A DNA stretch of 56,739 nucleotides. Source: Dehalococcoidia bacterium (GTDB taxonomy: Bacteria > Chloroflexota > Dehalococcoidia > GIF9 > AB-539-J10). Positions 1 to 56,739 of this stretch are shown piece after piece. Where the stretch lies: the NCBI GenBank assembly GCA_049516035.1, contig JBEKTM010000004.1:1-56739 (forward strand), in the 5' to 3' direction. The number at the start of each line of letters is the position of its first letter. Within the stretch, counting starts at the first letter, position 1. The position numbers and the translations under genes are program-made. The notes under the pieces are model-generated. The model did not search any database. It saw nothing but the letters and a program-made list of their open reading frames with translations, and had not been told where the DNA came from.

Positions 1-348
1 GCCTCACTTTTCCTGCTAAGTCAGTTGAGCGATGCCGGCGAAATCAGACAATACTTCCAAGATATGCCTAGACTATTCTTCGAAAAGGCCAAGGTTTTTT
101 GTCCTCACGAACTCAAAGAGTTGATCATGGCTCAGGTAAAGGAAAAGGCTCACCTTTTTGCTCCCGATGAGACAAAGACTCTTGATGGCCTGAGGCTGGA
201 ATTCTCTGACTCGTGGATGCTTATCAGAGCTAGTGGTACCGAGCCTGCCATCCGGGTAATCTCCGAGTCAACGTCGCAGACACAGACCGATGAGCTCATA
301 AGCAAAAGCAAAAAACTGGTTCAAAGTCTGGTGGAGGTTAACAGGTGA
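1..348 (+). CDS. 3' fragment of an alpha-D-phosphohexomutase (phosphoglucosamine mutase / phosphomannomutase family); 5' end lies outside the window
   Basis: Frame 1 is open from base 1. Translation contains the domain-4 loop RASGTEPAIRV typical of this family. Stop TGA 346-348 overlaps the GTG of the next gene. Context with a GlmU-like gene and glmS suggests a GlmM role. Confidence 0.7.
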   Translation, partial: ASLFLLSQLSDAGEIRQYFQDMPRLFFEKAKVFCPHELKELIMAQVKEKAHLFAPDETKTLDGLRLEFSDSWMLIRASGTEPAIRVISESTSQTQTDELISKSKKLVQSLVEVNR

Positions 349-1663
349 GAGCTGTATTTCTCTGCGGTGGCCGCGGCAAGAGGATGTTTCCCGTTACCGA
401 AGATAAATCGATTTTCTCGGGAAGCCGTTGCTTGAACATCAAATAAAGATAGCCTGCGAGGCAGGTTTGAGTCATTTTGTGATCATTGGAAATCCCGAAA
501 ATATAGCGAGGATAAAGCAAATAACCAAAAAAATTCCCGGGATAAAAGCCGACTTTGCTCTGCAAAAAAAGTCGCTGGGCATCGCTGACGCTCTAAAAAG
601 CGCTGAGCCTTTCTTACACGGTCAGCTTTTGGTCATAAATCCCAATGATGTCTTCTCAAGTTCAGCGTACACCAAAATCATCGCCGCAGCTAAAAAAACA
701 TCAGCCTCCTCCTACATTATGGGTTACCGAGTCCAGAAATATTTTCCGGGAGGCTACCTCCAAGTAAATCATCAAAATGAGCTACTACACATCGTGGAAA
801 AGCCCAATCCCGGTGAGGAACCCAGCAACCTAGTAAACATCCTGATTCACTGCCATAATAACCCGAAAGAGCTTTTACGTTATATTGAGAACGTACAAAC
901 TACCAGGGATGATGTCTATGAATGCGCTCTGGACAATATGGTGAAGGCTGGACACAAGATCAAAGTAATTCCCTACACCGATTTCTGGGCACCAATAAAA
1001 TATCCCTGGCATATCTTCAAAGTAATGGAGTATTTTCTGGACAACGCTCAACCTTATATCGCCCCTTCCGCCCGCATCTCCGAGAAAGCGAACATCGAAG
1101 GAAAAGTTATCCTGAGTGATAATGTTAAGGTACTGGAAAATGCCGTGATTCGAGGTCCTGTATATATTGGGACAAACTCCCTCATTGGCAATAATGCCCT
1201 AGTGCGAGACTACAGCCACATTGGTGCTAACTCCGTTGTCGGCTATTCCACTGAGGTAAAACATTCCTACATCGGGGATAATTGCTGGTTCCACTCCAAT
1301 TATGTCGGTGATTCCATAGTAGACAACGATTGCTCTTTGGGCGCTGGCACCGTGCTGGCTAACTTCCGACTCGACGAAGGGAATATCCAGATAGAAGTCG
1401 GTGATAGTCTGATAGATACCGGCTATGATAAACTGGGGGCAATTGTGGGTCGAGGTTGTCGCATCGGAGTAAATGCCAGCCTCATGCCCGGCGTTCGAGT
1501 GGGTTCTGATTCTTTTTTGGGACCCCAAGTATGCTTGCGCCAAGACTTGGGCGCGAATAAGATGGTTCTGCTTGAGCCCCGATACCAGGTAACGGACAAC
1601 AAAACAAGACTCGACGAAGACAAAAGAAGAGAACTGTTAAGAAAGCTAGAAAACCAGACATAA
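345..1663 (+). pseudogene. Bifunctional sugar-1-phosphate nucleotidyltransferase / hexapeptide-repeat acetyltransferase (GlmU-like) with an apparent 1-nt frameshift near 408-421
   Basis: GTG 345 opens VRAVFLCGGRGKRMFPVTEDKS (the GGxGxRxxPxT nucleotidyltransferase signature) and hits a stop at 438-440. The family continues in another frame as GKPLLEHQIKIA... (ORF 428-1663). The C-terminal half has left-handed beta-helix hexapeptide repeats (IGxNxxV, IGDNCWF...). Confidence 0.6.
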
Positions 1664-1715
1664 AAGTTGAATATAATCCAAATCGCGATATAATTAATTG
1701 TAGGGATAATTAAAA

Positions 1716-3491
1716 ATGTGCGGTATCATTGGCTATTGTGGTCAGAAGCCAGCGGTCCCAATCGTCATCGAGGCATTAAGGCGTCTGGAATATCGGGGCT
1801 ATGATTCAGCAGGCGTAGCTTCTTTATCCAATGGCCGGCTATTAATAAAGAAGGACGCCGGCAAGGTTGACGAAGTCGTCCAGAAACACAACCTGGCAAG
1901 CCTTCCTGGCATCATTGCCATCGGGCATACCCGCTGGGCAACCCATGGCGGCGTCACCCAACTCAATGCTCACCCTCATTCCGATTGTGGTGGCAGAGTG
2001 GCTGTAGTTCACAATGGCATCGTTGAGAATAATCAGGAGCTCCGCCAAAAACTTACCAAAATAGGACACAAGTTTACTTCAGAAACCGATACCGAAGTCA
2101 TCCCTCACCTCCTCGAAGATGAGCTCAAAAACGGATGTTCCCTGGAACAGGCTGTGTTAAATGTAGCTCCAAAGCTAGCGGGCTCCTATGCCTTTCTGGT
2201 CATATCCCTTGATGACCCCGGCAAGGTTGTAGGCACAAGGAGGAATAATCCCTTGATTGTGGGCATCGACGCCTCTGATTACTATATTAGTAGCGACGCC
2301 CTGGCTTTCTCGCAATATACCAATCAGGTGATGGGTCTGGAGGATAACGAGGTGGTGATGCTGACACAAAAAGGAATCGAATTCTTCGATGCCCAAGGAA
2401 ACAAGCTGGTTAAGCAAGCCAAGAAACTCGACCATAGTTGGGCTGAGAGCCATAAAGGAGGCTATCAGTATTTCATGCTCAAGGAGATAATGGAGCAGGC
2501 TCAGGTGCTTAGCCAAATAGTCCATCAGGACGAGAAGAGATTCACCAACATTGCTCTGGACATTCTGAGGGCAAGGCAGGTGATTATAACTGCCTGTGGC
2601 ACCTCCCGCCATGCTGCCCTGGTCGGCAGATACCTCTTTTCCAAGGTAGGCAAGAAATTTTGCGACGTAGTGATGGCCTCTGAGTTCGGTTATTTTGCCG
2701 ACTCCGTGGACAAAGGCACCGTTGTTATTGCTGTTTCTCAAAGTGGCGAGACTGCTGATATACTCGAAGGAGTAAGGGCTGCCAAAGACAGTGGAGCTCA
2801 AGTTATCTCGATAATCAACCGGCCAAACTCCATACTGGCTGACCTGAGCCACCACGTCATTTACCTGAATTGTGGTTCTGAGATAGCCGTAGCCGCTACT
2901 AAATCCTTCCTGTCCCAACTAGCCATATTCTACCTGTTGTCCTTCTCCATGGTTAACTCCTTTGATGAAGCGGCAGCTAAGCTTACCGACCTGAGCAACA
3001 AGATAACCAAGGTTCTGGACTGGAACAAAAGCGAGCTTATCAAGCTCAGCCAGAAGCTGAAAGATAAGAACGATTTCTACTACATAGCCAGAGGAATTAA
3101 CTTTGCTATCGCCTCTGAAGGCGCCTTGAAGCTTAAGGAGATTTCCTATATCCATGCTGAAGGTATGCCTGCCGGGGAACTCAAGCATGGCACCTTAGCC
3201 CTCATCGAGCCTGGCACACCAGTAGTGGTGATTTGCCCCGCCGACTATACCTTTTCCGAAACCCTGAGCAATGCCATGGAGACTAAATCACGCGGCGCAT
3301 ATATTATCGGTGTCTCCGACAAGGAAAGCGACATTTATGATTCCTGGGTCAAGATTCCCGAAGTTGATGAGTTACTCTATCCTATGGTCGCCGTAGTTCC
3401 CCTTCAGCTCCTGGCTTATTATCTAGCTGTCAATCGAGGATGCGACCCCGACAAACCCCGCAATCTGGCAAAATCGGTGACTGTGAAGTAG
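1716..3491 (+). CDS. glmS: Glutamine--fructose-6-phosphate aminotransferase (isomerizing)
   Basis: N-terminal MCGIIGY nucleophile Cys2, two SIS domains, and C-terminal LAKSVTVK. 591 aa, typical length. Confidence 0.95.
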   Translation: MCGIIGYCGQKPAVPIVIEALRRLEYRGYDSAGVASLSNGRLLIKKDAGKVDEVVQKHNLASLPGIIAIGHTRWATHGGVTQLNAHPHSDCGGRVAVVHNGIVENNQELRQKLTKIGHKFTSETDTEVIPHLLEDELKNGCSLEQAVLNVAPKLAGSYAFLVISLDDPGKVVGTRRNNPLIVGIDASDYYISSDALAFSQYTNQVMGLEDNEVVMLTQKGIEFFDAQGNKLVKQAKKLDHSWAESHKGGYQYFMLKEIMEQAQVLSQIVHQDEKRFTNIALDILRARQVIITACGTSRHAALVGRYLFSKVGKKFCDVVMASEFGYFADSVDKGTVVIAVSQSGETADILEGVRAAKDSGAQVISIINRPNSILADLSHHVIYLNCGSEIAVAATKSFLSQLAIFYLLSFSMVNSFDEAAAKLTDLSNKITKVLDWNKSELIKLSQKLKDKNDFYYIARGINFAIASEGALKLKEISYIHAEGMPAGELKHGTLALIEPGTPVVVICPADYTFSETLSNAMETKSRGAYIIGVSDKESDIYDSWVKIPEVDELLYPMVAVVPLQLLAYYLAVNRGCDPDKPRNLAKSVTVK

Positions 3492-3542
3492 CCTCAGAGA
3501 GTTTACGGAGTTCGCAGAGCTTACGAAGTTGGTTTGTGTAAA

Positions 3543-4430
3543 ATGACTCAAGCAACTCAACAAACTAAAGTGGGTGTCCTAGCTGGTATACCTGCCTATA
3601 ATGAAGCAAGATATGTCGGAAGCATAGTCCTCCAGGCAAGACAATATGTAGACGAGGTCATTGTCGTTGACGATGGCAGCACAGATAACACTGCCGAGGT
3701 TTCTGAGCTTGCCGGCGCCACTGTAATCCGACACAGCGAAAACAAAGGTTATGGAGCAGCCATTCAGAGCATACTGGCAGAAGCCAGAAAGAGAAACCCG
3801 GATGTCCTCGTCCTCCTCGATGCTGATGCCCAACACAATCCCAATGAGATTCCCATTCTCATCAAACCCGTTTTGGAGGGTTTTGACCTTGTCATCGGCT
3901 CCCGAGAAGCCCAGAAAGAGAAGACGCCCCGTTTCCGGCGCATCGGGAAAGAAGTCATTTTACGCTCAACACGTCTCGCTTCAAAAACCAATATTTCTGA
4001 TTCTGAATGCGGCTTCAGAGCCTTTTCCAAGAAGGCTATATCAGAACTAGAGCTAAAGGAAAGCGGGATGGCCATATCGGCAGAAACGGTAACCCGCGCC
4101 GCCGCTAAAAACCTCAAGATGACCGAGGTGCCCATATCAAACATATACACCATGGATGGCTCGACCCTCAACCCGATAAGACATGGCGTAGACGTTCTCA
4201 GCCGGATAATAGTCATGATTTCACAGAGGAGACCACTGTTCTTCTTCGGACTGGCAGGTGGCATTTTGCTAGCGGTTGGTCTCATCATCGGCTTCAGGGT
4301 GCTTCATATAGCTACCGCAACAGGCGAGGTAGCTATGGGCAGCACTATACTGACCACTTTGTTCATTATCGCTGGTATGTTGAGCATCTTCACTGGCATA
4401 ATTCTGAACGCCTTAGGCAGTCGAAAATAA
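3543..4430 (+). CDS. GT2 glycosyltransferase, polyprenol/dolichol-phosphate hexosyltransferase-like (DPM1/AglJ/GtrB-like) with C-terminal TM helices
   Basis: IPAYNE...VVDDGSTDNT...LDADAQH motifs of GT-A family 2, with a hydrophobic C-terminal tail (LFFFGLAGGILLAVGLIIGF, ILTTLFIIAGMLSIFTGIIL). ATG 3543 preferred over TTG 3534. Confidence 0.75.
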   Translation: MTQATQQTKVGVLAGIPAYNEARYVGSIVLQARQYVDEVIVVDDGSTDNTAEVSELAGATVIRHSENKGYGAAIQSILAEARKRNPDVLVLLDADAQHNPNEIPILIKPVLEGFDLVIGSREAQKEKTPRFRRIGKEVILRSTRLASKTNISDSECGFRAFSKKAISELELKESGMAISAETVTRAAAKNLKMTEVPISNIYTMDGSTLNPIRHGVDVLSRIIVMISQRRPLFFFGLAGGILLAVGLIIGFRVLHIATATGEVAMGSTILTTLFIIAGMLSIFTGIILNALGSRK

Positions 4431-4529
4431 TCAAGGCATAAATCAGCCCGCCAGAACCAGTAACATCATTTAGGACACTGTTAGCTCTAGTGTCAAAGCG
4501 AAAATAAACGTGGCATTGCATTCCTCTTT

Positions 4530-4600
4530 GTCATCGCACCTCTTCCCTTTCAGTCATTGCGAGCCCTTCGCAAGAAGGGCGTGGCAATCTCCGGGATTGC
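4530..4600 (+). repeat. Copy of the dispersed palindromic repeat family (GTCATCGC..ACCTCTTC..GTCATTGCGAG-N-GCAATCTC-N-GGGATTGC)
   Basis: Read directly: gtcatcgcacctcttccctttcagtcattgcgagcccttcgcaagaagggcgtggcaatctccgggattgc. Same architecture as 30806-30888. GCAATC/GATTGC form an inverted repeat. Confidence 0.8.
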
Positions 4601-4728
4601 GGGGTTTGTTCTGAGCACAAGCAAGGTAACTCGCCGAAGCAACTTAGTTTTGTAATGGGATGCTAGCTTGATGGTTATCTGGGATTTCCATCAACTAGCA
4701 GCTGACAGTAACGAACAAGAACGATGGT

Positions 4729-4757
4729 TTGTCAAACTGCCCGCCCTGCGCTATATT
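4729..4757 (+). promoter_or_regulatory. Possible sigma-70 promoter upstream of the first gmd operon
   Basis: TTGTCA (4729-4734), 17-nt spacer, TATATT (4752-4757). This would leave a ~220-nt leader before GTG 4977. Confidence 0.3.
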
Positions 4758-4976
4758 GCATAACCAAAAGAGGCAATGTTAAGATTGATGTTAGACGTAA
4801 TGGCGCAATATGAATATACGAATAAGGTTCAGTTAGCTCGCCTACAACTATGTCAATCAATGCCTCAAAGCGGGATTTGCGAATTAGAAGGAAAAACTGC
4901 TCTTGATTAAATCATCGATGAGAGTAGCTCTACGACTGGGTTAATGTTGCGTAAATAGGTATCTGAGGAGTACAAA

Positions 4977-6026
4977 GTGAAACGTAAAGCCTTGATTAGT
5001 GGAATAACGGGCCAAGATGGCTCATACTTAGCGGAGTTCTTATTAGCTAGAGGATACGAAGTCTACGGAATCCTTAGAAGGGCCAGCACTTTCAATACCG
5101 TTCGTCTTGACCATTTGCTCTTCGATGGTCAACGTGAGAAGGATATCGGGATTTTTCTACGTTATGGAGACATGATAGACTCATCAAATCTGAATAGGTT
5201 GCTGGAGCAAATACAGCCTGATGAGATCTACAACTTAGCTGCCCAGAGTCATGTTCAAGTCTCCTTCGAGGTCCCGGAATATACCGCTGAAGTGGATGGT
5301 GTCGGTGTTTTGAGAATACTGGATGGGATTAAGGAAATCGGGTTAAGAACGAAGTTTTACCAAGCATCAACGTCAGAACTGTTTGGCCAAGCTAAGGCTC
5401 CTCAAAATGAGACTACGTTATTCTACCCAAGAAGTCCCTATGCTGTCGCGAAGCTATATGCACATTGGATAGTCAGGAATTACAGAGAGGCATACAACCT
5501 GTTTGCTTGCAACGGGATACTATTCAATCATGAATCTCCTAGGCGAGGCGAGAGTTTCGTGACTAGGAAGGTCAGTAGAGGCATCGCTCACATCCTCACC
5601 AAAAAGCAGGATCATATATACATGGGCAATTTGGAAGCAATAAGAGACTGGGGTTACGCTCCAGAATACGTCGAATTCATATGGAAGATGCTTCAGACTC
5701 CACAGCCCGAGGACCTTGTCATGGGCACGGGGGAATCCCACACTGTGAAAGAACTTATTGAGGAAGCTTTTTCTTATGTGGGGCTTGATTGGCAAAAATA
5801 TGTCAAGATAGACCCCAAATACTTCAGGCTGACGGAGGTTGATGAGTTAATTGCTGACTCGGCTAAAGCTAGAAAAGTCCTGGGATGGAACCCGAAGATT
5901 AGGTTCAAGGAACTTGTCAAGATTATGGTGGATGCAGATATGCGCGCTGTGGGCTTACAACCTATCGGTGAAGGAGACAGAATACTAAAGCAGAAATTCC
6001 CCGACAGATGGTGGGGGCGTGATTGA
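4977..6026 (+). CDS. gmd: GDP-mannose 4,6-dehydratase
   Basis: [17 protein letters not shown] Rossmann motif, [28 protein letters not shown] (YxxxK), and NHESPRRG, all characteristic of GMD. GAGGAG Shine-Dalgarno 7 nt before GTG. Confidence 0.9.
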
Positions 6027-6027
6027 T

Positions 6028-6957
6028 ATGCCGTTCAGCAAGGTATTTGTTCCTGGCGGTAATGGATTCCTGGGCAAAAGGGTTGTCAAAAAGCTGGAAG
6101 AAAAAGGCATAGGTTGTGTTTCCCTTTCTTTGAGAAATGGCTATGACTTTCGTGATGTTAGACAAACGCGGGAGTTGTTTGAGCAAGAAAGATTCGATGC
6201 CTTCATCAACTGCGCAGCCTTCGTAGGAGGAATCCAATTCGGGTACGAGCGACCTGGCGAGATCTTCTACAACAATATCTTGATGTCAACAAATTTGATG
6301 GAGAGCGCGAGATTAACTGGTGTAAAGAGATTCATCAATCCTATTTCCAACTGTTCTTATCCCGGTCACCTGACAACGGATTTCAAAGAAGAGGAATGGT
6401 GGGATGGACAACTTGATGAATCCGTACTGGTCTACGGATTTGTGAGGAAAGCCAGTTGGGTGCAGAGTTGGGCGTATTATAAACAATATGGTTTTGAGAC
6501 TGTCAATCTTATCCTGCCAAACATGTATGGCCCTGGTGACCATTTCGAGGAGAAGCGCTCTCATGCTCTTGGCGCACTGATAATGAAGTTCGTGGAGGCG
6601 AAAAGAAAAAATCTTCCCCATGTTACTGTTTGGGGTAGCGGTAAACCGGTGAGGGAGTGGCTATTTGTGGATGATGGGGCTGAAATTCTAGTAAAGGCTC
6701 TGGAAACGGGATTGATTTTAGACCCGATTAATGTGGGAGTGGGCAAAGGTATTTCTATTCTTGAACTTGCAGAGTTAATAAGAGATATAGTGGGATACAA
6801 GGGAAAAATAGTCCTAGACATGTCAAAGCCTGACGGAGCCCCACATAAGACGATGGATAACAGCAAGTTAAAAGCACTATTCAATTGGGTGCCCCCCACG
6901 AGCTTAAGAAACGGGATTGAGCAAACTGTGGAATGGTATATGAATAATATCAAGTAA
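6028..6957 (+). CDS. GDP-L-fucose synthase-like SDR epimerase/reductase (divergent paralogue)
   Basis: VPGGNGFLG Rossmann motif, LPNMYGPGDHF, WGSGKPVREWLFVDD, similar to Fcl/WcaG. The active-site segment reads YGFVRK (Lys displaced by one from canonical YxxxK). ATG 6028 lies just after the gmd stop. Confidence 0.65.
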   Translation: MPFSKVFVPGGNGFLGKRVVKKLEEKGIGCVSLSLRNGYDFRDVRQTRELFEQERFDAFINCAAFVGGIQFGYERPGEIFYNNILMSTNLMESARLTGVKRFINPISNCSYPGHLTTDFKEEEWWDGQLDESVLVYGFVRKASWVQSWAYYKQYGFETVNLILPNMYGPGDHFEEKRSHALGALIMKFVEAKRKNLPHVTVWGSGKPVREWLFVDDGAEILVKALETGLILDPINVGVGKGISILELAELIRDIVGYKGKIVLDMSKPDGAPHKTMDNSKLKALFNWVPPTSLRNGIEQTVEWYMNNIK

Positions 6958-6966
6958 GGCACAATA

Positions 6967-7371
6967 GTGAAAACTGAGAAAATAGTTGATGGCAATACGA
7001 CCCTGGCAATTGTAATCAGAGGCGCTGACTGGGAAGAAGGGCTAAACTTTGTATCCTCGAATGAAGATTATCAGCAGATGGGGATTTGGGGATACAACAA
7101 GGGTCAGAAATTGCCGCCTCATATCCACCTGGTGGCACCCCGAGAAGTTCTACATACTCAAGAGGTGATTTTTGTTAAGGAAGGCCGTGTCAGAGCCGAT
7201 GTCTACTCCCAGGAAAAGAAGTTTCTGAGAACAATCGAACTTGGCAGGGGCGACACTATGATTCTTCTTCATGGTGGACACGGCTATCAAATACTAGAGG
7301 ATAATACGAGGGTATTAGAGGTCAAGAACGGCCCCTATGTTGGAGCGGAAAAAGACCGGGAAAAAATCTAG
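6967..7371 (+). CDS. Small cupin-fold protein (possible sugar keto-isomerase/epimerase accessory)
   Basis: 134 aa with a PPHIHL...E..FV.EG...H.GHGY pattern compatible with a cupin. It sits between a nucleotide-sugar reductase and an aminotransferase. Confidence 0.45.
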   Translation: MKTEKIVDGNTTLAIVIRGADWEEGLNFVSSNEDYQQMGIWGYNKGQKLPPHIHLVAPREVLHTQEVIFVKEGRVRADVYSQEKKFLRTIELGRGDTMILLHGGHGYQILEDNTRVLEVKNGPYVGAEKDREKI

Positions 7372-7386
7372 GCCTAAGGGCGGGAC

Positions 7387-7527
7387 AAACTACATCTGGG
7401 CTGTGGGAAAAGATATATTCCCGGATTTATCGGCAAGGACTACGATGATTTCTCTCAGGCATACATTCCTCATATGGACAATGAAAAGGTGTTACTGATA
7501 AGCTTTAATGTAGAGGCGCGGAGAAGC
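7387..7527 (+). pseudogene. Internally deleted remnant of a class I SAM methyltransferase (paralogue of 13268-13801)
   Basis: Translates as KLHLGCGKRYIPGF-IG-KDYDDFSQAYIPHMDNEKVLLISFNVEARR. This matches the N terminus (KLHIGCGNRYIPGF) and C terminus (KDYDDYSQAYIPHMDKERGILISLNVEATK) of the 177-aa methyltransferase at 13268-13801, with the middle missing. Confidence 0.75.
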
Positions 7528-7528
7528 C

Positions 7529-8632
7529 ATGAAAAGGATTAACCAGATTGAGCCCTGGATAGGTGAGGAGGAAAAAAGGGCAGTAGCGGAATATTTGGAT
7601 GCCGGTGGCTGGCTGACCGAATTCAAGAAAACGAGAGAATTTGAGCAAATGATAGCCGACTATGTCGGCAGCAAATATGCATCAGTGGTGAATAATGGCA
7701 CGATCACTTTGCTCATTGCACTTATGGCCCTCGGGATCAAGAACAAAGACGAGGTTATTGTTCCTGACTACACGATGATAGCTTCAGCTAACGCTGTTGT
7801 CTTAGCCGGTGCCAAGCCTGTCCTTGTAGATATTGATCCCTCAAATCTGTGCCTAGACTTGGAGTTGGCTGAGGAGGCAATTAATCGCAGAACCAAGGCG
7901 ATGATGTTTGTGAGCATCAATGGGCGTTGCCCTGATATGCATAAGGTCGCAGCCCTCGCGCGCAAACACAATTTGTTTCTGATCGAAGATACCGCCCAGT
8001 CCCTGGGTTCCCGGTTCCGAGGAAAACACCTGGGAACCTTTGGCATGGTCGGCAGTTTCTCCTTCAGTTTCCCTAAAATCATAACTACTGGCCAAGGCGG
8101 CGCCTTGGTTACCGACGATGAGGAACTTTACCGCCGAATGGCTATGATAAAGGATTTCGGACGACCCAAAGCCGGAGTGGATTACCATGAGATTATGGGA
8201 TTCAACTCCAAATTTACCGACCTTCAGGCAGTCATCGGGGTTGAGCAAATGAAAAAGCTCGATTGGAGAGTGAAAAGAAAGAAGGAAATATACAAGCTTT
8301 ACCATGACTTGCTGCAGGATGTAAGAGAGGTGGAATTCATAGCTACGGATTTGCAGGATTGCGCACCCTGGTTCATTGACATCCTTGTTAATGGAGATGG
8401 AGTTAGAGATAATCTGGCCAAGTTCTTAGAAAGCAAAGAAATAGGCACTCGGCCTTTCTATCCGGCAATCCATACACAGCCTCCGTATTCTCATGTTAGG
8501 GGTGATTTCAAGGTCTCGGCGTCAATATCTCAAAGAGGTTTATGGCTGCCGTCTTCATCTTTCCTCACAAATGACGATGTCGAAAGAGTATGTAGTGAGA
8601 TAAAAGCTTTCTTCTTGAGCGCACGAGGCTGA
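7529..8632 (+). CDS. DegT/DnrJ/EryC1/StrS-family PLP sugar aminotransferase (perosamine-synthase-like)
   Basis: Family pattern including SFSFPKIITTGQGG (PLP lysine). It sits downstream of gmd, consistent with amination of a GDP-4-keto-6-deoxyhexose. Confidence 0.8.
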   Translation: MKRINQIEPWIGEEEKRAVAEYLDAGGWLTEFKKTREFEQMIADYVGSKYASVVNNGTITLLIALMALGIKNKDEVIVPDYTMIASANAVVLAGAKPVLVDIDPSNLCLDLELAEEAINRRTKAMMFVSINGRCPDMHKVAALARKHNLFLIEDTAQSLGSRFRGKHLGTFGMVGSFSFSFPKIITTGQGGALVTDDEELYRRMAMIKDFGRPKAGVDYHEIMGFNSKFTDLQAVIGVEQMKKLDWRVKRKKEIYKLYHDLLQDVREVEFIATDLQDCAPWFIDILVNGDGVRDNLAKFLESKEIGTRPFYPAIHTQPPYSHVRGDFKVSASISQRGLWLPSSSFLTNDDVERVCSEIKAFFLSARG

Positions 8633-8683
8633 ACTTATTAGTGTGAGACCTACAGTAACTCTCTTGTAAGGGTTGAAACGAAC

Positions 8684-9859
8684 TTGAAACTACTTATAGT
8701 TTGCAGCACTATTGACCTGAAATACGGTATGGGAGCCACGCCATTTTGGTGGCAGCTATTCAAGGCTCTGCACGAAATGGGCAATGAGCTAATTGTTATT
8801 CCCTATCTTGGCTATCCTGTAAACTCGCTGTGGTGGCGAACTTATCCTAATCCCTGTGCCCGCGAGAGTATTTTATTCAATTCTTTCCTTGACCGGACAA
8901 GGGTGAGGGCGGTTGGTAGCCAGGGACATTTTTCTAATCTGAGTTCAGCTTTGGTCAAGAAATATATTCGGCCGAAATGGGAAAGGCATCTACTTAAAGT
9001 GCTGGACCAGGAAGGAGATGTGGATGCTGTCCTATTTTTCAACGCACCTTTAAATCATATGACAGGCATACCCACAAAGATTAAAACAAGAGCCGAGTTG
9101 CCCATTATTTATTATGATGGCGACCTGCCCACAAGTTTGCCTGACTATGCTGACACCGAGAGCTTCAAGTTTAGCCAATATCCCGGCGCCGACCTTGCTG
9201 AATACGATATCTTCCTCAGCAGTTCCAAGGGCGCTATTCCTATACTAAAGGAGATGGGAGCCAGAAATGTTGACGTTCTTTATTATGGCGTAGACCCAGA
9301 GCTATACTCTCCGATTCAAGTTGAGCAGGATATAGACATTTTCTATTATGGTCATCGGGGAAAAACAAAAGAGAGACGCATGGATTTTATGATTACCCAG
9401 CCATCTGAAGCCCTTCCCGATGTACATTTTCTGGTAGGTGGCAGGGAGCATGAAGTAGGACTGGGCCGAGCCAAGACCTGTGGCACACTCACTATCAGCG
9501 CCTGGAGAGGTTATTGCTGCCGGAGCAAGATAAATCTCAACATAACCAAGGAAATCGACGCTCAGATGTATGGCACATCCAGTGCCCGTCCTTTCGAACT
9601 AGCCTCGTTAGGCTGCTGTGTGGTTTCTGACCCGTATAATGGCCTTGAAGAGTGGTTTGAAGTCGGGAAAGAGATGTTTATGGTACATAATGCCGAGGAA
9701 GCCATAGAAACATACAAAATGCTCTTATCATCAGCCGAATTACGGCGAAGGACTGGGGAGGCAGCTCGAAGCAAAGTCCTTAAGGAGCATACTGCTCAAC
9801 ACAGGGCTAAACAGCTCATCAACCTCTTACAAGGATTGGAAGGGCATCAACATAGATGA
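8684..9859 (+). CDS. CgeB-family / GT1-like glycosyltransferase
   Basis: C-terminal part (SARPFELASLGCCVVSD...EEWFE.GKEM......EEAIE....LL) resembles the CgeB-type glycosyltransferase domain. TTG start. Confidence 0.55.
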   Translation: MKLLIVCSTIDLKYGMGATPFWWQLFKALHEMGNELIVIPYLGYPVNSLWWRTYPNPCARESILFNSFLDRTRVRAVGSQGHFSNLSSALVKKYIRPKWERHLLKVLDQEGDVDAVLFFNAPLNHMTGIPTKIKTRAELPIIYYDGDLPTSLPDYADTESFKFSQYPGADLAEYDIFLSSSKGAIPILKEMGARNVDVLYYGVDPELYSPIQVEQDIDIFYYGHRGKTKERRMDFMITQPSEALPDVHFLVGGREHEVGLGRAKTCGTLTISAWRGYCCRSKINLNITKEIDAQMYGTSSARPFELASLGCCVVSDPYNGLEEWFEVGKEMFMVHNAEEAIETYKMLLSSAELRRRTGEAARSKVLKEHTAQHRAKQLINLLQGLEGHQHR

Positions 9860-10974
9860 GGGTTGTGATAGTAAGAGCTGCCTTGGAAACAGTCAGCCCC
9901 AGAGGCCCCAAGGCTGCGCAGGTTTTGTCTTCTCATGGTCACAATGTCATTCTGTTAGGTTGGGACAGAGAATGCAAATACTCCAAGGTATCGCGCCAAG
10001 AACACTACGAAGCGCACAGGTTTAGATTCAGAGCACCTTTTGGCCCTAAGGTTCTCGCTTTCCTGCCTATCTGGTGGATGTTTGAATTACTGTGGCTGAT
10101 ACGGCACAAGTGGGACGTGGTCCAGGCTATGGATTTCGATACCATTATGCCCGCAGTGGTTGCTGCCAAAATAAAGAGGAAGAAGGTTATTTACGAAATA
10201 GCTGATATTTATTACAAATTGGTGAAACTTCCCGGGTGGTTTGCTTCAATATGTGTCTTTGTTGATAAGCTCTTTATCCGTTGTGCTGACGGCGTAGTGC
10301 TAGCCAGCGAAGGGGTAGTGAAGGAGCTACACGGAATCCCAAACAAGAATGTAGTTATAATTCTCAACTCCCCCCCTGACCTTTGTGGCGAACCGCAAGT
10401 TGCTGCGAAGGACAAGGATATATTTACCATATTCTATGCCGGCGCGCTTTTCAGGAGCCGTAAGTCAAATCTGGATAAGGTTTTCCAAGCCATCAAAAGC
10501 ATGGATAAAGTCAGGATGGTTGTAGCCGGGTATGGCGACGAAGTCGACCAAATCACCGCCTGGGCCAGTGAAGCAAAGGATAAAGTGCAGTTTTTGGGCA
10601 AGATCAGCTACAGTCAAGTCCTGGCTAAAACTGCTGAAGCTAACCTTCTGGTTGCGCTGTACGATCCGAGTGTCTACGTACACAGATGGGCTTACCCTAC
10701 GAAATTGTTTGAAGCTATGATGTGTGGTAAACCCATCCTCGTAAGCAAAGGCAGTGCCATGGCAGAGCTGGTGGATAAGGAGAACTGCGGTCTGGCGATT
10801 GACTGCCAGAGTGTTGAGGAGATAAAACAAGCCATAGCGAAGCTCAAACAGAATCCCAAATTGTGCGAGCTGCTAGGAGCTAATGGGAGGAAAGTGTACG
10901 AACGGGAATACAGTTGGCAGGTTATGGAGAAACGCCTGCTCTCACTATATTCGGCGATAGTCAGTAAATGCTAG
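9856..10974 (+). CDS. GT4 (GT-B) glycosyltransferase
   Basis: C-terminal E-x7-E-like region PTKLFEAMMCGKPILVSKGSAMAELVDKENCGLAI. ATGA overlap with the upstream gene. Confidence 0.8.
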   Translation: MRVVIVRAALETVSPRGPKAAQVLSSHGHNVILLGWDRECKYSKVSRQEHYEAHRFRFRAPFGPKVLAFLPIWWMFELLWLIRHKWDVVQAMDFDTIMPAVVAAKIKRKKVIYEIADIYYKLVKLPGWFASICVFVDKLFIRCADGVVLASEGVVKELHGIPNKNVVIILNSPPDLCGEPQVAAKDKDIFTIFYAGALFRSRKSNLDKVFQAIKSMDKVRMVVAGYGDEVDQITAWASEAKDKVQFLGKISYSQVLAKTAEANLLVALYDPSVYVHRWAYPTKLFEAMMCGKPILVSKGSAMAELVDKENCGLAIDCQSVEEIKQAIAKLKQNPKLCELLGANGRKVYEREYSWQVMEKRLLSLYSAIVSKC

Positions 10975-10978
10975 GCAG

Positions 10979-12103
10979 ATGAAGATTTGCTACATAGCTG
11001 GTGGTACGAGCATACATACTCAAAGGTGGATAAACTACTTCGCCAGGAAGGGGCACGAAGTCCACTTGATCTCGTATTTGTTCCCTGCAAACTACGATGG
11101 ATTTGACACTCGGGTGCAGATTCACCCACTGGTTGTTTTGCTTCCTAGGGTGTGGAAGGTTTCGCGATACTTTAGCGGTAGTCTCTGGACATTCCAGGTC
11201 TGCAGGATGGTGAACAGAATAAAGCCGGATATTCTGCATTCGCATTACGTAACGACTTATGGGTATCTGGGGGCTATTTCCGGCTTCCACCCGCTGGTTG
11301 TTAGTGCCTGGGGCAGTGATGTATTGATTGCCCCAAAACAAAGTAGGATCCATCGATTTCTCACTACGTATAGCCTGAGGAAAGCGGACGTTATAACTTG
11401 CGGTGGAGAGAATACGAAGGAGGAAATGATAAAACTAGGCACAAACGCGGAGAAAATTAGGCTTATTTACCACGGCGTGGATACACAGAAATTCAATCCG
11501 AAAAGGAGAGAGCAAGAACTTAGGGACGAACTAGGATTATTTGAGTCGCCCATCATAATATCTGTTAGAATGTTGGAGCCACTCTATGATGTAGAGTCAC
11601 TGGTCAAAGCTATGCCTCTAGTTATCGAACAAGCTCCTAAGACGAAGCTGATTATCGCTGGTGAGGGCGAGCAGAGGGATTACCTGGAAAACTTGGCCAG
11701 GGGTCTAGGAATTTCAAGCACAGTTAGGTTTGTGGGACAGATAGCGCACGATGAGCTACCTAAATATCTCGCCTCAGCCGACGTCTATGTATCCACATCA
11801 CTCTCAGACAATGGCATCGCTGTTAGCACCTTAGAGGCAATGGCATCCGAATTGCCTGTTGTGATCACCGATTGTGCGGACATTAAAAAATGGATAACGG
11901 ATGGAGAGGATGGTTTCATAGTTCCGGTGAAAACCCCTGAAGCTATAGCAGCTAAGGTCATTTATCTGCTTGAAAATGAAGATACAAGAGTGAAGTTCGG
12001 AAGGCTTGCGAGAGAGGTAGTAGAAAACAGGGCAGATTATGAAGAGGAGATGCTTAAGGTGGAAAAGCTTTACCAACAACTTATAGATGGGGGTGAAAAG
12101 TGA
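10979..12103 (+). CDS. GT4 (GT-B) glycosyltransferase
   Basis: MKICYIAGG...; VSTSLSDNGIAVSTLEAMASELPVVITDCADIKKWITDGEDGFIV, typical of the GT4 C-terminal domain. Confidence 0.8.
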   Translation: MKICYIAGGTSIHTQRWINYFARKGHEVHLISYLFPANYDGFDTRVQIHPLVVLLPRVWKVSRYFSGSLWTFQVCRMVNRIKPDILHSHYVTTYGYLGAISGFHPLVVSAWGSDVLIAPKQSRIHRFLTTYSLRKADVITCGGENTKEEMIKLGTNAEKIRLIYHGVDTQKFNPKRREQELRDELGLFESPIIISVRMLEPLYDVESLVKAMPLVIEQAPKTKLIIAGEGEQRDYLENLARGLGISSTVRFVGQIAHDELPKYLASADVYVSTSLSDNGIAVSTLEAMASELPVVITDCADIKKWITDGEDGFIVPVKTPEAIAAKVIYLLENEDTRVKFGRLAREVVENRADYEEEMLKVEKLYQQLIDGGEK

Positions 12104-12612
12104 AGATTCTAATAACTGGGGGGCTGGGTTCATCGGATTTGGTAAACGACAAGAATGAGTGAATTCGAAGGCAAATTTACCCCGGGAGGGCATGGAGCGA
12201 AATGGTCAGGAATAAGAGAATTCTCATAACTGGAGGAGGTGGATTCATAGGCACGTCACTGGCTGAGAGATTGGCTAAAGACAATGATGTTGTCTTCTAG
12301 ACATTGACTTTGATCACAATGCGTTCGCATTCTCAGACTTAAAGAACAAGAAAAATGTCACTTTGATCAAGGCAGACATTCTAGATTCCCAGGCATTTGC
12401 AGAAGTCGCCCAAGATGCTCAAATAGCGGCACATACAGCTGCCTTGCTAGGTGTTCGGGAGGTTATTCAAAATGCGTTGTACACGTTAGATGTCAATTAT
12501 ATTGGAACATCCAATCTGTTGAAGATAGTTTTGCGTAATTCACGTTGCGAGCGGTTAGTCTTTTTCTCAACAAGTGAAATTCTCGGTTCAAATGCGTTTA
12601 GAATTGCCGGGG
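12100..12612 (+). pseudogene. Fragments of NAD-dependent sugar epimerase/dehydratase gene(s): two N-terminal Rossmann stubs, frameshifted and truncated
   Basis: VKILITGGLGSS..stop (12100-12162). Then MVRNKRILITGGGGFIGTSLAERLAKDNDVVF-stop (from about 12204), continuing after a frameshift near 12297 as DIDFDHNAFAFSDLKNKKNVTLIKADILD...STSEILGSNAF and breaking off. Confidence 0.75.
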
Positions 12613-13096
12613 ATGGTATCCTTAGACACAAAGTGGAGGAAGAGGCAAAACATAATCCTGACATCCTGTTTTTAGGGTGGCAGAATGATGAGCGACTGGC
12701 GGAGCTGTCACAATCGCCGGTATAGTGGTGATTCAGAGCGTAGTGCCAGAAGAGGGTCCTCTTGTAGCTGAGGAAGCAATGCAGTCTAATAAGCCAATAA
12801 TAGGCTTTGGTGTAAGGGGTTGAGAGAGGTGCTGGAGGAATATCCACAAGGCATCGTGGTTGATGAGCTTAGTGTTGCTTCACTGGTGGAAGCCATACAG
12901 CGACTTACTGCCAAAGCTCCTATTGGATAACCCTGTCCGAGGCTTGATTGCCGAAAATATCGTCAGGGCCGTGAATGGCCCCAACCTGGAGCAAATCGCC
13001 CGCAATGCCCGGGCTCTGGTGGAGAGGGAGTTCACCCACGAGGCAGCAGTGGAGGGGTATAGAAGAATACTGGAAAACCTGAGGCAGAGAGACTAG
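12613..13096 (+). pseudogene. C-terminal remnant of a GT4 glycosyltransferase (frameshifts and in-frame stop)
   Basis: Fragments ...NPDILFLGWQNDERLAELSQS, then VIQSVVPEEGPLVAEEAMQSNKPIIGFGVRG-stop, then ...LLDNPVRGLIAENIVRAV...ARALVEREFTHEAAVEGYRRILENL in different frames together recapitulate a GT4 C-terminal domain. Confidence 0.7.
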
Positions 13097-13267
13097 GCTA
13101 GAGGAGATAGCATGTTGCAACTGACGTGGGTGGCAATCCAGGTTCCCGCAAGCCACCTTGTGAGACAACGGGACTAATATAGCGATCTTCCGCCTTTCTG
13201 CCTAGTAAACAGCAACGCATGGCTAAATGGATTTCTGCACAGGACTTCATTCCAGGCATGGTCTTAC

Positions 13268-13801
13268 TTACTTCGTTGCCTCCACATTAAGGCTTATTAG
13301 AATACCACGCTCTTTGTCCATGTGAGGAATATAAGCCTGAGAATAATCATCGTAGTCTTTATGAATGGTCTGCCGCCAGTCGTATCTGTGAATATCTTTA
13401 AACCCCGCTTTTTGCAAAACTTCTGATAAATAGGGATAATCAAATACCACATAATGTGTATTTTCGGGATAGTCCTGCCTGCCGACTAACGGGCCCATAA
13501 TCAATTTTAAATCTTTCGTTTTCAGATAAACTTCAGCCAATTTTTCAAAATCGGGGACAGCAAGCCGAAGAATACCACCAACTTTTAACACGCGATGCCA
13601 CTCCTTCAAAACATGCTCTATTTGTTGCCTTCCGAAATGCTCAAGAACATGACAACTGTAAATCAGGTCCACCGAGTTGTCATCGAACATATCTAGCTTA
13701 TCCGCTGAAGTCACATAATCCACATGAGGCAGTTTCCTTACATCAATATGGACAAAACCAGGGATATACCTATTTCCACAGCCGATGTGGAGTTTTTTCA
13801 T
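13268..13801 (-). CDS. Class I SAM-dependent methyltransferase
   Basis: KLHIGCGNRYIPGF (motif I-like), DLIYSCHVLEHF, LKVGGILRLAVPDF. Confidence 0.8.
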   Translation of the reverse strand: MKKLHIGCGNRYIPGFVHIDVRKLPHVDYVTSADKLDMFDDNSVDLIYSCHVLEHFGRQQIEHVLKEWHRVLKVGGILRLAVPDFEKLAEVYLKTKDLKLIMGPLVGRQDYPENTHYVVFDYPYLSEVLQKAGFKDIHRYDWRQTIHKDYDDYSQAYIPHMDKERGILISLNVEATK

Positions 13802-13803
13802 AG

Positions 13804-15820
<2,017 letters not shown>

Positions 15821-15821
<1 letters not shown>

Positions 15822-17038
15822 TATTCAACCTCCGAACGTTCCTTGGTGCTATTATCTGGCACTCTAAGACCCAGCAGATTAACGCCATTTCGCTTAAGCG
15901 TCTCCATCAAGTCCACCTCAAACTGCTCCACGAATCTCTCCCTAGTAAAAGGCTGATACTCCGCAGAGGATAGATACTCCCTAACAGCCATTCTAAACGA
16001 GGAAATATCCTCGTCGGATAAATTCGAGAGATAGGAATGCAGCTCGGCGTAGTTATCAAAATCACGCATATCTATGAAGCAACTCTTCGGCATGTAATTC
16101 TCAACATCAGGGGCACCCAGATAAATTGGAATGGTGCCAACAAAAAAACAATCAAATATCTTTTCCGTTATGAAGCCAGGCATTGCCATATTTTCAAAGC
16201 AAAGGGAGAATTTATACCGGCTCAATGTCTCGTATTTCGATTTCACTGCACCCTTGTAAATCGCTCTTAATGCCTTCCTGTTCTTCCAATACATATATGG
16301 GAAGCTCTGACTATAAGGCATTTTACGCAAAATTTGATATAAAGATATATCCCAACCGTAGCCATAAAGATTAACTGTTCCGAGACCTTGAAGTGTGACC
16401 AATGCCCGTATTCTCTCAGAATAAAGCTCACTGTCTTTTAACCCAGAATTTTTGTTGAGGGAAATCTTAAAACCGATAGGATTTTGCCCCCTGCTCACTT
16501 GCAAATAAGGGGATGCTGTTTTGTTTGAGCTGATCATGGTGAGAAAGCCTCTGCCTTTATTATTCCAGAGAGGCTCTATGACCCCATTTTCAACCTGTGG
16601 CCAGAAGAATTTCCGCAAATTCGATTGATGGCTAAAATGTCTTTCGTATCCCACCCCTTGTGTATTGTGGACATAAACCCTGTCAAAGCACCTCGTTAGA
16701 CCACCTATTTCACGATAAAGATGTGGGGCGACAACTGGTGGTTCCAAGATGTAAAACGACTGTAAGCGCACGTTTTTCTGTCCTGCCAACTTCCCGTAAT
16801 TGTCTATTATTCCTAGTGAGACATAGACGTTCAGTCTTCCCGACATCCTATGGTCGAGCAAATAGTCAGCCGTATTAACGGAGATTCCTTGCTTAGCGAG
16901 TTTTTCCCTCAGAAAGATGAACGGGGCAAATTGTCCATCTCGGTTCCACCTAGATGTTGGGTTAAACATCTCATTATCGTAGAATACCGAGTACGAAGGA
17001 TCAATAAATACCATTACCTCCTTCGGCGACAGATTCAT
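15821..17038 (-). CDS. GT10-family alpha-1,3/4-fucosyltransferase-like glycosyltransferase
   Basis: Contains [32 protein letters not shown], matching the GT10 signature FxLxFENxxxxxYxTEK. Immediately downstream of the gmd-fcl pair on the same strand. Confidence 0.75.
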
Positions 17039-17047
17039 ACAAATCTC

Positions 17048-17833
17048 CTATTTTCTCAGAACAGCATCTCCCTTTTTCTGGAAATATTTTAGAAGCTCCC
17101 AGTTATTTCCCAAGGGGCTAAATTCTTTCAGTTCCTTCCTCGAGAGAATCATCAGTATTTGCTCTCCGCTATCATTTTTATAAATATTCTCTTCAGGCCA
17201 GGGAAAGTCACATTCCTGGGATATTTTAGTTATGTCGTCAAAGAAGTTGTGACCTGTCCAATTTTCCATCAGAACGATATAATTCGATATATTTAACATA
17301 TTTTTTAGAGCCTGAATATGTCTATTTCCTCGCCTGATATGCATCAGTACAGCCTGCGTATAAACTAAATCAACTTTTCCAAAAGTATTCAATATATCCT
17401 TCTTGGTAACATCTGCAACTGCCAATTTGCAAATATTCTTAAGGTCAGGATGCCGGGAAAGAAGAAAATCAATCTGGTTCTGGGATATATCCACACCGTA
17501 AAATTCTGCTTCAGGAAGCAAAAGGTGTAAATTATGGATATGGTCTCCACCTCCCACGCCGACTTCTAAAATAGACTTCGGATTCAAATGATAGATTGTC
17601 TCATAGAGTAATTGGTGATTCGGATTCAATGGCAACAGCATGGGGTTCAATAGGATTTTTCCTTCGATTATTTGATAGTCGTCTTTAGATAATACCAGCG
17701 TAAACTCATTGGTAATATCCGTTACTTGACGTTTATATGCCATATGATATTTCCGCCAATTAAAATCATCAACCTTGTAAAAGCGACTATACTTATTGAT
17801 TATGAATCTAACAACATCCTCTATAATCCTCAT
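17048..17833 (-). CDS. Class I SAM-dependent methyltransferase
   Basis: ILEVGVGGGDHIHNL motif I. Start moved to ATG 17833 because AAAGGAGGG lies about 10 nt upstream (the ORF-track start at 17908 has no RBS). Confidence 0.75.
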   Translation of the reverse strand: MRIIEDVVRFIINKYSRFYKVDDFNWRKYHMAYKRQVTDITNEFTLVLSKDDYQIIEGKILLNPMLLPLNPNHQLLYETIYHLNPKSILEVGVGGGDHIHNLHLLLPEAEFYGVDISQNQIDFLLSRHPDLKNICKLAVADVTKKDILNTFGKVDLVYTQAVLMHIRRGNRHIQALKNMLNISNYIVLMENWTGHNFFDDITKISQECDFPWPEENIYKNDSGEQILMILSRKELKEFSPLGNNWELLKYFQKKGDAVLRK

Positions 17834-17853
17834 TTTTATAGTACACCCTCCTT

Positions 17854-18039
17854 TTAAAGTTTTCTCAAAGACAAACATAGCTTGTGGGGGTGGATATCCT
17901 TGCCCCACAAATTTTTATATAAATCTCCTTTCCCATGCATATAGTAACAAATGCAAACTCCTTCCCATATCCTGTCCTCATAATAATACTCTGATGAAGG
18001 GTGAATAAACACCATTACATCTTTAGCCAGGATATTCAT
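17854..18039 (-). pseudogene. N-terminal remnant of a second GT10 fucosyltransferase-like gene
   Basis: MNILAKDVMVFIHPSSEYYYEDRIWEG parallels the N terminus of the 405-aa GT10 protein ([27 protein letters not shown]), then diverges and stops after 61 aa. Confidence 0.55.
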
Positions 18040-19073
18040 ATGACCCTCCGATCCAACCTGCGCATCAACCAGCGGAGGCTCTTTGCGATGTATGGTCCAA
18101 AATGACCTGAGCCTAGGAGCAGAATGCCGCAGAGCCAGAAAGCCACAGTCCTTGGCCGGCCAATGCTCTGCATAGCGCCTCGGAACGCTCTCATGGAAAG
18201 AGACTCTCTCAACAACCTTCTAGCCTCCGCTGACTCTCCCTTATTCAGGTGACTTATGGCTCGTATTATCTTATCCAGGCTTCGCTGGAATTCATACTTA
18301 TTCAGAATGCTGCGGGGAATATCTAAGACTCCGGATTCGACTGACAGGTGGTAGTCCATTACCTTGAAAAAATCTGCCTCCTCGGTGCGAAAGAACCTGA
18401 ACTGATAGCTACCATGCGTAGTGCTAACCCGATAGCTCATCAATTTTTCATCCAAAACAGCAATAGGTCCTTTTTTTAAAATTCGCAACCACATGTCTAA
18501 ATCTGCCGATGTTCCAAATCTGTCTCCATCAAAAGGTGCTAAGTCCTTGTACAGTTTGCCTCTGACCATGCAGCTTGGAGTCACCAAGAAATTCCCGTTC
18601 TCCAAGATACCGAAAAATATCTCAGGGAAATGGTGAACTCTCTTGCCCCTTAGTTCGGCTGGCAATATGCTCTCTCCGATTATTTCATCTCGATCATTGA
18701 TGCGGCTGGCCATGGTAAACACACTACCCACGGCTGGATTGTCCTGAAAAGCTTGTACCTGCTTTTCCACCATATTTGGTAGATACAGATCATCAGCATG
18801 AAATATAGCAATATATTCGCCAGTGGCCAATTGAACGCATTTGCTAAAATTTGCTTCGGCACCAATATTCCTTTCATTCCTGTGGATGACCACTCTGGGG
18901 TCATTAACTTGCCGTAATAGACTCAGGGTATTATCCGTTGAGGCATTATCCACAACAAGTATCTCTAAGTTATGATAAGTCTGATTAAGAATACTTCCGA
19001 TAGTGTGCATGATGGTCTTTTCGGCATTGTAAGTCGGGATGCAGATGCTTACCAATGGCTGATGATATAGCAT
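18036..19073 (-). CDS. GT2 glycosyltransferase
   Basis: VSICIPTYNAEKTI...LEILVVDNASTDNT...HADD, GT-A family 2 motifs. Confidence 0.85.
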   Translation of the reverse strand: MLYHQPLVSICIPTYNAEKTIMHTIGSILNQTYHNLEILVVDNASTDNTLSLLRQVNDPRVVIHRNERNIGAEANFSKCVQLATGEYIAIFHADDLYLPNMVEKQVQAFQDNPAVGSVFTMASRINDRDEIIGESILPAELRGKRVHHFPEIFFGILENGNFLVTPSCMVRGKLYKDLAPFDGDRFGTSADLDMWLRILKKGPIAVLDEKLMSYRVSTTHGSYQFRFFRTEEADFFKVMDYHLSVESGVLDIPRSILNKYEFQRSLDKIIRAISHLNKGESAEARRLLRESLSMRAFRGAMQSIGRPRTVAFWLCGILLLGSGHFGPYIAKSLRWLMRRLDRRVI

Positions 19074-19086
19074 CTTGTCGCCTGAA

Positions 19087-20592
19087 CTACCCTCTTTGCT
19101 TTATTTTAACACTATTAAGCCAGCGAGTCGCCATCAAATATTGTACCGCTGCCAAATAGCTGCCAGCGATCACTAGTACCACGATTGCTTGAACATAGGT
19201 GGGCTGCCCAATAAGTGGATTAATACCTATAAGAAGGCCAACCAATAAAGGGGCAGAAAGGGCAATCGAAATAAATATGCGCCGCCAGGGAAGGCTAAAA
19301 GCAACCTCTTTATGTAACCTGATGCCAAGGTAAAGTAACATTGCAAATCCTGCTATCGTAAGGGCTATGCCTGTCCCTACCTGGGGGTCCCATTGTGTTA
19401 AGGCAAGAACTCCTCCCAAGGCAACAGCGGCACCGGTTATACTGGGGAGGATAAGCCAGGTTGTTTTCATCTCGGCATGAGCCATCATCGAGAAACCGCG
19501 TGCCAGCAGGCAGAAAAGCTCAGCGAGCCCCCCCCAGAGGATGAACCGGCCAGCTTCATGAAATTGTGGCGCTACTAATAGCTTGATCAGATAAGGAGTA
19601 CACGCAATAATGAACGCAGTCATTACAAGAGCACCAGGAAACAGATAAGCAGCAAACCTATTCCAGGAAGTCTTCCTGCCTTCTAAGTCTGCGGTTGAAA
19701 CCTCTTTATAGAAAATGGGGAGGTAATACTGGTCAAAGATGGATTCAAAAACTGCTGTAATTGAAGCAGCAATGCCATAGCCGACGGCAAAAAGTCCAAG
19801 TGCTTCAAGTCCCCCAAAATGACTAAGGACAAATCGATACGACTGTGACTGTACCCAACTTAGGCCGGCAACGATTGCCAGGGGCCAGGCGAAGTGAAGC
19901 GGTGGCAACATCGTGCTAAATTTAGGTATGCTTGGCAATCCAGGCCTGGGTTCATTCCTTGAACGGTTTAAGCTCGTTGTCAGATAGCGGTAAGATAGGA
20001 AGAAGATCAAAAACTGCGCAAGAATCACGCCTGCTAACCAATACTCAGCCTGGGCGTTTATCTTGCTTGTAAAAAAGAATGATAGCCCCAAACCCACCCA
20101 GAGGGTTAAAAGGGTAAAAATAACAAACCAGATGCGGTTGCCCAGAAAATTTAAGATTGTTGTTACGGTAACATTAGCTGTATTAAATAATAGGCCTCCG
20201 GCTACCAAGGCCAACAGCCATAACCAAGTAATATCTATACCGAGACCTACAGTGCTTTTTAGCAACAGAAGGACAAAAAAGGCAAACAAGGCAACGCCAA
20301 GGAGGTATAACCAGAAAAGATGTAGATTCTTTTGTATTGTCCCACTTCGGTGCCACTCATGTGTTTTCCGATTGATGTACATTCCCACAGGGTTTATAAG
20401 CAGAAGGGCGAAGAAAGCTGACAAGCTGAGCAGGATATAATATCGGCCTGCTTCTTCGGGAGGTAATAAAGAGGTTAGTAGACGAATCGCCACGAGCCCG
20501 GTAACGGCCTGCAAGCCCTGGCCAAGCATAATGGTGATGAGATCCCGGCGCTCTTTGCCTGCCCACAAACTGACAATTTCGTTTACTTTCAT
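19087..20592 (-). CDS. Wzx-like oligosaccharide/polysaccharide flippase (MOP superfamily), polytopic membrane protein
   Basis: 501 aa, hydrophobic throughout (roughly 12-14 predicted helices by eye). Position inside the glycan cluster. Confidence 0.65.
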   Translation of the reverse strand: MKVNEIVSLWAGKERRDLITIMLGQGLQAVTGLVAIRLLTSLLPPEEAGRYYILLSLSAFFALLLINPVGMYINRKTHEWHRSGTIQKNLHLFWLYLLGVALFAFFVLLLLKSTVGLGIDITWLWLLALVAGGLLFNTANVTVTTILNFLGNRIWFVIFTLLTLWVGLGLSFFFTSKINAQAEYWLAGVILAQFLIFFLSYRYLTTSLNRSRNEPRPGLPSIPKFSTMLPPLHFAWPLAIVAGLSWVQSQSYRFVLSHFGGLEALGLFAVGYGIAASITAVFESIFDQYYLPIFYKEVSTADLEGRKTSWNRFAAYLFPGALVMTAFIIACTPYLIKLLVAPQFHEAGRFILWGGLAELFCLLARGFSMMAHAEMKTTWLILPSITGAAVALGGVLALTQWDPQVGTGIALTIAGFAMLLYLGIRLHKEVAFSLPWRRIFISIALSAPLLVGLLIGINPLIGQPTYVQAIVVLVIAGSYLAAVQYLMATRWLNSVKIKQRG

Positions 20593-20637
20593 TCTCTCTC
20601 AGTCCGGATGTGTTGGTTTGAAACCCCTAAAGCTTAT

Positions 20638-21573
20638 TTAGGGCGCTATTCCCCTTCCCACAAGCGACTTAATAGCATCAGCAATGCTATCGACAGATAA
20701 GCCATAGATTCCCCGCAAGTATTCCTGACTACCGACTTGCTGGCAAAATTCATCCTTTATCCCTATTCGCCTGAAGGTAGTATGTGAATTACTTAATTCT
20801 GCAAGCACTTCAGCCACAGCGCTTCCCAGCCCGCCAATTAGGCTGTGTTCTTCCACGGTTATGATTGCTTTAGTTTGCTGGGCTGCCGCCAGTACCGCCT
20901 CGGTGTCCAGCGGCTTAAGGGTATGCATACTTAGCACCCTCGCTTGAATTCCCTGCTGTGCTAGTTCATCTGCCGCCTGCACAGTATTGAATAGTATTCC
21001 ACCAGTGGCAATTAGCGTGACATCGCTCCCATCTCGCACTACAATGGCTTTGCCAATTTGAAAATCGGGGGATGTTTTATGTACAACAGGTTCCTGTGCC
21101 TTGCCCAATCGCATGTAGCAGGGGCCGGGCCATTCAATAATGGCTCGTGTCGCCAGCGCTGTCTCTACTGGGTCCCCTGGTGCCACCACTGTCATATTAG
21201 GCAATGCACGCATGATTGCTAGGTCCTCAGTAGCGTGATGTGTCATTCCCTGAGCACTATAAGCAAACCCGCCGCCAACGGCAACAATCTTGACATTCGC
21301 CCTATGGTAACAGACATCATTACGAATTTGTTCCAGGCAGCGTAGTGTGGGAAAGTTGGCAATGGAGTAGGTGAAAACAATCTTGCCCGAAAGCGCCAGC
21401 CCTGTGGCAATGCCAGTCATGTTTTGCTCGGCCACGCCAACATTGATAAAACGGTCAGGAAATTCTTCTCTAAAAGGCTCAACCACGGAATAGCCAAGGT
21501 CGCCCACTAGAAGCCAGATGCGCTCATTAGCCCTGGCACAGTCTATTAATGTGTGAATGAAGGTGGTTCTCAC
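20638..21573 (-). CDS. Transketolase, C-terminal (pyrimidine-binding) subunit
   Basis: FINVGVAEQNMTGIATGLALSGK, typical split-transketolase B subunit. 4-nt overlap with the N-terminal subunit gene. Confidence 0.85.
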   Translation of the reverse strand: MRTTFIHTLIDCARANERIWLLVGDLGYSVVEPFREEFPDRFINVGVAEQNMTGIATGLALSGKIVFTYSIANFPTLRCLEQIRNDVCYHRANVKIVAVGGGFAYSAQGMTHHATEDLAIMRALPNMTVVAPGDPVETALATRAIIEWPGPCYMRLGKAQEPVVHKTSPDFQIGKAIVVRDGSDVTLIATGGILFNTVQAADELAQQGIQARVLSMHTLKPLDTEAVLAAAQQTKAIITVEEHSLIGGLGSAVAEVLAELSNSHTTFRRIGIKDEFCQQVGSQEYLRGIYGLSVDSIADAIKSLVGRGIAP

Positions 21574-22394
21574 TCAGGCACCCCCAATTCAGCCAGTGCC
21601 TGGCGTAATTGTTCGTCGTTAGGCGATTTGTAGTGCCAGGCAAGTTGATTCTCCATAAAGGATACGCCTTTGCCCTTAGTAGTATGTGCAATAATGCAAC
21701 TGGGCTTGCCGAGTTCAAAAGGGATACCTTTGAGAGCGTTCTCGATTTGAGTATAGTCGTGTCCATCTATCTCCTGCACCGCCCAGCCAAAAACCCGCCA
21801 CTTCCCGGCGAGCGGCTCCAAGTCGAGAACTTCTTTTACAGTGCCAAAGCTCTGAATCTTGTTGTAATCTATGATGGCAGTAAGGTTGTCTAAGTGGTGG
21901 TGAGGTGCAAAGAGCACTGCCTCCCAAGTTGAACCTTCATCACACTCTCCATCGCTGAGGAGCACGAACACCCTATGAGGTTGACTGTCGTGTTTGCCTG
22001 CAAGTGCCATCCCACAGCCAATGGGAAGTCCATGGCCTAATGAGCCAGTAGATACCTCTGCACCCGGCACACCGTGACTTGTAATATGTCCCGCTAAATG
22101 AGAGCCATCCTGGCAATAAGTCTCTAACCACTCTTTAGCGAAGAAGCCTCGCTCGGCAAGCACAGCATAGAGAGCCGCACAGCCGTGCCCTTTGCTTAAA
22201 ATGAAACGGTCACGGTCAGGCCAAGTTGGTCTCTTTGGATCTACGTGCAGGATGCTCTCGTAAAGAACCGCCAGGATGTCAGCTATTGAAAGGCTGGTGC
22301 CAATATGAGAGGCATTAGCTTTGTGGGTCATGCACAAGGCATGAGCACGAATTTTGATGGCTAAATTATTGAATTTCACTAGATCATCATTCAT
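21570..22394 (-). CDS. Transketolase, N-terminal (ThDP-binding) subunit
   Basis: SHIGTSLSIADILAVLY, LSKGHGCAALYAVLAERG, GSLGHGLPIGCGMA, LLSDGECDEGSTWEA (ThDP motif GDG-x-EG). Confidence 0.85.
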   Translation of the reverse strand: MNDDLVKFNNLAIKIRAHALCMTHKANASHIGTSLSIADILAVLYESILHVDPKRPTWPDRDRFILSKGHGCAALYAVLAERGFFAKEWLETYCQDGSHLAGHITSHGVPGAEVSTGSLGHGLPIGCGMALAGKHDSQPHRVFVLLSDGECDEGSTWEAVLFAPHHHLDNLTAIIDYNKIQSFGTVKEVLDLEPLAGKWRVFGWAVQEIDGHDYTQIENALKGIPFELGKPSCIIAHTTKGKGVSFMENQLAWHYKSPNDEQLRQALAELGVPE

Positions 22395-23319
22395 ATCGCC
22401 ACCGGTTTTCCTTAACCCATTCTACCGTTCGCCGCAGCCCCTCGTCCAGGCTAACTTGCGGTGCCCAGCCGGTTGCCTGTTTCAGTCGTGAGACGTCTGC
22501 CTGCAAGTGCATAATCTGGTCAGGGCGATAAGGCACCTCACCAAAGCCAATCGGCAAGCTGGAGTCAATCAAGTCCCGAATCCTCTCAACGATGCTCTTT
22601 ACAGTATGTGCTTCCCCTGAACCTAGATTAAAGATGCCTTGGGCTGCTGGATGTGAAGCAGCTCCCCATATCGCTCTGGCGACATCCCCCACATAGAGAT
22701 AATCCCAGCGCTGCTCGCCTAATGTCAAGGATGGCTTCTCGCCTCGCAGAAGTCTCAAGATAAGTTCTGGAATCATGTGTTCTTGGTCATCCATGGGCCC
22801 ATATGCTCCAGTCAACCGAAGCCACGTGAAACCAATGCCATAGGTCTCACATAGTTTTTGGCTGAGAAGCCCCAGGCAAAGCTTTGCCACACCATAAGTA
22901 GTTACAGGACGGGTGGGCAAATCTTCAGTGAGTACCCTATTTGAAGGTCCATACTCAGCTTGTGAGCCTAATCCAATCCATTTTTGGCAACCACTCTCAC
23001 GGGCTAATTCTAATAGTTTCAGGCTTCCATACAAGTTTTGAGTAATCTGGGCAGGATCGTTGCGATAGCCACTACTAACCCCATGCCAGCCCAAGTGAAT
23101 TACAATCTCAGGGGCAAATTCCTGAATCGCAACGCTAGAGTGGTCAATGTTAGCTATATCTCCCTTAATAATATGTAAACGATAAAGAATATCCTCGATT
23201 CTCCAGAGGTTGCTTGTTGTTGGACGCACCAAGGCAGCAACCTCAACACTCTGTTCTAATAAATATCTAACCAAATGAGAGCCAATATGACCAGTTGCGC
23301 CTGTCACAAGGCAACGCAC
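22387..23319 (-). CDS. NAD(P)-dependent sugar epimerase/reductase (SDR; CDP-dideoxyhexose 4-reductase-like)
   Basis: [13 protein letters not shown] Rossmann motif, TYGVAKL (YxxxK). Located between rfbH-like and transketolase genes. Confidence 0.7.
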
Positions 23320-24641
23320 TTTAACTCCTCTGGCATCTTATGAAAGCATTCCAGAATGTATTCCAACATGGTGGATGAAAGCCCAGGATATACTCCAACC
23401 CAGAACACTTGATTCATCACAGAGTCAGAATTTTTGAGATCACCTACCACTCGGTATTGAACGTTATCATCACAATAAGCCGGCTGACGCAGCAGATTGC
23501 CACCAAACAATAGCCGGGTAGCAATTTTATGATTTTCCAAGTATTGCACCACCTGATCCCGAGTAAAAGGTGCTTCAGGTCGCACCGCCAAGGGGAAGCC
23601 AAACCAACTTGGTTCACTCCCCGACGTTGCCTCAGGAAGGATGAAGAACTCTTCCAGATTGCGCAACCCTTCATACAATAGCTGGAAATTACGCCGCCGA
23701 GCCGCAATAAATGCCAGCAGTTTCTTCAATTGAGCTACACCAACTGCAGCCTGCATGTCAGTCAGCTTAAGGTTATAACCAATGTGCGAATAAGTATATT
23801 TATGGTCATAGCCGTAAGGGAGATCACCTAATTGCCAGCCAAAACGCTTCCCGCAAGTGTTGTCTTTCCCTGGCTCACACCAGCAATCTCGTCCCCAGTC
23901 CCGGAACGACGCTACCAACTTGTTAAGAAGAGGCGAGTTGGTAAGGACTGCCCCTCCCTCACCCATTGTGATATGGTGAGCTGGATAAAAACTCACAGTA
24001 GCTAAATCACCAAAAGTGCCTACGTGTTGTCCATTATAGGTTGCGCCAACGGCATCGCAGCAATCTTCAATAAGCCACAAGCCATGCCGCCGAACGAAAT
24101 CTGTCACGGTCTCCAGGTCAAACGGATTTCCCAGTGTGTGAGCCAGCATCACAGCACGGGTTCGCTCAGAGTAGGCTTTCTCAAGCTGTGCCACATCCAC
24201 ATTGTAAGTGGGGATCGTTACATCTACGAACACTGGAACGAGTCGATTCTGGATGATAGGGTTAACCGTTGTCGGAAAAGCTGACGCAACAGTGATAACC
24301 TCGTCGCCAAGGCTCAGCCGCCGTTCACCAAGCTTGGGTGAAGTCAGGCAAGATAACGCCAGCAAATTAGCTGACGAACCAGAGTTCACCAGGATGCAGT
24401 GTTCCACACCGAAGAAGTGGGCAAATTCACGCTCGAACTGATCAGCAAAGCGTCCGGCGGTTAGCCAGAAGTCCAGGGCTGATTCGACCAAGCTGACAAG
24501 TTCTTCGTCATCGAAGATCCGACCGGCGTAGGGAATAGAGCTTATCCCGGGCCTGAATCTGTGTTTTGGGAAAGCAGCTTTGTAGTACTCTCGGACCAGG
24601 TCAATAATCTGCATCCTCAGCGTATCAGCCGTATTACTCAC
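23304..24641 (-). CDS. rfbH: CDP-4-keto-6-deoxy-D-glucose 3-dehydrase (E1, RfbH/DdhC-like, PMP-dependent)
   Basis: DegT-fold protein in which the PLP lysine position reads [14 protein letters not shown] (His instead of Lys, the hallmark of E1/RfbH). The N terminus is like Salmonella RfbH. GTG 24641 preferred because AGGAG lies 11 nt upstream. Confidence 0.75.
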
Positions 24642-25629
24642 GAGCAAAAAACTCCTCATACCAGGGAATTGTTCGCTTCAAACCCTCATCCAATGTGAAA
24701 ATGGGCTGCCAATCAAGCAATCTGCGAGCCTTGGCAGCGTTTAGATACTGCCGGCGGATCTCGTTGGTAGCCTCATTGCGGATGATTGGCTTTAAGTTAG
24801 ATTCCATCAATTGCAAAATATGCTCGACGAGTTCTATCACTGATACTGGCGTCTCATTGGAGAAGTTAAATGCTTCACCATGTAAATTTGTGTTTTGTGC
24901 CAGCTTCTCGGCTAGCAAAATATAGGCGGCAGCGGCGTCCTCAATGTAAAAATAGTCCCGCACATACTGACCATCAGAGCGTATGATAGGTTGTTGACCA
25001 CGCAACACTGAACGTATAGTCCCTGGCACAACGCGGTTCCAATTCAAATCGCCTCCACCGTAGAAGTTCCCACAGCGGGTAATGGCTGCTGGGAGTCTAT
25101 AAGTGGTAGCGTATGATTGGGCAAGCAGGTCAGCACAAGACTTGCTTGCATCATAGGGATAGCGGCCCTGCAGTGGTGCATCCTCATTGTATGGCAATTG
25201 CTCCTGATCTCCATAGGCTTTATCGGACGAAGCGGTTATAATACTATGGACTTTGGGACTTCGACGGCATGCCTCGAGCAGTGTCCAGGTGCCACGGATA
25301 TTCGTTTCAAAGGTTGAAATGGGATTTCGGTTGGCAATGCCGACGATTGTTTGGGCAGCCAGATGGAAAACGGTATCGATTTCGTATTCCCCTAAAATCC
25401 TTTCCAAGAGTGCTCTGTCGCAGATGTCACCACGAACGACTTTCACTTGTTCCACAAGTTGAGCATGAACCAGCTCACTTTGTGGCACCCAGTCACGCAC
25501 CAAGCAGATAATATCGGCGCCCAGTTCAAAAAGGCGGCGTACTAACCATCCACCCAATAATCCAGTAGCACCTGTCACAAGGGCGGGACGGTCTTGCCAG
25601 AACGAAACCTTCACTCCCATTTCTTCCAC
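24634..25629 (-). CDS. rfbG: CDP-glucose 4,6-dehydratase
   Basis: [31 protein letters not shown] (YxxxK), 331 aa. The start could also be ATG 25620 or GTG 25614. Confidence 0.8.
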
Positions 25630-26387
25630 GGAGTTTGGCCCTTATCCCACAATTCATTAAGAAACTTATAATCGCGGTATGTATCCATAGCATAAAAGAA
25701 GCCATTATGCTTATAAGCCATTAGTTCACCTTCGTGGGCTAGGCACTCAAGAGGCTCACGCTCCAAGACACAATCATCGCCTCTCAGATAATCAAATATC
25801 TTTCGGTTAAATACCAAAAAACCAGCACTGATCCACTCCCCCATCTGAGGCTTCTCAGCAAAACTGAGAACTGCTGAGTTATCATCCAGTGTAAGGATAC
25901 CAAAACGCGAGAAAGGATGCACTACTGTCACCGTAGCCAGTCGACCATGCTGACGATGATATTCTACAAGGGCTCGAATGTCTATGTCGGCTACTCCGTC
26001 ACCATACGTCACCATAAAAGTGTCGCCGTCTGTGTATTTCTCCACGCGCTTTATTCGCCCACCAGTCATTGTTTCTAATCCAGTTTCAGCTAACGTAATT
26101 ATAAAATCCTGTTCCTTGTGCACATTATTATAACTCAGGGAATATTGATGTCCGAGTCGGATAGTGAAATCACTGCTCATGGCTTCATAATTCAAGAAAT
26201 AATCTTTAATCATTTCGCCCCGATAGCCAAGGCAGAGGACGAACTCCCGAAAGCCATATTGGGCATAAGTTTTCATGATATGCCAAAGGATAGGCCGTCC
26301 ACCAATTGGGATAAGTGGCTTGGGACGAAATTCAGTTTCCTCCTGCAAACGCATCCCCCGCCCACCGCAGAGAATGATTGTCTTCAT
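25611..26387 (-). CDS. rfbF: Glucose-1-phosphate cytidylyltransferase
   Basis: [39 protein letters not shown] and 258 aa length match RfbF/DdhA. Confidence 0.85.
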
Positions 26388-26506
26388 ATTACAAATCCCT
26401 CCCAGTTTCTTAATTCTAACCTTTTGACTAATATCTCCACAATTCTCTCGGCTGTTTTGTCGTCACCGAACACATCTTGTTGTCCTGTCCTGGGGTTGGA
26501 AATGCC

Positions 26507-27646
26507 TCATCGTTTCGATAATTTCCGCCAATGACTAGTTACTTTCCTAATCTCGCCTGCTACCTCCTCAATCTGCTCCTTGTTTAGTTCCGGGTACATA
26601 GGCAGGGTAAGCACCTGCTCCTGTGCACGCTCGCTTTGAGGGAAGTCTCCAGGCTTATGATCCATATATTTGTAAACTTCCTGGAGATGAAGAGATAAGG
26701 GGTAGTAAACTGCCGTCTGAATGCCTTTGGATTCCAGATGCTTACGCAACTCGTTGCGGTTCAAGCGAGAATCCTTAAGGCGGATAGTGTAGTAGTTGCA
26801 GGAGGACCTGCAATTCTTTTCGAAATACGGAGGCTCGACATCATCTATCCGGCTCAGCAACTCGGTATAGAGCGCTGTTTTGCTACGACGTAGCTCGTTC
26901 CACTTGTCTAACTGCTTCAGCTTCACTCTCAAGATAGCAGCCTGCAGGGCATCGAGGCGGCTGTTGAAGCCGTGCATGACGTGCTGGTAGGTCGCCTTAG
27001 CCCCATGCACCCTGAGGATTCTCACCGTCTCGGCAATCTGGGCATCGTTGGTTACCACCATGCCACCATCGCCATATGCTCCCAGATTCTTGGAGGGAAA
27101 GAAGCTCAGACATCCGGCATCGCCCAGCGAGCCAACTTTCTTGCCTTTGTATTCTGCGCCCAGAGCTTGAGCACAGTCCTCAATTACTTTCAGGTTATGC
27201 TTTCTGGCTATATCAAGGATACGTTCCATAGCAGCAGACTGACCGTAAAGGTGCACCGGTAGTATCGCTCTGGTTTTCTTACTGATTTTGTATTCGATTT
27301 GCGATGGGTCTATATTGTAGGTTTTCATGTCAATGTCCACAAACACCGGCTTAGCACCACACTTGGTTATGGACTCAGCAGTGGCAATGAAGGTAAAGGG
27401 AGTAGTGATGACCTCGTCACCGGGCTTGATTCCGGAGGCAAGCAGAGCAAGATGCAGTGCATCAGTGCCTGAAGCCACACCTACAGCATATTTTGTTCCG
27501 CAGTAGGCAGCCACCTCATCTTCGAAGGCATTGACCTCGGGGCCTAGGATGAACTGGCCATGTTCGAGAACCCTATTTATAGCAACGTCAATTTCAGCCT
27601 TTATCGAGTTGTATTGAGCTTTCAGGTCAACCAAAGGAACGTTCAC
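26507..27646 (-). CDS. DegT-family aminotransferase, WbpE-like (UDP-2-acetamido-2-deoxy-3-oxo-glucuronate aminotransferase)
   Basis: [10 protein letters not shown]..., [15 protein letters not shown] (PLP Lys). Operon context with WbpA/B/D-like genes. Confidence 0.75.
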
Positions 27647-28395
27647 GACACATCCTCTCTTCGTGGAAGTAATTCATCCGTGGGAACATCACGTATCACT
27701 TTAGCGGGCACACCCATCACAATCTTTCTCGCAGGCACATCACGGGTCACCACCGCTCCAGCAGCTACCACAGCCTCCTCCCCGATGACAACACCTGGCA
27801 GAAGTGTTGCATTTGAACCGATGCGAGCACCTCGTTTGATGTGTGGGCCTTTGTATACTCCTGCTGTTCCTCTGCCCATCTTATTATCGTTAGTAGTACT
27901 AATATGCGAGCCGATAAACGCATCATCTTCAATAATCATATCGCTTGTAAGATGGGTTACAGCCGCAGTCCTTACACGTTTCCCAATTGTCGTCCGTGGT
28001 TCCATCGAAATCAACCGAGCAATAATACTTTTATCTCCTACGACGTTTTGCTCTCTAATTGATACAAAGTCGCCAATCATTACCTCATCACCTATCTTCG
28101 TGCCCCTATATAAAATGACGTGTGCGCTTATCACACAGTCCTTACCTACCTCCAATGGGGGTAGATCTTTGGTGGCTTTCTTTCTGCTTAGGGCTCCCGA
28201 CCTAGGTACTCTACCGAGAATTGAACCGTCATCTATGAAAGTGCCATTGCCTACTTTCGTGTCTTCGTGGATAACAACGTTATGTCCAATATAGACATTG
28301 TCGCCAATATGGACATTGTCTAAGATAACCACATTCTGTCCCATAGAACAATCCCTCCCTACTCTTGCAGTTTCGGCTATGAAGTTGCTCATCAA
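27643..28395 (-). CDS. Hexapeptide-repeat (left-handed beta-helix) N-acetyltransferase, WbpD-like
   Basis: Repeated [LIV]G.N..I hexapeptides ([38 protein letters not shown]). 4-nt overlap with the aminotransferase gene. Confidence 0.7.
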
Positions 28396-28407
28396 TAACC
28401 CTCCTTC

Positions 28408-29406
28408 TCAGAGCTTGGTGCGCTCGTGTTCCATAACTTTCTCAATCTTCTCTAAGATTCGCACCACTTCCAAACCCTGTTTACCATTAGACAGTGGAGT
28501 AGATCTGTTCTTGATACACTCTAGAAAATGACGGCACTCGAGCGAGAGAGGTTCGGCCAGGTCGACTCTGGGCAGGAACACTCCCTCCGACCTCAGAGCC
28601 AGTGTGCCGGAAGGAGACGCAAGCTTATCGCGGTTGTCCACTACACCCTGGTCATATATCTTCAACTTGTGTTCCGGTTCCATATCGTCAAACACAGCCA
28701 TCTGCTTGCTGCCCACTATAGTGAGCTGTCGTATCTTATGAGGGTCGAGCCAGCTAGCGTGGATATGAGCCAGAACGTTTGGGCGAAATTGCAGGGTAAT
28801 GAATACTACGTCTTCTAAATGCGGCTGAATGTAGCTTATCCCTTGGGCTGAGACAACTTCAGGGAAATCTTCAAGTAAATATAGAAATAGCGAGATGTCA
28901 TGTGGGGCAAGTCTCCACAATGCGCTCTCGTCACGGCGCACCTGCCCTAAATTAACCCGCGTGGAGTAGAGATAATAGATTTCACCCAGGTCGCCTGACT
29001 GGATATGGCGCTTAAGTATGTGGACAGCGGGGTGATAAAGCATCAGGTGCCCCACCATCAGTATGCACTTCCGCTTCTCGGCGAGCTCAACAAGTTCCTG
29101 CGCTTCTGAGCTTTTTGAAGTGATTGGTTTCTCCACAAATACATCTTTGTCCGCGAGTAGCGCTTGCCTTGCTGCTGGATAGTGCAGGGCTGCCGGTAAA
29201 GCTATAACTACGCCTTTGATCTCCTTGTCAGTTAACATTGCATCAAGGTTTGTTTCTCCTTTGACGTTTGGATAAAGTGCCGCAAGCTTGCTCAGAACCT
29301 CGGAATTGCTGTCACAAATAGCACGGAGTGCACCTAGCTCAGCGAAATTGCGAACCAGGTTCTTGCCCCAATATCCGCAGCCAACAACAGCAATATTCCT
29401 TTCCAT
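28408..29406 (-). CDS. Gfo/Idh/MocA-family oxidoreductase, WbpB-like (UDP-GlcNAcA 3-dehydrogenase)
   Basis: IAVVGCGYWGKNLVRNF Rossmann motif, EKP motif (VFVEKP). Confidence 0.7.
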   Translation of the reverse strand: MERNIAVVGCGYWGKNLVRNFAELGALRAICDSNSEVLSKLAALYPNVKGETNLDAMLTDKEIKGVVIALPAALHYPAARQALLADKDVFVEKPITSKSSEAQELVELAEKRKCILMVGHLMLYHPAVHILKRHIQSGDLGEIYYLYSTRVNLGQVRRDESALWRLAPHDISLFLYLLEDFPEVVSAQGISYIQPHLEDVVFITLQFRPNVLAHIHASWLDPHKIRQLTIVGSKQMAVFDDMEPEHKLKIYDQGVVDNRDKLASPSGTLALRSEGVFLPRVDLAEPLSLECRHFLECIKNRSTPLSNGKQGLEVVRILEKIEKVMEHERTKL

Positions 29407-29412
29407 CTACCA

Positions 29413-30717
29413 TCACAACCTTACGATGTTCTTATTTCTGAGCTTCCTGGTAACGCCTCGGGTATCGAATACAAAGCTGGCCTTTCGGGCTATGTATTTA
29501 TAGTCGTAGCAAGTGTGGTCGGTTGCAATCACCACGCAGTCGGCTGAGACCAGTTGCTCGTCTGTAAGGTTCACCGACCTCAAATTATTTTCGGAGATTC
29601 GAACACTCGCCACATATGGGTCGTTGTAGGACACGTTTGCCCCCTTTTCACACAAGAGCTCAATTAGCTTCAAGGATGGTGACTCTCTCACATCCTCCAC
29701 ATCTCTCTTGTACGCGACCCCCAGCACCAATACCTTGGCCCCGTGCAAACTCTTGCCTTCAGAATTCATGGCATCCAACATGCGGGAGACGACGTAATAA
29801 GGCATATGCTCATTGATGTCCGCCGCGAGCTCGATGAATCTGGTGTGGAAATCAAACTCCCTGGCTTTATTCGCCAGGTAATAAGGGTCGAGCGGGATGC
29901 AGTGCCCCCCGATCCCTGGCCCAGGGTAGAACGGCATGTACCCAAAAGGCTTGGTTGCAGCTGCATCTATTACTTCCCAAACACTTATCTTCATCTTCTC
30001 ACAGAGCAAGGTAAGTTCGTTAACCAGGGCTATGTTCACATTACGAAATACATTTTCGAATACCTTAGTCATCTCGGCAACTTCAGGACTTGAGACCGGG
30101 ACAACTCTATCCACGATTCGACTGTACAAGAGTGTAGCGAGCTTTGTAGATTTGGTGTCTATGCCGCCAATCACCTTCGGCGTGTTCCGGACATTGTAAT
30201 TCTTGCTCCCGGGGTCGACCCTTTCCGGAGAGAAGGCAAGATAGAAATCACGTCCTGCTTTGAGGCCAGAGCGTTCCAAAATTGGTAGCATCACCTCTCG
30301 GGTAGTGCCTGGATAGGTTGTGCTCTCGAGAATCACTAATTGCCCTTTCTGAAGGTACTTGGAGACCACTTCGGACTCACTGATGACATAAGAGAGCTCC
30401 GGGTCTTTGGTTTTGGTAAGCGGAGTGGGCACACAAATGCAGATGGCGTCAACCTCCTTGAGTCGGCTCTGGTCAGTAGTGGCCTTTAACAACCCTTCTC
30501 TGACCGTTTCTCTAAGGACTTTGCTATCTACATCAGCTATGTAAGACTGTCCCTTATTAACCCAATCCACTCGCCTTTGTTGAATGTCGACCCCGAGCAC
30601 CTTTAAACCAGCTTTGGCAAAGGCCAAAGCTAGGGGCAAGCCGACGTAGCCCAAGCCGATAATACACACAACAGTTTTATTGGTGATTTTTGACTGGCTC
30701 AATCGTGTTTTATTCAC
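29413..30717 (-). CDS. Nucleotide-sugar 6-dehydrogenase (UDP-GlcNAc/UDP-ManNAc dehydrogenase; WbpA/WecC-like)
   Basis: VCIIGLGYVGLPLALAFAKAG, GPGIGGHCIPLDP (catalytic Cys), 434 aa. Confidence 0.8.
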   Translation of the reverse strand: MNKTRLSQSKITNKTVVCIIGLGYVGLPLALAFAKAGLKVLGVDIQQRRVDWVNKGQSYIADVDSKVLRETVREGLLKATTDQSRLKEVDAICICVPTPLTKTKDPELSYVISESEVVSKYLQKGQLVILESTTYPGTTREVMLPILERSGLKAGRDFYLAFSPERVDPGSKNYNVRNTPKVIGGIDTKSTKLATLLYSRIVDRVVPVSSPEVAEMTKVFENVFRNVNIALVNELTLLCEKMKISVWEVIDAAATKPFGYMPFYPGPGIGGHCIPLDPYYLANKAREFDFHTRFIELAADINEHMPYYVVSRMLDAMNSEGKSLHGAKVLVLGVAYKRDVEDVRESPSLKLIELLCEKGANVSYNDPYVASVRISENNLRSVNLTDEQLVSADCVVIATDHTCYDYKYIARKASFVFDTRGVTRKLRNKNIVRL

Positions 30718-30805
30718 TTTGCTTCACTCCATTATTCATGACTGCCAACATACTCCGTTCTTACATCTTAAGCAGTTTATCAGAAGAACGTTCGGCACTC
30801 AAGCC

Positions 30806-30888
30806 GTCATCGCGAACGGACGCACCTCTTCTGTCATTGCGAGGCACGACAGTGCAAGAGCAATCTCACAGAGCAGTGTGGGATTGCC
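30806..30888 (+). repeat. Copy of the dispersed palindromic repeat family, upstream of the wbpA-like operon
   Basis: gtcatcgcgaacggacgcacctcttctgtcattgcgaggcacgacagtgcaagagcaatctcacagagcagtgtgggattgc. Same architecture as 4530-4600. Confidence 0.8.
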
Positions 30889-30959
30889 AGGCGGAGCCAT
30901 AGCTTTTCATCTTGCTCAGGGCAGGTCTGAGCGGGAGGAAAATTCTTCGCCCCGACAAG

Positions 30960-31514
30960 TCAGGGCTCAGAATGATAATCGGCCTTTACGGTGTCTCCTG
31001 ATTTTATAATAGTTCTGTTTGTATATATTAGAGCTTCAATATCATCTTTCTTGATGTAAATCCCCACGGAGTATTCGCCGTTGGCTATTTCCCATGTCGG
31101 AATAAGAGCTGAAAATCCCGAGTTGTCCAAGTTCAAGCCTAACTCTTTAAACTGCTCGGTAACATTCTCTCTTACCACTGTTTCTGTGGTGAATACATAT
31201 GTCCTGTCCGCGGATTTCAAGGATTTCAAGACTATATATATTTTGCTGTTGACAGAGTCATGGCCCTCAATGAATGCCCAGCCGTATATCTCCAGAATCT
31301 GTGCGGCGGATTCAAAGTGGTCAACCGAGTATTGAATGTTGTCGGTTGCGGCGGGGAGTGAAGTTTCATACAAGTCAGATGCACCAGCAAACTGTTCAAG
31401 TCTGTCGAAGAGAGGCTCCACCACAAAAATGGTCAACAGCACAAATCCCACAATAATGGATGTGTGCGTGATGACCTGTTTCCTGTGAGTCCTGAGCCAG
31501 CTTCCCATTGCCAT
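30960..31514 (-). CDS. Membrane-anchored hypothetical protein
   Basis: 184-aa ORF with one N-terminal TM helix (IIVGFVLLTIFVV). Same strand and tight spacing with the neighbouring genes. No recognisable motif. Confidence 0.5.
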   Translation of the reverse strand: MAMGSWLRTHRKQVITHTSIIVGFVLLTIFVVEPLFDRLEQFAGASDLYETSLPAATDNIQYSVDHFESAAQILEIYGWAFIEGHDSVNSKIYIVLKSLKSADRTYVFTTETVVRENVTEQFKELGLNLDNSGFSALIPTWEIANGEYSVGIYIKKDDIEALIYTNRTIIKSGDTVKADYHSEP

Positions 31515-31526
31515 GGCTAATTACTG

Positions 31527-32990
31527 CTACTGATTATCCTCCAGCAGTGAATAATTGGCGCCGAAATAATTGTTGAATATCAGACGGAACGTGTTTACTG
31601 GCGATATGTTGTCAGACAAAGTATCGTAATCCATTCCCGGGAGATACATGGCGTTAAGTATCTTTTCCCATTCAGTGTCCCCGATGACTATGCCGGGATG
31701 GTCCGGCCGCTGGCCGTGGTCTGACTGTAAAATGATAATTGGCGGGATTTTCGATTCTTTTATTAATACATCGACCACCTTCTCTATCTCCGCCGAGATG
31801 AAGATATACTGCCCACGATAGAACTGTTTATTTTCATAGTTGTACCAATTTGCAGGGGCAACATACTCGCCATCGGGACCGAATACATAAGGTGTGTGGG
31901 GACATATGAAATGGGCGAAAATGAATTTCGGGCCCTCTAGCTCAGGCAGCGCCTCAAGTTTCTCCAGCATGTACAAGGTCTGGCACCGATAGCTATCTTC
32001 ATACTGACTTCCAGTAACGTAGCCATAGAAGGGCTGCAGCATGGTGGTGTTCCACAATATATACACAAACTCAGTCACCATACTGCTGCTATTATATCCA
32101 TGGTAGTCTAAGTAAAGGTCGACGTTATCATTGGCATACTTTTCCCATGTATACTCTGCAAAGTTGTTGCCGAAAGCAATGTATTGATAGCCCTGTGCCT
32201 TCAGGAAGTCTGCCGCCTTGTTGTCGGCTATTTTTTGGTAGGTAGGCTCACTCCACGGCTCATCATTGAGATACTCCATGTTCAGCACCTCGGCAAGTAC
32301 CTGTGGAGAGTCCGATGACAGTGATTTACTCTCATAAGCTATGAAAAAACCTTTATTCTTCAGGCTGTTGATGAAATCGCTGTTATCGTAATCATACCAT
32401 TCCTTCATGGTATCAGGATGGGCATACTCATCCAAGATGATGAAATAGATATCGGGCAGGGTGCTGAGTTCGGCCGGGCTGGCAACAGTCTGCTCCGACG
32501 ACTTCTCCGGTGCGACGTCACCCAGCCTGGCTAGTTTGACTTGATGAACACCGATGTTAAACAGGTTGATGGCAATGAACACGACCGCCGTTATGTTGAG
32601 AAACTTGGTGGCGATGCGAAAATCCCTTTTTGCCCGGCTGATGAAATAGACGCAGTAGCCCCAGATGAACAGCATGCTGGAGAGCAGGTAGGCGTGTTTG
32701 GGCGCAAACATGGCCCACTCCAGTACATCATAAAGACGTCCGTAGGAGAAAAAGAATAACAGGAATATAGCGGTAGCAATTCCCGCCTTAGTCGGGCTGC
32801 GGAGTATGAGGCTCAAGACTACCCACAACACCAGAGCAGCAGCCACCGAGATTACCAGCGGCAGCCAGACCTCGCTCATCGATGCTTCGCTTATGTTGTA
32901 GGCATAGAGAAACAGGATGGGAAAAGCAGCAAATAGCGGCGGGTAGAAAACCACCGGCCCCTTGAAAATATCTCTCCATTTTTCTTTCAT
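31527..32990 (-). CDS. Membrane-bound sulfatase-like / alkaline-phosphatase-superfamily transferase (LTA-synthase-like topology)
   Basis: N-terminal multi-TM block followed by a soluble domain with IYFIILDEYAHPD and ILQSDHGQRP, resembling sulfatase/phosphotransferase metal-site motifs. Confidence 0.55.
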   Translation of the reverse strand: MKEKWRDIFKGPVVFYPPLFAAFPILFLYAYNISEASMSEVWLPLVISVAAALVLWVVLSLILRSPTKAGIATAIFLLFFFSYGRLYDVLEWAMFAPKHAYLLSSMLFIWGYCVYFISRAKRDFRIATKFLNITAVVFIAINLFNIGVHQVKLARLGDVAPEKSSEQTVASPAELSTLPDIYFIILDEYAHPDTMKEWYDYDNSDFINSLKNKGFFIAYESKSLSSDSPQVLAEVLNMEYLNDEPWSEPTYQKIADNKAADFLKAQGYQYIAFGNNFAEYTWEKYANDNVDLYLDYHGYNSSSMVTEFVYILWNTTMLQPFYGYVTGSQYEDSYRCQTLYMLEKLEALPELEGPKFIFAHFICPHTPYVFGPDGEYVAPANWYNYENKQFYRGQYIFISAEIEKVVDVLIKESKIPPIIILQSDHGQRPDHPGIVIGDTEWEKILNAMYLPGMDYDTLSDNISPVNTFRLIFNNYFGANYSLLEDNQ

Positions 32991-34378
32991 CTCTGTACCC
33001 GGCGCATCAAGTACAGTGTCCTCTGTGATTCCACCATAGCAGAGGAATCTTCCACGGTGAAATAGCGACTAAACTCCTGTTCAAACGCCTGGCGGGTATA
33101 ATTGGGGAAAATGTCCTCTCTGGTAGCCAGAAGCCTCTGGACCTGCGAATCGGTCTTGGGGACAAACTCAATGATGAGCCAGTGGCTGATGTCGCTGAGA
33201 AACCCGGCAATCCTAGACAAGGGGACATTGTTGGAGATGGCCAGGTGATGGACCAGAGCCAGGGCCAGCACAGCATCGGCAGGACCGCGTTCTTTAAGAG
33301 ACATCCGCTCCTTGTTCTCCCAGCCGATAGCCGGGCTGGGATTGGTTAAATCAATCACCAAGGGTAGAATGTTGGTATCACCCCTGGCAACGCAGTCTAG
33401 ATAGTTCTTTTCCACGGCAGCGGGGTCAACGTCAAAGGATACGGTGGGAATTCCTCGGTCGCTGGCAAGACGGCTGAATATACCTACATTGGCGCCCAGG
33501 TCCCAGACAGTGGCCGGTCTCACCCTCTCCAGGAAGCCGGCCACAATTGTCTTCTTGTGTTCGAAGGCCTGCGGTGAGTAATTAGTGTCCTGATAGTAAT
33601 CGGCCCATTCAGTGCCCCGGGGTTGCCATTTCAGCTTCTTAACGATAGATTCCAAGCTGTTAAGAATGCCCAGGGAGGCGTAGCGACTCACCCGGTATTG
33701 TCTGATGTTTATCGGTTTATCGGCAAAATGTTCCTGACTTCGGGCATGAAGGTGGATATGGGAAAGTAAGGAAAATCTTAGGTGCGTGCGCCACGGCAGC
33801 AGGCAGCTCGCTAAATCCAGAGGCAACCCATCTATGTAAACGTGGAGCAACTGACTCAGCCGTATATCTTTATAGCTCATTAAGGCTAGTGGTGCCAGGA
33901 AGTGCTGGCAGAACTGGCGGTAAGCGACCCAGGGTTGTCCCTCACAATATCTCCCAAATGAAAGCGTATCGATGAATACCGGCTTGCCGTTCTTGAACTG
34001 GATGTTGTAAGCGCTGCTATCTCTCAGTGACATGCCGAAGTCAAGGGCTCTTCTCTGTATTTTGAGTGTGGTCAGGGCGGCATCCTTTAGCTGGCTGAAG
34101 CACCACTCGTAGGGATATGAGATAAATGGTATCATCTCCGGCTTGATTATTTTGTAAGCAAGTTCAGGTAGTGGCGGCTCAGTGCTGACTTCCTCATGGG
34201 GAATCAAAAGGTTATCGTCAACGAGCGCCTGGTAAAGACCGGAACTCGTCAGATGGTCATAGTCATCCTTGTAGACCAGGTTTACCTGACGATATATGAG
34301 GCCATCTTGCTGGAAAAGGAAACCGCTGGGGTCGCGGAAGGAGGCCGGGAGCTGTGCACTATCCGCTCTCCTCATCAC
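32987..34378 (-). CDS. Two-domain protein: unknown N-terminal domain plus C-terminal class I SAM methyltransferase
   Basis: N-terminal FRDPSGFLFQQDGLIYRQV. C-terminal VWDLGANVGIFSRLA (motif I), DAVLALALVHHL. Confidence 0.65.
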   Translation of the reverse strand: MMRRADSAQLPASFRDPSGFLFQQDGLIYRQVNLVYKDDYDHLTSSGLYQALVDDNLLIPHEEVSTEPPLPELAYKIIKPEMIPFISYPYEWCFSQLKDAALTTLKIQRRALDFGMSLRDSSAYNIQFKNGKPVFIDTLSFGRYCEGQPWVAYRQFCQHFLAPLALMSYKDIRLSQLLHVYIDGLPLDLASCLLPWRTHLRFSLLSHIHLHARSQEHFADKPINIRQYRVSRYASLGILNSLESIVKKLKWQPRGTEWADYYQDTNYSPQAFEHKKTIVAGFLERVRPATVWDLGANVGIFSRLASDRGIPTVSFDVDPAAVEKNYLDCVARGDTNILPLVIDLTNPSPAIGWENKERMSLKERGPADAVLALALVHHLAISNNVPLSRIAGFLSDISHWLIIEFVPKTDSQVQRLLATREDIFPNYTRQAFEQEFSRYFTVEDSSAMVESQRTLYLMRRVQR

Positions 34379-34634
34379 CTTTTCGTTTCTTAAATAGATT
34401 GCGGAAAAAATTCTTTACCTTCGTCCTGTAAACACCAATCATCGCCAGTACCCCGACAAACGACCCAATGAGGATCTGGATGATAATGCTGCCTGTGCCG
34501 GCGTCGATATAGTAGGCATGAGCTGCCTGGCCGGATGTACCAGCATCGATAGAGGCGTAAACCGTTTGCGAGAAAATCAAGAAAAGCGAAATAACGACGA
34601 CAAGTGTAATTCCTAGCTGTTTTATCCGGGCCAT
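34359..34634 (-). CDS. Small secreted/membrane hypothetical protein
   Basis: 91 aa with a signal-like N terminus (ITLVVVISLFLIFSQTVYA), IDAGT motif twice, a second TM helix and a basic tail. It overlaps the downstream gene start. Confidence 0.45.
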   Translation of the reverse strand: MARIKQLGITLVVVISLFLIFSQTVYASIDAGTSGQAAHAYYIDAGTGSIIIQILIGSFVGVLAMIGVYRTKVKNFFRNLFKKRKGDEESG

Positions 34635-34754
34635 GTCGCTTGCCCTTTCTACATTGTGTTAATTCCTAAACATATTAGTTAACCGATACGCATTTGTCAA
34701 CTTGTGCAGGAACGTACTTTTAAGTGTGCCCGATGCTAGTGCTTGGAAGGCGGT

Positions 34755-34811
34755 GAGATTGCCACGCAGGGTTTACCCCTTCCCTTTCACTTCATTCAGG
34801 GTCAGAATGAC
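34755..34811 (-). repeat. Long-loop copy of the dispersed palindromic repeat family (reverse orientation)
   Basis: Reverse complement reads GTCATTCTGACCCTGAATGAAGTGAAAGGGAAGGGGTAAACCCTGCGTGGCAATCTC. It shares the termini GTCATT... and ...CGTGGCAATCTC with copy 4553-4592. Confidence 0.65.
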
Positions 34812-34929
34812 AAAAAAGATGGGCACAATGCCAAGAAGGCTCAATAACTTGTGCCGATGCTTTAGTAATTCCTCAGCTAGATGAGACCTGTAAATCCCGC
34901 CCCACTGGTAATTATGGCTGTGTTTTTAC

Positions 34930-37409
34930 TCAGGACTGATTTGAGCCAAGATATTTAAAAACTTTCACAGTTGTTGCGTTCACAGTGGCCCCGGGCGGAT
35001 ATGGATATACGAGCTCATAACTGTTCAATTTCTCAAGAGGCACGATGCTACTAAAAGGATCATACCCCACTATTCCATAATTTCCCGACGTCTGGCTTGC
35101 AACATAAGCTTGAGCATCCTCATAGTTGGAAAAAAATACAGGTTGTCCAACAATATTCTTATACGTATAGAACTGCCCTTGCTGTTGGTACACTGATTCC
35201 CCACTCCATGGGATAACTACTGTGGAATTTATCGAAGGAGTCACTGCTTCGCCATTGAAGTTATAAAGCCTAACTGCAGTTGACATATATAAAGCCTAAC
35301 TGCAGTTGACATATAATAAGCGGGATAATAAAGCAAGTAGAGCGCTTGCGGGGCTCCACCGGCTACCTGTGGCGGTATCCCATAATATTCGTAAAAATCA
35401 TCCTCGCTCTCGTTAGCCCAATCCACCATAGCGTGAAACTTTCCAATTACCATGTCATAATCAATCATCACATATTTCGTACCTAAGTTGTACTGCTCCA
35501 CAACTTCCTGGGTGGAGCTTTCATTCTGGGCGGTAAAGAACTTGCCAGCCTGGACAGCTCCAGACTGACCGGGATTGGCATTGGGTATGCGATGGGCAAT
35601 TTGCATTATAAAGTAGCCGTAGTCCCACCAGGACATCACACCGTAGGCAGATTCAGGGTATTGGAACGGAGTCTTGTATAGCTTATAATAGAAATTGGGG
35701 TCATTAAGATCACCAAAAGGGTCGGGGCTGTTATCCCTTAACCACTGAAGAGAGCTATACCATCCCTCATTCATAGTAACAAGTGCTTGCGCGGCGTAAT
35801 ACCGTGTGTAGCCGATGTAAAGCCCACCGATTGATGTGGGCTCATCTCTCCACAGTCCAATACTGGGGAAAAAGACCAGGAAAAAGATGATTATTCCGAC
35901 AACGATGACATTTACCCAGGCACCTCTGGGCTGCATGAATGTTCTTGGTTTCGGTTTCGCCCTGGCTTTCTTTCCCTTCTTCTTGAATTTTCTAACTGCT
36001 ACCACTACTTCTTTAGACTTAGCCAGCAGTTTGCGTAAGCCAGCAATGTCCAGCATTTTCCAGGAGAAATACCCTGTGAGCAAGGCAGCGTTCACAGTAT
36101 AGTAATAACTGAAGCGGCGTTGCCCCAGGACCGCTATTAACATTATTATGCTCCATACCAGGAATAAGATTTTGTCGGCACTTTTTTCCTTAACAGCGAC
36201 ATAGATAAGCATAGCAATGGAAATAAATGAGATGAAGAAGGTGGTGTTAAAGTTAGCCCAGGCCATACTGAAGGTGAAAACGCCATTACCAAAAGGGAAA
36301 AGAAGAGGAGTCGCCTCCATGACAGTGAGCATAGCGCCGGACTGCTTGAAGATGCTAAATAGGCTGAGCATGGACTGAAACAAGAGGGGATTGATGGCAT
36401 GCAAAGCAGCAAGCCCGATTCCCGCCAGTCCCAGCAAGGTCAAGGGATAGTAAACAGGCTTCCAAGCCCTGCCTGCCATGAACCGTGAGATAATACTTAA
36501 GACTACGGGTAACACTATGGCAACCGGCAGAGACACCAGAGAAATGGTATCCAGGCTGCCCTTGACCAATATGGGAAGAAGCATGAGGAAGGCAACAAGG
36601 AAGAGAGGTGTGCCCACAATACACAGATAGTCGCTCGGTTTATGACTCAAGTGGTCCACGATGAACTGAATCACCAGGTAAACAAATATAATGAATACGA
36701 ACAGCAGCCCACCTGCCCAGGTAAGTAGGTAAATACCCAGGAAGATGCCAGCGATCAGGGTATAGACGAGAGGCTTGGTGATAGTTGACCAGTCTTTACT
36801 GAGAATGTGGCTGAAGGAAATCTCCCTTGCTCGAGCTCGCTTAATGGCCATTATCAGAAAGAGTATGCACACGGTGCTAAACAAAACCTCGGCTACATGG
36901 TGGTCGGTAAAGCCAAGCAAGGAACGATTCAGGAATTCGCCAGGCAAGATGGCAACCAAGGCAGCTGAAATTACGCCTACCCAGCGGTTAAACAGCTCCT
37001 TGCCAATAAAGTACACGGGGATGAGCGTCAGAGTGCCCAGGATAGGGGGTATATAAGCGGCCACTACTTCTATGGTATGCAGAGTTGGTGCCCCCCCCTT
37101 AACAAGCAGAATAATAGCAGAGATAAGCCAGGCGAAGAACGGGCGAGAAAGTGCTGCACTACCGCCGGGGAAGAGCATGTATGGGTCAAAAGTATTGTAG
37201 TGAGGAAAGTGTTTGAGCAGAACTTCTATGTTGCGTATGTAATAATAGGCATCAGTCTCTCGAAACCAAACCGCGCCATTGACAAAAATCTGGTCATGAG
37301 GCAAGGCTATCCGTATGTACAATGAGATGCCACAGATAGCGGCCAGAATTATGCCCCATATAGCTATTGAGGGGAGCCTTCGTTTTCGCTCTGGACTTTG
37401 CTCGCTCAC
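34930..37409 (-). pseudogene. STT3/AglB/PglB-family oligosaccharyltransferase, reading frame split by a 26-bp tandem duplication (ORFs 35241-37409 and 34930-35286)
   Basis: About 13 TM helices, then a soluble domain with the diagnostic WWDYG (YGVMSWWDYGYF). N-terminal loop acidic motif RETDAYYY and TDHH (DxH). Both ORFs contain MSTAVRLY at the duplication. Removing one 26-bp copy gives a continuous protein of about 817 aa. Confidence 0.8.
35262..35313. repeat. Perfect 26-bp tandem duplication (2 copies of tataaagcctaactgcagttgacata)
   Basis: Read directly: 35262-35287 equals 35288-35313. The length is not a multiple of 3, so it frameshifts the oligosaccharyltransferase gene. Confidence 0.95.
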
Positions 37410-37457
37410 CTAAAATCCCTGCAAAGGAAATATCTTACTAACCTAAAGATCTTCCAT

Positions 37458-37487
37458 ATTATAAACTTACCACGTCGAATATTACAA
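37458..37487 (-). promoter_or_regulatory. Possible sigma-70 promoter for the oligosaccharyltransferase gene
   Basis: On the minus strand: TTGTAA, 18 nt, TATAAT (plus-strand ttacaa 37482-37487 and attata 37458-37463), about 45 nt upstream of GTG 37409. Confidence 0.35.
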
Positions 37488-37524
37488 TACATCCCATAAC
37501 CCACCAACTCCCTGAGTTCACTTG

Positions 37525-37554
37525 TTGAACCAGAAGCCAGATTTAACCTATAAT
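37525..37554 (+). promoter_or_regulatory. Possible sigma-70 promoter giving a leaderless rhomboid mRNA
   Basis: TTGAAC (37525-37530), 18 nt, perfect TATAAT (37549-37554). ATG 37561 begins 7 nt after the -10 box, and no Shine-Dalgarno is possible. Confidence 0.4.
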
Positions 37555-37560
37555 TGCACA

Positions 37561-38154
37561 ATGCGGACTTATCGCACTGTCAATTTAAATGCCCTATGGT
37601 TTTTAATCGCTCTAAATGTCGCAATCTTCGTAATCGAGTTAATGGTTGGTGGGTATCCCATCACAGTAAATAACCCAGTTGTCCTTTTTCTTGGCTTGAA
37701 CACCGCGCAGCTCTCTCAACAACCCTGGACCATCATAACCAGCGTGTTTGTCCACGGCGGTTTTGCCCACATTATATTCAATATGATAAGCCTGTATTTT
37801 CTGGGGAGTTTCTTCCTCCGGGCGGCAGGAGAGAGAAGTTTCTTAGCAGTGTTTTTTCTGGGAGGGCTGGCAGGAAATCTCCTCTTTGTCCTTCTCGCTC
37901 CATTTTCAATAGGGATAGGAGCCTCGGGAGCTATTTTTGCCATTGGTGGAGCGCTGGCGGTAATGGTCCCCAAGGTGCGAGTTTTTATAATTCCTATTCC
38001 TGTGCCCATGCCACTCTGGATAGCAATCATAATCCTCTTTTTCCTTTCTTTCCTCTTCGCCGGGATAGCCTGGCAAGCTCACCTTGGGGGTTTGTTGCTG
38101 GGGCTCATAGCGGGTCTCATTCTTAAGAAAAGAAGGCAAATCTATTATCTTTGA
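37561..38154 (+). CDS. Rhomboid-family intramembrane serine protease
   Basis: HGGFAHIIFNM (HxxxN) and GASGAIFAIGGA (GxSG catalytic Ser) plus AHLGG (catalytic His) in a six-TM protein. Confidence 0.85.
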   Translation: MRTYRTVNLNALWFLIALNVAIFVIELMVGGYPITVNNPVVLFLGLNTAQLSQQPWTIITSVFVHGGFAHIIFNMISLYFLGSFFLRAAGERSFLAVFFLGGLAGNLLFVLLAPFSIGIGASGAIFAIGGALAVMVPKVRVFIIPIPVPMPLWIAIIILFFLSFLFAGIAWQAHLGGLLLGLIAGLILKKRRQIYYL

Positions 38155-38165
38155 CCCTTTGAGAG

Positions 38166-38921
38166 ATGGAAATAAAGGAAATTCGCTTGCAAGCCGATGG
38201 ACTTGAGCTTGTTGGCGAGCTTCATATTCCGTCAAGGGACAAGGTTCATCCCGCCTTGTGCATCTGCCATGGCATTCCCGCTGCTCCCCCCGACCCCACC
38301 GACAAGGGCTATACACTACTGGCGCAGCGCTTCTGCCATGCTGGCTTCATCACCTTAATCTTTAACTTCCGGGGGACAGGAAAGAGCCCAGGTAACTTAG
38401 ATATTCTGGGCTGGAGTCGAGATTTACAAGCTGCTCTTGATTTCCTGTATAACCTGAAGGAGGTAGATAAGAATCATTTTTGCCTACTGGGATTTAGCGG
38501 AGGGGCAGCGGTTTCCGTTTATGCCGCCGCCCATGACCCTAGAGTATCTTCGGTGGTAACCTGTGCCTGCCCTGCCGATTTCCGCTCTCTCCCTCAGAGA
38601 GAAACGCCTCTGGACACCATCCAACGGTTTCGCCAAATCGGAGCCATCAGGGATAAGGATTTTCCACCCTCAATAGAGGAATGGCAAAGAGGATTTGAGA
38701 CCGTCACTCCCATCAATTGGATAGATAAAATATCCCCCCGCCCCCTGCTTTTGGTGCATGGAGATGCCGACGAATTGATACCCCTAGAGCATGCACATAG
38801 GCTCTACCAGAAAGCTGAAGAGCCCAAAGAGTTAAAAATAATACCCGGTGCTAAGCACAAAATGCGCTTGGAAAAGGCAGCCATGGATTTTGTTCTGGAC
38901 TGGCTAGAGGCGCGGTGCTGA
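38166..38921 (+). CDS. Alpha/beta-fold hydrolase (dienelactone-hydrolase/peptidase S9-like)
   Basis: Nucleophile elbow GFSGGA, HGDADELIP, and the late His in PGAKHKM. 251 aa. Confidence 0.75.
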   Translation: MEIKEIRLQADGLELVGELHIPSRDKVHPALCICHGIPAAPPDPTDKGYTLLAQRFCHAGFITLIFNFRGTGKSPGNLDILGWSRDLQAALDFLYNLKEVDKNHFCLLGFSGGAAVSVYAAAHDPRVSSVVTCACPADFRSLPQRETPLDTIQRFRQIGAIRDKDFPPSIEEWQRGFETVTPINWIDKISPRPLLLVHGDADELIPLEHAHRLYQKAEEPKELKIIPGAKHKMRLEKAAMDFVLDWLEARC

Positions 38922-38969
38922 ACTTTCAAATTCAATGGACTTCTTATTTCCCCTATGTTGTACCGGAGG

Positions 38970-40583
38970 TCAGCCCTTGGCTTTGCCAGCCTGTTTTGCC
39001 AGCCAGTATTCAATGCTGTCGGCCAGTGCCAGCCAGCTAGCTTCGATGATATTGGTGGAGCTGCCTACTGTCCGCCAGTTCTCCCGGCCGTCACTGGATT
39101 CAATGAGCACCCGGACCTGCGATGCAGTGCCTGCAGTTTCCTCCAGGATGCGCACCTTATAATCAATAAGTTTTACAACAGTCAAGTCCGGATAGAACTG
39201 GAGCAAAGCCTTGCGCAGAGCTTGGTCGAGGGCGTCGACTGGGCCATCGCCCTCAGCAGCTGTATGCACTACCCTATTATCTACCTTGACCTTGATAGTG
39301 GCCTCTGACAATGGCTCCTCTTGGTTTCCTCTGGTGGGCGGACGACGCCGCTTCTCCACCACGACCATGAAGTCAACTAGCTCGAAAGGTGGTCGATAGT
39401 CAGGCTGGGCTCGGCGGAGCAAAAGATCGAAGGACGCCTCGGCAGCATCATATTGAAAACCTTGCTTCTCTAATAGCTTAATTTGCTCCAGCACCTTCTC
39501 AACTTCTTTGCCTTTAGGGACAGGTAGTCCACGCTCCTTAGCTTTAAAGACAATACTGCCCTTCCCAGCCAGCTCGGAAACCACAACATATGGGCGGTTG
39601 CCTACCAGATTCGGCTTTATATGCTGGTAGCTATCTTCCCATTTTATTAAACCTGATACGTGAATCCCACCCTTATGAGTGAAGGCATCATCGCCTACAT
39701 AAGGAAGCCGGTCATAATGAGGCATATTGGCCAGTTCTGATACATAGCGAGAGACATCGCTGAGCTTGTTCAGTTGCTTGTCAGTAACGCAATCAATACC
39801 CATCTTGAGTTTCAAAGTTGGTATGATAGAACAGAGATTGGCATTGCCACAGCGCTCGCCATAGCCATTAATGGTCCCTTGAACCTGAACAACACCCGCT
39901 TCCACGGCAGCCAGGGTATTAGCTACGGCAAGCTCGGCATCATTATGGGTATGAATGCCCAAAGGAACAGCTGTCATTGCGAGCGAAGCGAAGCAATCTC
40001 GAACACCTTTAATAGCCTCCGCTATCTGTTGTGGCAGGCTGCCGCCATTGGTATCGCAAAGAATCACGCATTCGGCACCAGTCTTAGCCGCAGCCACCAC
40101 CACTTGCAAGACATATTCAGGATTATCTTTATATCCATCGAAGAAATGCTCGGCATCGAAGAAAACCTTGAGCCCTTTTCCCTTGAGGTAACTTATGGAA
40201 TCTGTAATCATGCTGAGGTTTTCTTCCAGCGTTGTTTCCAGAACTCGGGTTACCTGCTTATCCCAGGCTTTTCCTACAACAGTAACTACCTTGGTTTTGG
40301 CTTGAAGCATGGCCCGGAGATTAAGGTCTTTTTCTGCTCGGCAATCTGAGTGCCTAGTGCTGCCAAAAGCCACTAGAGTAGAATGTTTCAAGCGCAAATT
40401 CCGTGCCTGGGCAAAGAACTCGGTATCCTTAGGGTTAGAGCCTGGCCAGCCACCTTCGATGAAGTCAATGCCCAACTCGTCTAGCTTCTGACAAATCTTG
40501 AGTTTGTCTTCAACAGAAAAGGAAATGCCCTCTTGCTGGGCACCATCCCTTAAGGTCGTATCATAAAGCTGCACCGCTATCAT
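38970..40583 (-). CDS. cimA: (R)-citramalate synthase
   Basis: YDTTLRDGAQQEGISFSVEDKL, GIHTHNDAELAVANTLAAVEAG, and the long LeuA-dimer regulatory C-terminal domain. 537 aa. It contains an in-frame repeat copy (see 39973-40000). Confidence 0.85.
   Translation of the reverse strand: MIAVQLYDTTLRDGAQQEGISFSVEDKLKICQKLDELGIDFIEGGWPGSNPKDTEFFAQARNLRLKHSTLVAFGSTRHSDCRAEKDLNLRAMLQAKTKVVTVVGKAWDKQVTRVLETTLEENLSMITDSISYLKGKGLKVFFDAEHFFDGYKDNPEYVLQVVVAAAKTGAECVILCDTNGGSLPQQIAEAIKGVRDCFASLAMTAVPLGIHTHNDAELAVANTLAAVEAGVVQVQGTINGYGERCGNANLCSIIPTLKLKMGIDCVTDKQLNKLSDVSRYVSELANMPHYDRLPYVGDDAFTHKGGIHVSGLIKWEDSYQHIKPNLVGNRPYVVVSELAGKGSIVFKAKERGLPVPKGKEVEKVLEQIKLLEKQGFQYDAAEASFDLLLRRAQPDYRPPFELVDFMVVVEKRRRPPTRGNQEEPLSEATIKVKVDNRVVHTAAEGDGPVDALDQALRKALLQFYPDLTVVKLIDYKVRILEETAGTASQVRVLIESSDGRENWRTVGSSTNIIEASWLALADSIEYWLAKQAGKAKG
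39973..40000 (+). repeat. 28-nt copy of the dispersed palindromic repeat embedded in frame in cimA
   Basis: gtcattgcgagcgaagcgaagcaatctc, identical to 50652-50679. On the cimA strand it encodes RDCFASLAMT between AIKGV and AVPLGIHTHND. Confidence 0.9.
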
Positions 40584-40594
40584 GGAAATTCCCC

Positions 40595-41683
40595 TTAACC
40601 TTTCACTTTACGAGCAATCAAATCTCCCATCTCTTTCGTGCCTACCTTGGATTTACCTTCCGACATTATATCGTAAGTTCTATAACCTTGCTCCAGTGTA
40701 GCGAGGACAGCATTCTCCACAGTCTGTGCTTCAGTTTCCAGCGCAAAGGAATAGCGCAGCATCATAGCTACGCTCAAGATAGTGGCAATAGGATTAGCCA
40801 GGTTTTGGCCCGCTCGACTGGGAGCGCTGCCATGAATTGGCTCATACATGCCGAAGGTTCTACCTTTGGGAATCCCTGCCAGGCTAGCCGAAGGAAGCAT
40901 GCCCATGGAGCCAGCCAGCATAGAAGCTTCATCTGTGAGGATGTCGCCAAACATGTTTTCCGTAACCAGAACATCAAATTCACTAGGACGCTGAATAAAC
41001 CTCATAGCGCAGGCATCAACCAGCATATGCTGAAGTTCAATATCAGGATAATCGGCGGAAATTTCTATGGCAATCTGCCGCCATAGCCGGGATGACTGGA
41101 GAACATTGGCTTTATCTACCGAAGTTAGCCTCTTCCGGCGGCTGCGAGCCAGTTCAAAGCCCACTTTCAATATGCGCTCAATCTCTACCTCAGAATAAGC
41201 CAGGGTATCAACGGCCTGCCTTCCCTTCGGAGTTCGCCACTGTTTCTTGGGCTGACCAAAGTAAAGTCCGCCGGTAAGTTCTCTAACCACCACTAAGTCC
41301 ACTCCCTTAACCACCTCCGGCTTGAGATTAGTGGAATTCACCAGCATCGGGAAAATTTTCACGGGGCGCAAATTAGCAAACAGTTCCAGCCCTTTGCGCA
41401 AAGCCAGAAGTCCGTCCTCAGGGTGGATTTTGGCTTGCGGGTCATCCCATTTAGAGCCACCAACTGCACCGAGCAGCACGGCATCACATTGCCTGCACAT
41501 CTTCAAAGTCTCATCACTGAGGGCTGTGCCCAGAGTATCTATAGCAACGCCACCTATGAGACCATCATGGAAGTGAAAGCTATGCCCGAATTTCTCACCC
41601 ACGGTCTGCAAAACTCTTAGCGCCTGGGCTATTACCTCAGGCCCGATGCCATCGCCAGGCAAAACTGTTATGCTAAATTCCAT
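40595..41683 (-). CDS. leuB: 3-isopropylmalate dehydrogenase
   Basis: ITVLPGDGIGPEV, NLRP, VVRELTGGLYFG, NMFGDILTDEASMLAGSMGMLPSASL, EPIHGSAP. Confidence 0.92.
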   Translation of the reverse strand: MEFSITVLPGDGIGPEVIAQALRVLQTVGEKFGHSFHFHDGLIGGVAIDTLGTALSDETLKMCRQCDAVLLGAVGGSKWDDPQAKIHPEDGLLALRKGLELFANLRPVKIFPMLVNSTNLKPEVVKGVDLVVVRELTGGLYFGQPKKQWRTPKGRQAVDTLAYSEVEIERILKVGFELARSRRKRLTSVDKANVLQSSRLWRQIAIEISADYPDIELQHMLVDACAMRFIQRPSEFDVLVTENMFGDILTDEASMLAGSMGMLPSASLAGIPKGRTFGMYEPIHGSAPSRAGQNLANPIATILSVAMMLRYSFALETEAQTVENAVLATLEQGYRTYDIMSEGKSKVGTKEMGDLIARKVKG

Positions 41684-41929
41684 ACTATCTACCTCTTCAA
41701 TTCAGCCTTAGTATATTCTTCCCCTAAAATTTCTTAATTATATATTCGCTTTGCCTTCTTTCGCTAGCGGAGGATACTCACACACTTGCTAAGTGATTAT
41801 GTCAACTCCACTTCCCTTGAGCAAGGGGCAAGTCTATTGGCTTTTCCCAGGGAGAGAGAAAAGGGGGTTGTGACTTGGACGTTTTGTTTCCTAGCTCCGA
41901 ATAAAAATACACTGGCCAATACTCATAAA

Positions 41930-42550
41930 CTAAGTCTTACCGCTCCAAGCAGGCATCCTTGCCATACGTTCTTTGACTGCGCCCTCGGCAGTTTTTCTGT
42001 CCATCTTCTGAGACATCATCATAAAGTTGACCATGCCCTCAAACACCTCTTTATAGCTTTTGAGGCTGCCATCCGGTTTCGAACAGTATACGCAGTATAA
42101 GTTCTCAGGCTTTCCTCCCCCAAAATCTTCAGACTTAGTCATGGGCATGCCACAGCTCATACAGCTTTTAACAGCCTTGGAGACCTGGTTAAACGTCAAC
42201 TTATATCCGTTAATATCCTCGACTGTAAAGTCCCTGATGCCATACGGCTCGTCTTTTATGTCAACTACAACCTTAACGCCTTTATTTTTCAATTCTCTGT
42301 AATATTCATCAATATCCCCATCAATTTGCAAATACAAATTCACACCAGTGCCCAGTCTTTGTTTACTGCCAATACCCACATTTTTAGCCGGTATGAACAT
42401 GAGAACCATCCCATCCTTAGATAGGTCGACATACTCTGGGTTGTCAGCGTCAGGGAAAGCCATTCCTATCTTAAATCTCAGGGAATCTCTGTAGAATTGA
42501 ATCGTTTGCTTCATATTTCTTACAGCTAACGTCGGAGAAATATAACTCAT
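41930..42550 (-). CDS. VOC (glyoxalase/bleomycin-resistance fold) protein fused to a C-terminal zinc-ribbon domain
   Basis: N-terminal glyoxalase-like fold (FYRDSLRFKI...). C-terminal CMSCGMP...YCVYC four-Cys ribbon. Start moved to ATG 42550 (AAGGAGG 8 nt upstream). Confidence 0.65.
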   Translation of the reverse strand: MSYISPTLAVRNMKQTIQFYRDSLRFKIGMAFPDADNPEYVDLSKDGMVLMFIPAKNVGIGSKQRLGTGVNLYLQIDGDIDEYYRELKNKGVKVVVDIKDEPYGIRDFTVEDINGYKLTFNQVSKAVKSCMSCGMPMTKSEDFGGGKPENLYCVYCSKPDGSLKSYKEVFEGMVNFMMMSQKMDRKTAEGAVKERMARMPAWSGKT

Positions 42551-42706
42551 TTTTAACCTCCTTAGTTTTTTCACTTCCCATATTACACCATTAATTTAGT
42601 TTCAGGCTCACAAACGCTTTATTCAGACAACGATGTTGTTAGTTATAAAGTATGCACAAGGCAGATTTAGCTAAGCAAGAGTTCCGAAGTCACCAGAATC
42701 TAATAG

Positions 42707-43141
42707 TCACCAATACCTTTTTCCCTCAAGGAAGCTACCAACACCTGCTTTGTTGATTTTCCTTAAATTCTTTATATGAGCATCTCCATGAACTGGCTTT
42801 AGGAAGTCTAATTTTTCACATGTTTCAAATTCATCGCATTCCCAACAGCCATCAATACCTTTCTTCTGGCAACATTTTCTCACTTGACAGAAAGACGGGC
42901 CGTCACCACCTTTGCAGACATCTTTGCATCTTAATCTAACCAGTGCTCCCAAGACTTCATAACATTCCTTATAATGTTGGAATTCCTTAAAGGGGATCCC
43001 TTCAGCTACTCTATCAAACTTTGCCTGCCTCAGTTCTTTTCTAAGGTCTCTGGCTAAATCGGCAATCTTTCCTTTGTAGCCAAAGCAATCTCCACAATAA
43101 AGACCACAATAGGCGATTAAGTTTCCATCTCTTTCACACAT
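42707..43141 (-). CDS. Cysteine-rich DUF3795-like protein
   Basis: CGLYCGDC...CKGG...C..RKCC...G...CWEC..F..C pattern as in DUF3795 family proteins. Confidence 0.6.
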   Translation of the reverse strand: MCERDGNLIAYCGLYCGDCFGYKGKIADLARDLRKELRQAKFDRVAEGIPFKEFQHYKECYEVLGALVRLRCKDVCKGGDGPSFCQVRKCCQKKGIDGCWECDEFETCEKLDFLKPVHGDAHIKNLRKINKAGVGSFLEGKRYW

Positions 43142-43271
43142 TCCTTTTTCTCCTTCCGTTACTTAAATTAGAGTCGATAAAGTTCTCACTATATCTGAAG
43201 TTTGCCCATCAAGACGATCCGGGGGAATCTCCACCTCTTATCTGCTGTTGAGCGACGTGTTGCCCATCTTT

Positions 43272-43847
43272 TCATTTTATCGACTTCTTAGTGTTCACCT
43301 TCAACCGTGGGATAAACATGGGTGTCCTTTTCTTATATTCAACATAATCTTCGCCCAGGCGTTTTTCTAATTCCCGTTCCTCAACTACTTTTAATTCCCA
43401 CACGTTAAACAGAATAAATAACGGAGTGAATATAGAGACAAGGGAAATTGACCTAAGTAGAACACCGATTCCGAACAACAAGACAAACACACCCGTGACC
43501 ATGGGATTTCTGACATGGGCATAAGGGCCAGTGGTAACCAGTTTAGGTGGCGGGTTGAAAGGCACCGGCGTTCCCCTTACACCGACAAACTGCAGAATTG
43601 ACCATGCCATCAGGAACAGCCCGATAGCAAGGAGAGGCGCGGATACAATAATATTCAAAGCTGTAGAAAGGAGTTTGGGGAAGTCCAAGCATCTGTCCAC
43701 TTGAAGAGCAGCAAAAATGAATAATGCTATAAAGCCAAAAAAGAAGACTATCCCGGCAGGAGTAAGAAGATTTCGCATCTTGCGGCTGCCTGTTGCAGCC
43801 CTATAGAAAATTCCAATCAATCTTTCACGCAGACTCATAATATCCAC
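43272..43847 (-). CDS. Isoprenylcysteine carboxyl methyltransferase / phospholipid methyltransferase-family membrane protein
   Basis: LVTTGPYAHVRNPMVTG....EERELEKRLGEDYVEYKKRTPMFIP, the characteristic ICMT/PEMT C-terminal motif. Four to five TM helices. Confidence 0.75.
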   Translation of the reverse strand: MDIMSLRERLIGIFYRAATGSRKMRNLLTPAGIVFFFGFIALFIFAALQVDRCLDFPKLLSTALNIIVSAPLLAIGLFLMAWSILQFVGVRGTPVPFNPPPKLVTTGPYAHVRNPMVTGVFVLLFGIGVLLRSISLVSIFTPLFILFNVWELKVVEERELEKRLGEDYVEYKKRTPMFIPRLKVNTKKSIK

Positions 43848-43966
43848 CTCTGTTTAAGGCGGCTTTTCGGCTTTTTTCTGCCACTATGGTCTGCCAGAAT
43901 CTTTTCAGCTTCGCAAGACCCCAATTTCTCCTCTATTCACTGTTGTTCGAGATTTGCAGATTCTTT

Positions 43967-46300
43967 TCAAGAAAATATTCCCTGAACTTCAACATAGTTA
44001 ACAGTACCCATTTTGATATCTTCTTTCAAAGCATCTTTAATTTCCCCTTTTGCCGAGAAATACATGATTTGCCACCCCAATTCACAGATTCTTTCTAGCG
44101 TTTCAATCTGTCTTTGTAATCTATCAGGATCAGCTTTTATGAACGGGTCATCCATGATGAAAAACCCTTTCTTGCCTTTCAAAAGCTTTTCTCCCAGAGC
44201 GAGTCGAATAGAGAGATATAGTTGGTCATAGGCGCCTCCAGATAGCTTTTCTGCCTCCAATATCTTCCCACCCCTCCGCTTGACCTGTATTTTCATTGCT
44301 TCTTGGTTCAAGAGCACCTCTTCATAGAGCCCATTTGTTATTGCATTAAAATATTTTGAAACGGGGCTCTCAATACCGAAAAGCTCAGAAACTTTTACCG
44401 TCTCCTCTCTTTCTATTTCTTCAAAGATTTCTATGACTTTTAATGCATTGTCCTTATTATTTTCATTTTCTTGCTTAAACCTTTGAAGTTCGGTTTTAAT
44501 CACTTTCAAATCTACTGACGTCTCACAATATAACGGCTCTTTTAATCTCAGAATGTCAATCGCCTCGTGTTCCACTTCCTTCATTTCTTTTTGAAAAGAA
44601 GCAATCATGTCGTTCACCTGTCGGAGCTTCTTTACAAACTCTTCTTTTTCCCCGTCCAGTGTTGATTTAGTAGCCTCACTATACGTCATATCTTTGGCTT
44701 TATCCTTATACTCCTCAAGTCTTTGAACTTCTTCGCTCCAGTGAGCAATATTTTCTTTTAATTCTTTGCCCCTTTCCTTAAAATGACTTTTCAGAAACCT
44801 TTCCTGCTCTCTGACCGTCATTTCGCGCGCTTTCCTTAATTCAAGCTTTTCAGCGTATTTTTCTAAAGAGTCTTCTTTGGACTTTATTTTTACCCCCTGC
44901 ATCTTCTCTTCAGCATCCTTAACCCTACTTTCTATTCCTGGAATTTCTTTATCCCGGAGTCCATTAACTCTGTCTTCTAATCCTCTCTTTCCCTCTCTCA
45001 GCTCTTGTAACTCCTCGGACTTCTCCCCATATTTTTCTTCAAATTTCTGGATATTTGAACGCATCTCTTCTGGACTTTCTGCTTCAAGTTCAAATCTAGA
45101 GATGTTTACCTTTATTCTTGCGAATACTCCAGCAAGATGAGCTTTCTTTCGCGTGAACTCAAAACTCAGCCCTGCAAAGGCGATGGTTGATATTAGAAAC
45201 AATGCAAGCAGTCCGTAAGAAACAAATGAAGGACTTAGTACGACTGCCAATATCGATATTGCTAACAATACTGCCGAGGTTATTGCTGCCACTGCATAGA
45301 ACTTGTTCCTTGTTTCCTTACTCTTTACCTCTCCAAGCCCTATCTCATAGTTCCTCAACTCTGGTTTAACTTCGTCATCCAACTTTTTCTTTCTCTCTTC
45401 GAAGATTTTGAATTCTCTTTCTACCTCTCTCAACTTCCCGCCTATCTCCTGGAGTCGTTCATCTTTTTCCCGAAGATCTCTAAGATATTCTTCCTTTCGT
45501 TCGTTGTAATCTTTAATGACTTTCTCGCAATCTCTCCACAGTTGCCTGTCGTCCTCACTGTAAATCCCCAAGCCTTCGACTTCTTTTAAAGCACTGGTGA
45601 GTGCATCCAGTGCTTCTCTTCCCTTCTCGTATTCCCTTCTTTTCCTTGCATCTTCAAGATCTTTTATCTCTTGGTCAATCCTCTTTATTTCCTCACTTAG
45701 CTTTACAGATTCTTCTTCGAACTCATCGAATCTCTCTTTTTCAATCTTCCCAGCTAAAGTCTCAACCTTCTCGAGGAGCTTTTTTGCATTTTCTACTCTC
45801 GTTTTTAATCTTTCTTCTTTAGTATCTTTAAATTCACCAGTCTGCTGTGTTATTTTCCCTATCCTCTCCCTCAGCACTTCCTTGATGTTTGCGATCTCTT
45901 TGGTCCTTAAGCCAGTAAGTCGACCTGTTACATCAGTGTAAAAATCACCTTCACTAGCAATGGAGAGGTCGCTATTCCTTATTACAAAAATATTACGGCA
46001 TTCTGATGAGGTTAAATTTGAATCTGTGACTTTTGTTAAGTCTCCTTGCTCCGGCAGTTTGAATTCTTTCCCCTTGTCGTCTTCTATAATCACATAGCCT
46101 TCTGGTTTTTCCTCCACCCGATCTATACTACGGTCGAAATCCTTAATGTTTCGCCCCAATAGCAACTTCACAAGCGCATCTATTGTAAGGGTCTTACCAT
46201 CTTCATTCTTACCCCAAAATAGATTGAAATTTTGTAGTGAAATTCTCCCCGTATTTGGTAAAGGACCATAACGCATTATTGAGAATTCTTTCAGTTTCAT
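43967..46300 (-). CDS. SMC/Rad50/SbcC-like ABC ATPase with a central transmembrane hairpin (YhaN/SbcE-like)
   Basis: N-terminal Walker A GKNEDGKT, very long K/E-rich coiled coils, and two hydrophobic helices mid-protein (FYAVAAITSAVLLAISILAVVL; YGLLALFLISTIAFAGLSF). C-terminal signature LSGGAYDQLYLSIRLAL and Walker B FFIMDDPF. Confidence 0.75.
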   Translation of the reverse strand: MKLKEFSIMRYGPLPNTGRISLQNFNLFWGKNEDGKTLTIDALVKLLLGRNIKDFDRSIDRVEEKPEGYVIIEDDKGKEFKLPEQGDLTKVTDSNLTSSECRNIFVIRNSDLSIASEGDFYTDVTGRLTGLRTKEIANIKEVLRERIGKITQQTGEFKDTKEERLKTRVENAKKLLEKVETLAGKIEKERFDEFEEESVKLSEEIKRIDQEIKDLEDARKRREYEKGREALDALTSALKEVEGLGIYSEDDRQLWRDCEKVIKDYNERKEEYLRDLREKDERLQEIGGKLREVEREFKIFEERKKKLDDEVKPELRNYEIGLGEVKSKETRNKFYAVAAITSAVLLAISILAVVLSPSFVSYGLLALFLISTIAFAGLSFEFTRKKAHLAGVFARIKVNISRFELEAESPEEMRSNIQKFEEKYGEKSEELQELREGKRGLEDRVNGLRDKEIPGIESRVKDAEEKMQGVKIKSKEDSLEKYAEKLELRKAREMTVREQERFLKSHFKERGKELKENIAHWSEEVQRLEEYKDKAKDMTYSEATKSTLDGEKEEFVKKLRQVNDMIASFQKEMKEVEHEAIDILRLKEPLYCETSVDLKVIKTELQRFKQENENNKDNALKVIEIFEEIEREETVKVSELFGIESPVSKYFNAITNGLYEEVLLNQEAMKIQVKRRGGKILEAEKLSGGAYDQLYLSIRLALGEKLLKGKKGFFIMDDPFIKADPDRLQRQIETLERICELGWQIMYFSAKGEIKDALKEDIKMGTVNYVEVQGIFS

Positions 46301-47376
46301 GCTCTTGGCTTTCTCTTTGCCTCCACCATTGCTCTTATTGCCACATCACGCAGCTGTTTTTTCTTTTCTCCATCGTCACTACATTGCTCGAGTTTGCTCA
46401 TGAAGTTTTTGAACAGGTCATCTTCTAGTATTACGTGTATGTCTCTGAATTCAAAAGTCGGTTCCTTTGCACATTTCCCTTTCGTGATTTCTTTTATTTG
46501 TTTTACAAGTTCAGATTCGCTTATTCCAATCCTTTCCCCGTCGATATACCCCTTAATTGTCAAGATGATGCTTGCTTGAGGGTGAACTTTCCCAAGCCGT
46601 TCTTTAACCTCCTCTACAGGTTTTTTCTCCCCAAAAGGATCAAACTTTATAAGCACTTCCTCAAAATGATGTGTGTCAAGAAGGTATTCCTTGGGCGGGC
46701 CCCCAACTTCAAAAATATTTACCCTTCTCTGCCCAATCTCCGCTTCCGTTATCGAGATAGGCGATCCCGGATAAACAAAGTATCTTTCATTTCCTAGCTC
46801 ACGTATATCAAATTTTGAATGGAAATGTCCGGCAAGCACATAATCAATGTTCAAATCTTTGAAATAAGAAAGCCAAACTGGCATATATCTTTTTTCACCC
46901 TCGTCGCCGAAATCTCTCCTAGAAAAGAACGCATTAAGCAATTCCCCGTGATAAAGCAGGATATTTTTCTTATCTGTAGTCAAACTGTTTCTTAACAGGC
47001 GGAGCTTACTGAGAATCTTTTCCCCTTCTATAGACTCGAAAGGTAATCCCCATATCCTCACGTCTTCACATTCATCAAAGGGTTCATATAAATTCGTTAA
47101 TATAGATACATCAGCGCCAAAATACATACTACTCTGATACGACTCACTATCGTGGTTCCCTGGAATTAAAATGATTTTAAAGCCAGTGTCCGAGAAAATC
47201 TTTCGTATTTCGAGTTTTAAGTTTTCAGCATCAATATCACTATTAAAGAGATCTCCACTTATCACAAAAATCTCAACTTCTTCCTGCTTGCCAATTTCAA
47301 TTAGCTTTTGGAGTACCTTCCACCTATCGTCTTCATATGCTCTTAAGTGGATATCTGCTGTATGGAGTATCTTCAT
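46297..47376 (-). CDS. Calcineurin-like metallophosphoesterase nuclease subunit (SbcD/Mre11/YhaO-like)
   Basis: Motifs DIHL, GDLF, GNHD, GHFH in canonical order. ATGA overlap with the ATPase gene. Confidence 0.8.
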   Translation of the reverse strand: MKILHTADIHLRAYEDDRWKVLQKLIEIGKQEEVEIFVISGDLFNSDIDAENLKLEIRKIFSDTGFKIILIPGNHDSESYQSSMYFGADVSILTNLYEPFDECEDVRIWGLPFESIEGEKILSKLRLLRNSLTTDKKNILLYHGELLNAFFSRRDFGDEGEKRYMPVWLSYFKDLNIDYVLAGHFHSKFDIRELGNERYFVYPGSPISITEAEIGQRRVNIFEVGGPPKEYLLDTHHFEEVLIKFDPFGEKKPVEEVKERLGKVHPQASIILTIKGYIDGERIGISESELVKQIKEITKGKCAKEPTFEFRDIHVILEDDLFKNFMSKLEQCSDDGEKKKQLRDVAIRAMVEAKRKPRA

Positions 47377-47509
47377 TTTTACCTCTCCATGTTCCTCAGA
47401 CCCGAGAACTTCGCCCCGAGGTGAATATCGGCAGTGTGCAAAATTTTGAGCATAACCAATGTCCCTTTGCCAGGAGGGTTGTTAAAATTCTTAAACTAAG
47501 GTCCCCCTT

Positions 47510-47537
47510 GAAATTGCTTCGCTCCGCTCGTAATGAC
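47510..47537 (-). repeat. Degenerate reverse-orientation copy of the dispersed palindromic repeat
   Basis: gaaattgcttcgctccgctcgtaatgac matches the reverse complement of the 28-mer at 25 of 28 positions by hand count. It lies between the mgtC-like stop and the nuclease gene start. Confidence 0.7.
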
Positions 47538-47541
47538 CCTC

Positions 47542-47958
47542 TTAGCCACGAACCTTAGGAAGAAATAAAACACCTACGGTGACCGCGGTTGCTATAACTG
47601 AGAGCCAATACATTCCTGTCCCCGCAGCTAGACCGATAGCAGCAGCCGCCCACATGCTAGCGGCTGTGGTTAGCCCGGCTACTCCCTCTCCACGCATGCC
47701 CCGAAAGATAACGCCAGCGCAAATGAAACCAATTCCAGCTACCACTCCAGCAGCAACTCGAGAGACATCCGCTGTACCACCAGTAAACCCATATATAGAC
47801 ACCAAGGTGAAAAGGGCTGCTCCGGAGCAAACTAATATATGCGTGCGCATTCCCGCGGCCTTGCCTGCTCGCTCTCGCTGATAACCAACGGCTGCCCCCA
47901 AGCCAGCTGCCAATAAAAACCTCAATATCATTTCTAGCAAGGAATTCAAGTTCATCAC
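47542..47958 (-). CDS. MgtC/SapB-family membrane protein
   Basis: 138 aa, four TM helices, GYQRE..GK.AG.RTH.LV motif typical of the MgtC N-terminal domain. Confidence 0.75.
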   Translation of the reverse strand: MMNLNSLLEMILRFLLAAGLGAAVGYQRERAGKAAGMRTHILVCSGAALFTLVSIYGFTGGTADVSRVAAGVVAGIGFICAGVIFRGMRGEGVAGLTTAASMWAAAAIGLAAGTGMYWLSVIATAVTVGVLFLPKVRG

Positions 47959-48019
47959 CTCCGCATTTAGAATATCTCAGAGAGTTTAATTTCTAGATTC
48001 AAAATCTTTGCCTCCGACA

Positions 48020-49537
48020 CTACTTACCCTTTTTTGCCGACAGCAAACGATTCAGGGCATTCATGTACGCCTTAGTACTGGCCACAATGATATCAGTGGC
48101 AGCACCACGCCCGGTATAGGTTACACCTTCGCTCTCTATTCGTATCAAAACTTCCCCCATGGCATCAATCCCCTCGGTAACCGATTTAACGGTGAACTCC
48201 GTGAGCCTATTAGGTATCCCAACTATGCGGTTGATAGCTTTATATACAGCATCTACAGGACCTGTGCCCAGAGCAGCATCAGCCAAACTCTGACCCCCAG
48301 GACCGATGAGCCTAACTGTCGCCGTCGGGATATTATGGTCACCGCAGGAAACTTCAACATGGTCAAGATGATACACTTCGGTAACAGTGCGCAGTTCCTC
48401 GGCTATCAGCGACTCAATATCCCTATCTGTGATATCCTTTTTCTTATCCGCTAACCCCTTGAAGCCTTGAAAGGCGCGGTTTAAATCCTCTTCACTTAAA
48501 GCATAGCCAAGCTCAGATAGTCTTTCCTTGAAGGCGTGTCTGCCACTCACCTTACTCAGTACCAATGTACTTGATGGGATGCCCACCGATTTAGGGTCCA
48601 TAATTTCGTAAGTGATAGCCTTTTTGAGCACGCCATCTTGATGGATACCTGACTGATGGCGGAAGGCATTTGCCCCAATGATAGCTTTGTTAGGCTGGAC
48701 AGGAAAACCAGTCAGCTCGCTAACCAGACGACTTATCCGGTAAATTTGAGTCGTATCAATATCGGTGGTGAGGTTGAAGAAATCCTGGCGAGTTTTTAGA
48801 GCCATGACAATCTCTTCCAGAGAAGCATTGCCGGCTCTTTCACCGATGCCATTAATAGTACATTCAACCTGCCGCGCACCTGCCTTTATTGCCTCGAGAC
48901 TATTAGCCACAGCTAAACCCAAGTCATCATGACAATGCACGCTGACCACCGCCTTGTCGATGTTAGGCACATTGTCCAGTATGCCCCTGATTAAGCTGCC
49001 GAATTCCTGAGGAGTAGCATAGCCCACGGTATCGGGGATGTTAACCGTGGTTGCTCCGGCTCTGATCACTGCCTCCAGAATCTGGTAAATATAAGCAGGG
49101 TCGGCACGACTGGCATCCATCGGTGAGAATTCAACGTCGTCCAAATAACTCTTGGCTCGAGCCACCGTTTCCCTAGACATTTTCAGAACTTCATCTCGAC
49201 TTTTCTTAAGCTGGTGAGCAAGGTGAATGTCCGAGGCTGAAAGGAAAACGTGAATTCGGGGATGCTTGGCTTCTTTGACCGCCTCCCAGGCTCTGTCTAC
49301 GGCTTCAATATTGGCCAGAGATAGAGCGCAAATTGTGGGACGCTTAAGCTCCCGGGCAACAAGGCTGACAGCTTCAAAATCACCAACCGAGCTGGCAGGA
49401 AAACCCACTTCAATGACATCAACGCCCAGTTTATCCAACTGCCTGGCTATTTCCAGCTTCTCCTGGAGGTTCAAGCTCGTTCCCGCAGCTTGCTCACCAT
49501 CTCGTAAGGTAGTGTCGAAAATGATAACCTTTTCCAT
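48020..49537 (-). CDS. leuA: 2-isopropylmalate synthase
   Basis: [36 protein letters not shown], and the LeuA allosteric C-terminal domain. 505 aa. Confidence 0.92.
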
Positions 49538-49660
49538 GATTCTCTCCTCTTTGAACCTCTGGCCAATTATCCCTTTTCAATATTTTCGTAAAAAGCCCGA
49601 CTATTGGCCAAAATTGCTTCTAGGTGAACACAGTGAATAGAATAAACGCCAAAGGCAAAT

Positions 49661-49690
49661 TTGTCAACGACGGTGGAATCGAGGCATAAT
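49661..49690 (+). promoter_or_regulatory. Possible sigma-70 promoter for the amidotransferase gene
   Basis: TTGTCA (49661-49666), 18 nt, CATAAT (49685-49690). GGGAGG Shine-Dalgarno at 49699-49704, ATG 49716. Confidence 0.35.
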
Positions 49691-49715
49691 TTAGTGCTGG
49701 GAGGTAAGCTTAAAA

Positions 49716-50315
49716 ATGGTACTGATAATAGACAACTACGATTCCTTTGTTTACAACCTCGCCCAATACTTGGGGGAACTGGGCTGGCAACCAGTGGTTC
49801 ACCGCAATGACCAGATTACTTTAGCTCAAATCGATGAGCTAGCCCCCAGCCACATTATCATCTCGCCAGGGCCCTGCACACCTTTAGAAGCCGGCATCTC
49901 TAACGAGACAGTGCGCCATTTCGGTGGGAAAATCCCCATACTGGGGGTGTGTTTAGGGCACCAATGCATTGGCTACGTCTATGGGGGCAAAATTGGTCGG
50001 ACATTGCCAGTCCACGGCAAGACCTCCACCATTCATCACGATGGCAAAACTGTCTATCAGGGCTTACCCAATCCTTTTCCAGCAACGCGCTACCATTCCT
50101 TAATTATCGAAGCTGAGGGGTTTCCATCCTGCCTCGAAGTCACTGCCAAAACTCCCGAAGGGATAATAATGGGGGTGAGACACCGAGATTATGTAGTGGA
50201 GGGGGTTCAGTTTCACCCCGAGTCCATCCTCACCGAAGTAGGACACGATATTTTAACCAACTTCCTTCGTTTCACCCGTCCAGTTTGGAGCGAGAAAAGT
50301 ATTCAACTAACGTGA
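49716..50315 (+). CDS. Anthranilate / aminodeoxychorismate synthase component II (class I glutamine amidotransferase, TrpG/PabA)
   Basis: IDNYDSFVYNL, ILGVCLGHQ (catalytic Cys), FHPES (His/Glu). 199 aa. Confidence 0.88.
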   Translation: MVLIIDNYDSFVYNLAQYLGELGWQPVVHRNDQITLAQIDELAPSHIIISPGPCTPLEAGISNETVRHFGGKIPILGVCLGHQCIGYVYGGKIGRTLPVHGKTSTIHHDGKTVYQGLPNPFPATRYHSLIIEAEGFPSCLEVTAKTPEGIIMGVRHRDYVVEGVQFHPESILTEVGHDILTNFLRFTRPVWSEKSIQLT

Positions 50316-50359
50316 AGCGAAGTCACTGTAAGCCTAGTCTATTGCTACCGCCGCCGACT

Positions 50360-50440
50360 GTCATTGCGAACGAAGTGAAGCAATCTCGGTGGCAGGGTAT
50401 TCGTGGGGATTGCTTCGGCACTTACGTGTCTCGCAATGAC
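50360..50440. repeat. Composite palindrome: two inverted copies of the dispersed repeat
   Basis: Left arm gtcattgcgaacgaagtgaagcaatctc (50360-50387). Right arm gggattgcttcggcacttacgtgtctcgcaatgac (50406-50440) in reverse orientation. Confidence 0.85.
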
Positions 50441-50453
50441 GAGCAGAGTTGAA

Positions 50454-51332
50454 ATGATGGCTGAAATTATTTATCTCAACGGTCAACTTATCCCTCGCTC
50501 TGAGGCCAAGCTGTCTCCGTTCGACCACGGCTTCCTTTACGGATACGGCTTATTCGAGACCATGCGAGCCTACAACGGCCATATCTTTCGCCTCGACTCT
50601 CATCTCACCCGCCTTCGCCATTCTGCCGAGATACTCGGTCTGATGTATAATGTCATTGCGAGCGAAGCGAAGCAATCTCTAGAGAGTGCCTGTACAGCAA
50701 CTTTAGAAGCTAATAAGCTCAAGGACGCTCGCCTGAGGCTCACCGTTTCGACAGGTGAAGGCGATATGACGCCCGACCCCAGCACCTGCACCAGTCCTAC
50801 TATCCTGATCACTGCTCAAAACCTTGTTCCCTTACCACCCGAAAAATATGAATCAGGCTTCAAAGCAGCCATATCTTTCCTGCGTCGCAATAGCCAGTCA
50901 CCTTTATCTCGATTGAAATCCACTTGCTATATGGAAAATATCCTCGCCCGCATGGCAGCCAAAGCTGGGGGATGCGATGAAGCTATCCTCCTCAATGAAC
51001 AAGGCTACCTGGCCGAAGGCAGCACGACTAATGTCTTCATTGTGAGCCATGGAGAGCTCATCACACCTTGTTTTGAAAGCGGTGTCCTGCCCGGCATCAC
51101 CAGGGACGCAGTCCTGGAAATAGCCCGGACTTCAAATATCAAGGCCACAGAAAGATGGGTGGAGTTAAACGAACTAATCGAGGCTGAAGAAGCCTTCCTC
51201 ACCAATTCCATACTGGAGCTTATGCCTTTGGTCTCCATCGAGGGCAGGACTATCGGTTCGGGCAAACCCGGCAAGCTAACCAAAGATTTGCTGTTTGCTT
51301 ATAGAAAACTCGTAGACGAAGCAGTACAATAG
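50454..51332 (+). CDS. Class IV (fold-type IV) PLP enzyme: aminodeoxychorismate lyase (PabC) or branched-chain amino acid aminotransferase
   Basis: FDHGFLYGYGLFETMRAY, LEGSTTNVF-like (AEGSTTNVFIV), LPGITRD. Start set at ATG 50454 because the ORF-track extension from 50403 is translation of the repeat. It contains an in-frame repeat copy at 50652-50679. Confidence 0.8.
   Translation: MMAEIIYLNGQLIPRSEAKLSPFDHGFLYGYGLFETMRAYNGHIFRLDSHLTRLRHSAEILGLMYNVIASEAKQSLESACTATLEANKLKDARLRLTVSTGEGDMTPDPSTCTSPTILITAQNLVPLPPEKYESGFKAAISFLRRNSQSPLSRLKSTCYMENILARMAAKAGGCDEAILLNEQGYLAEGSTTNVFIVSHGELITPCFESGVLPGITRDAVLEIARTSNIKATERWVELNELIEAEEAFLTNSILELMPLVSIEGRTIGSGKPGKLTKDLLFAYRKLVDEAVQ
50652..50679 (+). repeat. 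28-nt copy of the dispersed palindromic repeat embedded in frame in the class IV aminotransferase gene
   Basis: gtcattgcgagcgaagcgaagcaatctc, identical to 39973-40000. It encodes VIASEAKQS within ...ILGLMYN-VIASEAKQS-LESACTA... Confidence 0.9.
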
Positions 51333-51345
51333 ACAATGTAAAGCC

Positions 51346-52194
51346 ATGAATCCAGACAAAACAGGCGAACTCCTTTTCGGGACAGGCGGTGTTCCCCTCA
51401 GTGCTGAATCCCGTTCCACAGAAGCCGGCATTGAGCGTATTGCTGAACTCGGCCTGGGCTGCATGGAGGTAGAATTTGTCCAGGGGGTAAAGATGAGCCC
51501 TCAGGTTGCTGCCTCTGTGGGAGAATTAGCAGCCAGGAAGAACGTTGTGCTCACCGCCCACGGACCTTACTTTATAAACCTAAACGCCGTCGAGCCGCAA
51601 AAAGTGCACATGAGCAAAGAAAGGATACTGCAAACTGCTCGCATTGCTGCCCTTTTCGGCGCCAGGAGTATTACCTTCCATGCCGCCTTTTATCTCAAAA
51701 GCACTCCCGCCGAGACCTACGCCGTGGTCAAAAAGCATCTGCAAGAGGTAGTAAACACTCTGCGCAAAGAGGGAAACAAAGTGACGATTTCCCCGGAAGT
51801 TACAGGCAAACCCTCCCAATTCGGCACCCTGGAGGAACTACTTCAGCTCAGCAGCGAGATAGAAGGAGTTGCCCCCTGCATTGATTTTTCTCACTGGCAT
51901 GCCCGGACGGGAAAGGCCAACTCCTATCAAGAGTTTCTCGCTATGTTAGACCAGGTTGAAAAGAAACTGGGCAGGCGTGGCCTGGATAACATGCATATCC
52001 ACTTCTCCGGGATTGCCTACGGCAACAAGGGCGAGATCAAGCATTTAATGCTCCCGGACTCAGACTTCCAGTATGCAGAGCTACTCAAAGCCCTGAAGGA
52101 ACGGAAGGCAAAGGGAGTAGTCATTTGCGAGAGCGTCCCTTATCTAGAGCAGGATGCCCTCCTCCTCCAGCAGACCTACCGGGAACTCCGTTAG
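51346..52194 (+). CDS. Xylose-isomerase-like TIM-barrel protein, endonuclease IV (AP endonuclease family 2)-like
   Basis: 282 aa with LTAHGPYFINL, ITFHAAFY, CIDFSHWHA, HIHFSGI, a His/Asp/Glu metal-ligand pattern resembling Nfo-family enzymes. Confidence 0.6.
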   Translation: MNPDKTGELLFGTGGVPLSAESRSTEAGIERIAELGLGCMEVEFVQGVKMSPQVAASVGELAARKNVVLTAHGPYFINLNAVEPQKVHMSKERILQTARIAALFGARSITFHAAFYLKSTPAETYAVVKKHLQEVVNTLRKEGNKVTISPEVTGKPSQFGTLEELLQLSSEIEGVAPCIDFSHWHARTGKANSYQEFLAMLDQVEKKLGRRGLDNMHIHFSGIAYGNKGEIKHLMLPDSDFQYAELLKALKERKAKGVVICESVPYLEQDALLLQQTYRELR

Positions 52195-52210
52195 AACGGC
52201 GACTCTTATC

Positions 52211-52239
52211 TTGACATTACCCGAGGTTATTGTTAGTAT
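52211..52239 (+). promoter_or_regulatory. Possible sigma-70 promoter of the first toxin-antitoxin cassette
   Basis: TTGACA (52211-52216), 17 nt, TAGTAT (52234-52239). It is followed by an inverted repeat tacata-N10-tatgta that could be an operator. Confidence 0.4.
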
Positions 52240-52287
52240 ATCCATACATATGGATGGAAGTATGTACAATTGGCAGGAGTATGTGAT

Positions 52288-52563
52288 ATGAAAAGAAAAG
52301 TAACCTTAGTATTTCACGATGAAGACCTTTACACGCAACTGAGAATAGAGGCGATCAGAAGGCGTACAACCGCAAGCAACATCGTAGCAGATGCTGTGCG
52401 GGAATGGTTAGAGAGCCGTGAAGATGCCGAATTGTTGCCCGTAATTGATTCAGCTCGTGCCGAATGGAAAGAGAAGGGTGGGCGCCCGTGGTCCGAAGCA
52501 GAACGTGAATTAGAGGAATCGATTAGCCGTCGAGAGGGGCGTGCCCGGGCAAGGCGTGTATAG
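52288..52563 (+). CDS. Ribbon-helix-helix (CopG-like) type II antitoxin
   Basis: MKRKVTLVFHDEDLYTQLRIEAIRRRTTASNIVADAVREWL fits a beta-strand plus two helices RHH fold. AGGAG lies 8 nt upstream of ATG 52288. Stop overlaps the toxin start. Confidence 0.65.
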   Translation: MKRKVTLVFHDEDLYTQLRIEAIRRRTTASNIVADAVREWLESREDAELLPVIDSARAEWKEKGGRPWSEAERELEESISRREGRARARRV

Positions 52564-52828
52564 ACTTGAGATATCACCGGCTGCCGACCGCGACGTGGAG
52601 AAGCTCAAGGGCCGGATTCGCATGCAGGACTTTGAGCGATTGAGGAATGCCGTCAGGAGCTTAGCCGAGGAACCTCGCCCCCGGGGAGTCAGGAAGATAA
52701 GAGGCGCAGAGAAGGCTTATCGCATCAGGGTGGGCAATTACCGGGTGGTTTATGATGTTTATGACAGCGACGGGCTGGTATTGATTCTGCAGGTTGCCCG
52801 CAGGAGTGAGACAACCTATCGCCAGTAG
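52556..52828 (+). CDS. RelE/ParE-family type II toxin
   Basis: YRLEISPAADRDVEKL....YRIRVGNYRVVYDVYDSDGLVLILQVARRSETY, the typical RelE/StbE pattern. GTG 52556 overlaps the antitoxin stop (alternative GTG 52541). Confidence 0.8.
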   Translation: MYRLEISPAADRDVEKLKGRIRMQDFERLRNAVRSLAEEPRPRGVRKIRGAEKAYRIRVGNYRVVYDVYDSDGLVLILQVARRSETTYRQ

Positions 52829-52882
52829 CTCTGGTAATCAACGAGAGGCTGAAGTCCATCCGGAACTACGGATACTCCCAAG

Positions 52883-52933
52883 ACATAATGCCTGATTTGT
52901 GGCAGGCCTGATTGGTGTGGTATCCTTAAAATT
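52883..52933 (+). repeat. Cassette-associated 51-nt repeat, copy A
   Basis: acataatgcctgatttgtggcaggcctgattggtgtggtatccttaaaatt. Gapless alignment to copies B and C at 40 of 51 and 42 of 51 positions by hand count. Confidence 0.85.
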
Positions 52934-52994
52934 AAGTATTTTCTTTAAGGAGTGCGTCGTGCCCGTGATGAGGTCAAGAAAGAGGTGATGAACA

Positions 52995-53243
52995 ATGGCC
53001 AAAACTGGTGGTTACAAAGGTAAGCTACTGGAAGAGGTGAAGTCGCTTTCCGAGGGACGGGTCAAGGCCGTGGCTGACTTCGCCGCCTACCTCAAGGAAA
53101 GGGAGGAGTGGGAGGCAACAGGGGAAATCCTGGGCGACGAGGAGCTGGCGCAGCAGGTGAAGGAGTCTCGGAAAGCATGGGCTGAAGATAGGAAGGGAGA
53201 GTTTGTCTCTCTGGAGGAGCTGAAGGCGAAGCTAAATGTATAA
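52995..53243 (+). CDS. Putative type II antitoxin
   Basis: 82-aa acidic protein immediately upstream of and overlapping (8 nt, ATGTATAA) a RelE-like toxin gene. Confidence 0.6.
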   Translation: MAKTGGYKGKLLEEVKSLSEGRVKAVADFAAYLKEREEWEATGEILGDEELAQQVKESRKAWAEDRKGEFVSLEELKAKLNV

Positions 53244-53490
53244 CGTTGTTCTGAGCCGGAATGCCTCCAGAACACTGGAAAAAGCCACCCCAACCATGAG
53301 ACGTCGCGTCATCGTTGCTTTGGAAAGACTCAAGTCCAAGCCCCACAGTGGAAAGAGACTCCGGGGTGAACTAGAAGGGTTGTTCAGTTTGCGCATCGGC
53401 GGTATGCGGGCTGTGTATGGACTAGATACCAGGAAGAACGTGGTGGTCGTCCTTGCCATTGGCCCTCGGGGCGACATCTACAATAAGTGA
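53236..53490 (+). CDS. RelE/StbE-family type II toxin
   Basis: LSRNASRTLEK....RRRVIVALERL...P..GKRLRGELEGLFSLRIGGMRAVYGLDTRKNVVVVLAIGPRGDIY, the typical RelE pattern. Confidence 0.8.
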   Translation: MYNVVLSRNASRTLEKATPTMRRRVIVALERLKSKPHSGKRLRGELEGLFSLRIGGMRAVYGLDTRKNVVVVLAIGPRGDIYNK

Positions 53491-53508
53491 TTGCTTCCTA
53501 ATCTGGGG

Positions 53509-53559
53509 ACATAATACCTTATTTGTGGCAGGTTTGATTGAGGTGGTGTCGCTGGAATT
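53509..53559 (+). repeat. Cassette-associated 51-nt repeat, copy B
   Basis: acataataccttatttgtggcaggtttgattgaggtggtgtcgctggaatt, 19 nt after the toxin stop. Confidence 0.85.
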
Positions 53560-53567
53560 GGGGAGCT

Positions 53568-54194
53568 TCACGCGGTTGGGGCTTTTCTCAACATGGCAAA
53601 GATCGTCAGTTCCGTTCCCGGCATCTTGTCCTCTGAAACAACCTCGAATCCGAACCGCCGGTAGATAGCCACATTCTTCCGGACGTTCGTCTCCAGATAG
53701 CACGGCATTCGCTCGCGGTCGATACGTTCCAGCACCGGTCTCAGCAACCGGCTGCAAAATCCTTGTCCCTGGTATGCCGGGGCTACTCCGATAATCTGCA
53801 GATACCAGTGAGGGTACGGGACCAGCCTGCAGTGCAGGTCATCTACGAATCTACCATAAGCCCGCATTCGGCCTGCCCCCTGGCGTCCGAACCTGAAAAG
53901 AGTTGAGAGCGGGACCGAGCGCATAATTTGCGAGGCTCCAAACGGCGACTTCCCCGGCGGCAGCCAGGCTGCTACGCCCTCCAGCTTCTCTGAAGATGCA
54001 TAGACTTCGCCGTATTTCAGACAGACAGAAAGTTCGATGAAACCTAACCTATCGGCTGCTGCATGCCGCTCCCTTTCATCAGGGAAATAGTACCGGAACA
54101 GCTCGTATTCTGTGAAGGCCCTCCCCAGCACCGCAGCCCCGGCATCCCGTTCTTTCAGAGTTAGCCTTAGCAACTCGCCGGTCTGATTATCCAT
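53568..54194 (-). CDS. GNAT-family N-acetyltransferase
   Basis: IIGVAPAYQGQGFCSRLLRPVLERID (acetyl-CoA motif A, Q/RxxGxG) and YRRFGFEV near the C terminus. Confidence 0.8.
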   Translation of the reverse strand: MDNQTGELLRLTLKERDAGAAVLGRAFTEYELFRYYFPDERERHAAADRLGFIELSVCLKYGEVYASSEKLEGVAAWLPPGKSPFGASQIMRSVPLSTLFRFGRQGAGRMRAYGRFVDDLHCRLVPYPHWYLQIIGVAPAYQGQGFCSRLLRPVLERIDRERMPCYLETNVRKNVAIYRRFGFEVVSEDKMPGTELTIFAMLRKAPTA

Positions 54195-54336
54195 GCTTCA
54201 TTTCCAGCAATTGGAAACTATACCTCAATTTATAGCTGCGCCGGGCGCGGCTGTCATCAATTATAGCAAAGGATGTCGCTGCCACAGGAATAGCCAGGAA
54301 AGTGCGTTCAATTCCAGTATGGCGCTATTCTGGGGG

Positions 54337-54387
54337 AGATAATGCCTGACCTGTAGCAGGCCTGATTGGTATGATGTCCCTGAAATT
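54337..54387 (+). repeat. Cassette-associated 51-nt repeat, copy C
   Basis: agataatgcctgacctgtagcaggcctgattggtatgatgtccctgaaatt. Its flanking arms GGGGGAGATAATGCC / GGTATGATGTCCCTG form an imperfect inverted repeat. Confidence 0.85.
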
Positions 54388-54468
54388 CCCGCGTACTCTC
54401 TTATTATGGACAAAAAGGCAAGTTGCCTAAAAAGATGGGTACTATGCTTGACATGCCATTCAGGTAAA

Positions 54469-55941
54469 TCACTCTAGGTAGCCCTTGAGTTTTCGACTGC
54501 GGGAGGGATGACGTAACTTGCGCAGGGCCTTGCCTTCAATCTGTCGTATTCTTTCTCGAGTTACATTGAATTCTTTACCCACCTCTTCCAGAGTTCGAGC
54601 ATGTCCGTCCTTAAGACCAAATCTAAGCTGGAGCACCTTTTTTTCTCGTTCGGTAAGTTCATCGAGCACTTTGTCTATTTGTTCTTTGAGTAGCTGCTGT
54701 GAAGTGGCTTCAGCTGGTGCTAAACTGGCGTGATCTGCAACAAAGTCGCCTAACAGGCTATCACCATCTTCGCCAATGGGCATGTCTAGCGACATCGGCT
54801 GACGGAAAAACAAAGCCATGCCCCCTTCCACCCTTTCTGGGGATATATTCAGGCGGCTGCCAATTTCTTCGTAACTTGGTTCGCGTCCGAGTTCTTGAAC
54901 TAACTGCCGCGTTGTGCGTAATACCTTGTTAATTATTTCCACCATGTGTACCGGAATGCGAATGACACGGGATTGGTCAGCTATAGATCGAGTGATACCT
55001 TGCCTGATCCACCAGGTGGCATAGGTACTGAACTTGTAGCCTCTTCTATACTGAAACTTCTCTATAGCTCGCATGAGGCCGATATTCCCTTCCTGGATAA
55101 GATCAAGGAAGGGCATGCCACGCGCGATATGCCTCTTAGCTATGCTAACCACCAGGCGCAGGTTTGCTTCAGTGAGGTGCCTTTCTGATGTTTCTGCTTC
55201 GGTCCTCACCTTTTCAAAGTAAGCCTTGAACTCACTGCTATGAGAATCGAGTTGAGACAGGAACCCGTTGTTACTCAGGAGAGCCTTTAGTTTTCGCCAT
55301 GAAGTTTTATCTCTAGCCAGGAGCTCTAGCAATTGCGGGGGCAAAAGTTGACTGTTTATGGAAAGATTTACTATGGCTTCCTCGTCCGCAGTGGTCCCAT
55401 TATCTATCCCCTCAGCGATTGCAGCTATTAGCGATGGATCTATAACAACGTCAATGGCCGAGCGAAATTCAGGATTTCTGATCGTCTCTACCACATTGCT
55501 GGAGGGTTCGATACCAATACGCTCCTCAATAATCCGAGCAACGGGATATGCCTTGGATAATTGGAAAATCACGTGAATAGCTATGTCAACAGGTGAAGGG
55601 AATTTCTTATATTTCCTGAAGTGGTTATACTCGATCCTTTCCACGTATCTACCCAGCTCCATCTCCCTGCATAGTACCTTCTCTTCGTGAGCTGTAAGCA
55701 GTGCCACCCTGCCGACTTCCTGCAGATACATACGAATTGAGTCGTCAATTACCTCGTAGTCCCCTGGTGTTACCGGAGGCTTGATCTCTTCAGCTTCCTC
55801 GGGAAGGGATTCTTCGCCCTCTTCTTTCTCGTCAACTTCCTCAACTATGGCGCTGACATCTTCAACTCCGGCTTCATCGCTGAGTAAGCCTTCAGCCAAT
55901 ATCTCATCACTATCCAGGTTGATGTTTTTTCCTCTAGCCAT
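54469..55941 (-). CDS. rpoD: Primary RNA polymerase sigma factor (sigma-70 family, group 1)
   Basis: Acidic region 1, region 2 ([47 protein letters not shown]), region 3, and region 4.2 ([30 protein letters not shown]). Confidence 0.93.
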
Positions 55942-56138
55942 TGTTATTTCTCTTTTTTGAGGAAGACCTCCTGAAGTTGTTGCCCGGAACCGGAATTTGT
56001 GGTTGTGCTAATTTGTTGGGGGGGGGGAATTCAGCCCTTGCCTTGCCAGACCGCCTCCCAGCCACTCTTATTGTAGCACAACGTCCGTAGTTTGGGAAGA
56101 TTGTTCACTCCCTCACGTGATTAGTGACACCTCTTTTT

Positions 56139-56213
56139 GTCATTGCGCGGAACGAGATTCCTCGCTGACGCTTAGGAACAAGCTACGCAATCTCGGCGGG
56201 GCTAAGAGATTGC
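56139..56213 (+). repeat. Copy of the dispersed palindromic repeat family, upstream of rpoD
   Basis: gtcattgcgcggaacgagattcctcgctgacgcttaggaacaagctacgcaatctcggcggggctaagagattgc. GCAATCTC and GAGATTGC are an 8-bp inverted repeat. Confidence 0.75.
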
Positions 56214-56404
56214 ACTTTAGTCAGGAAAGTGCTTTCAATCGTGAGACCGCCAAGACCACCGATGTTTCCCTTTCCGGGATGATTCGTTTTGTAAAAATGG
56301 TTATTTTTTTCTGGAGTTCAACAGCTCTTTTTCATACGTAAGGCGATTACCTCCGGAAGATTCAGTTGTTAAAGTACGTACGATTCGTTTCGTCGGTCTG
56401 CCCT

Positions 56405-56737
56405 TTATATTTGCAAGCCGTGGAGGCTGGCGGAGTGACGCATGGAGGCGATTTCCAAAAGATTCTCGACAACAGTTTTCAGGTAGTTGCGGTCGGTTGG
56501 GTCCAACCGGTAATTTGCAGAGTACAATTTTACGAGTAATCTGGAGGCTTCTCTGATTACGCGCAAGTTACCTGGGTCGTGCTGAAGAGAAGACTGTAAC
56601 TTGACGCGAATGAACGCTATTTCAGGGTCAACGCCTTCCAGATTCGTAATGTTCCACAGTTGGGATGTTTCGGCAGGGCTAAGGGTACCGGAATAGAAGC
56701 CATGTTTGCAGGCATTCCGGTTGCCTTTCTGGCCACC
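56405..56737 (-). CDS. 3' part of a hypothetical protein with a GNRNAxKHGFYS motif; 5' end outside the window
   Basis: My own translation of the minus strand from the window edge: GGQKGNRNACKHGFYSGTLSPAETSQLWNITNLEGVDPEIAFIRVKLQ...ASLHGLQI-stop (TAA at 56405-56407). Open for 111 codons, not in the supplied ORF track because it lacks a start. Confidence 0.4.
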   Translation of the reverse strand, partial: GGQKGNRNACKHGFYSGTLSPAETSQLWNITNLEGVDPEIAFIRVKLQSSLQHDPGNLRVIREASRLLVKLYSANYRLDPTDRNYLKTVVENLLEIASMRHSASLHGLQI

Positions 56738-56739
56738 GC

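Follow-up and report, generated by a model that had tools for sequence, protein, structure and literature searches.

A predicted AglB-type N-glycosylation locus at the border of a variable glycan island in an uncultured Dehalococcoidia bacterium

A 34-kb glycan-assembly island that ends in an apparent oligosaccharyltransferase (OST) raises the question of whether a bacterium builds its glycans for transfer to protein, as archaea do, or for some other surface polymer. We analyzed the window, a stretch of 56,739 nucleotides on contig JBEKTM010000004.1, for which a preliminary description had proposed N-linked protein glycosylation in a sigma-70 bacterium (Table 1). The bacterial host is confirmed, because the window encodes a full RpoD and the best 80 of 595 confirmed stretches from a genome scan for OST relatives (42-79% identity) all belong to Dehalococcoidia or Chloroflexota; among them is a complete Chloroflexota chromosome of 1.76 Mb.

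Table 1. Features of the window, with coordinates, strand and supporting matches
Feature	Position	Strand	Evidence or remark
GlmM C-terminus, UDP-GlcNAc supply, flanks island	25..348	plus	best NCBIfam archaeal-type TIGR03990
GlmU-like, UDP-GlcNAc supply, flanks island	428..1663	plus	best NCBIfam archaeal-type TIGR03992, 249 bits, cutoff 292
GlmS, UDP-GlcNAc supply, flanks island	1716..3491	plus	
Polyprenyl-phosphate GT2, AglJ/DPM1/ArnC class	3534..4430	plus	Pfam Glycos_transf_2 1.5e-27
GMD, first GDP-sugar module	4977..6026	plus	TIGR01472 gmd 491 bits, cutoff 415
GDP-fucose-synthase-like, first GDP-sugar module	6019..6957	plus	Fcl-like 246 bits, below cutoff
134-aa protein, first GDP-sugar module	6967..7371	plus	function unassigned
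DegT aminotransferase, first GDP-sugar module	7529..8632	plus	DegT 4.4e-106
CgeB-like glycosyltransferase, Glyco_trans_1_2	8684..9859	plus	Pfam
GT4 glycosyltransferase	9856..10974	plus	Pfam
GT4 glycosyltransferase	10979..12103	plus	Pfam, NCBIfam
Junction between the island's two convergent arms	12104..13267		gene remnants
Epimerase fragment, junction	12363..12725		
GT C-terminal fragment, junction	12860..13096		
SAM methyltransferase	13268..13801	minus	177 aa; Pfam Methyltransf_11
GDP-fucose-synthase-like, second GDP-fucose pair	13804..14751	minus	Pfam; Fcl-like 291 bits, below cutoff
GMD, second GDP-fucose pair	14748..15821	minus	Pfam
GT10 alpha-1,3-fucosyltransferase-like	15821..17038	minus	Pfam Glyco_transf_10 4.6e-17; PDB H. 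pylori FucT 1.1e-16
SAM methyltransferase	17048..17908	minus	286 aa; Pfam Methyltransf_31/12/25/11
Soluble GT2 glycosyltransferase	18036..19073	minus	Pfam Glycos_transf_2 1.2e-32; NCBIfam TuaG/EpsE-like, below cutoffs
Wzx/MOP-type flippase candidate	19087..20592	minus	501 aa, 12 predicted TM helices
CDP-deoxyhexose module, whole (RfbF/G/H-type)	20638..26387	minus	
Split transketolase-like pair, CDP-deoxyhexose module	21570..22394 + 20638..21573	minus	transketolase N and C domains
Epimerase/reductase, CDP-deoxyhexose module	22387..23319	minus	
RfbH, CDP-deoxyhexose module	23304..24659	minus	NF011936 740 bits, cutoff 423
CDP-Glc 4,6-dehydratase-like, CDP-deoxyhexose module	24634..25629	minus	TIGR02622 224 bits, below cutoff
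RfbF, CDP-deoxyhexose module	25611..26387	minus	TIGR02623 326 bits, cutoff 300
UDP-2,3-diacetamido-uronic-acid-type module, WbpA/B/D/E-like, whole	26507..30717	minus	Pfam, NCBIfam
DegT aminotransferase, WbpA/B/D/E-like module	26507..27646	minus	
Hexapeptide acetyltransferase, WbpA/B/D/E-like module	27643..28395	minus	
GFO/IDH/MocA 3-dehydrogenase, WbpA/B/D/E-like module	28408..29406	minus	
NDP-sugar 6-dehydrogenase, WbpA/B/D/E-like module	29413..30717	minus	
184-aa single-TM protein	30960..31514	minus	Pfam weak or absent
487-aa membrane-anchored sulfatase-fold protein	31527..32990	minus	Pfam weak or absent
463-aa methyltransferase-like protein (weak)	32987..34378	minus	Pfam weak or absent
91-aa two-TM protein	34359..34634	minus	TM prediction; Pfam weak or absent
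OST gene, AglB/STT3-type	34930..37409	minus	817 aa once repaired
OST 3' ORF	34930..35286	minus	118 aa; overlaps 722-aa ORF
OST 5' ORF	35241..37409	minus	722 aa
26-bp perfect tandem duplication	35264..35315	minus	TRF score 108, 100% match
Rhomboid protease, core flank	37522..38154	plus	Pfam
Alpha/beta hydrolase, core flank	38166..38921	plus	Pfam
LeuA-family synthase, core flank	38970..40583	minus	Pfam
LeuB, core flank	40595..41683	minus	Pfam
RpoD-type primary sigma factor	54469..55941	minus	Pfam regions 1.2, 2, 3, 4; TIGR02393 362 bits, cutoff 354

Concordant Pfam, PDB, NCBIfam and predicted-fold evidence identifies the OST gene product as an STT3/AglB oligosaccharyltransferase, as had been proposed. 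The protein matched Pfam STT3 (2.5e-26) and AglB_core (6.3e-21) and passed NCBIfam TIGR04154 (619.7 bits, cutoff 450), and PDB searches found Archaeoglobus fulgidus AglB-L with the protein itself (E=1.2e-71) and with the family profile (8e-121). PglB was not found in the PDB sequence search even at E<=1. The AF2 model (pLDDT 86, pTM 0.88) reached a Foldseek TM of 0.70 to 7E9S (AfAglB), which ranked first by fold, followed by STT3, PglB, DPY19 and PMT/ArnT. None of these searches placed the protein in the other GT-C families that the preliminary description had named as alternatives (ArnT, PMT, YfhO).

The motifs reported earlier in this polytopic protein were all found, RETDAYYY at residues 50-57, TDHH at 168-171 and WWDYG at 594-598, along with TVME (362-365) and a DK-type motif (D650/K657/M661). 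In AfAglB, the catalytic residues are D47, D161/H163, E360 (TIXE), R426, WWDYG and the DK motif (PMC8342417), and these align to D53, D169/H171, E365, R432, residues 594-598 and D650/K657 of the OST. D53, D169-H-H171, T362VME365, R432, WWDYG and D650/K657/M661 show little or no variation across 25 representatives whose identity to one another is only 31-70%. Homology and motif conservation indicate a metal site formed by D53, D169-H171 and E365, and a Ser/Thr pocket formed by WWDYG and DK. An OST homologue could also act without protein N-glycosylation, hydrolyzing lipid-linked oligosaccharide (LLO) to free glycans or using a non-Asn or non-protein acceptor; LLO hydrolysis is known for OSTs including AfAglB (PMC8342417), and a search of 82 loci, covering the genes up to 10 kb from each OST, gave no acceptor protein, archaeosortase or PGF-CTERM protein. 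We consider this very unlikely, as WWDYG and DK (Ser/Thr pocket) and TIXE (sequon-binding) serve peptide recognition and are kept throughout the family.

The 817-residue reconstruction given previously is correct as a protein, but the gene in the window is split into a 722-aa and a 118-aa ORF because of a perfect tandem duplication of 26 bp (2 x TATATGTCAACTGCAGTTAGGCTTTA), which shifts the frame after residue 707. Deleting one copy restores 817 aa with 100% identity to an intact database protein (P0001), and two independent assemblies (L001 and L002) with ~99.3% identity to the window have the gene intact; they lack the duplication but otherwise match the window exactly across the OST. The duplicated unit is bounded by TATA microhomology, and the ATG of the 118-aa ORF comes from its second copy. 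Unless the duplication is an error of assembly, the allele is therefore broken or variant, and the glycosylation system of this strain or subpopulation is switched off or impaired.

That the duplication is a genuine inactivating mutation in a locus becoming a pseudogene cluster is a serious but doubtful reading, suggested by the premature stop, by a second apparent frameshift at the 5' end of the glmU-like gene and by the gene remnants at 12.1-13.3 kb. Against it, the OST shows no substitutions when compared with the intact alleles of strains 99.3% identical, so any inactivation must be very recent, and the two indels that separate the window from L001 are each a simple tandem duplication, a change that readily reverts or can be an assembly artefact. 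According to sequence and model, the 722-aa product would also keep WWDYG, the DK motif and the entire TM domain, so that the loss would be confined to the terminal beta domain (residues ~708-817), and in the natural short AglBs AfAglB-S1 and -S2 (PDB 3VGP, 3VU0) the C-terminal globular domain is only ~160 residues long. Some related MAGs moreover have a second OST locus (L018/L019, L008/L021, L069/L080).

As the best 80 relatives all come from Dehalococcoidia or Chloroflexota MAGs, the OST family is class-wide in Dehalococcoidia and not rare, and it accounts for 849 clusters at E<1e-30 in a library of 50%-identity representatives. As to the expectation that such a locus would be largely uncharacterized, full-text searches turned up no publication on AglB, STT3 or OST from Dehalococcoidia or Chloroflexota, but TIGR04154 already names the family in hundreds of Dehalococcoidia MAG annotations, so that it is widespread and automatically annotated, yet unstudied in the literature found.

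On one side of the OST lie conserved core genes and on the other a hypervariable glycan island, an arrangement shared with archaeal aglB loci. The core flank (37522..41683) keeps its synteny with the OST in as many as 20 Dehalococcoidia loci (60-95% amino acid identity), and in 18 related loci the 10 kb that follow the OST downstream hold mostly glycan genes, namely sugar epimerase/dehydratases, RmlD, nucleotidyltransferases, UDP-sugar dehydrogenases, methyltransferases, GT4s and Polysacc_synt flippases. A UDP-sugar dehydrogenase is the commonest immediate neighbor on the downstream side, within 700 bp in at least nine loci. The best matches of the OST, the GlmU-like gene and the GlmM fragment to archaeal-type models might suggest archaeal DNA misjoined to a bacterial contig by chimeric assembly or mis-binning, but a 692-kb contig and ~20 independent assemblies from Dehalococcoidia share the order OST-rhomboid-hydrolase-leuA-leuB, the family is present on the complete Chloroflexota chromosome, and GC is even over the junctions (0.45-0.50), making a chimera extremely improbable.

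Among the genes for lipid-linked assembly, the DPM1/AglJ-like GT2 was found as described, with AglJ as its best NCBIfam model (TIGR04182, 1.1e-44; 153 bits, below the cutoff of 325), PDB matches to P. furiosus Dol-P-Man synthase (4.5e-17) and ArnC, and two predicted C-terminal TM helices (235-253 and 272-290). In four distant loci (L031, L032, L066, L074) a homologue is located 80-1150 bp away from the OST. The GT2 may initiate a monophosphate-linked LLO or supply a Pren-P-sugar donor, or could instead make Pren-P-sugar for some different pathway. The Wzx-like flippase is a borderline assignment, as Polysacc_synt matched over its full profile length just below the gathering threshold (E=2e-6; 27.9 against 28.2 bits), and PDB and NCBIfam searches gave no match. 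The three methyltransferases described earlier are present, the one at 32987 weakly, while the count of at least six further glycosyltransferases falls to five intact genes and one remnant. The GDP-, CDP- and UDP-sugar sets hold as well, except that glmM, the glmU-like gene and glmS lie outside the island as first delimited. The gene families indicate UDP-GlcNAc, 2,3-diacetamido-uronic acid, GDP-fucose, a GDP-4-amino sugar and a CDP-deoxyhexose.

The absence of a competing pathway was borne out for the window, since Wzy, Wzz, WaaL, WbaP/PglC and WecA families matched no called ORF of its ~57 kb and a hydropathy scan of the island found no polytopic membrane protein besides the OST and the Wzx-like protein. 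That the whole 34 kb serves a single N-glycan is tentative; the island is mosaic, with gene remnants and a recombination patch at 26-28 kb ~5% diverged from L001 (<0.3% elsewhere), and it may feed more than one glycoconjugate. RfbFGH, WbpABDE-like, GMD/Fcl and GT10 genes are classic O-antigen or capsule content, and Wzy, WaaL or phosphoglycosyltransferase enzymes using them could be encoded elsewhere in the genome, as the absence covers 57 kb. The main product of the island might then be a polymer of the O-antigen-like, capsular or secondary cell-wall type, or else an S-layer glycan in O-linkage, with the OST a mere neighbor at a recombination hot spot. This seems improbable to us, given that OST and glycan genes are associated in many Dehalococcoidia lineages with differing gene sets, and that the window pairs a Wzx-like flippase and a Pren-P GT2 with no further polytopic protein to serve as Wzy or WaaL.

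The locus is thus probably part of an archaeal-style (AglB) N-glycosylation system acquired by Dehalococcoidia, a predicted function in line with the original interpretation. In its favor we count the recurrent linkage of OST and glycan genes and the lack of a Wzy/WaaL/Wzz/PGT pathway in the window; against it, the OST is frameshifted here, the flippase and AglJ matches fall below their thresholds, the search of 82 loci gave no acceptor, and the sole Chloroflexota archaellum structure has O-linked, not N-linked, glycans. Chloroflexota archaella were acquired from Methanotecta archaea (PMC12488501). An oligosaccharide would be assembled on polyprenyl phosphate. The AglJ/DPM1-like GT2 would start it and so yield a monophosphate-linked donor like that of Euryarchaeota, or a phosphoglycosyltransferase with its gene outside the window would do so. 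The GT4, GT2 and GT10 enzymes would lengthen the chain, which would then be methylated and flipped by the Wzx-like protein, and the OST would move it en bloc onto Asn in N-X-S/T sequons of exported proteins. Most Dehalococcoidia orders have lost peptidoglycan and have an envelope of membrane and S-layer (PMC10284905), and S-layer proteins would be the most plausible acceptors.

Four poorly characterized genes (30960..34634, minus strand) sit between the OST and the dehydrogenase. PDB searches with the 487-aa and 463-aa proteins gave no match, and two related loci (L010 and L018) also have the 91-aa gene paired with the 463-aa gene.

The terminal minus-strand gene of the glycan island encodes an oligosaccharyltransferase (OST) that belongs to the STT3/AglB group, as the preliminary description had proposed, and Pfam, NCBIfam, PDB and Foldseek comparisons all concur. 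Its GT-C class was tested with Pfam PF02516 and PF22627, and the curated thresholds were exceeded (STT3, 2.5e-26, 93.6 bits, GA 24.5; AglB_core-like, 6.3e-21, 75.2 bits, GA 27). TIGR04154, the "archaeosortase A system-associated" OST subfamily of Euryarchaeota, which reportedly goes back to Haft et al. in 2012, was the sole NCBIfam match and scored above its trusted cutoff (619.7 bits against 450). The best PDB sequence match was Archaeoglobus fulgidus AglB-L (1.2e-71), with human STT3A next (4e-7), and a family profile of 25 diverse members again gave AfAglB-L first (8e-121; STT3B, 1.5e-30). An AlphaFold2 model (pLDDT 86.3, pTM 0.88) has the multi-pass transmembrane (TM) domain and extracytoplasmic C-terminal globular domain expected of OSTs, and its top Foldseek match was AfAglB 7E9S (E 5.7e-36, TM-score on the query 0.70), followed by eukaryotic STT3 (1e-22 to 1e-15), PglB (~1e-13) and DPY19 (1e-8). 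Among STT3, AglB and PglB, between which the placement had first been left to profile and structure searches, AfAglB thus ranks first by both sequence and fold. The competing assignment named at that stage, to the ArnT, PMT or YfhO families, is clearly ruled out by the same ranking, as PMT, ArnT and AftA matched the model only at 1e-4 to 1e-5 with a TM-score of ~0.3.

The functional residues described for AfAglB are D47, D161/H163, E360 of TIXE, R426, WWDYG and the DK motif (PMC8342417). Taking the metal site as the first DXD (EL1), the second DXD or DxH (EL2) and the Glu of TIXE/SVSE (EL5), we found that D53, D169-H170-H171 and T362-V-M-E365 align to D47, D161/H163 and E360, that R432 aligns to the phosphate-site R426, and that the Ser/Thr pocket is represented by WWDYG at 594-598 and by D650..K657..M661, which aligns to the DK-motif segment. 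The N-terminal acidic loop, DxH and WWDYG originally read from the DNA therefore fall on aligned AfAglB positions. These residues are invariant or nearly so in 25 representatives of 31-70% identity (D53 and D169 in 25/25, E365 in 24/25), as is expected if the enzymes are active and purifying selection acts on them; homology and motif conservation together identify an AglB-type OST of the single-subunit kind, in which the metal site is complete and the sequon-binding elements are present. The resemblance to AfAglB-L (3WAJ, 5GMY, 7E9S) and the TIGR04154 euryarchaeal OSTs extends to the 13-TM architecture with a C-terminal globular domain and to the equal spacing of both DXD motifs, TIXE, WWDYG and the DK-type motif. 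The differences are a bacterial host, a lipid carrier that is presumably polyprenol rather than dolichol, an identity of only 25-28% in the Foldseek alignments and the split gene in the window.

In the textbook view, bacterial N-glycosylation consists only of the PglB systems of Campylobacterota and some Desulfobacterota. The protein shares with Campylobacter PglB the state of a single-subunit bacterial OST beside genes for assembly and flipping of a lipid-linked oligosaccharide, and the GT-C fold (Foldseek E ~1e-13). However, we rejected a PglB-type N-OST, as no PglB chain in the PDB was matched at E<=0.01 with the OST protein or at E<=1 with the family profile, its motif is DK-type whereas that of PglB is MI-type, and the window holds neither a PglC-type phosphoglycosyltransferase (PGT) or Bac_transf domain nor the bacillosamine genes of the pgl locus. 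Unlike that of PglB, its evolutionary origin is euryarchaeal-like.

In the window the gene is split into two overlapping ORFs because of a perfect 26-bp tandem duplication (TATATGTCAACTGCAGTTAGGCTTTA twice), the unit of which is flanked by TATA microhomology. Removing one copy restores an 817-aa protein that matches an intact database protein (P0001) at 100% identity from end to end. P0001 is encoded on a 692-kb JGI contig (L001) and in a second assembly (L002) in the same gene context. The ~817-aa protein reconstructed in the preliminary description is therefore real as a repaired product, but its uninterrupted reading frame is present in L001, L002 and P0001 and absent in the window. Over 22.5 kb the window is 99.26% identical to L001, with no substitutions within the OST gene, and only two indels separate it from L001 and L002: the 26-bp duplication and a perfect tandem duplication of 8 bp (CGGCTTTT twice), the latter lying between genes, upstream of a PEMT-like gene. 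The lesion is thus either a very recent event or an assembly artefact. Metagenome contigs contained no match to the duplication junction and none to an intact control junction; as the control is present in L001 and L002 yet missing from the contigs, the collection does not contain this population, and the scan is uninformative. A second gene is disrupted besides the OST: the glmU-like gene, whose N-terminal nucleotide-binding motif VRAVFLCGGRGKRMFPVTEDK is read from a GTG at ~344 in another frame, has an apparent 1-nt frameshift near homopolymers at ~395-410 (window 340..430). This second lesion makes indel errors of assembly or sequencing, or local decay, more likely.

The frameshifted product consists of residues 1-707 plus 15 out-of-frame residues, keeps the TM domain in full as well as WWDYG and the DK motif, and lacks only a terminal beta-rich domain (~708-817 in the AlphaFold2 model). 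Because the natural short AglBs (3VGP, 3VU0) have C-terminal globular domains of only ~160 residues, and the TM domain and motifs are kept, residual activity of the 722-aa product is conceivable. The 118-aa downstream ORF begins at an ATG within the second repeat, and its product would have no export signal. This genome may also carry a second OST copy, since three related MAGs hold two OST loci each (L018/L019, L008/L021, L069/L080), representing either paralogous OSTs or strain mixtures within bins; A. fulgidus itself carries paralogous OSTs. The OST of this assembly should carry a "disrupted" flag in genome annotation.

The remaining genes of the island and the other features of the window are collected in the table below.

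Features of the window with coordinates, strand and supporting evidence
Feature	Coordinates	Strand	Evidence or remark
Gene block (ORF listing)	428..12103	+	convergent with the minus-strand block
Long gene block (ORF listing)	13268..37409	-	convergent with the plus-strand block
glmM, glmU-like, glmS			directly upstream of the island start first noted
glmU-like gene	428..1663		
GlmM C-terminal fragment	25..348		
Pren-P GT2	3534..4430	+	best NCBIfam AglJ TIGR04182, E 1.1e-44, 153 bits, below cutoff 325
Junction of convergent arms	12104..13267		holds the two fragments that follow
Epimerase fragment	12363..12725		120 aa
GT-like C-terminal fragment	12860..13096		78 aa
MOP/Wzx-like candidate flippase	19087..20592	-	12 TM; Pfam score just under threshold
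CDP-deoxyhexose set: RfbF, RfbG-like, RfbH			with split transketolase-like pair
Split transketolase-like pair	20638..22394		N- and C-terminal halves as separate genes
Five further intact GTs: CgeB-like, two GT4, GT10 fucosyltransferase-like, GT2			Pfam/NCBIfam/PDB
Two GMD + Fcl-like pairs			DegT aminotransferase adjoins one GMD
WbpA/B/D/E-like set			for 2,3-diacetamido-uronic acid
Diverged patch	26000..28000		DegT aminotransferase and hexapeptide acetyltransferase (WbpE/WbpD-like pair)
487-aa protein	31527..32990		N-terminal TM helices, weak sulfatase-fold domain
463-aa methyltransferase-like gene	32987..34378		start overlapped by 91-aa gene
91-aa protein	34359..34634		signal-peptide-like N-terminus, second TM, basic tail
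OST, downstream ORF	34930..35286	-	118 aa
OST, main ORF	35241..37409	-	722 aa
26-bp tandem duplication	35264..35315		within OST
Rhomboid protease	37522..38154		divergent, ~110 bp from OST start
8-bp tandem duplication	43860..43875		intergenic
777-aa protein	43967..46300		weak AAA_27 N-terminal match
Metallophos gene	46297..47376		calcineurin-like phosphoesterase

Family membership identifies nucleotide-sugar enzymes, several glycosyltransferases (GTs) and a polyprenol-phosphate GT2, much as the preliminary description had listed them. Its nucleotide-sugar modules were recovered by Pfam, NCBIfam and PDB searches as the GMD/Fcl, RfbF/RfbG-like/RfbH, WbpA/B/D/E-like and glm genes, its three methyltransferases as three methyltransferase-like genes, and its Wzx-like flippase as a 12-TM candidate. 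The DPM1/AglJ-like GT2 is also present, with AglJ as the best NCBIfam model (below the equivalog cutoff), P. furiosus Dol-P-Man synthase 5MLZ as the best PDB match and two C-terminal TM helices. The count of "at least six" further GTs was too high by one in intact genes, as five are intact and the sixth survives only as a remnant. Scans of the window for tRNAs and Rfam families found nothing.

Many of these modules (RfbFGH, WbpABDE-like, GMD/Fcl, GTs and the Wzx-like protein) are shared with Wzx/Wzy-dependent O-antigen or capsule loci, as is the form of a hypervariable mosaic at a fixed chromosomal site. However, no ORF of the window matched a Pfam or NCBIfam family for Wzy, Wzz, WaaL, WbaP/PglC or WecA, and a hydropathy scan found no polytopic membrane protein in the island besides the OST and the Wzx-like protein, so the absence of polymerase, chain-length regulator, ligase and initiating PGT first reported holds for the window, and an N-OST takes the position of the terminal transferase. 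The locus appears to recombine. The junction of the convergent arms holds an epimerase fragment and a GT-like fragment, and 100 of the 133 substitutions that distinguish the window from L001 are concentrated in 2 kb (~5% divergence; <0.3% elsewhere), a recombination patch within the sugar module; remnants and patch are both typical of a glycan locus that recombines and is hypervariable.

Several smaller features of the island were also observed. The best NCBIfam model for the GlmM fragment is the archaeal-type TIGR03990, and the GlmU-like protein scores best with the archaeal-type TIGR03992 (249 bits against a cutoff of 292), above the bacterial models, a hint of an archaeal-like route of UDP-GlcNAc supply in this bacterium as well. 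The position of the split transketolase-like pair inside the CDP-deoxyhexose module suggests a two-carbon branched or extended sugar. The 91-aa/463-aa gene pair recurs at two other Dehalococcoidia OST loci (L010 17653..19300 and L018 8142..9735) with 66-87% identity. The weak sulfatase-fold domain of the 487-aa protein is of the alkaline-phosphatase superfamily, an architecture like that of LtaS/EptA-type transferases, and the protein might attach a phospho-substituent to the glycan on the outer side of the membrane. PDB searches found nothing for the sulfatase-like, 463-aa methyltransferase-like, Wzx-like and 134-aa proteins, and relaxed Pfam searches (E<=1) added nothing useful for these or for four small ORFs, including the 184-aa and 91-aa ones.

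Among related genomes, conservation is limited to the core flank of the OST, and the opposite side varies by genome. A survey of 18 loci, covering the 134 proteins encoded in the first 10 kb downstream of the OST, showed this variable side to be consistently glycan-related, the commonest families being sugar epimerase/dehydratases, RmlD, nucleotidyltransferases, methyltransferases, GT4s, UDP-sugar dehydrogenases and Polysacc_synt flippases. A UDP-sugar 6-dehydrogenase directly follows the OST in at least nine loci across much of the clade, and in four distant loci the OST has an AglJ-like GT2 at a distance of 80-1150 bp. The organization matches that reported for the aglB loci of Methanobacteriati (PMC11284389), and these recurrent neighbors, together with that match, argue that the OST would use the products of the genes beside it. 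On the core side, ~18 loci, all within the closer clade, retain the divergent arrangement of the rhomboid gene and the OST, which more distant loci do not show. A rhomboid/N-glycosylation link has reportedly been seen in Haloferax; a functional link here is unsupported, as the adjacency is confined to the closer clade and follows general core synteny.

Every available computational test supports the candidate N-glycosylation system with an AglB-like OST put forward for this bacterium, and its function is a predicted one. We propose that the glycan would be built on the cytoplasmic side with polyprenyl phosphate as its carrier, that the Wzx-like protein would flip it and that the OST would then transfer it en bloc to Asn in the N-X-S/T sequons of exported proteins. 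Less certainly, assembly would be initiated by the AglJ-like GT2 and would yield a donor of the monophosphate type, like that of Euryarchaeota (PMC8342417), which would explain why the window holds no PGT; initiation might alternatively depend on a PGT encoded elsewhere in the genome. The gene logic of the locus is that of the Agl pathways of Haloferax volcanii and methanogens, in which AglJ or AglK initiates a Dol-P-linked glycan that is handled by the AglR flippase and AglB: the locus has a Pren-P GT2 with AglJ as its best match, methyltransferases and soluble GTs, a candidate MOP-type flippase and AglB, and sugar-nucleotide genes cluster beside aglB. Diacetamido-uronic acids, for which the island has a module, occur in Methanococcus N-glycans. 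Unlike the Agl pathways, the island has a GT2 that scores below the AglJ equivalog cutoff and no AglD/AglS-type GT-C.

Most Dehalococcoidia orders have lost peptidoglycan and have an envelope of membrane and S-layer (PMC10284905), and S-layer or other surface proteins are therefore the likely acceptors. In the OST neighborhoods (82 loci) no acceptor protein was identified; regular-expression searches for PGF-CTERM-like tails in all ORFs within ~10 kb of the OST gave only spurious matches, and no exosortase family was among the top neighbor families; within these neighborhoods, neither an archaeosortase nor a PGF-CTERM protein, both of which belong to the TIGR04154 context, was seen. In a single Dehalococcoidia MAG, a 1545-aa protein with a signal-peptide-like N-terminus is encoded directly downstream of the OST (L081 13186..17823) and carries 25 N-X-S/T sequons (16 per 1000 aa), making it a candidate surface glycoprotein acceptor.

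The host is a sigma-70 bacterium, and the window encodes a complete RpoD with regions 1.2, 2, 3 and 4 (TIGR02393, 362 bits; cutoff 354). In a genome set with a single representative for each GTDB species, 595 OST stretches were confirmed, and the best 80 of these (42-79% identity), which include a complete 1.76-Mb chromosome, are all from Dehalococcoidia, Dehalococcoidales or Chloroflexota MAGs. The flanking core genes (rhomboid, alpha/beta hydrolase, LeuA-family synthase, LeuB) are syntenic in up to 20 loci with 60-95% amino acid identity, and this synteny, with even GC across the junctions, rules out a chimeric assembly or archaeal insert as the source of an AglB-type gene in a bacterial contig. 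The family comprises 849 clusters at E<1e-30 in a library of 50%-identity representatives, and its Dehalococcoidia members are already named oligosaccharyl transferases by the JGI and NCBI pipelines; a full-text literature search found no relevant paper on OST, AglB or N-glycosylation in Dehalococcoidia or Chloroflexota. The locus is thus not a new kind of system, but an AglB-type locus in an unusual and ecologically important host, widespread, automatically annotated and apparently unstudied. Dehalococcoidia are among the most abundant bacterial lineages of subsurface and marine environments.

Methanotecta have been proposed as the donor of the Chloroflexota archaellum (PMC12488501), and the closest solved relative of the OST comes from Archaeoglobus, a member of Methanotecta. 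As a caution, the densities on a Chloroflexota archaellin are O-linked and not N-linked (PMC12488501). We tentatively consider a complete, class-wide archaeal-style N-glycosylation pathway in Dehalococcoidia, with S-layer acceptors and genes from Methanotecta-like Euryarchaeota, as a possible rather than a probable reading. In this reading, an AglB-type OST would receive its glycan from a polyprenol donor that is AglJ-like and monophosphate-linked and would modify the S-layer proteins, which stand in for peptidoglycan in most of the class, and the gene donor would be the same group as that proposed for the archaellum. A bolder addition is that the 26-bp duplication would act as a reversible on/off switch for surface glycosylation. 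If the class-wide reading is true, N-glycosylation has been overlooked as a major trait of these bacteria, a class that is abundant worldwide. The AglB-type enzyme, with its catalytic motifs conserved, occurs in at least 80 species-level genomes of Dehalococcoidia and Chloroflexota and in each case adjoins variable glycan genes. Such a bacterial OST would extend N-glycosylation to this class, would suit its archaeon-like envelope, with an S-layer and no peptidoglycan in most orders, and would strengthen the case that archaeal surface machinery has moved into Chloroflexota on a large scale; the Dehalococcoidia OSTs are also potential new single-subunit OSTs for glyco-engineering.

Outside the island, the region 42000..48000 has low GC (0.40-0.42) and strongly negative GC skew, with negative AT skew at 44-46 kb, and contains genes for DUF3795, PEMT-like, 777-aa, Metallophos and MgtC proteins. 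It may be a compositional island or reflect the coding of Lys/Glu-rich coiled coils, and weak domain matches suggest that the 777-aa protein and the phosphoesterase may form an SbcCD-like pair.

Follow-up and report, generated by a model that had tools for sequence, protein, structure and literature searches.

A REP-like repeat unit read in frame within citramalate synthase genes of Dehalococcoidia

Introduction

Can the gene of a core biosynthetic enzyme take up a short repetitive element in frame, and what then keeps the copy as it is? The question arises at cimA, encoding citramalate synthase, in a 56,739-nt stretch of DNA from a Dehalococcoidia bacterium (hereafter the window, meaning the whole stretch that was analysed). 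A first-pass annotation had pointed to a 28-mer within the cimA ORF, shared with an unrelated gene and with intergenic copies, and had proposed that it is repeat-derived. Here we follow the repeat through the window, through relatives of CimA and through other phyla. In the reading that we favour (probability about 0.8), one CGTC/TGTC-tagged REP unit was copied into cimA and is carried as a tolerated passenger, mobilised by an unlinked enzyme and with the copy renewed in some lineages. The kind of event is already known; what is unusual is the constancy, at the DNA level, of the cimA copy in several diverged relatives.

Results

The 28-mer GTCATTGCGAGCGAAGCGAAGCAATCTC was found where it had been annotated within the cimA ORF (39973-40000, plus strand) and, again exactly, in a class IV aminotransferase gene (50652-50679, plus strand). 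Near copies lie at 50360-50387 (two mismatches) and, on the minus strand, at 47510-47537 (three mismatches), giving four matches in the window against 0.00 expected from shuffles. A gapped family pattern returned six copies (0.01 expected) and added long-middle variants at 4555-4589, 30835-30865 and 50408-50438. Besides the two in-gene copies there are five in the window, all of them intergenic and either near or long-middle copies, in keeping with the annotated spread over an unrelated gene and spacers. The TGTC tag is carried by four of the seven window copies, both in-gene copies included, and the tail is CTC (Table 1). The two units of the pabA-pabC spacer fold together into an 83-nt hairpin (-22 kcal/mol as DNA, z = -6.7); this doublet is absent from the same spacer of L125, L135 and L136. 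Five lineages have the copy 3´ of mgtC at the orthologous place, and it has been degraded by substitutions and indels.

Table 1. Features of the window that carry or flank copies of the repeat family.
Feature	Position	Strand	Description
cimA, citramalate synthase, 537 aa, filled allele	38970..40583	-	
REP unit in cimA	39972..40001	+	TGTC tag, ATTGC-GA-GCGAAGC-GAA-GCAAT body, CTC(G) tail
Class IV aminotransferase gene	50457..51332	+	probable true start ATG 50457 (MAEIIYL)
Identical REP unit in class IV aminotransferase (IlvE/PabC-like) gene	50651..50679	+	read as VIASEAKQS
Inverted REP doublet, pabA-pabC spacer	50359..50441		short unit 50359-50387 (+), long unit 50408-50441 (-)
Decaying REP copy directly 3´ of mgtC	47510..47537	-	
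Intergenic long-middle REP unit	30832..30867	+	internal hairpin GCAC-GACA-GTGC
Intergenic long-middle REP unit	4552..4591	+	internal hairpin CCCTTC-GCAA-GAAGGG

The cimA gene is otherwise whole. Its product matches TIGR00977 at full length (723 bits, cutoff 450, residues 4-532 covered), and together with the structure models described below this agrees with the annotation that the frame is kept and the rest of CimA is intact. Within the 537-aa ORF, the reverse complement of the unit supplies codons CGA GAT TGC TTC GCT TCG CTC GCA ATG ACA (R195-T204), so that the peptide R-D-C-F-A-S-L-A-M-T directly precedes AVPLGIHTHND, the conserved metal-site strand, as had been noted. The metal-binding residues H211 and H213 follow 7-9 residues past the insert, and both are invariant. 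The tryptic peptide predicted at the insert starts DCFASLAMTAVPLGIHTHNDAELAVANTLAAVEAGVVQVQGTINGYGER.

Comparison of filled alleles, which carry the segment, with empty ones revised the view of a simple 28-nt insertion: 9-12 nt have been swapped for 27-30 nt, for a net gain of six residues, and the codons replaced are K-A-S with or without a preceding K/Q/R codon. The replacement left no target-site duplication; the chemistry of insertion is thus hidden, and one has to assume either templated repair or a deletion that came later. Since the REP unit is 27 nt long and five of its six reading frames are free of stop codons, such insertions will often leave a gene intact.

In the model of the filled allele (pLDDT 92-95), residues 184-200 form a helix, 201-207 a loop and 208-213 a strand, and in that of the empty allele the corresponding segments are 184-197, 198-201 and 202-205. 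As modelled, the insert would be one more turn of helix alpha6 and three more loop residues before the HxH strand, and the extra residues are predicted to sit on the non-catalytic face of the barrel, opposite the active site; the segment maps to the alpha6 end and the alpha6-beta7 loop. The barrel superposes on that of LiCMS (3ble; TM 0.81, rmsd 2.5 A) as well as on 3ewb, and both the DRE-TIM barrel and the HxH metal motif are present. The alpha6-beta7 loop region ranges from 22 to 72 residues across the CimA family, and the insert site is a structurally tolerant loop. The filled enzyme probably keeps working, and the insert would on that account be tolerated selfish DNA and not an adaptation.

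Among close CimA relatives, 37 of 192 were filled and 155 empty after a second search. The 120 nearest homologues mostly (108) read AVQKA------SPVPLGIH, while AVRDCFASLAMTAVPLGIH occurred in 12 sequences, namely the query and 11 of the 120; the empty cimA allele P0002 is 97.4% identical to the query in DNA. The distance from DTNGG to the first metal-binding His is 29 residues in the query and mostly 23-24 in 148 distant representatives, as in empty alleles, and none of the 148 carried a REP-like peptide. The insertion is therefore polymorphic among related Dehalococcoidia, and its absence from 155/192 close and 148/148 distant relatives supports the proposal that the segment is repeat-derived rather than ancestral. 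The filled allele itself was recovered from JGI, ENA and NCBI in more than 30 independent protein clusters and assemblies, its flanks differing by lineage.

The copy in the aminotransferase gene is read as VIASEAKQS, in another frame and orientation than the cimA copy, and a longer GTG ORF from 50403 runs through the upstream REP copy. Its relatives show the site in one of three states: canonical, a decayed look-alike or a different short loop. Because most carry a decayed look-alike at this site, the same-length segment ILTTEEGKQS, the aminotransferase element is old and not a recent private insertion.

We characterised the family from 170 copies, drawn from more than 12 phyla. Of these, 105 have the tag CGTC and 57 TGTC, and the tail reads CCA in 80, CTC in 42 and CCC in 14. 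The family pattern has ATTGC...GCAAT as invariant arms, which pair in every fold, and the first two stem positions are A-T pairs. Adjacent units occur mainly as inverted pairs (31 plus-then-minus, four minus-then-plus and two in tandem) with a modal spacer of ~26 nt. The short unit consists of five Watson-Crick pairs followed by GA/GAA mismatches, a 2-bp GC stem and a GAA loop, which differs from the 8-9 bp stem and 4-5 nt loop that define CGTC REPs; long units contain an extra internal hairpin whose stems covary. The element had been called palindromic, and for the single unit this applies only weakly, given its five Watson-Crick pairs and G.A-rich mismatches. By nearest-neighbour folding a single unit did no better than shuffled sequence (z = 0.28 for DNA, -0.11 for RNA). 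Nearest-neighbour parameters give no credit to sheared G.A pairs or to the GCGAAGC mini-hairpin.

The exact 26-nt core of the window unit is nearly unchanged across more than 12 phyla and is commonest in Bradyrhizobium and other Alphaproteobacteria. In other phyla the family also lies inside uvrA, guaA and an addB-like (nuclease) gene. When 2828 ORFs from 120 loci were clustered, and recurrent clusters and genes between paired doublets were searched against Pfam, only ABC transporters, SDRs, RND pumps, glycosyltransferases, an amidase and a peroxidase were returned; no transposase or recurrent neighbour gene was seen in the 8-kb windows around ~120 loci. Rfam gave no family for the whole window at the gathering threshold, for 15 cross-phylum loci or, in a permissive scan, for positions 50300-50720. 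A literature search by sequence string returned primer noise only, and a search for intragenic REPs in Chloroflexi or Dehalococcoidia found nothing specific.

We then compared the 30-nt element across cimA alleles. Seven alleles that are 11-29% apart in the rest of the gene have it identical at 30/30 positions, and five others show two to seven changes in it. In divergent-pair comparisons it was the sole perfectly conserved 30-nt window, and among canonical alleles its synonymous codons were fully conserved, against a gene-wide match of 41-77%. Five of the DNA alleles derive from a metagenome pattern scan (six loci returned) whose pattern fixed 9/30 nt; as this biases conservation tests, alleles found by protein are reported separately. 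Over 11 alleles, partly biased by the scan pattern, the element is among the 3% of windows with the fewest parsimony changes, while among the six alleles retrieved solely through protein similarity it stands at the 13th percentile and is not significant. The amino-acid diversity of the insert equals the CimA average and lies below that of its flanks, which counts against the passenger reading. A neutral passenger alone leaves the 30/30 identity in seven diverged alleles unexplained.

Two sources of this identity were rejected. Ordinary long-tract allelic recombination is excluded because flanks of 10-40 codons are no closer than the gene average, and genome-wide homogenisation of all copies conflicts with the decay of the orthologous copy 3´ of mgtC in every lineage. 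In the two genomes with decayed in-gene copies no other family copy was found in 33 kb, too few cases to tie decay to loss of the family.

It is possible, although we hold it only tentatively, that the in-gene copy has been repeatedly renewed, the cimA site being a preferred target hit several times or the copy being re-templated (converted) from family members. Filled alleles would then not be unchanged descendants of one insertion, which is compatible with the passenger reading. The filled alleles are dispersed over the CimA tree, and several lie nearer to an empty than to any other filled allele (distances of 0.050 vs 0.090 for P0003, 0.054 vs 0.078 for L130 and 0.011 vs 0.023 for the query), although this protein tree is poorly resolved at 80-90% identity. 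In the allele P0265/L138 the site holds, between the same junctions, a long-middle family variant, which point mutation cannot derive from the short form. Renewal is also favoured by the bimodal outcome (0/30 changes or two to seven), by flanks that have not been drawn closer and by the three states of the aminotransferase site. However, junctions and replaced codons are common to all filled alleles, which independent insertions would hardly produce without exact targeting; the copy 3´ of mgtC simply decays; and the conservation itself is weakened by the fixed scan positions and the 13th-percentile result.

A more specific version is speculative and, in our estimate, improbable: in-gene copies with recognisable ends would be kept canonical at a fixed site by re-insertion or re-templating, through an unlinked enzyme or a host factor for which the 26-nt core would be the recognition site in more than 12 phyla. 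If true, such active maintenance would account for the bimodal pattern, the swap to the long variant at the cimA codons and the identity of the core across phyla.

Slightly less probable still is that the element is kept for a nucleotide-level function in the gene, as a binding site or as a structured DNA or mRNA signal (for a host factor, mRNA stability or translational pausing before the metal-binding strand). Its synonymous conservation, its place as the sole 30/30 window in divergent pairs and its rank in the 11-allele set would fit such a function, and the exactness of the core across phyla points to a conserved recognition partner. Yet the element is missing in ~80% of close relatives, lies in opposite orientations and different frames in cimA and the aminotransferase gene, and has decayed in five alleles as well as in intergenic copies. 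The shuffled-sequence comparison, the lack of an Rfam match and the non-significant result in the unbiased allele set likewise argue against a function of this kind.

An ancestral coding origin of the insert residues, or a chance likeness to the repeat, is already contradicted and deserves very little weight: the old segment in most aminotransferase relatives is of the sort that this account would predict, but the same 28-mer stands at two loci and has five relatives elsewhere in the window, most close and all distant CimA relatives lack the segment, and distant lineages, which might have shared the residues, do not; the same core also recurs in unrelated genes and spacers of many phyla. A misassembly is hardly credible, for although repeats can tangle assembly graphs and the lineage is uncultured, the independent recoveries come from three sources, with the frame intact and identical junctions throughout.

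Discussion

In the passenger reading, one REP unit consisting of a tag, an AT-first imperfect hairpin and a 3-nt tail would have been copied antisense into the cimA codons for the alpha6 end and the alpha6-beta7 loop, where the replacement of 9-12 nt by 27-30 nt kept the frame and added six residues. Copies of the same family also reached the neighbouring aminotransferase gene as well as spacers between genes. Mobilisation may act on a single-stranded hairpin, by an enzyme unlinked to the copies, and the exact sequence may persist in some lineages through renewal or re-templating by the dynamics of the family itself.

A core enzyme of amino-acid biosynthesis in uncultured Dehalococcoidia would accordingly tolerate a repeat-encoded peptide seven residues ahead of its metal-binding strand, and the natural filled and empty alleles already amount to an experiment on how far DRE-TIM metallolyases tolerate loop changes. 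Orthologous, polymorphic in-gene copies offer a tractable handle on how CGTC REPs are mobilised and maintained, with the surrounding codons as a clock. REP copies also give rise to spurious N-terminal extensions and odd peptides among database proteins.

Several known systems resemble this one in part. Coxiella burnetii in-frame MITEs (PMC5896051) and Neisseria dRS3/Correia elements are likewise small non-autonomous repeats able to add peptide segments, and dRS3 has been classed as CGTC-1. MITEs, however, measure 70-300 bp and have terminal inverted repeats and target-site duplications, whereas the window unit is 27-30 nt long with no visible duplication. REPIN-RAYT systems share with the window family the hairpin units arranged as inverted doublets that fold longer, the family-wide uniformity and the long persistence in lineages. 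They differ in their tag (GTAG/GTGG rather than CGTC/TGTC) and in their Y1/HUH transposase, no RAYT/Y1 transposase being linked to the ~120 loci of the window family; moreover, REPINs are usually lineage-specific, whereas the core described here is common to many phyla.

Rickettsia palindromic elements (RPEs), to which the first-pass annotation had likened the insert, are also short repeats lying in frame in housekeeping genes, where they lengthen the protein by a translated peptide at a tolerant position and vary in presence among relatives. The cimA copy likewise lies in frame at a tolerant site, in a gene whose product is probably functional. RPEs reportedly deteriorate after insertion, whereas several cimA copies stay canonical. 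Classic RPE-1 is 100-150 bp long, compared with 27-30 nt for the window unit, and the Rickettsia host is an obligate intracellular bacterium, whereas the host here belongs to a free-living Dehalococcoidia lineage. The frame logic is the same in the RPE-4/RPE-6 peptides VIPAKAGI, IPAFAGMT and DSRFRGND as in VIASEAKQS, DCFASLAMT and LLRFARND. The Rickettsia stem ATTCC...GGAAT, implied by the RPE-6/CGTC-1 peptides VIPAKAGI and SFPRKRES, differs from ATTGCGAG...GAAGCAAT, and no homology to the RPE family consensus was found; the two agree only in the tag, the AT start and the tail. The likeness is nevertheless closer than first thought, as RPE-4 and RPE-6 have been placed among the CGTC-tagged REPs (Di Nocera, De Gregorio and Rocco 2013, BMC Genomics 14:522, PMC3733652).

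It is to this superfamily that the window element, judged by its sequence features, appears to belong. The unpaired tag of the superfamily is CGTC, frequently varied to TGTC or CCTC. CGTC REPs, like the window family, have an unpaired CGTC/TGTC tag, an AT-first stem (GTC-ATT...AAT), a loop of short or variable length and a CCA-type tail of 3 nt; they form mainly inverted dimers of one geometry, have no associated transposase (none was reported for them in PMC3733652) and are mostly intergenic, with a minority in frame within genes. CGTC-1 repeats were described in Bradyrhizobium, with variable loops and with the caveat that bulged units may have escaped the search (PMC3733652), and the Bradyrhizobium dimers have the same short-plus-long layout as the window doublet 50359-50441. 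The differences are that the four published CGTC families have clean stems of 8-9 bp and a consensus CCA tail, whereas the window unit has five Watson-Crick pairs, G.A-rich mismatches and the GCGAAGC mini-hairpin, and window copies end in CTC. The exact ATTGCGAG...GAAGCAAT consensus does not occur in the text or text supplements of PMC3733652, where consensus sequences stand in a figure, and we therefore only infer that the window element and CGTC-1 are the same. Dozens of in-frame intragenic GTAG/CGTC REPs, with uvrA among the hosts, have been catalogued in several phyla (PMC3733652). Because the superfamily includes RPE-4 and RPE-6 and such in-frame copies were already on record, to which those in uvrA, guaA and the addB-like gene can be added, the view that in-frame elements are rare outside Rickettsia has to be given up. 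Five phyla were given for CGTC repeats, Chloroflexota not one of these (PMC3733652), and the copies described here extend the host range of CGTC-type REPs to Chloroflexota and many other phyla.

An in-frame REP unit in citramalate synthase

The repeat in cimA is real. The reading that fits best is that a CGTC/TGTC-type REP unit, a short mobile repeat, inserted in frame into a helix-loop of citramalate synthase that tolerates added residues; the insertion is polymorphic in the population. The first-pass annotation had placed an exact 28-mer inside the cimA ORF, read as RDCFASLAMT before the conserved VPLGIHTHND, with the rest of CimA intact. All of this was confirmed: the exact copy lies within the ORF, the decapeptide directly precedes AVPLGIHTHND, and the product is citramalate synthase, matching TIGR00977 over its full length (723 bits; cutoff, 450). 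The nearest empty allele (L001/P0002, lacking the REP; 97.4% nucleotide identity) reads GTT AAG AAA GCA AGC CCT GTT, where filled alleles read GTT CGA GAT TGC TTC GCT TCG CTC GCA ATG ACA (CCT/GCT/...) GTT. Thus 27-30 nt are substituted for 9-12 nt, a net gain of 18 nt or six residues, and the incoming 27 nt match TGTC-ATTGCGAGCGAAGCGAAGCAAT-C exactly, in antisense orientation. No target-site duplication was found on comparing filled and empty alleles. Of the REP unit's six reading frames, five are open.

Coordinates of genes, REP copies and modelled segments (window unless another locus is named)
Feature	Position	Strand	Remark
cimA ORF, 537 aa	38970-40583	minus	TIGR00977, full-length
leuA	48020-49537		separate from cimA
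Class IV aminotransferase gene	50457-51332		carries second exact copy
28-mer, exact copies	39973-40000; 50652-50679		in cimA; in aminotransferase
28-mer, near copy	50360-50387
28-mer, near copy	47510-47537	minus	directly after mgtC stop
REP, long-middle variants	4555-4589; 30835-30865; 50408-50438		added by gapped pattern
REP after mgtC stop, other lineages	L002 2968-2993; L125 5337-5446; L135 1163-1246; L136 7020-7103
REP in UvrA	L118 2895-2921		other phylum; in frame, full doublet VIASKAKQS...GIATSPLAPRND
REP in GuaA (GMP synthase)	L094 4512-4543		other phylum; in frame, GATase domain
REP in AddB-like PD-(D/E)XK nuclease	L076 2335-2369		other phylum; in frame
Filled CimA model	184-200; 201-207; 208-213		helix; loop; strand with H211 and H213
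Empty CimA model	184-197; 198-201; 202-205		helix; loop; strand

Filled and empty alleles among CimA relatives

Among the 120 nearest CimA homologues (87-98% identity, from Dehalococcoidia MAGs), 108 have the empty form AVQKA------SPVPLGIH, with lengths of 529-531 aa, and the decapeptide is present in 12 sequences, the query and 11 of the 120. When a divergent filled allele was used as the seed of a second search, the total rose to 192 sequences, 37 of them filled. The wider family, sampled by 148 representatives (39-59% identity), showed no REP-like peptide; the same residues, which would have spoken against a repeat origin, are thus not carried by these distant lineages. In 95 of these 148, as in empty alleles, DTNGG and the first metal-binding His are 23-24 residues apart; in the query they are 29 apart. 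The segment had been proposed to be repeat-derived rather than ancestral, and these distributions bear that out. Across the CimA family this loop ranges from 22 to 72 residues and therefore tolerates insertions. In P0406, a distant representative, the alpha6-beta7 loop has 70 residues between DTNGG and the first metal-binding His, is G/P/A-rich and ends ...THTLTLSLAGRGEPP; the stretch may derive from another repeat type.

Both alleles were modelled with AlphaFold2 on one shared 61-sequence alignment; in the filled model, residues 191-210 have pLDDT of 92-95. Because the C-terminal regulatory domain was poorly modelled in both, we make no claim for it. The modelled barrel superposes on the catalytic domain of Leptospira citramalate synthase (3ble; TM 0.81, rmsd 2.5 A) and also on LeuA N-terminal domains. 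In the alignment with solved homologues, a gap falls at the insert position. In a TIM barrel, helix-to-strand loops and catalytic strand ends are on opposite faces; by this topology, the extra helix turn and three loop residues predicted by the models should be remote from the metal site.

REP copies and other repeats in the window

The 28-mer GTCATTGCGAGCGAAGCGAAGCAATCTC has four matches in the window at up to three mismatches (0.00 expected from shuffles), and the gapped pattern CATTGCGA-N(4-30)-GCAATC has six (0.01 expected). As claimed earlier, one exact copy lies in a second, unrelated gene, the class IV aminotransferase, where it is translated as VIASEAKQS in a frame and orientation different from those in cimA. 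The 27 nt of repeat stand where a rare short-loop allele (L136) has ~15 unrelated nt, the same style of difference as in cimA, and most relatives have a decayed look-alike at the site (ATC CTG ACC ACA GAC GAA GGC AAG CAA TCG). A GTG ORF from 50403 runs through the REP copy at 50408-50440, giving an N-terminal extension, GIASALTCLAMTSRVEMM (50403-50456), shared by database proteins P0121 and P0138; such starts have probably been called in error, the conserved start being MAEIIYL at 50457.

The doublet of inverted units in the pabA-pabC spacer (50359-50441) folds strongly (DNA -22 kcal/mol, z = -6.7) and is missing in three syntenic relatives, which suggests that the family was recently mobile. 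At L135 (3945-4024), the same spacer has a different palindromic repeat, CCCTCTCCCTTGAAGGGAGAGGG, in place of the doublet; thus one spacer holds different small repeats in different lineages.

Other repeats were also observed. A 26-mer, TATAAAGCCTAACTGCAGTTGACATA, is perfectly duplicated in tandem at 35262-35313, the 3´ end of a 722-aa minus-strand ORF (35241-37409; STT3/AglB-like by synteny with L002); 26 is not divisible by three, so the duplication alters either the C-terminal frame or the stop codon. A 52-nt element, a second family unrelated to REP, has three copies (52882-52933, 53508-53559 and 54336-54387; 79-83% identity to the reference copy). Two are found immediately 3´ of a pair of consecutive minus-strand genes, namely a GNAT-like ORF (53568-54194) and a sigma-70 gene (54469-55941), and the element is possibly terminator-associated. 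Inverted 83-nt arms, 5.8 kb from each other (7435-7517 and 13278-13360) and 78% complementary, may represent oppositely oriented segments of paralogous genes.

Conservation and decay of the in-gene copies

Seven filled cimA alleles (window, L002, L127, L128, L129, L132 and L133) share the 30-nt element letter for letter; elsewhere in the gene they differ by 3-29% in nucleotides, and only 41-77% of their synonymous codons agree. In divergent pairs, the element is the sole 10-codon window of the whole gene at 30/30 identity. General homogenisation of all REP copies is ruled out by the copy 3´ of mgtC, which is orthologous and decaying in all five lineages (substitutions, a 2-nt deletion, rearrangement); this copy is ancient and a useful neutral comparator. 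Ordinary recombination tracts are likewise excluded, since similarity in flanks of 10-40 codons does not exceed that of the gene as a whole. Five other filled alleles have 2-7 changes in the element, and in P0265/L138 a long-middle variant occupies the site, its junctions unchanged. On a poorly resolved CimA protein tree, filled alleles are scattered, some lying closer to empty than to other filled alleles. Ranked by parsimony changes, the element falls within the lowest 3% of windows across all 11 full-length alleles, including those found by pattern (five DNA alleles came from a pattern fixing 9 of its 30 nt), and only at the 13th percentile in the six found by protein similarity alone. The insert's protein-level rate equals the protein average (0.184 vs 0.184) and is slower than that of its flanks. 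Several orthologous in-gene copies are letter-perfect, perhaps because the family's own machinery renews them, because the site is a hot-spot target or because selection acts at the nucleotide level; none of these is decisively favoured.

The REP family and published CGTC REPs

A scan of one genome per species with GTCATTGCGAG-N(4-30)-GAAGCAATC gave at least 120 loci. Hosts among the matches listed were Alpha- and Gammaproteobacteria (many Bradyrhizobium and Sphingomonadales), Bacteroidota, Cyanobacteria, Chloroflexota, Patescibacteria, Planctomycetota, Zixibacteria, Desulfobacterota, Firmicutes, Campylobacterota, Ignavibacteriota, Armatimonadota, Gemmatimonadota, Omnitrophota, Latescibacterota and others; the exact 26-nt core occurs at 23 or more loci, mostly alphaproteobacterial. 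For 170 copies among the matches listed, the commonest middle is CGAAGC, as in the window (25 copies), the base ahead of GTC is C (105) or T (57), and the tail is CCA (80) or CTC (42). Longer middles are hairpins with covarying stems (CCC/GGG, ACC/GGT, GCC/GGC, CCGGC/GCCGG, others), and a single short unit shows no folding advantage over shuffled sequence. Neighbouring copies among the matches listed form 31 inverted pairs of one geometry vs 4 and 2 of others, with a ~26-nt spacer and typically one short and one long unit, the layout of the window doublet. No Rfam family matches the repeat.

Published CGTC-tagged REPs have a CGTC (often TGTC) tag, stems beginning with A-T pairs, short loops (variable in Bradyrhizobium CGTC-1), a CCA tail and mostly head-to-head dimers, with no associated transposase; Rickettsia RPE-4/-6 and Neisseria dRS3 are placed in the superfamily (PMC3733652). 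The window element shares every defining feature except a clean 8-9 bp stem and is likely to belong to the Bradyrhizobium CGTC-1 family. No linked mobilising gene was found among the neighbour genes examined at family loci, in agreement with Di Nocera et al. (2013). The published peptides VIPAKAGI, IPAFAGMT and DSRFRGND parallel VIASEAKQS, DCFASLAMT and LLRFARND of the present family because all share GTCATT...AATGAC ends. The first-pass annotation had called in-frame colonisation rare outside Rickettsia. This view does not hold: dozens of in-frame intragenic REPs are catalogued, notably in uvrA, a recurrent target, and other repair genes (PMC3733652), and together with the UvrA, GuaA and AddB-like copies found here they show that the class is known in frame and is not confined to Rickettsia. 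The in-frame insertion in cimA is no new phenomenon; what is new is the host and the gene, and possibly a sub-variant of this known kind of event.

Follow-up and report, generated by a model that had tools for sequence, protein, structure and literature searches.

The window analysed here, the whole 56,739-nucleotide stretch of a Dehalococcoidia bacterium contig (JBEKTM010000004.1), carries on its minus strand a nuclease gene (46297-47376) followed by an ATPase gene (43967-46300), with a 4-bp overlap (ATGA) between the two ORFs. The earlier note had described both overlapping ORFs and quoted their nuclease and ATPase motifs; the ORFs were confirmed at these coordinates and all of the motifs are present, at positions that do not vary in the family alignments. 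Its assignment of a Mre11/SbcD-like nuclease with a Rad50/SMC-like partner is likewise upheld by Pfam, by Rad50 matches of the ATPase C-terminal lobe and by Foldseek.

The nuclease is an intact protein of 359 aa, recognized from its ORF, from the Pfam Metallophos domain (E 8.8e-17) and from an AF2 model searched with Foldseek. It has a phosphoesterase core with a capping domain and, at its C-terminus (aa 320-355), a pair of helices similar to the Rad50-binding helix-loop-helix. Phosphoesterase motifs I-V were all found (DIHL, GDLF, GNHD, YHGE and GHFH), residues D8, H10, D42, N74, H75, H143, H184 and H186 are invariant in an alignment of 30 homologues, and the protein retains every Mre11 catalytic residue. 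The AF2 model (pLDDT 82.7) predicts a Mre11 fold with the capping domain and C-terminal Rad50-binding-like helices; its top 50 Foldseek matches are all Mre11/SbcD proteins, and full-length T. maritima Mre11 (3qg5_C) is matched at E 1e-15. The sbcD subfamily model TIGR00619 gives 52.8 bits (E 4.8e-14), under its cutoff of 77.65, and the protein scores far under the cutoffs of all NCBIfam sbcD/Mre11 equivalog models.

The second gene encodes a Rad50/SbcC-like ABC ATPase of 777 aa, identified from its ORF, Rad50 C-lobe matches, Foldseek and the family alignment. Its head is split between the two ends of the protein (about aa 1-160 and 640-777); between them run two coiled-coil arms, with roughly 185 and 215 residues in helix, and a hairpin at their apex. 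The Walker A motif GKNEDGKT (aa 30-37, 46190-46213, minus strand) lies on invariant columns, with G30, N32, E33, G35, K36 and T37 invariant and G.NE.GKT present in nearly all of 247 full-length relatives. The signature motif LSGGAYDQLYLSIRLAL and the Walker B motif FFIMDDPF (together aa 686-721, 44138-44245, minus strand) are on invariant columns as well. Tested against Rad50/SbcC, Walker A and the LSGG signature are canonical, whereas Walker B and the H-loop deviate: the catalytic Glu of Walker B is replaced by Asp (D-D in 244 of the 247 relatives), and the H-loop His by Lys751, which is invariant in the family alignment. By sequence the C-lobe matches Rad50 at E 1e-6, and the fold matches Rad50 in Foldseek (7zr1_C, E 2e-9; P. 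furiosus Rad50, TM 0.55-0.64), in an AF2 model in which the coils reach pLDDT 80-89 and the head stays below 50 (low confidence). Both genes are under purifying selection, with dN/dS values of 0.13-0.25 for the nuclease and 0.12-0.27 for the ATPase.

At the coiled-coil apex, the site of the Rad50 zinc hook, codons 336-384 (45149-45295, minus strand) encode a predicted transmembrane helical hairpin, AVAAITSAVLLAISILAVVL - SPSF - VSYGLLALFLISTIAFAGLSF, called from hydrophobicity, the AF2 model and family conservation. It is the sole strongly hydrophobic stretch of the ATPase (Kyte-Doolittle 19-window peak 2.75), and its helices have additive Hessa-type dG values of -2.5 and -0.2 kcal/mol, where the rest of the protein has a median of +26. 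The two hydrophobic helices, of ~20 residues each, are uncharged inside and are joined by a short SPS turn, with basic flanks (charges +1 and +4) and a loop charge of 0; the AF2 model places a helix at 249-355, a turn at 356-358 and a second helix at 359-401. No CxxC motif is present in the ATPase, its only cysteines being those at 101, 258, 592 and 739. Among the 247 full-length relatives the hairpin is kept in 240 and a central CxxC occurs in one, and S342 of the hairpin is invariant in the family alignment. The proposal in the earlier note that two hydrophobic helices replace the CxxC hook is thus well founded, and hydrophobicity scales together with the AF2 monomer suggest that the ATPase arm probably ends in the membrane rather than in a zinc hook.

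Comparison with known systems supports YhaO/YhaN (SbcF/SbcE) of Bacillus, Listeria and Staphylococcus as the nearest described analogue, as had been proposed before. A Listeria yhaO-yhaN-yhaM operon (L023) was recovered as a genuine comparator, and the analogy to YhaN/SbcE appears real because this operon shares the hairpin, the D-D Walker B and the 4-bp overlap, with the nuclease gene preceding the ATPase gene. Listeria YhaN has long coiled coils and, without a zinc hook, central hydrophobic helices (TFVSFGVFAVALSLMIVF-QSIW-SVALVFVSALIVGYAIM); these helices lie at aa 429-467, compared with aa 336-384 in the window protein, and the segment dG is near or below zero in both. Its C-terminal head is 31% identical to that of the window ATPase over 110 columns (hhalign probability 97%), and the alignment pairs IIIDDGF with the window Walker B and FFTCH with the window YFSAK. 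Against the family profile, Listeria YhaN reaches 45 bits and the best PDB Rad50 35 bits. In B. subtilis the central domain of SbcE is hydrophobic and insoluble; the protein forms polar foci in competent cells, nucleoid-associated foci have been seen too, and its mutants show sensitivity to double-strand breaks and a mild transformation defect (PMC2811018). A staphylococcal YhaN was listed as a predicted membrane protein in a surface-proteome study (PMC7137321).

Despite these similarities, membership of the YhaN/SbcE family (AAA_27/COG4717) by sequence was rejected: the window ATPase reaches 20.8 bits with Pfam AAA_27, whose cutoff is 22, and aligns to no more than positions 1-52 of its 206, whereas Listeria YhaN scores 83.5 bits over nearly the full model (positions 1-204). 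The window proteins are also shorter (777 aa versus 907-963 aa for YhaN, 359 aa versus 411 aa for YhaO), and the ATPase has the canonical LSGG and a Lys in the H-loop where Listeria YhaN has LSQAT and YhaN has His. The nuclease scores higher with SbcD (32.9 bits) than with YhaO (23.9 bits), yhaM, which is part of the Listeria operon, is absent downstream of the window pair, and, in contrast to YhaO-YhaN, the window family is found in archaea and many non-Firmicute phyla, often in defence islands. The pair resembles the canonical Mre11-Rad50/SbcCD complexes in its operon pairing, in the catalytic motifs and fold of its Mre11-type nuclease, and in an ATPase whose split Rad50-type ABC head carries Walker A and the LSGG signature and whose coiled coil is antiparallel. 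It differs from them in having the nuclease gene first, a predicted membrane hairpin in place of the CxxC zinc hook, and D-D and Lys in place of the Walker B D-E and H-loop His of Rad50; against the NCBIfam equivalog cutoffs it scores 39 versus 700 bits and 53 versus 78 bits. SMC-like defence ATPases (Lamassu LmuB, Wadjet JetC, DndD/PbeC and Gabija GajA) resemble the window ATPase in their ABC/SMC-type head and coiled coil, their coupling to nucleases and their presence in the same defence islands, but they work with Cap4, Mrr, TOPRIM or Sir2 effectors instead of a Mre11-type phosphoesterase. To our knowledge, a membrane-inserted apex has not been described for the LmuB, JetC, DndD/PbeC or GajA systems.

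The pair belongs to a tight, large and unstudied family common to bacteria and archaea, with 523 clusters at 50% identity, nearly all of ~775 aa. The two genes are strictly coupled and overlapping, and the nuclease gene lies immediately upstream of the ATPase gene in 92/92 testable loci. JGI annotation of the relatives is mixed, with YhaN given for some and SbcC for others. Archaeal copies, drawn from four phyla, are interspersed among bacterial ones at 55-62% identity, a pattern that indicates that the family crosses the boundary between bacteria and archaea by horizontal transfer. Among related Dehalococcoidia, divergence of the pair is mosaic along its length, which points to recombination. 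No homologues of the pair were found in the plasmid collection, phage records or IMG/VR viral contigs searched; many defence systems travel on plasmids or viral elements.

A possible role in defence had been raised in the earlier note, and the neighbourhoods of homologues lend it independent support. Of 57 non-redundant loci outside the Chloroflexota lineage, at least 25 have a strong PADLOC/Pfam defence gene no more than three genes away from the pair; this count has no matched background control, and large neighbours were annotated preferentially. Gabija GajA is found near the pair in seven loci (GajB was confirmed in the two loci tested), and other neighbours include DruE (Druantia-like), BREX BrxC (2025 bits), a class II pAgo (683 bits), restriction-modification systems of types I, IIG and III, LmuB-like (Lamassu-like) and PbeC/DndD proteins, HEC-05, PDC-S06, PDC-S37, PDC-S73, a ZorD/DpdE-type helicase and MNT/HEPN. 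The GajA, LmuB-like and PbeC/DndD genes directly adjoin the pair in several loci. This association does not hold for the Chloroflexota lineage of the window, and housekeeping neighbours are also seen at four other loci (L004, L017, L020 and L022), while at L003 the pair adjoins a MrfA/MrfB-like repair helicase and exonuclease. The PADLOC check that the note had proposed gave the two proteins no support: neither is significant against the PADLOC 2.0 or NCBIfam defence models, where only noise-level matches were obtained, the best being JetC and LmuB for the ATPase (E about 1e-3, via the coiled coil) and PDC-S10 (6e-7) and DS9_1 (9e-5), far under cutoff, for the nuclease.

In its own lineage the pair is embedded among housekeeping genes (leuA, mgtC, leuB), in the conserved order leuA-mgtC-[pair]-glyoxalase-leuB, which recurs in 22 further Chloroflexota contigs. 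These syntenic copies, which reach down to about 63% ATPase identity, form one clade, indicating that the pair has long resided in the chromosome of this Dehalococcoidia lineage, where its fixation is ancient. The module was rightly described as AT-rich relative to its flanking genes, although it averages 39.4% G+C (gene mean 47.4%) and not one third; lines of 60 nt with at most 35% G+C number 12 of 56 in the module and 1 of 70 in the leu genes. GC3 is likewise below the mean of the genes (0.385 versus 0.499 +/- 0.058). Of the ~8-point G+C deficit, however, about 3-4 points reflect the K/E/I-rich amino-acid composition and ~4.5 codon choice, and the low GC3 recurs in Chloroflexota relatives and in other hosts, so that low G+C is a family property and no sign of recency.

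Directly ahead of the nuclease gene lies a 24-codon upstream ORF (47379-47453, minus strand; MLKILHTADIHLGAKFSGLRNMER and stop), recognized from its sequence and its conservation at related loci, which encodes a further N-terminus with Mre11 motif I, in the canonical "DIHLG" form, and in the window terminates 2 nt ahead of the nuclease ATG. It is present in the window and at 22 related loci (23 sequences), all with the Chloroflexota synteny except for L034 and L037, which are too short to show flanking genes; its stop lies just before or overlaps the nuclease start in all of them. Its variable sites number 8/5/16 by codon position. The ORF was not found at loci of the pair in other phyla, where the native leader of the pair matches its 3' end. 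These comparisons suggest that the upstream ORF is probably a fossil remnant of a resident sbcD-type gene that was displaced, and that it now serves as a leader ORF.

We propose, with a probability of about 0.45, that the pair is a membrane-tethered, ATP-gated DNA-end nuclease that probably restricts incoming DNA. As in Mre11-Rad50, a nuclease dimer would sit on the cytoplasmic ATPase heads, and the arms, with about 185-215 residues in helix and a length of at most ~30 nm, would reach to the membrane, into which the hairpin would insert with both termini inside, substituting for the zinc hook as the joining site of the two arms. On ATP binding the heads would close on DNA, gating the cleavage of ends or hairpins. 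Turnover may be slow, given the Asp at the Walker B Glu position and the Lys in place of the H-loop His. A machine fixed at the membrane would have as its natural substrates the DNA ends that appear there, and its likeliest role would be restriction of incoming linear DNA (phage injection, conjugation, uptake), since the family has passed between bacteria and archaea and is very often found in defence islands. The Dehalococcoidia copy would be expressed behind the conserved leader ORF. Taken further, and only tentatively, the pair might constitute an undescribed, widespread two-gene immune system of bacteria and archaea, in which a Rad50-like ATPase, anchored in the cytoplasmic membrane by its coiled-coil apex, holds the nuclease less than ~30 nm from the membrane, where the nuclease would capture and destroy free ends of entering DNA. 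If so, SbcEF of B. subtilis would be a distant relative that works in the same way, and its phenotypes in competence and polar localisation could be reinterpreted accordingly.

The same complex could serve housekeeping repair or recombination as an SbcEF equivalent, tethered for localisation and with no immune role, acting on chromosomal double-strand breaks or on DNA ends from natural transformation. Homology to Mre11-Rad50, the architecture in common with YhaO-YhaN and the break sensitivity and mild transformation defect of SbcE mutants (PMC2811018) fit this explanation, as do purifying selection on both genes, the stable core-like position in the 22 further Chloroflexota contigs, the housekeeping or repair neighbours at L004, L017, L020, L022 and L003, and the lack of homologues in the plasmid and phage collections searched. 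We nevertheless regard it as rather unlikely: a patchy, domain-crossing distribution at 55-62% identity is unlike that of a vertically inherited repair gene, at least 25 of the 57 non-Chloroflexota loci lie among defence genes, the pair is AT-rich relative to several different hosts, and YhaN/YhaO membership is lacking at the sequence level. The apex helices, for their part, might not span the membrane and might instead pack into a soluble hydrophobic bundle for dimerisation or tetramerisation, a protein-only replacement of the zinc hook in a cytoplasmic complex. The Rad50/SMC apex is normally a dimerisation element, and the SbcE central domain has been described only as hydrophobic and insoluble, with nucleoid-associated foci seen beside the polar ones (PMC2811018). 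Such a bundle is improbable given two uncharged segments of ~20 residues that peak at 2.75 on the Kyte-Doolittle scale and have an additive dG no higher than 0; together with the Lys/Arg flanks and the 3-6 residue turn, these are features classic for membrane hairpins and far beyond those of soluble coiled-coil cores. The hydrophobicity of the apex is moreover conserved despite sequence drift, and a membrane location is predicted for a staphylococcal YhaN (PMC7137321).

For the history of the locus, we consider it very improbable that the pair is a recently acquired, repeat-flanked AT-rich island in a toxin-antitoxin-rich accessory block of this genome; the earlier note had suggested horizontal acquisition and pointed to the repeat and the accessory block. 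The deviating G+C and GC3, a repeat copy upstream, a variable slot directly downstream and two RelE/ParE-like pairs 5 kb away would agree with such an island. However, in relatives at only 63-68% ATPase identity the pair occupies the same site and is accompanied by both the upstream ORF and the repeat, the syntenic copies are one clade and low in GC3 too, and K/E/I-rich composition accounts for about 3-4 of the ~8 G+C points. The repeat itself is real, a diverged copy (25/28 bases) of a dispersed 28-nt palindromic repeat (47510-47537, minus strand) between mgtC and the upstream ORF; it occupies the same position in L002 and L021 and is no insertion scar. Placing the module next to toxin-antitoxin-rich DNA was a stretch, as the two pairs (52270-53490) lie beyond four housekeeping genes. 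The variable slot (42575-43875, minus strand), defined by Pfam, locus maps and alignment break points against L024, L026 and L028, holds PEMT-like (43272-43847) and DUF3795 (42707-43141) genes in the window, and in close relatives contains DUF6308, a 303-aa unknown protein, or is empty.

Few DNA-repair machines have been studied as thoroughly as Mre11-Rad50, for which the zinc hook is considered a defining feature. On the minus strand, the window encodes a nuclease of 359 codons (46297-47376) and an ATPase of 777 codons (43967-46300), with the two ORFs overlapping by the four bases ATGA. The earlier note had recognized these genes by their motifs as an Mre11/SbcD-like phosphoesterase and a Rad50-like partner, and this assignment holds. 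All quoted motifs are present, both in the nuclease (DIHL, GDLF, GNHD, GHFH) and in the ATPase (GKNEDGKT, LSGGAYDQLYLSIRLAL, FFIMDDPF). The nuclease is matched by the Pfam Metallophos model (E 8.8e-17), by the sbcD subfamily model and several Mre11 models, with scores below the curated cutoffs of these sbcD and Mre11 models, and by the sequences of solved SbcD/Mre11 structures, the best being S. aureus SbcD (32.9 bits). Its metal-binding residues are all invariant in an alignment of 30 homologues. The best 50 PDB matches of its AlphaFold2 model (pLDDT 82.7, pTM 0.75) are exclusively Mre11/SbcD structures, including full-length T. maritima Mre11 in complex with Rad50, and the last two helices of the model (aa 320-355) lie where the Rad50-binding helix-loop-helix would be. 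Over its C-terminal 140 residues, the ATPase matches the Rad50 C-lobe in both sequence and fold. About 400 of its residues are modelled by AlphaFold2 as long helices with good confidence; the pLDDT of the head is below 50, too poor for active-site geometry. Among family members the Walker B motif is D-D, not D-E, in 244 of 247, and an invariant lysine occupies the position of the H-loop histidine.

The sole hydrophobic part of the ATPase is located at aa 336-384 and consists of AVAAITSAVLLAISILAVVL, then SPSF, then VSYGLLALFLISTIAFAGLSF. The Kyte-Doolittle average over 19 residues peaks here at 2.75, and on an additive Hessa-type scale the two segments score -2.5 and -0.2 kcal/mol (median elsewhere +26). 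Basic flanks (+1 and +4) and a turn that carries no charge fit a hairpin with both ends cytoplasmic. In the AlphaFold2 model, residues 249-355 form one unbroken helix, 356-358 make the turn and 359-401 form the helix that runs back; the hairpin therefore forms the tip of the coiled coil, the site of the CxxC zinc hook in Rad50/SbcC. The replacement of the hook by hydrophobic helices, as proposed from the window alone, extends to the family: no CxxC occurs in the whole 777-aa protein, 240 of 247 full-length relatives have, at the same place, a central hydrophobic stretch of 38 residues or more, and just one of the 247 has a central CxxC. The apex is thus a conserved hydrophobic helix pair, and each helix is long enough to span a membrane. 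Its hydrophobicity, the charges of flanks and turn, the conservation and the predicted hairpin together suggest that it inserts in the membrane.

An intact Mre11-type nuclease is strictly coupled to this ATPase. The nuclease gene is directly upstream of the ATPase gene in 92 of 95 loci from genomes and metagenomes, and in the remaining three the contig ends before the upstream gene could be seen. A word-indexed search yielded 655 relatives of the ATPase, of which the best 120 are all 744-804 aa long, and when 1.84 billion representatives were scanned in full with HMMER and a family profile, 523 clusters (50% identity) reached E <= 1e-30. Among the top 150 profile matches, most are full-length (~760-800 aa), the others being fragments or longer forms. 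The family is carried at more than 400 metagenome loci, and the hosts belong to many bacterial and archaeal phyla of anoxic sediments. Identity among the best 120 relatives of the nuclease is 64-85%, a conservation equal to that of the ATPase, and dN/dS values of 0.12-0.27 for both genes indicate purifying selection.

The B. subtilis pair YhaO/YhaN (SbcF/SbcE) had been named as the nearest described analogue, and the comparison is supported by architecture and not by the sequence tests. Two "Listeria phage" records that match the ATPase head are actually Listeria chromosomal DNA, with a yheB-like gene, yhaO (411 aa), yhaN (907 aa), yhaM and prsA; the yhaO/yhaN arrangement is that of the operon described for B. 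subtilis SbcF/SbcE (PMC2811018). Like the window ATPase, Listeria YhaN has two central hydrophobic helices (aa 429-467, dG +1.2 and -0.8), a D-D Walker B (IIIDDGF) and the motif QLYLAIRFAL past the signature position, and its gene overlaps yhaO by 4 bp. The family profile scores 45 bits against Listeria YhaN (E 4e-11), slightly above the best Rad50 in the PDB (35 bits), and hhalign aligns the C-terminal heads with 97% probability and 31% identity. In contrast, Pfam AAA_27 (the YhaN N-domain) matches the whole domain in Listeria YhaN (83.5 bits) and only the first ~50 positions in the window ATPase (20.8 bits, cutoff 22), and the score of the nuclease is 23.9 bits with YhaO, less than the 32.9 bits with SbcD. 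The pair does not pass the sequence tests for either the Mre11-Rad50/SbcCD or the YhaO-YhaN family. The window pair and YhaO-YhaN thus share an architecture and are remotely related, the window pair being a distinct, more compact family that is best filed with the Mre11-Rad50/SbcCD machines, with YhaO-YhaN as its nearest analogue in architecture. The central domain of SbcE has been described as unique, rich in hydrophobic residues and insoluble, and a membrane anchor was not invoked (PMC2811018); YhaN is listed as a predicted membrane protein in a staphylococcal surface-proteome table (PMC7137321). Equating the hairpin-turn proline of the window ATPase with the "conserved proline" of SbcE is not supported, because the turn of Listeria YhaN has no proline.

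The AT-rich composition of the module had been taken as a sign of horizontal acquisition; comparison with related genomes contradicts a recent one. The window comes from a Dehalococcoidia bacterium, with 99% identity to a GTDB representative contig. Another 22 contigs have the gene order GATase - leuA - mgtC - pair - variable slot - glyoxalase/Zn-ribbon - leuB, with ATPase identities to the window protein from 99% down to about 63%, and the syntenic copies form one clade in a rough neighbour-joining tree that includes five of them. Shared synteny and a single clade make the pair an old, vertically inherited resident of this lineage and rule out a recent island; the window's own copy is a long-fixed chromosomal gene pair. 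Its composition is low, with 39.4% G+C and a GC3 of 0.385 (0.499 +/- 0.058 for 44 other window genes). An equal GC3 deficit is found in the syntenic relatives and in one archaeal and one deltaproteobacterial host, and the K/E/I-rich composition of the proteins explains part of the G+C deficit, the pair having an expected G+C of 44% with host codon usage. A second gene of low G+C is located at 17048-17908 on the minus strand (36.8% G+C, GC3 0.383), in a region otherwise of 45-50% G+C.

The earlier note had also pointed to a repeat copy flanking the module. This 28-nt palindrome (GTCATTGCGAGCGAAGCGAAGCAATCTC) occurs at 39973-40000 (+), 50360-50387 (+), 50652-50679 (+) and 47510-47537 (-). Because relatives also keep the repeat and its copies are scattered through the window, we rejected it as an insertion boundary. 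Two perfect copies are in frame within conserved enzyme genes, where one adds VIASEAKQS to an ilvE-like aminotransferase (aa 83-93) and the other, antisense, adds CFASLAMT to a cimA/leuA-like synthase (aa 195-204).

Divergence across the locus is uneven. Compared with L026, a locus of the synteny group, the ATPase gene has a nucleotide identity of 96-100%, the nuclease gene one of 82% over its 5' half, and the flanks one of 75-88% (mgtC about 75-78%); in the comparison of the window with L026 and L028, a further syntenic locus, nuclease dS is three- to four-fold ATPase dS for the same genome pair. Such a mosaic suggests recombination or allele exchange among related Dehalococcoidia lineages. 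The variable slot right after the ATPase stop holds PEMT-like and DUF3795 genes in the window (42575-43875), a DUF6308 gene in L026 (12422-13168) and a 303-aa protein without family match in the syntenic locus L024 (12424-13470), and is empty in L028 (3681-3692).

Directly upstream of the nuclease start, an ORF of 24 codons (47453-47379, minus strand) encodes MLKILHTADIHLGAKFSGLRNMER. Beginning with MLKILHTADIHLGAKFSGLG, it looks like another Mre11 N-terminus, with motif I in the canonical DIHLG form; its codons are host-like, and nearly every synonymous site differs from the nuclease's own start. The ORF is present in the window and at 22 other loci (L002, L005, L016, L021, L024-L040 and L051), of which 20 belong to the synteny group and two (L034 and L037) are on contigs too short to include the flanking genes; it was not found at loci of the pair in other phyla. 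Its length is 24-26 codons, its stop is always 2-5 nt before, or overlaps, the ATG or GTG of the nuclease, and its variable sites are distributed 8/5/16 over codon positions 1/2/3. At its 3' end, GGAGAGGTAAAAATG is similar to the leader that the pair natively has at other loci, such as GGGGAGATAAAATG at L018. From these features, we infer that in an ancestor the pair may have inserted into a resident sbcD-type gene, some 20 codons after its start. The ORF is probably the stump of this displaced gene, kept as a translated leader, and its translation could be coupled to the nuclease start. A promoter and terminator scan of 43700-47700 gave fewer sites than shuffled controls and was uninformative.

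Beyond this lineage, the pair has crossed between domains. Identity to the window protein is 58-62% for the copies of Thermoplasmatota, Methanobacteriota, Aenigmatarchaeota and a CetZ-encoding archaeon, which interleave with those of Aerophobetes, Atribacteria, Desulfotomaculum, Deltaproteobacteria and other Dehalococcoidia. Searches of plasmids, phage records and IMG/VR contigs yielded no homologue. The Omnitrophota chromosome CP070807 carries two orphan ATPase gene fragments far from each other (loci L013, 10001-11227, and L015, 10001-10234), and no nuclease gene adjoins either of them. One covers aa 23-435 with 64% identity, and the other covers aa 1-78 with 95% amino acid and 89% nucleotide identity to the window's copy; they are either pseudogene remnants of a recent inter-phylum transfer or assembly chimeras.

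A role in defence against incoming DNA had been raised as a possibility. We annotated neighbours within three genes of the pair with Pfam and PADLOC at 57 loci, after removal of the synteny group and duplicate contexts. Defence genes are present at at least 25 of the 57 (44%), a raw count uncorrected for background, with large neighbours chosen for the per-protein scans; since many contigs are short, the true share may be higher. They include Gabija GajA (seven loci, with GajB confirmed in both that were tested, L048 and L089), DruE (642 bits), BrxC (2025 bits), a class II pAgo (683 bits), a type III restriction enzyme (361 bits), type I and type IIG R-M genes, LmuB-like ATPases, PbeC/DndD, HEC-05, PDC-S06, PDC-S37, PDC-S73, a ZorD/DpdE-type helicase, a HerA-like protein, a Ppl-like protein and an MNT/HEPN pair. 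In one subclade, at ten loci (L061, L063, L066-L068, L076, L078, L081, L096 and L097), a 220-aa zinc-ribbon protein (MAQCKRCGEKGFFLSVSENGLCESCE...) without Pfam or PADLOC match always immediately precedes the pair, and the gene on the other side differs between loci (DUF6946, GajA or LmuB-like). This pattern fits a cassette at a defence hotspot, and the zinc-ribbon protein may be a third component or a hotspot flank. Several other loci have plainly housekeeping neighbours. PADLOC and NCBIfam scans of both proteins gave defence matches at noise level only, and the pair is therefore not filed under any named defence system.

On balance, restriction of incoming DNA is our leading reading of the role, to which we assign a probability of roughly 45%. 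Repair or competence functions like those of SbcEF, to which the shared architecture would point, seem somewhat less likely, since the inter-domain transfer and the defence-island neighbourhoods favour restriction. Mechanistically, the nuclease and the ATPase would form a complex via the C-terminal helices of the nuclease, and the ATPase apex would insert in the membrane and, in place of the zinc hook, hold two arms together. Such a complex would clamp DNA in an ATP-dependent manner and cleave ends within about 30 nm of the membrane. With Gabija, BREX, pAgo, R-M, Druantia-like and Lamassu-like systems as frequent neighbours, the pair is a good candidate for a new anti-foreign-DNA system, which would act where DNA enters the cell.

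Across over 500 clusters (50% identity), the zinc hook is systematically swapped for a predicted membrane hairpin, and the same swap is seen in the barely studied SbcE/YhaN of Firmicutes. In the full-text literature searched, which had incomplete coverage, we found no description of a membrane-anchored or transmembrane-apex Rad50/SMC-like protein or of an Mre11-type defence system; only the SbcE paper and one proteomics table were relevant, and the "unique central domain" of SbcE/YhaN was not interpreted there as a membrane anchor. Should the anchoring be true, it would offer a concrete, testable model for SbcEF, left unresolved in 2010, and raise the question of how an SMC-like clamp works with its apex fixed in the bilayer.

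The region 52270-53490 encodes two toxin-antitoxin pairs, both RelE/ParE-like, one of 97+95 aa and the other of 82+84 aa; it is 5 kb from the nuclease module, with leuA, GATase, aminotransferase and AP-endonuclease-fold genes between. One 52-nt direct repeat follows each pair (52882 and 53508), and a third copy is further downstream (54336). A perfect 26-nt tandem duplication (TATAAAGCCTAACTGCAGTTGACATA x2) at 35262-35313 is inside the 3' end of an STT3/AglB-like oligosaccharyltransferase ORF (35241-37409, minus strand) and also in the 5' end of an overlapping 118-aa ORF (34930-35286).

Follow-up and report, generated by a model that had tools for sequence, protein, structure and literature searches.

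Between an Nfo-like gene and rpoD of a Dehalococcoidia bacterium, compact accessory genes alternate with copies of one short repeat, which raises the question of whether this interval is a mobile cassette array and, if so, of what kind. The original prediction for the window (the whole stretch of DNA analyzed, 56,739 nt) proposed three gene cassettes, each followed on its right side by a 51-nt repeat, and suggested that they may form either a cassette system of non-canonical type or a CALIN with its integrase elsewhere. The evidence presented here favours this hedged reading: the locus probably belongs to an integron-like (CALIN-like) cassette system of Dehalococcoidia, with non-canonical sites and a putative recombinase acting in trans.

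Repeat sites and genes of the nfo–rpoD interval

A repeat search identified a family of three direct copies (n = 3) on the plus strand, at 52882–52933, 53508–53559, and 54336–54387, with 79%–83% identity to the reference copy. All three are co-oriented and spaced by 626 and 828 nt, and nhmmer found no fourth copy in the 56.7-kb window. In the 51-nt frame, copies A and B share 40/51 positions and copies A and C 42/51, in line with the 40 to 42 originally counted, whereas copies B and C share only 37/51. None of 200,000 random pairs of 51-mers from the window reached 40/51, and the 31-nt core pattern has 0.00 expected occurrences in shuffles; the repeat claimed for this locus is thus real. The internal GCCTG/CAGGC stem ascribed to it is present in copies A and C, but is weakened to ACCTT/CAGGT in copy B. 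An alignment of 114 family members revealed that the conserved stretch exceeds the earlier 51 nt, and as conservation spans about 64–68 nt, the sites were assigned the coordinates listed below. Outside the 68-nt consensus the flanks are unconserved. The features of the interval are as follows.

51346–52194, plus strand: Nfo-like AP-endonuclease TIM-barrel gene, left housekeeping flank (Pfam AP_endonuc_2, 3e-31)
52211–52828, plus strand: first RHH-like antitoxin and ParE toxin, flanking accessory DNA (Pfam for the toxin, promoter scan)
52211–52239: predicted sigma-70-like promoter before the first toxin–antitoxin pair (promoter scan)
52288–52563, plus strand: first putative RHH-like antitoxin (under the Pfam cut-off)
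52541–52828, plus strand: first ParE toxin (Pfam)
52869–52936, plus strand: site A, leftmost cassette site, 68 nt (nhmmer E = 3e-16)
52877–52892, plus strand: crossover zone inferred for site A, positions 9–24 of the consensus (linkage of site positions to flanks)
52937–53494, plus strand: interior of cassette 1, whose own site is A, with the TA2 pair (Pfam, homologues in L020 and L116)
52995–53243, plus strand: TA2 putative antitoxin (without Pfam match)
53236–53490, plus strand: TA2 toxin of the ParE/RelE family (Pfam ParE_toxin, 1.1e-06)
53495–53562, plus strand: site B, between the TA2 and GNAT cassettes (nhmmer E = 9.5e-16)
53503–53518, plus strand: equivalent zone in site B (linkage of site positions to flanks)
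53563–54321, minus strand: interior of cassette 2, whose own site is B, the GNAT unit (Pfam, replacement in L163)
53568–54194, minus strand: GNAT acetyltransferase (Pfam Acetyltransf_1, 7.3e-08)
54322–54390, plus strand: site C, the 'anchor' site (nhmmer E = 1.1e-18)
54330–54346, plus strand: equivalent zone in site C (linkage of site positions to flanks)
54469–55941, minus strand: sigma-70 (RpoD-type) gene, right housekeeping flank (Pfam Sigma70 regions r1_2 to r4)

The left flanking gene is named deoxyribonuclease IV in a source annotation. Neither putative antitoxin has a match over the Pfam cut-off. The TA2 genes lie on the plus strand, opposite to the orientation that their site implies. 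The GNAT stop codon and the right end of site B are 5 nt apart, and 127 nt of DNA upstream of this gene precede site C, itself 78 nt past the 3' end of rpoD. The left arm of site A is degenerate (GGATACTCCCAAGAC versus the consensus GGTATTCTGGGGAC), and the site matches the family from position 15 onward. Its left edge coincides with the end of homology to L164, a relative without the repeat, at 52868. L164 has the first RHH/ParE pair but not the repeat; after the pair comes a second, 89-nt copy of the nfo 3' end. The pair is found beside nfo in L162–L164 and L168, and is missing in L167 and L169.

Family arrays, cassette exchange, and the crossover zone

Further copies elsewhere, which the original prediction had proposed to look for, turned out to be many, across Dehalococcoidia MAGs and metagenome contigs. 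The family comprises about 400 copies in approximately 1.08 Mb of genomic and metagenomic sequence from Dehalococcoidia, with 38 loci in species-representative genomes (nearly all Dehalococcoidia MAGs, several contigs per MAG) and at least 120 metagenome contigs. Among the matches listed, the copies of a locus share a single strand in 157 of 158 cases. As many as 9 sites fall within 8 kb, the median distance between sites is about 900 bp, and the arrays occupy many chromosomal loci between housekeeping genes. A second hotspot adjoins dtd, where 10 metagenome contigs carry differing arrays, and rpoD itself is flanked by two co-oriented sites in L162 (12981 and 14981) and L163 (15321 and 17976). 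According to Pfam, the cargo includes Polbeta/NTP_transf_2 nucleotidyltransferases with HEPN, GNATs, ParE, HicA, PemK/MazF, methyltransferases, and hydrolases. These arrays fit the predicted pattern of integron-type cargo with one recombination-type site per cassette. The longest ORF of a cassette lies on the strand of the site in 33 cases and on the opposite strand in 40, thus without orientation bias; in 20 of those 40, the stop codon is no more than 45 nt from the site. The repeat is mostly located beyond gene 3' ends, and the genes flanking arrays tend to converge.

Comparison of relatives, likewise suggested at the outset, showed that the nfo–rpoD interval differs even between close ones. 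In L163, whose Nfo is 96% identical, the place of the GNAT unit, bounded precisely by repeats B and C, is taken by a 3.1-kb three-gene ABC-transporter unit; the left flank is 95% identical as far as the end of site B, and the right flank 98% from the start of site C. L169 likewise differs to the left of site C. In both relatives site C is kept along with rpoD (98% identity in L163, 89.5% in L169), and all DNA leftward varies. Furthermore, the arrays contain 96 pairs of homologous full-length cassettes, whose neighbours, where they could be judged, are mostly unrelated. Two cassettes that are neighbours in L017 are split by another cassette in L005; the TA2 cassette recurs in L020 (94%) and in L116 (85%, with a different right neighbour), and homologues of the GNAT cassette are found in four other arrays (L091, L095, L014, and L015). 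Cassettes are exchanged, both by replacement and by shuffling.

These exchanges enabled us to map the crossover. Family-wide, in recent events, positions 3–9 of the site track the left flank, positions 25–66 track the right flank, and positions 10–16(24) track neither. In site B against L163, positions 1–9 are identical and position 10 onward is different, as is the right-hand cassette; the breakpoints between the window and L163 fall at position ≤10 in site B and at position ≥16 in site C. The mapping, with a resolution of about 15 nt, draws on a small number of recent events (4 + 6), those whose flanks share at least 97% identity. Among older events, linkage between the site body and the right flank declines to the background level, a pattern that would also be expected from recombination at variable points. 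Truncated half-sites joined to unrelated DNA have their truncation points spread over positions 13–53. The approximate crossover zone is the left third of the site, at consensus positions of about 9–24, and most of the site therefore appears to travel with the cassette on its right.

Because the crossovers lie in this left third, the window is parsed as A + TA2, B + GNAT, and C + the rpoD side. Two points of the original prediction change accordingly. The repeat had been placed at the right end of each unit, but linkage ties each site mainly to the right-hand unit; and of the three cassettes claimed, the window holds two of this system (A + TA2 and B + GNAT), the first RHH/ParE pair lying outside it with no site on its owning side.

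Recombinase searches and a putative mechanism

Searches with jackhmmer, seeded with E. coli XerC, IntE, PinE, and RayT, covered approximately 1.08 Mb around the arrays. The whole yield was a single Xer-type gene, which in L008 lies 3 kb from a truncated site, and a single RAYT, located 7 kb away in L114. The tyrosine recombinase of L008 reaches 87 bits on the integron-integrase model, whose cut-off is 265, and scores as Xer, not as IntI; the RAYT of L114 reaches 108 bits on NCBIfam REP_Tyr_transpos (cut-off 80). No tyrosine recombinase or integrase was found in the 56.7-kb window, in agreement with the initial reading, and no intI adjoins the arrays at about 160 loci in this 1.08 Mb. The 20 ORFs adjoining array ends include no recombinase; they are housekeeping genes or have no Pfam match.

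We propose a putative model for the movement of these cassettes. A site of about 65–68 nt would stand in direct orientation at every cassette border, and a recombinase encoded elsewhere in the genome would recombine two such sites. The cassette would be excised as a circle with one site and reinserted at any other site. Such excision and reinsertion would explain how arrays grow, shrink, and swap cassettes at many loci. Strand exchange would occur in the left third of the site, at about consensus positions 9–24, and most of the site would therefore stay with the right-hand cassette. This exchange zone may hold the junction of an R-box-like and an L-box-like stem in an imperfect hairpin of 13–15 bp. 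In the window, A + TA2 and B + GNAT would have been inserted at the old anchor site C, just past the rpoD 3' end. In this model recombination would be site-specific rather than homologous, with a circular cassette as a presumed intermediate, and the enzyme would most likely be a tyrosine recombinase, either IntI-like or Xer-like, that may act on the site as folded single-stranded or as double-stranded DNA.

Alternatively, the repeat could be a dispersed intergenic element (protein-binding or structural), and cassette exchange a by-product of RecA-dependent homologous recombination, including recombination after uptake of foreign DNA. We consider this unlikely. It would accommodate breakpoints that do not share one nucleotide, older events in which the site body is not linked to the right flank, and the scattered truncations of partial copies. 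The site also contains long invariant blocks, for example positions 17–34, that could support exchange, and the search around the arrays found no dedicated recombinase. However, homologous recombination does not require the co-orientation seen at nearly all of the loci listed, nor one site per border, and the other intergenic regions of the window lack the element, which is tied to accessory cargo. Repeats of 68 nt with about 83% identity are poor RecA substrates. Moreover, the asymmetric linkage of recent events points to a preferred exchange zone, and conservation of the site across many species argues for selection on the site itself.

Site anatomy in relation to integrons and other known systems

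Folding of the consensus gives, for the plus strand, −28.4 kcal/mol (z = −4.1) under RNA parameters and −10.2 kcal/mol (z = −3.3) under DNA parameters; the minus strand folds more weakly. The three window copies, folded singly as DNA, give weak structures (z from −2.1 to +0.9). In the predicted fold, positions 4–18 pair with positions 52–66, with a TG/TG wobble between an ATTC/GAAT box and a GGGACA/TGTCCC box. The outer stem has only a T–T mismatch and G–T pairs, with no bulged bases. Stem cells are paired in 86.8% of cases, versus 15%–53% in slid controls; G–T pairs make up 20% and A–C pairs 4% of the outer stem. The central 33 nt are highly conserved, and in about 10% of copies an additional hairpin, CCTTCAC...GTGAAGG or a different one, is inserted at positions 45–48. 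Two-sided stem changes were counted in 14 cells, a number reached by 14 of 500 shuffles, and in a divergent subset RNAalifold retained only the 4-bp inner hairpin. With so little covariation and only this inner hairpin kept, the site is to be read as no more than a predicted imperfect hairpin with an attC-like layout. An inverted repeat, GGTATT-N10-AATACC, lies within the crossover zone.

In integrons, an IntI tyrosine recombinase with an extra domain near patch III is encoded beside attI and the array, and most cassette ORFs point the same way, transcribed from one shared promoter. Their attC sites recombine in the R box at one end, so that each site moves in full with one cassette, and have a terminal structure that varies in length and sequence. 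The R-box cores of attC sites read RYYYAAC and GTTRRRY, with AAC/GTT triplets. The original prediction saw no such cores, and indeed none of the 408 family copies carries the pair on either strand, nor does it occur in the window between 52150 and 54480. An attC site consists of imperfect inverted repeats (R''-L'' / L'-R') that form a hairpin with an unpaired central spacer, and two or three extrahelical bases on one arm set the choice of strand (PMC2727003). Extrahelical bases had been suggested as something to look for by folding; none is predicted here, because the consensus arms are equal in length. A CALIN is defined by two or more co-oriented recombination sites separated by less than 4 kb in the absence of a neighbouring integron integrase (PMC4889954), a definition that covers the window only if its sites qualify as attC.

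Much of the system resembles CALINs and sedentary chromosomal integrons such as those with Vibrio VCRs. Sites are tandem and co-oriented, one per cassette and about 0.4–2.5 kb apart, and as in chromosomal integrons they are highly similar among themselves. The cargo is rich in toxin–antitoxin pairs, acetyltransferases, and methyltransferases, and the same cassettes occur in different arrays beside other neighbours. The inverted repeat of the site is imperfect, with a layout reminiscent of R-box, spacer, and L-box, and the crossover appears to lie near one end, such that most of the site would move with one cassette. Integrons and intI-less CALINs, which are common in general, have been reported in Chloroflexi/Chloroflexota (PMC4889954, PMC9668308), and taxon-specific attC types are known (PMC8352920). 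Integrases can also put cassettes into non-att genomic sites, and such attC × attG insertion (Loot et al., bioRxiv 10.1101/2022.09.11.507474) would account for isolated sites, for small arrays between housekeeping genes at a distance from any integrase, and for half-sites joined to unrelated DNA. The demonstration was made in E. coli with IntI1 and canonical attC sites, whereas the Dehalococcoidia arrays show neither the integrase nor canonical attC features.

A bona fide CALIN is accordingly a possible, if rather doubtful, reading: a taxon-specific, homogeneous attC comparable to the Vibrio VCRs would fold as single-stranded DNA and be served by an IntI encoded elsewhere, with arrays founded by attC × attG insertion. 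Besides the typical cargo and the Chloroflexota, attC-type, and attG precedents cited above, it gains from the layout, namely a 7-nt R-like box (GGTATTC / GAATTC), a 2-nt TG/TG spacer that is unpaired or wobble-paired, an L-like box (GGGACAT / ATGGTGTCCC), and a centre that tolerates an extra hairpin. The crossover at or beside the R/L junction and the stop codons close to the site in half of the opposite-strand cassettes also suit it. However, the canonical core pair and a predicted extrahelical base are lacking, the centre that should be variable is strongly conserved, and cassette ORFs show no orientation bias (40:33). No intI or attI was seen at about 160 loci, the lone tyrosine recombinase scores as Xer, and unlike integrons the arrays are found at numerous loci within a genome, including both sides of rpoD. 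In addition, a zone of about 7–15 nt of the site, including positions 10–16, tracks neither flank, which suggests a staggered double-strand exchange and not the single bottom-strand exchange of attC.

More tentatively than the general cassette reading, the system may be a second cassette platform, with an evolutionary origin separate from that of integrons. It would combine a site of about 68 nt, a GGTATT-N10-AATACC core, an overlap of about 7 nt, and a non-IntI recombinase (possibly the host Xer or an unrecognised family) with small arrays scattered in the chromosome. If so, such arrays run through the chromosomes of streamlined, uncultivated Dehalococcoidia, even around essential genes, rpoD among them, and current integron-finding tools would miss the system.

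The sites could also be dif-like targets of the housekeeping Xer of the host, comparable to those that bound pdif modules on Acinetobacter plasmids or IMEX elements, an interpretation that we regard as improbable. In those systems, small modules, often with toxin–antitoxin or resistance genes, are bounded by recombination sites, and the recombinase is a housekeeping enzyme encoded elsewhere. On an Xer reading no dedicated recombinase linked to the arrays is therefore expected; none was found, and the one tyrosine recombinase among these data is of the Xer type. The dif centre is CATAA-N6-TTATG, in a 28-bp core whose 6-bp spacer separates two 11-bp arms, and pdif modules carry toxin–antitoxin genes between flanking sites that alternate in orientation. 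Besides the GGTATT-N10-AATACC arms, the exchange zone contains ACATAA-TACCTG-ATTTGT, which by eye recalls the dif centre, and toxin–antitoxin modules are part of the cargo here as well. By contrast, the match to the XerD arm (TTATGTTAAAT) is poor, about 5–6/11 by eye against a consensus that may not be that of Dehalococcoidia. The Dehalococcoidia sites are only vaguely dif-like: they are chromosomal, all direct within a locus in 157/158 of the matches listed, far longer at 68 nt than dif, and located at many loci instead of the terminus.

Less probable still is the idea that the repeats are REP/REPIN-type selfish hairpins, spread in trans by a RAYT (an HUH Y1 transposase), or terminators or RNA elements of the cassette genes. 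Similar in size to REPs, they are extragenic repeats of about 65 nt that may form hairpins, with a conserved GTAG and hundreds of copies, mostly past gene 3' ends and between genes that tend to converge; these populations also contain a RAYT. However, the REPs on either side of that RAYT belong to a different family (GTAGGGGCGGGTCTTGTACCCGCCC and its partner), whereas a RAYT is expected between inverted copies of the repeat that it spreads, and REPs, which are dispersed in both orientations, do not stand as one co-oriented copy per accessory gene. Co-orientation is strict whatever the strand of the gene, which speaks against a 3'-UTR or terminator role; about half of the cassette ORFs would have the site antisense. 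An intrinsic terminator would be a GC-rich hairpin with a T-run behind it, always oriented the same way to the upstream gene; here no T-run follows the hairpin, a terminator scan gave 3 hits versus 2.2 expected from shuffles, and Rfam contains nothing that matches the repeat, even with E allowed to reach 10. As the flanks are unconserved, a conserved promoter beside the site is absent.

Within the same class, Dehalococcoides mccartyi carries tandem genomic islands at ssrA, with direct repeats of the ssrA 3' end. They share with the preferred cassette reading accessory DNA in tandem with short direct repeats between. Those islands measure 10–30 kb, each with its own recombinase, and use one tRNA-like target, whereas the cassettes described here carry no recombinase, measure about 0.3–3 kb, and are found at many loci.

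Repeat copies in the window and the wider family

A repeat search of the interval between the nfo-like gene and rpoD revealed a three-copy direct-repeat family on the + strand (52882-52933, 53508-53559 and 54336-54387), with 79-83 % identity to the reference copy. The three-copy repeat claimed in the original prediction is real: none of 200,000 random 51-mer pairs drawn from the window reached an identity of 40/51, and the 31-nt core pattern has 0.00 expected occurrences in shuffles. Compared pairwise in the 51-nt frame, the copies agree at 40, 42 and 37 of 51 positions, so that the predicted range of 40 to 42 holds for two pairs and is too high for the third. Profile searches found no fourth copy in the 56.7-kb window. 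The predicted gene content (two RelE/ParE toxin-antitoxin pairs, a reversed GNAT and housekeeping flanks) matches the Pfam assignments.

Features of the nfo-rpoD interval (genes from Pfam; sites at their family-profile extent)
51346-52194, AP-endonuclease-type TIM-barrel gene, left flank
52541-52828, first ParE/RelE-family toxin, small putative antitoxin before it
52869-52936, + strand, full site A
53236-53490, second ParE/RelE-family toxin, small putative antitoxin before it
53495-53562, + strand, full site B
53568-54194, strand opposite to the toxins, GNAT
54322-54390, + strand, full site C
54469-55941, - strand, sigma-70 gene, right flank

A profile seeded with the window copies and then rebuilt from 110 family members found about 400 copies in ~1.08 Mb of Dehalococcoidia genome and metagenome DNA. 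With one genome per species, a degenerate 30-nt pattern yielded 38 loci, nearly all in Dehalococcoidia MAGs and often with several repeat-bearing contigs per MAG; a metagenome scan added at least 120 contigs, and a scan of viral contigs gave 0 matches. The family consensus is GTGGTATTCTGGGGACATAATACCTGATTTGTAGCAGGCCTGATTGGTATGGTGTCCCTGGAATTCGC, and conservation ends sharply on both sides. The same repeat arrays are borne by two contigs labelled Bathyarchaeia (L031) and Phycisphaerae (L033), reflecting either a binning error or cassette transfer across phyla or domains. Within the limited literature searched, no paper presents the repeat sequence or cassette repeats, integrons or attC in Dehalococcoidia.

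Arrays reach 8-9 sites per 8 kb at a median spacing of ~900 bp and are flanked by housekeeping genes, usually convergent. The arrays carry typical integron-type cargo between their sites: nucleotidyltransferase/HEPN pairs, GNATs, ParE, HicA, PemK/MazF, methyltransferases, hydrolases and DUFs. The copies lie on one strand in 157/158 loci, yet, in contrast to classical integrons, the strand of the longest ORF varies: it is the site's strand in 33 cassettes and the opposite one in 40, with a stop codon at most 45 nt from a site in 15/33 and 20/40 of them, respectively. GC skew tracks gene orientation and is uninformative on the replication strand. Fixed site orientation with ORFs on both strands argues against a terminator or RNA element, and the RNA reading is further opposed by Rfam, which gave no match at gathering thresholds in the whole window, nor at E up to 10 in the array. 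Such an element, or a REPIN, is highly improbable; against the REPIN reading, the REP-associated tyrosine transposase (RAYT) gene of contig L114 is flanked by its own, different REPs. Those REPs (L114:1-1260, gene included) form a textbook family, GTAGGGGCGGGTCTTGTACCCGCCC and an inverted partner, so that these populations hold a second repeat system unrelated to the first.

Cassette exchange and the crossover zone

The content of the nfo-rpoD interval differs among the related contigs L162, L163, L164, L167 and L169. L162 (Nfo 97 % identical) is arranged like the window but has one more site upstream of rpoD. In L163 (Nfo 96 %), the GNAT unit is swapped for a 3.1-kb three-gene ABC-transporter unit between flanks that match the window at 95 % as far as site B extends (53566) and at 98 % once site C begins (54326). 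L169 (90 %) has yet other genes left of the conserved site C. The first toxin-antitoxin pair, of RHH/ParE type (52211-52828), adjoins nfo in L162-L164 and L168 and is missing from L167 and L169. In L164 (95 %) it is kept without a repeat, homology with the window stopping at 52868, the left edge of site A. The original prediction counted three cassettes; given this repeat-free occurrence, the first pair is ordinary flanking accessory DNA outside the system, and two cassettes are left. After the pair in L164 comes an 89-nt copy of the nfo 3' end with 76 % identity (L164:11601-11689); this suggests a separate insertion that targeted and duplicated the nfo end. The window has no tRNA or tmRNA genes as integration targets.

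L163 carries three further sites past rpoD, and thus rpoD sits between co-oriented sites. The intervals holding this housekeeping sigma-70 gene between two such sites (L162:12981-15045 and L163:15321-18038) formally resemble a 2-2.6-kb 'cassette'; in the window, the ~800 nt available upstream of rpoD contain no site. At a second hotspot, beside dtd-fur, ten metagenome contigs have different arrays. The dtd 5' intergenic region beside the fur-family gene recurs as a hotspot in L044, L047, L077, L090, L123, L124, L128 and L153; in L077, L123, L124 and L128 the dtd start codon is ~40-80 nt away from the first site, and hence the dtd promoter must be located within that site or past it.

Cassettes are also shared between arrays: a set of 244 contains 96 full-length homologous pairs at ≥80 % identity, and where both neighbours could be compared these were mostly unrelated. 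Two cassettes adjoining in L017 are separated by another in L005, and the window's second toxin-antitoxin and GNAT cassettes are found again in other arrays (L116, L091, L095, L014). The most widely shared cassette, of ~350 nt (L022:2746-3101; also L004, L015, L054, L095, L152 and L014), has different neighbours every time. It contains a TTGACA-type promoter-like motif, no convincing ORF and no Rfam match at E up to 1, and may be a small RNA, small peptide or promoter cassette.

We mapped the crossover in consensus positions 1-68 of the site. Between the window and L163, site B is identical at positions 1-9 and different from 10 onward; site C is different to ~16 and identical from ~17, including rare variants. 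Across the family, recent events were defined by one flank at ≥97 % identity and an unrelated other flank. Mismatches cluster at positions up to 23 where the right flank is shared, and begin at positions 9-15 where the left flank is shared. Positions 3-9 track the left flank (mismatch rate 0.035-0.05 vs a background of 0.20), positions 25-66 track the right flank (0-0.08 vs 0.12-0.18), and positions 10-16(24) track neither. Accordingly, the crossover zone is at about positions 9-24, the recent events being few (4 + 6) and the linkage fading in older ones. When all homologous cassette pairs were taken together, no linkage emerged, and hypervariable positions dominated a maximum-likelihood change-point; information came only from events whose flanks are at least 93-97 % identical. 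Half-sites and one pair had hinted at a central crossover (27-34), which the window/L163 breakpoints did not bear out.

Most of each site thus belongs to the cassette on its right, contrary to the original prediction, which placed the repeat at the right end of each unit. The window is therefore re-parsed into the cassettes A plus second toxin-antitoxin pair and B plus GNAT, which would have been inserted at an old anchor site C beyond the rpoD 3' end. Alternatively, homologous recombination between copies of a repeat with another function could shuffle the cassettes. The breakpoints, which are not fixed, favour it, yet the strict co-orientation of the sites and their asymmetric linkage to the flanks speak against it, and we consider it unlikely.

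Site anatomy, recombinases and likeness to integrons

Positions 4-18 are complementary to 52-66 (an ATTC/GAAT box, TG opposite TG, and GGGACA/TGTCCC) and enclose an inner CCTG/CAGG hairpin (23-26 / 35-38); GGTATT (3-8) and GGTAT (46-50) are each complementary to AATACC (19-24). With RNA parameters the + strand consensus folds at -28.4 kcal/mol (z = -4.1), with DNA parameters at -10.2 kcal/mol (z = -3.3), and the - strand folds more weakly; the window's own copies give weak folds as DNA. In the outer stem, G-T pairs make up 20 % vs 4 % for A-C. In 33 copies chosen as divergent, 86.8 % of stem cells are paired vs 15-53 % with slid partners, but only 14 cells changed on both sides, a count reached by 14/500 shuffles. 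RNAalifold retained the inner hairpin alone, and mutual information over all column pairs reported mostly alignment shifts. The inverted symmetry of the site is conserved; covariation does not prove that it folds.

An additional small hairpin occurs at positions 45-48 in about 10 % of copies. One type, CCTTCAC-loop-GTGAAGG, shows compensating changes between copies at the same insertion point (for example, L011:100-176 and L006:734-811), where L003:6301-6384 has a different hairpin. Positions 26, 35 and 42 are hypervariable, all by C-to-T in CAGG context on one strand or the other, and co-vary from CAGGCCTG to TAGGCCTA; either a protein that recognises the palindrome symmetrically or the deamination of methylated cytosine could account for this.

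No recombinase is linked to the arrays; 20 ORFs at array ends belong to housekeeping families or have no Pfam hit. We ran jackhmmer from E. coli XerC, IntE, PinE and RayT against all ORFs ≥70 aa of the loci and the window. The window yielded no integrase, as originally predicted, and the only two hits, one Xer-type gene (L008) and the L114 RAYT, adjoin no array. The L008 gene scores 248 bits with the XerD model and 87 bits with the integron-integrase model (cut-off 265). We regard it as quite improbable that the arrays are Xer/dif-type modules. Clustering of all ORFs returned, as recurrent neighbours, the cargo families and two housekeeping genes, Dtd and Fur; these were rejected as the system's enzyme, both marking one shared hotspot. 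The enzyme must act in trans, its identity being inferred rather than shown.

The system works like an integron cassette array lacking an integrase, or CALIN (PMC4889954). CALINs are reported to be common and integrons to occur in Chloroflexi/Chloroflexota (PMC4889954, PMC9668308); taxon-specific attC families (PMC8352920) and cassette insertion into non-att genomic sites (10.1101/2022.09.11.507474) are also known. Shared with integrons are the co-oriented, clustered sites, the hairpin-capable inverted repeat with a spacer and the typical cargo; the crossover near one site end may be a further common feature. Missing are AAC/GTT cores, co-oriented ORFs, an adjacent IntI and, in the predicted folds, the extrahelical bases of attC. 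The predicted lack of canonical cores extends to the family, RYYYAAC...GTTRRRY occurring in 0/408 copies on either strand. As the hallmarks are only partly present, we call the system integron-like rather than classing it as an integron. A true but divergent integron is possible, if doubtful, and differs from our preferred CALIN-like reading only in naming IntI and a single-stranded substrate.

Implications and other features of the window

Dehalococcoidia abound in sediment and groundwater, have small genomes and are mostly uncultivated. To our knowledge, little is understood of how they gain accessory genes, except for the ssrA islands of Dehalococcoides. Given its hundreds of sites, many hotspots on the chromosome and cassettes common to populations, the system would make a major contribution to gene flow within the class. 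What makes it interesting is mainly the failed attC hallmarks, the family scale, the large number of arrays per genome that lack an integrase, and the occurrence of arrays on both sides of rpoD. If a true IntI serves the sites, the known attC sequence space widens to sites without AAC/GTT or extrahelical bases, and covariance-model surveys would undercount integrons in non-proteobacterial phyla; if another recombinase does, cassette platforms evolved more than once. The consensus can serve directly as a probe in census, co-occurrence and recombination experiments.

Another dispersed motif, GTCATTGCGAG..., has 8 occurrences in the window vs 1.7 expected (4553, 30833, 39973, 47521, 50360, 50424, 50652 and 56139); one of them is upstream of rpoD, and there L162 has an additional 42-nt unit of the motif. 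The segment 42501-47500 is low in GC (0.40 vs ~0.47), with strongly negative GC and AT skew, and spans a 777-aa ORF (43967-46300, - strand) whose counterpart in L160 and L162, the nearest relatives, has no Pfam hit on record. Upstream of rpoD, a run of 10-11 G is of unequal length in the window (~56010-56025) and in the 99 %-identical L162 (~14670-14685).
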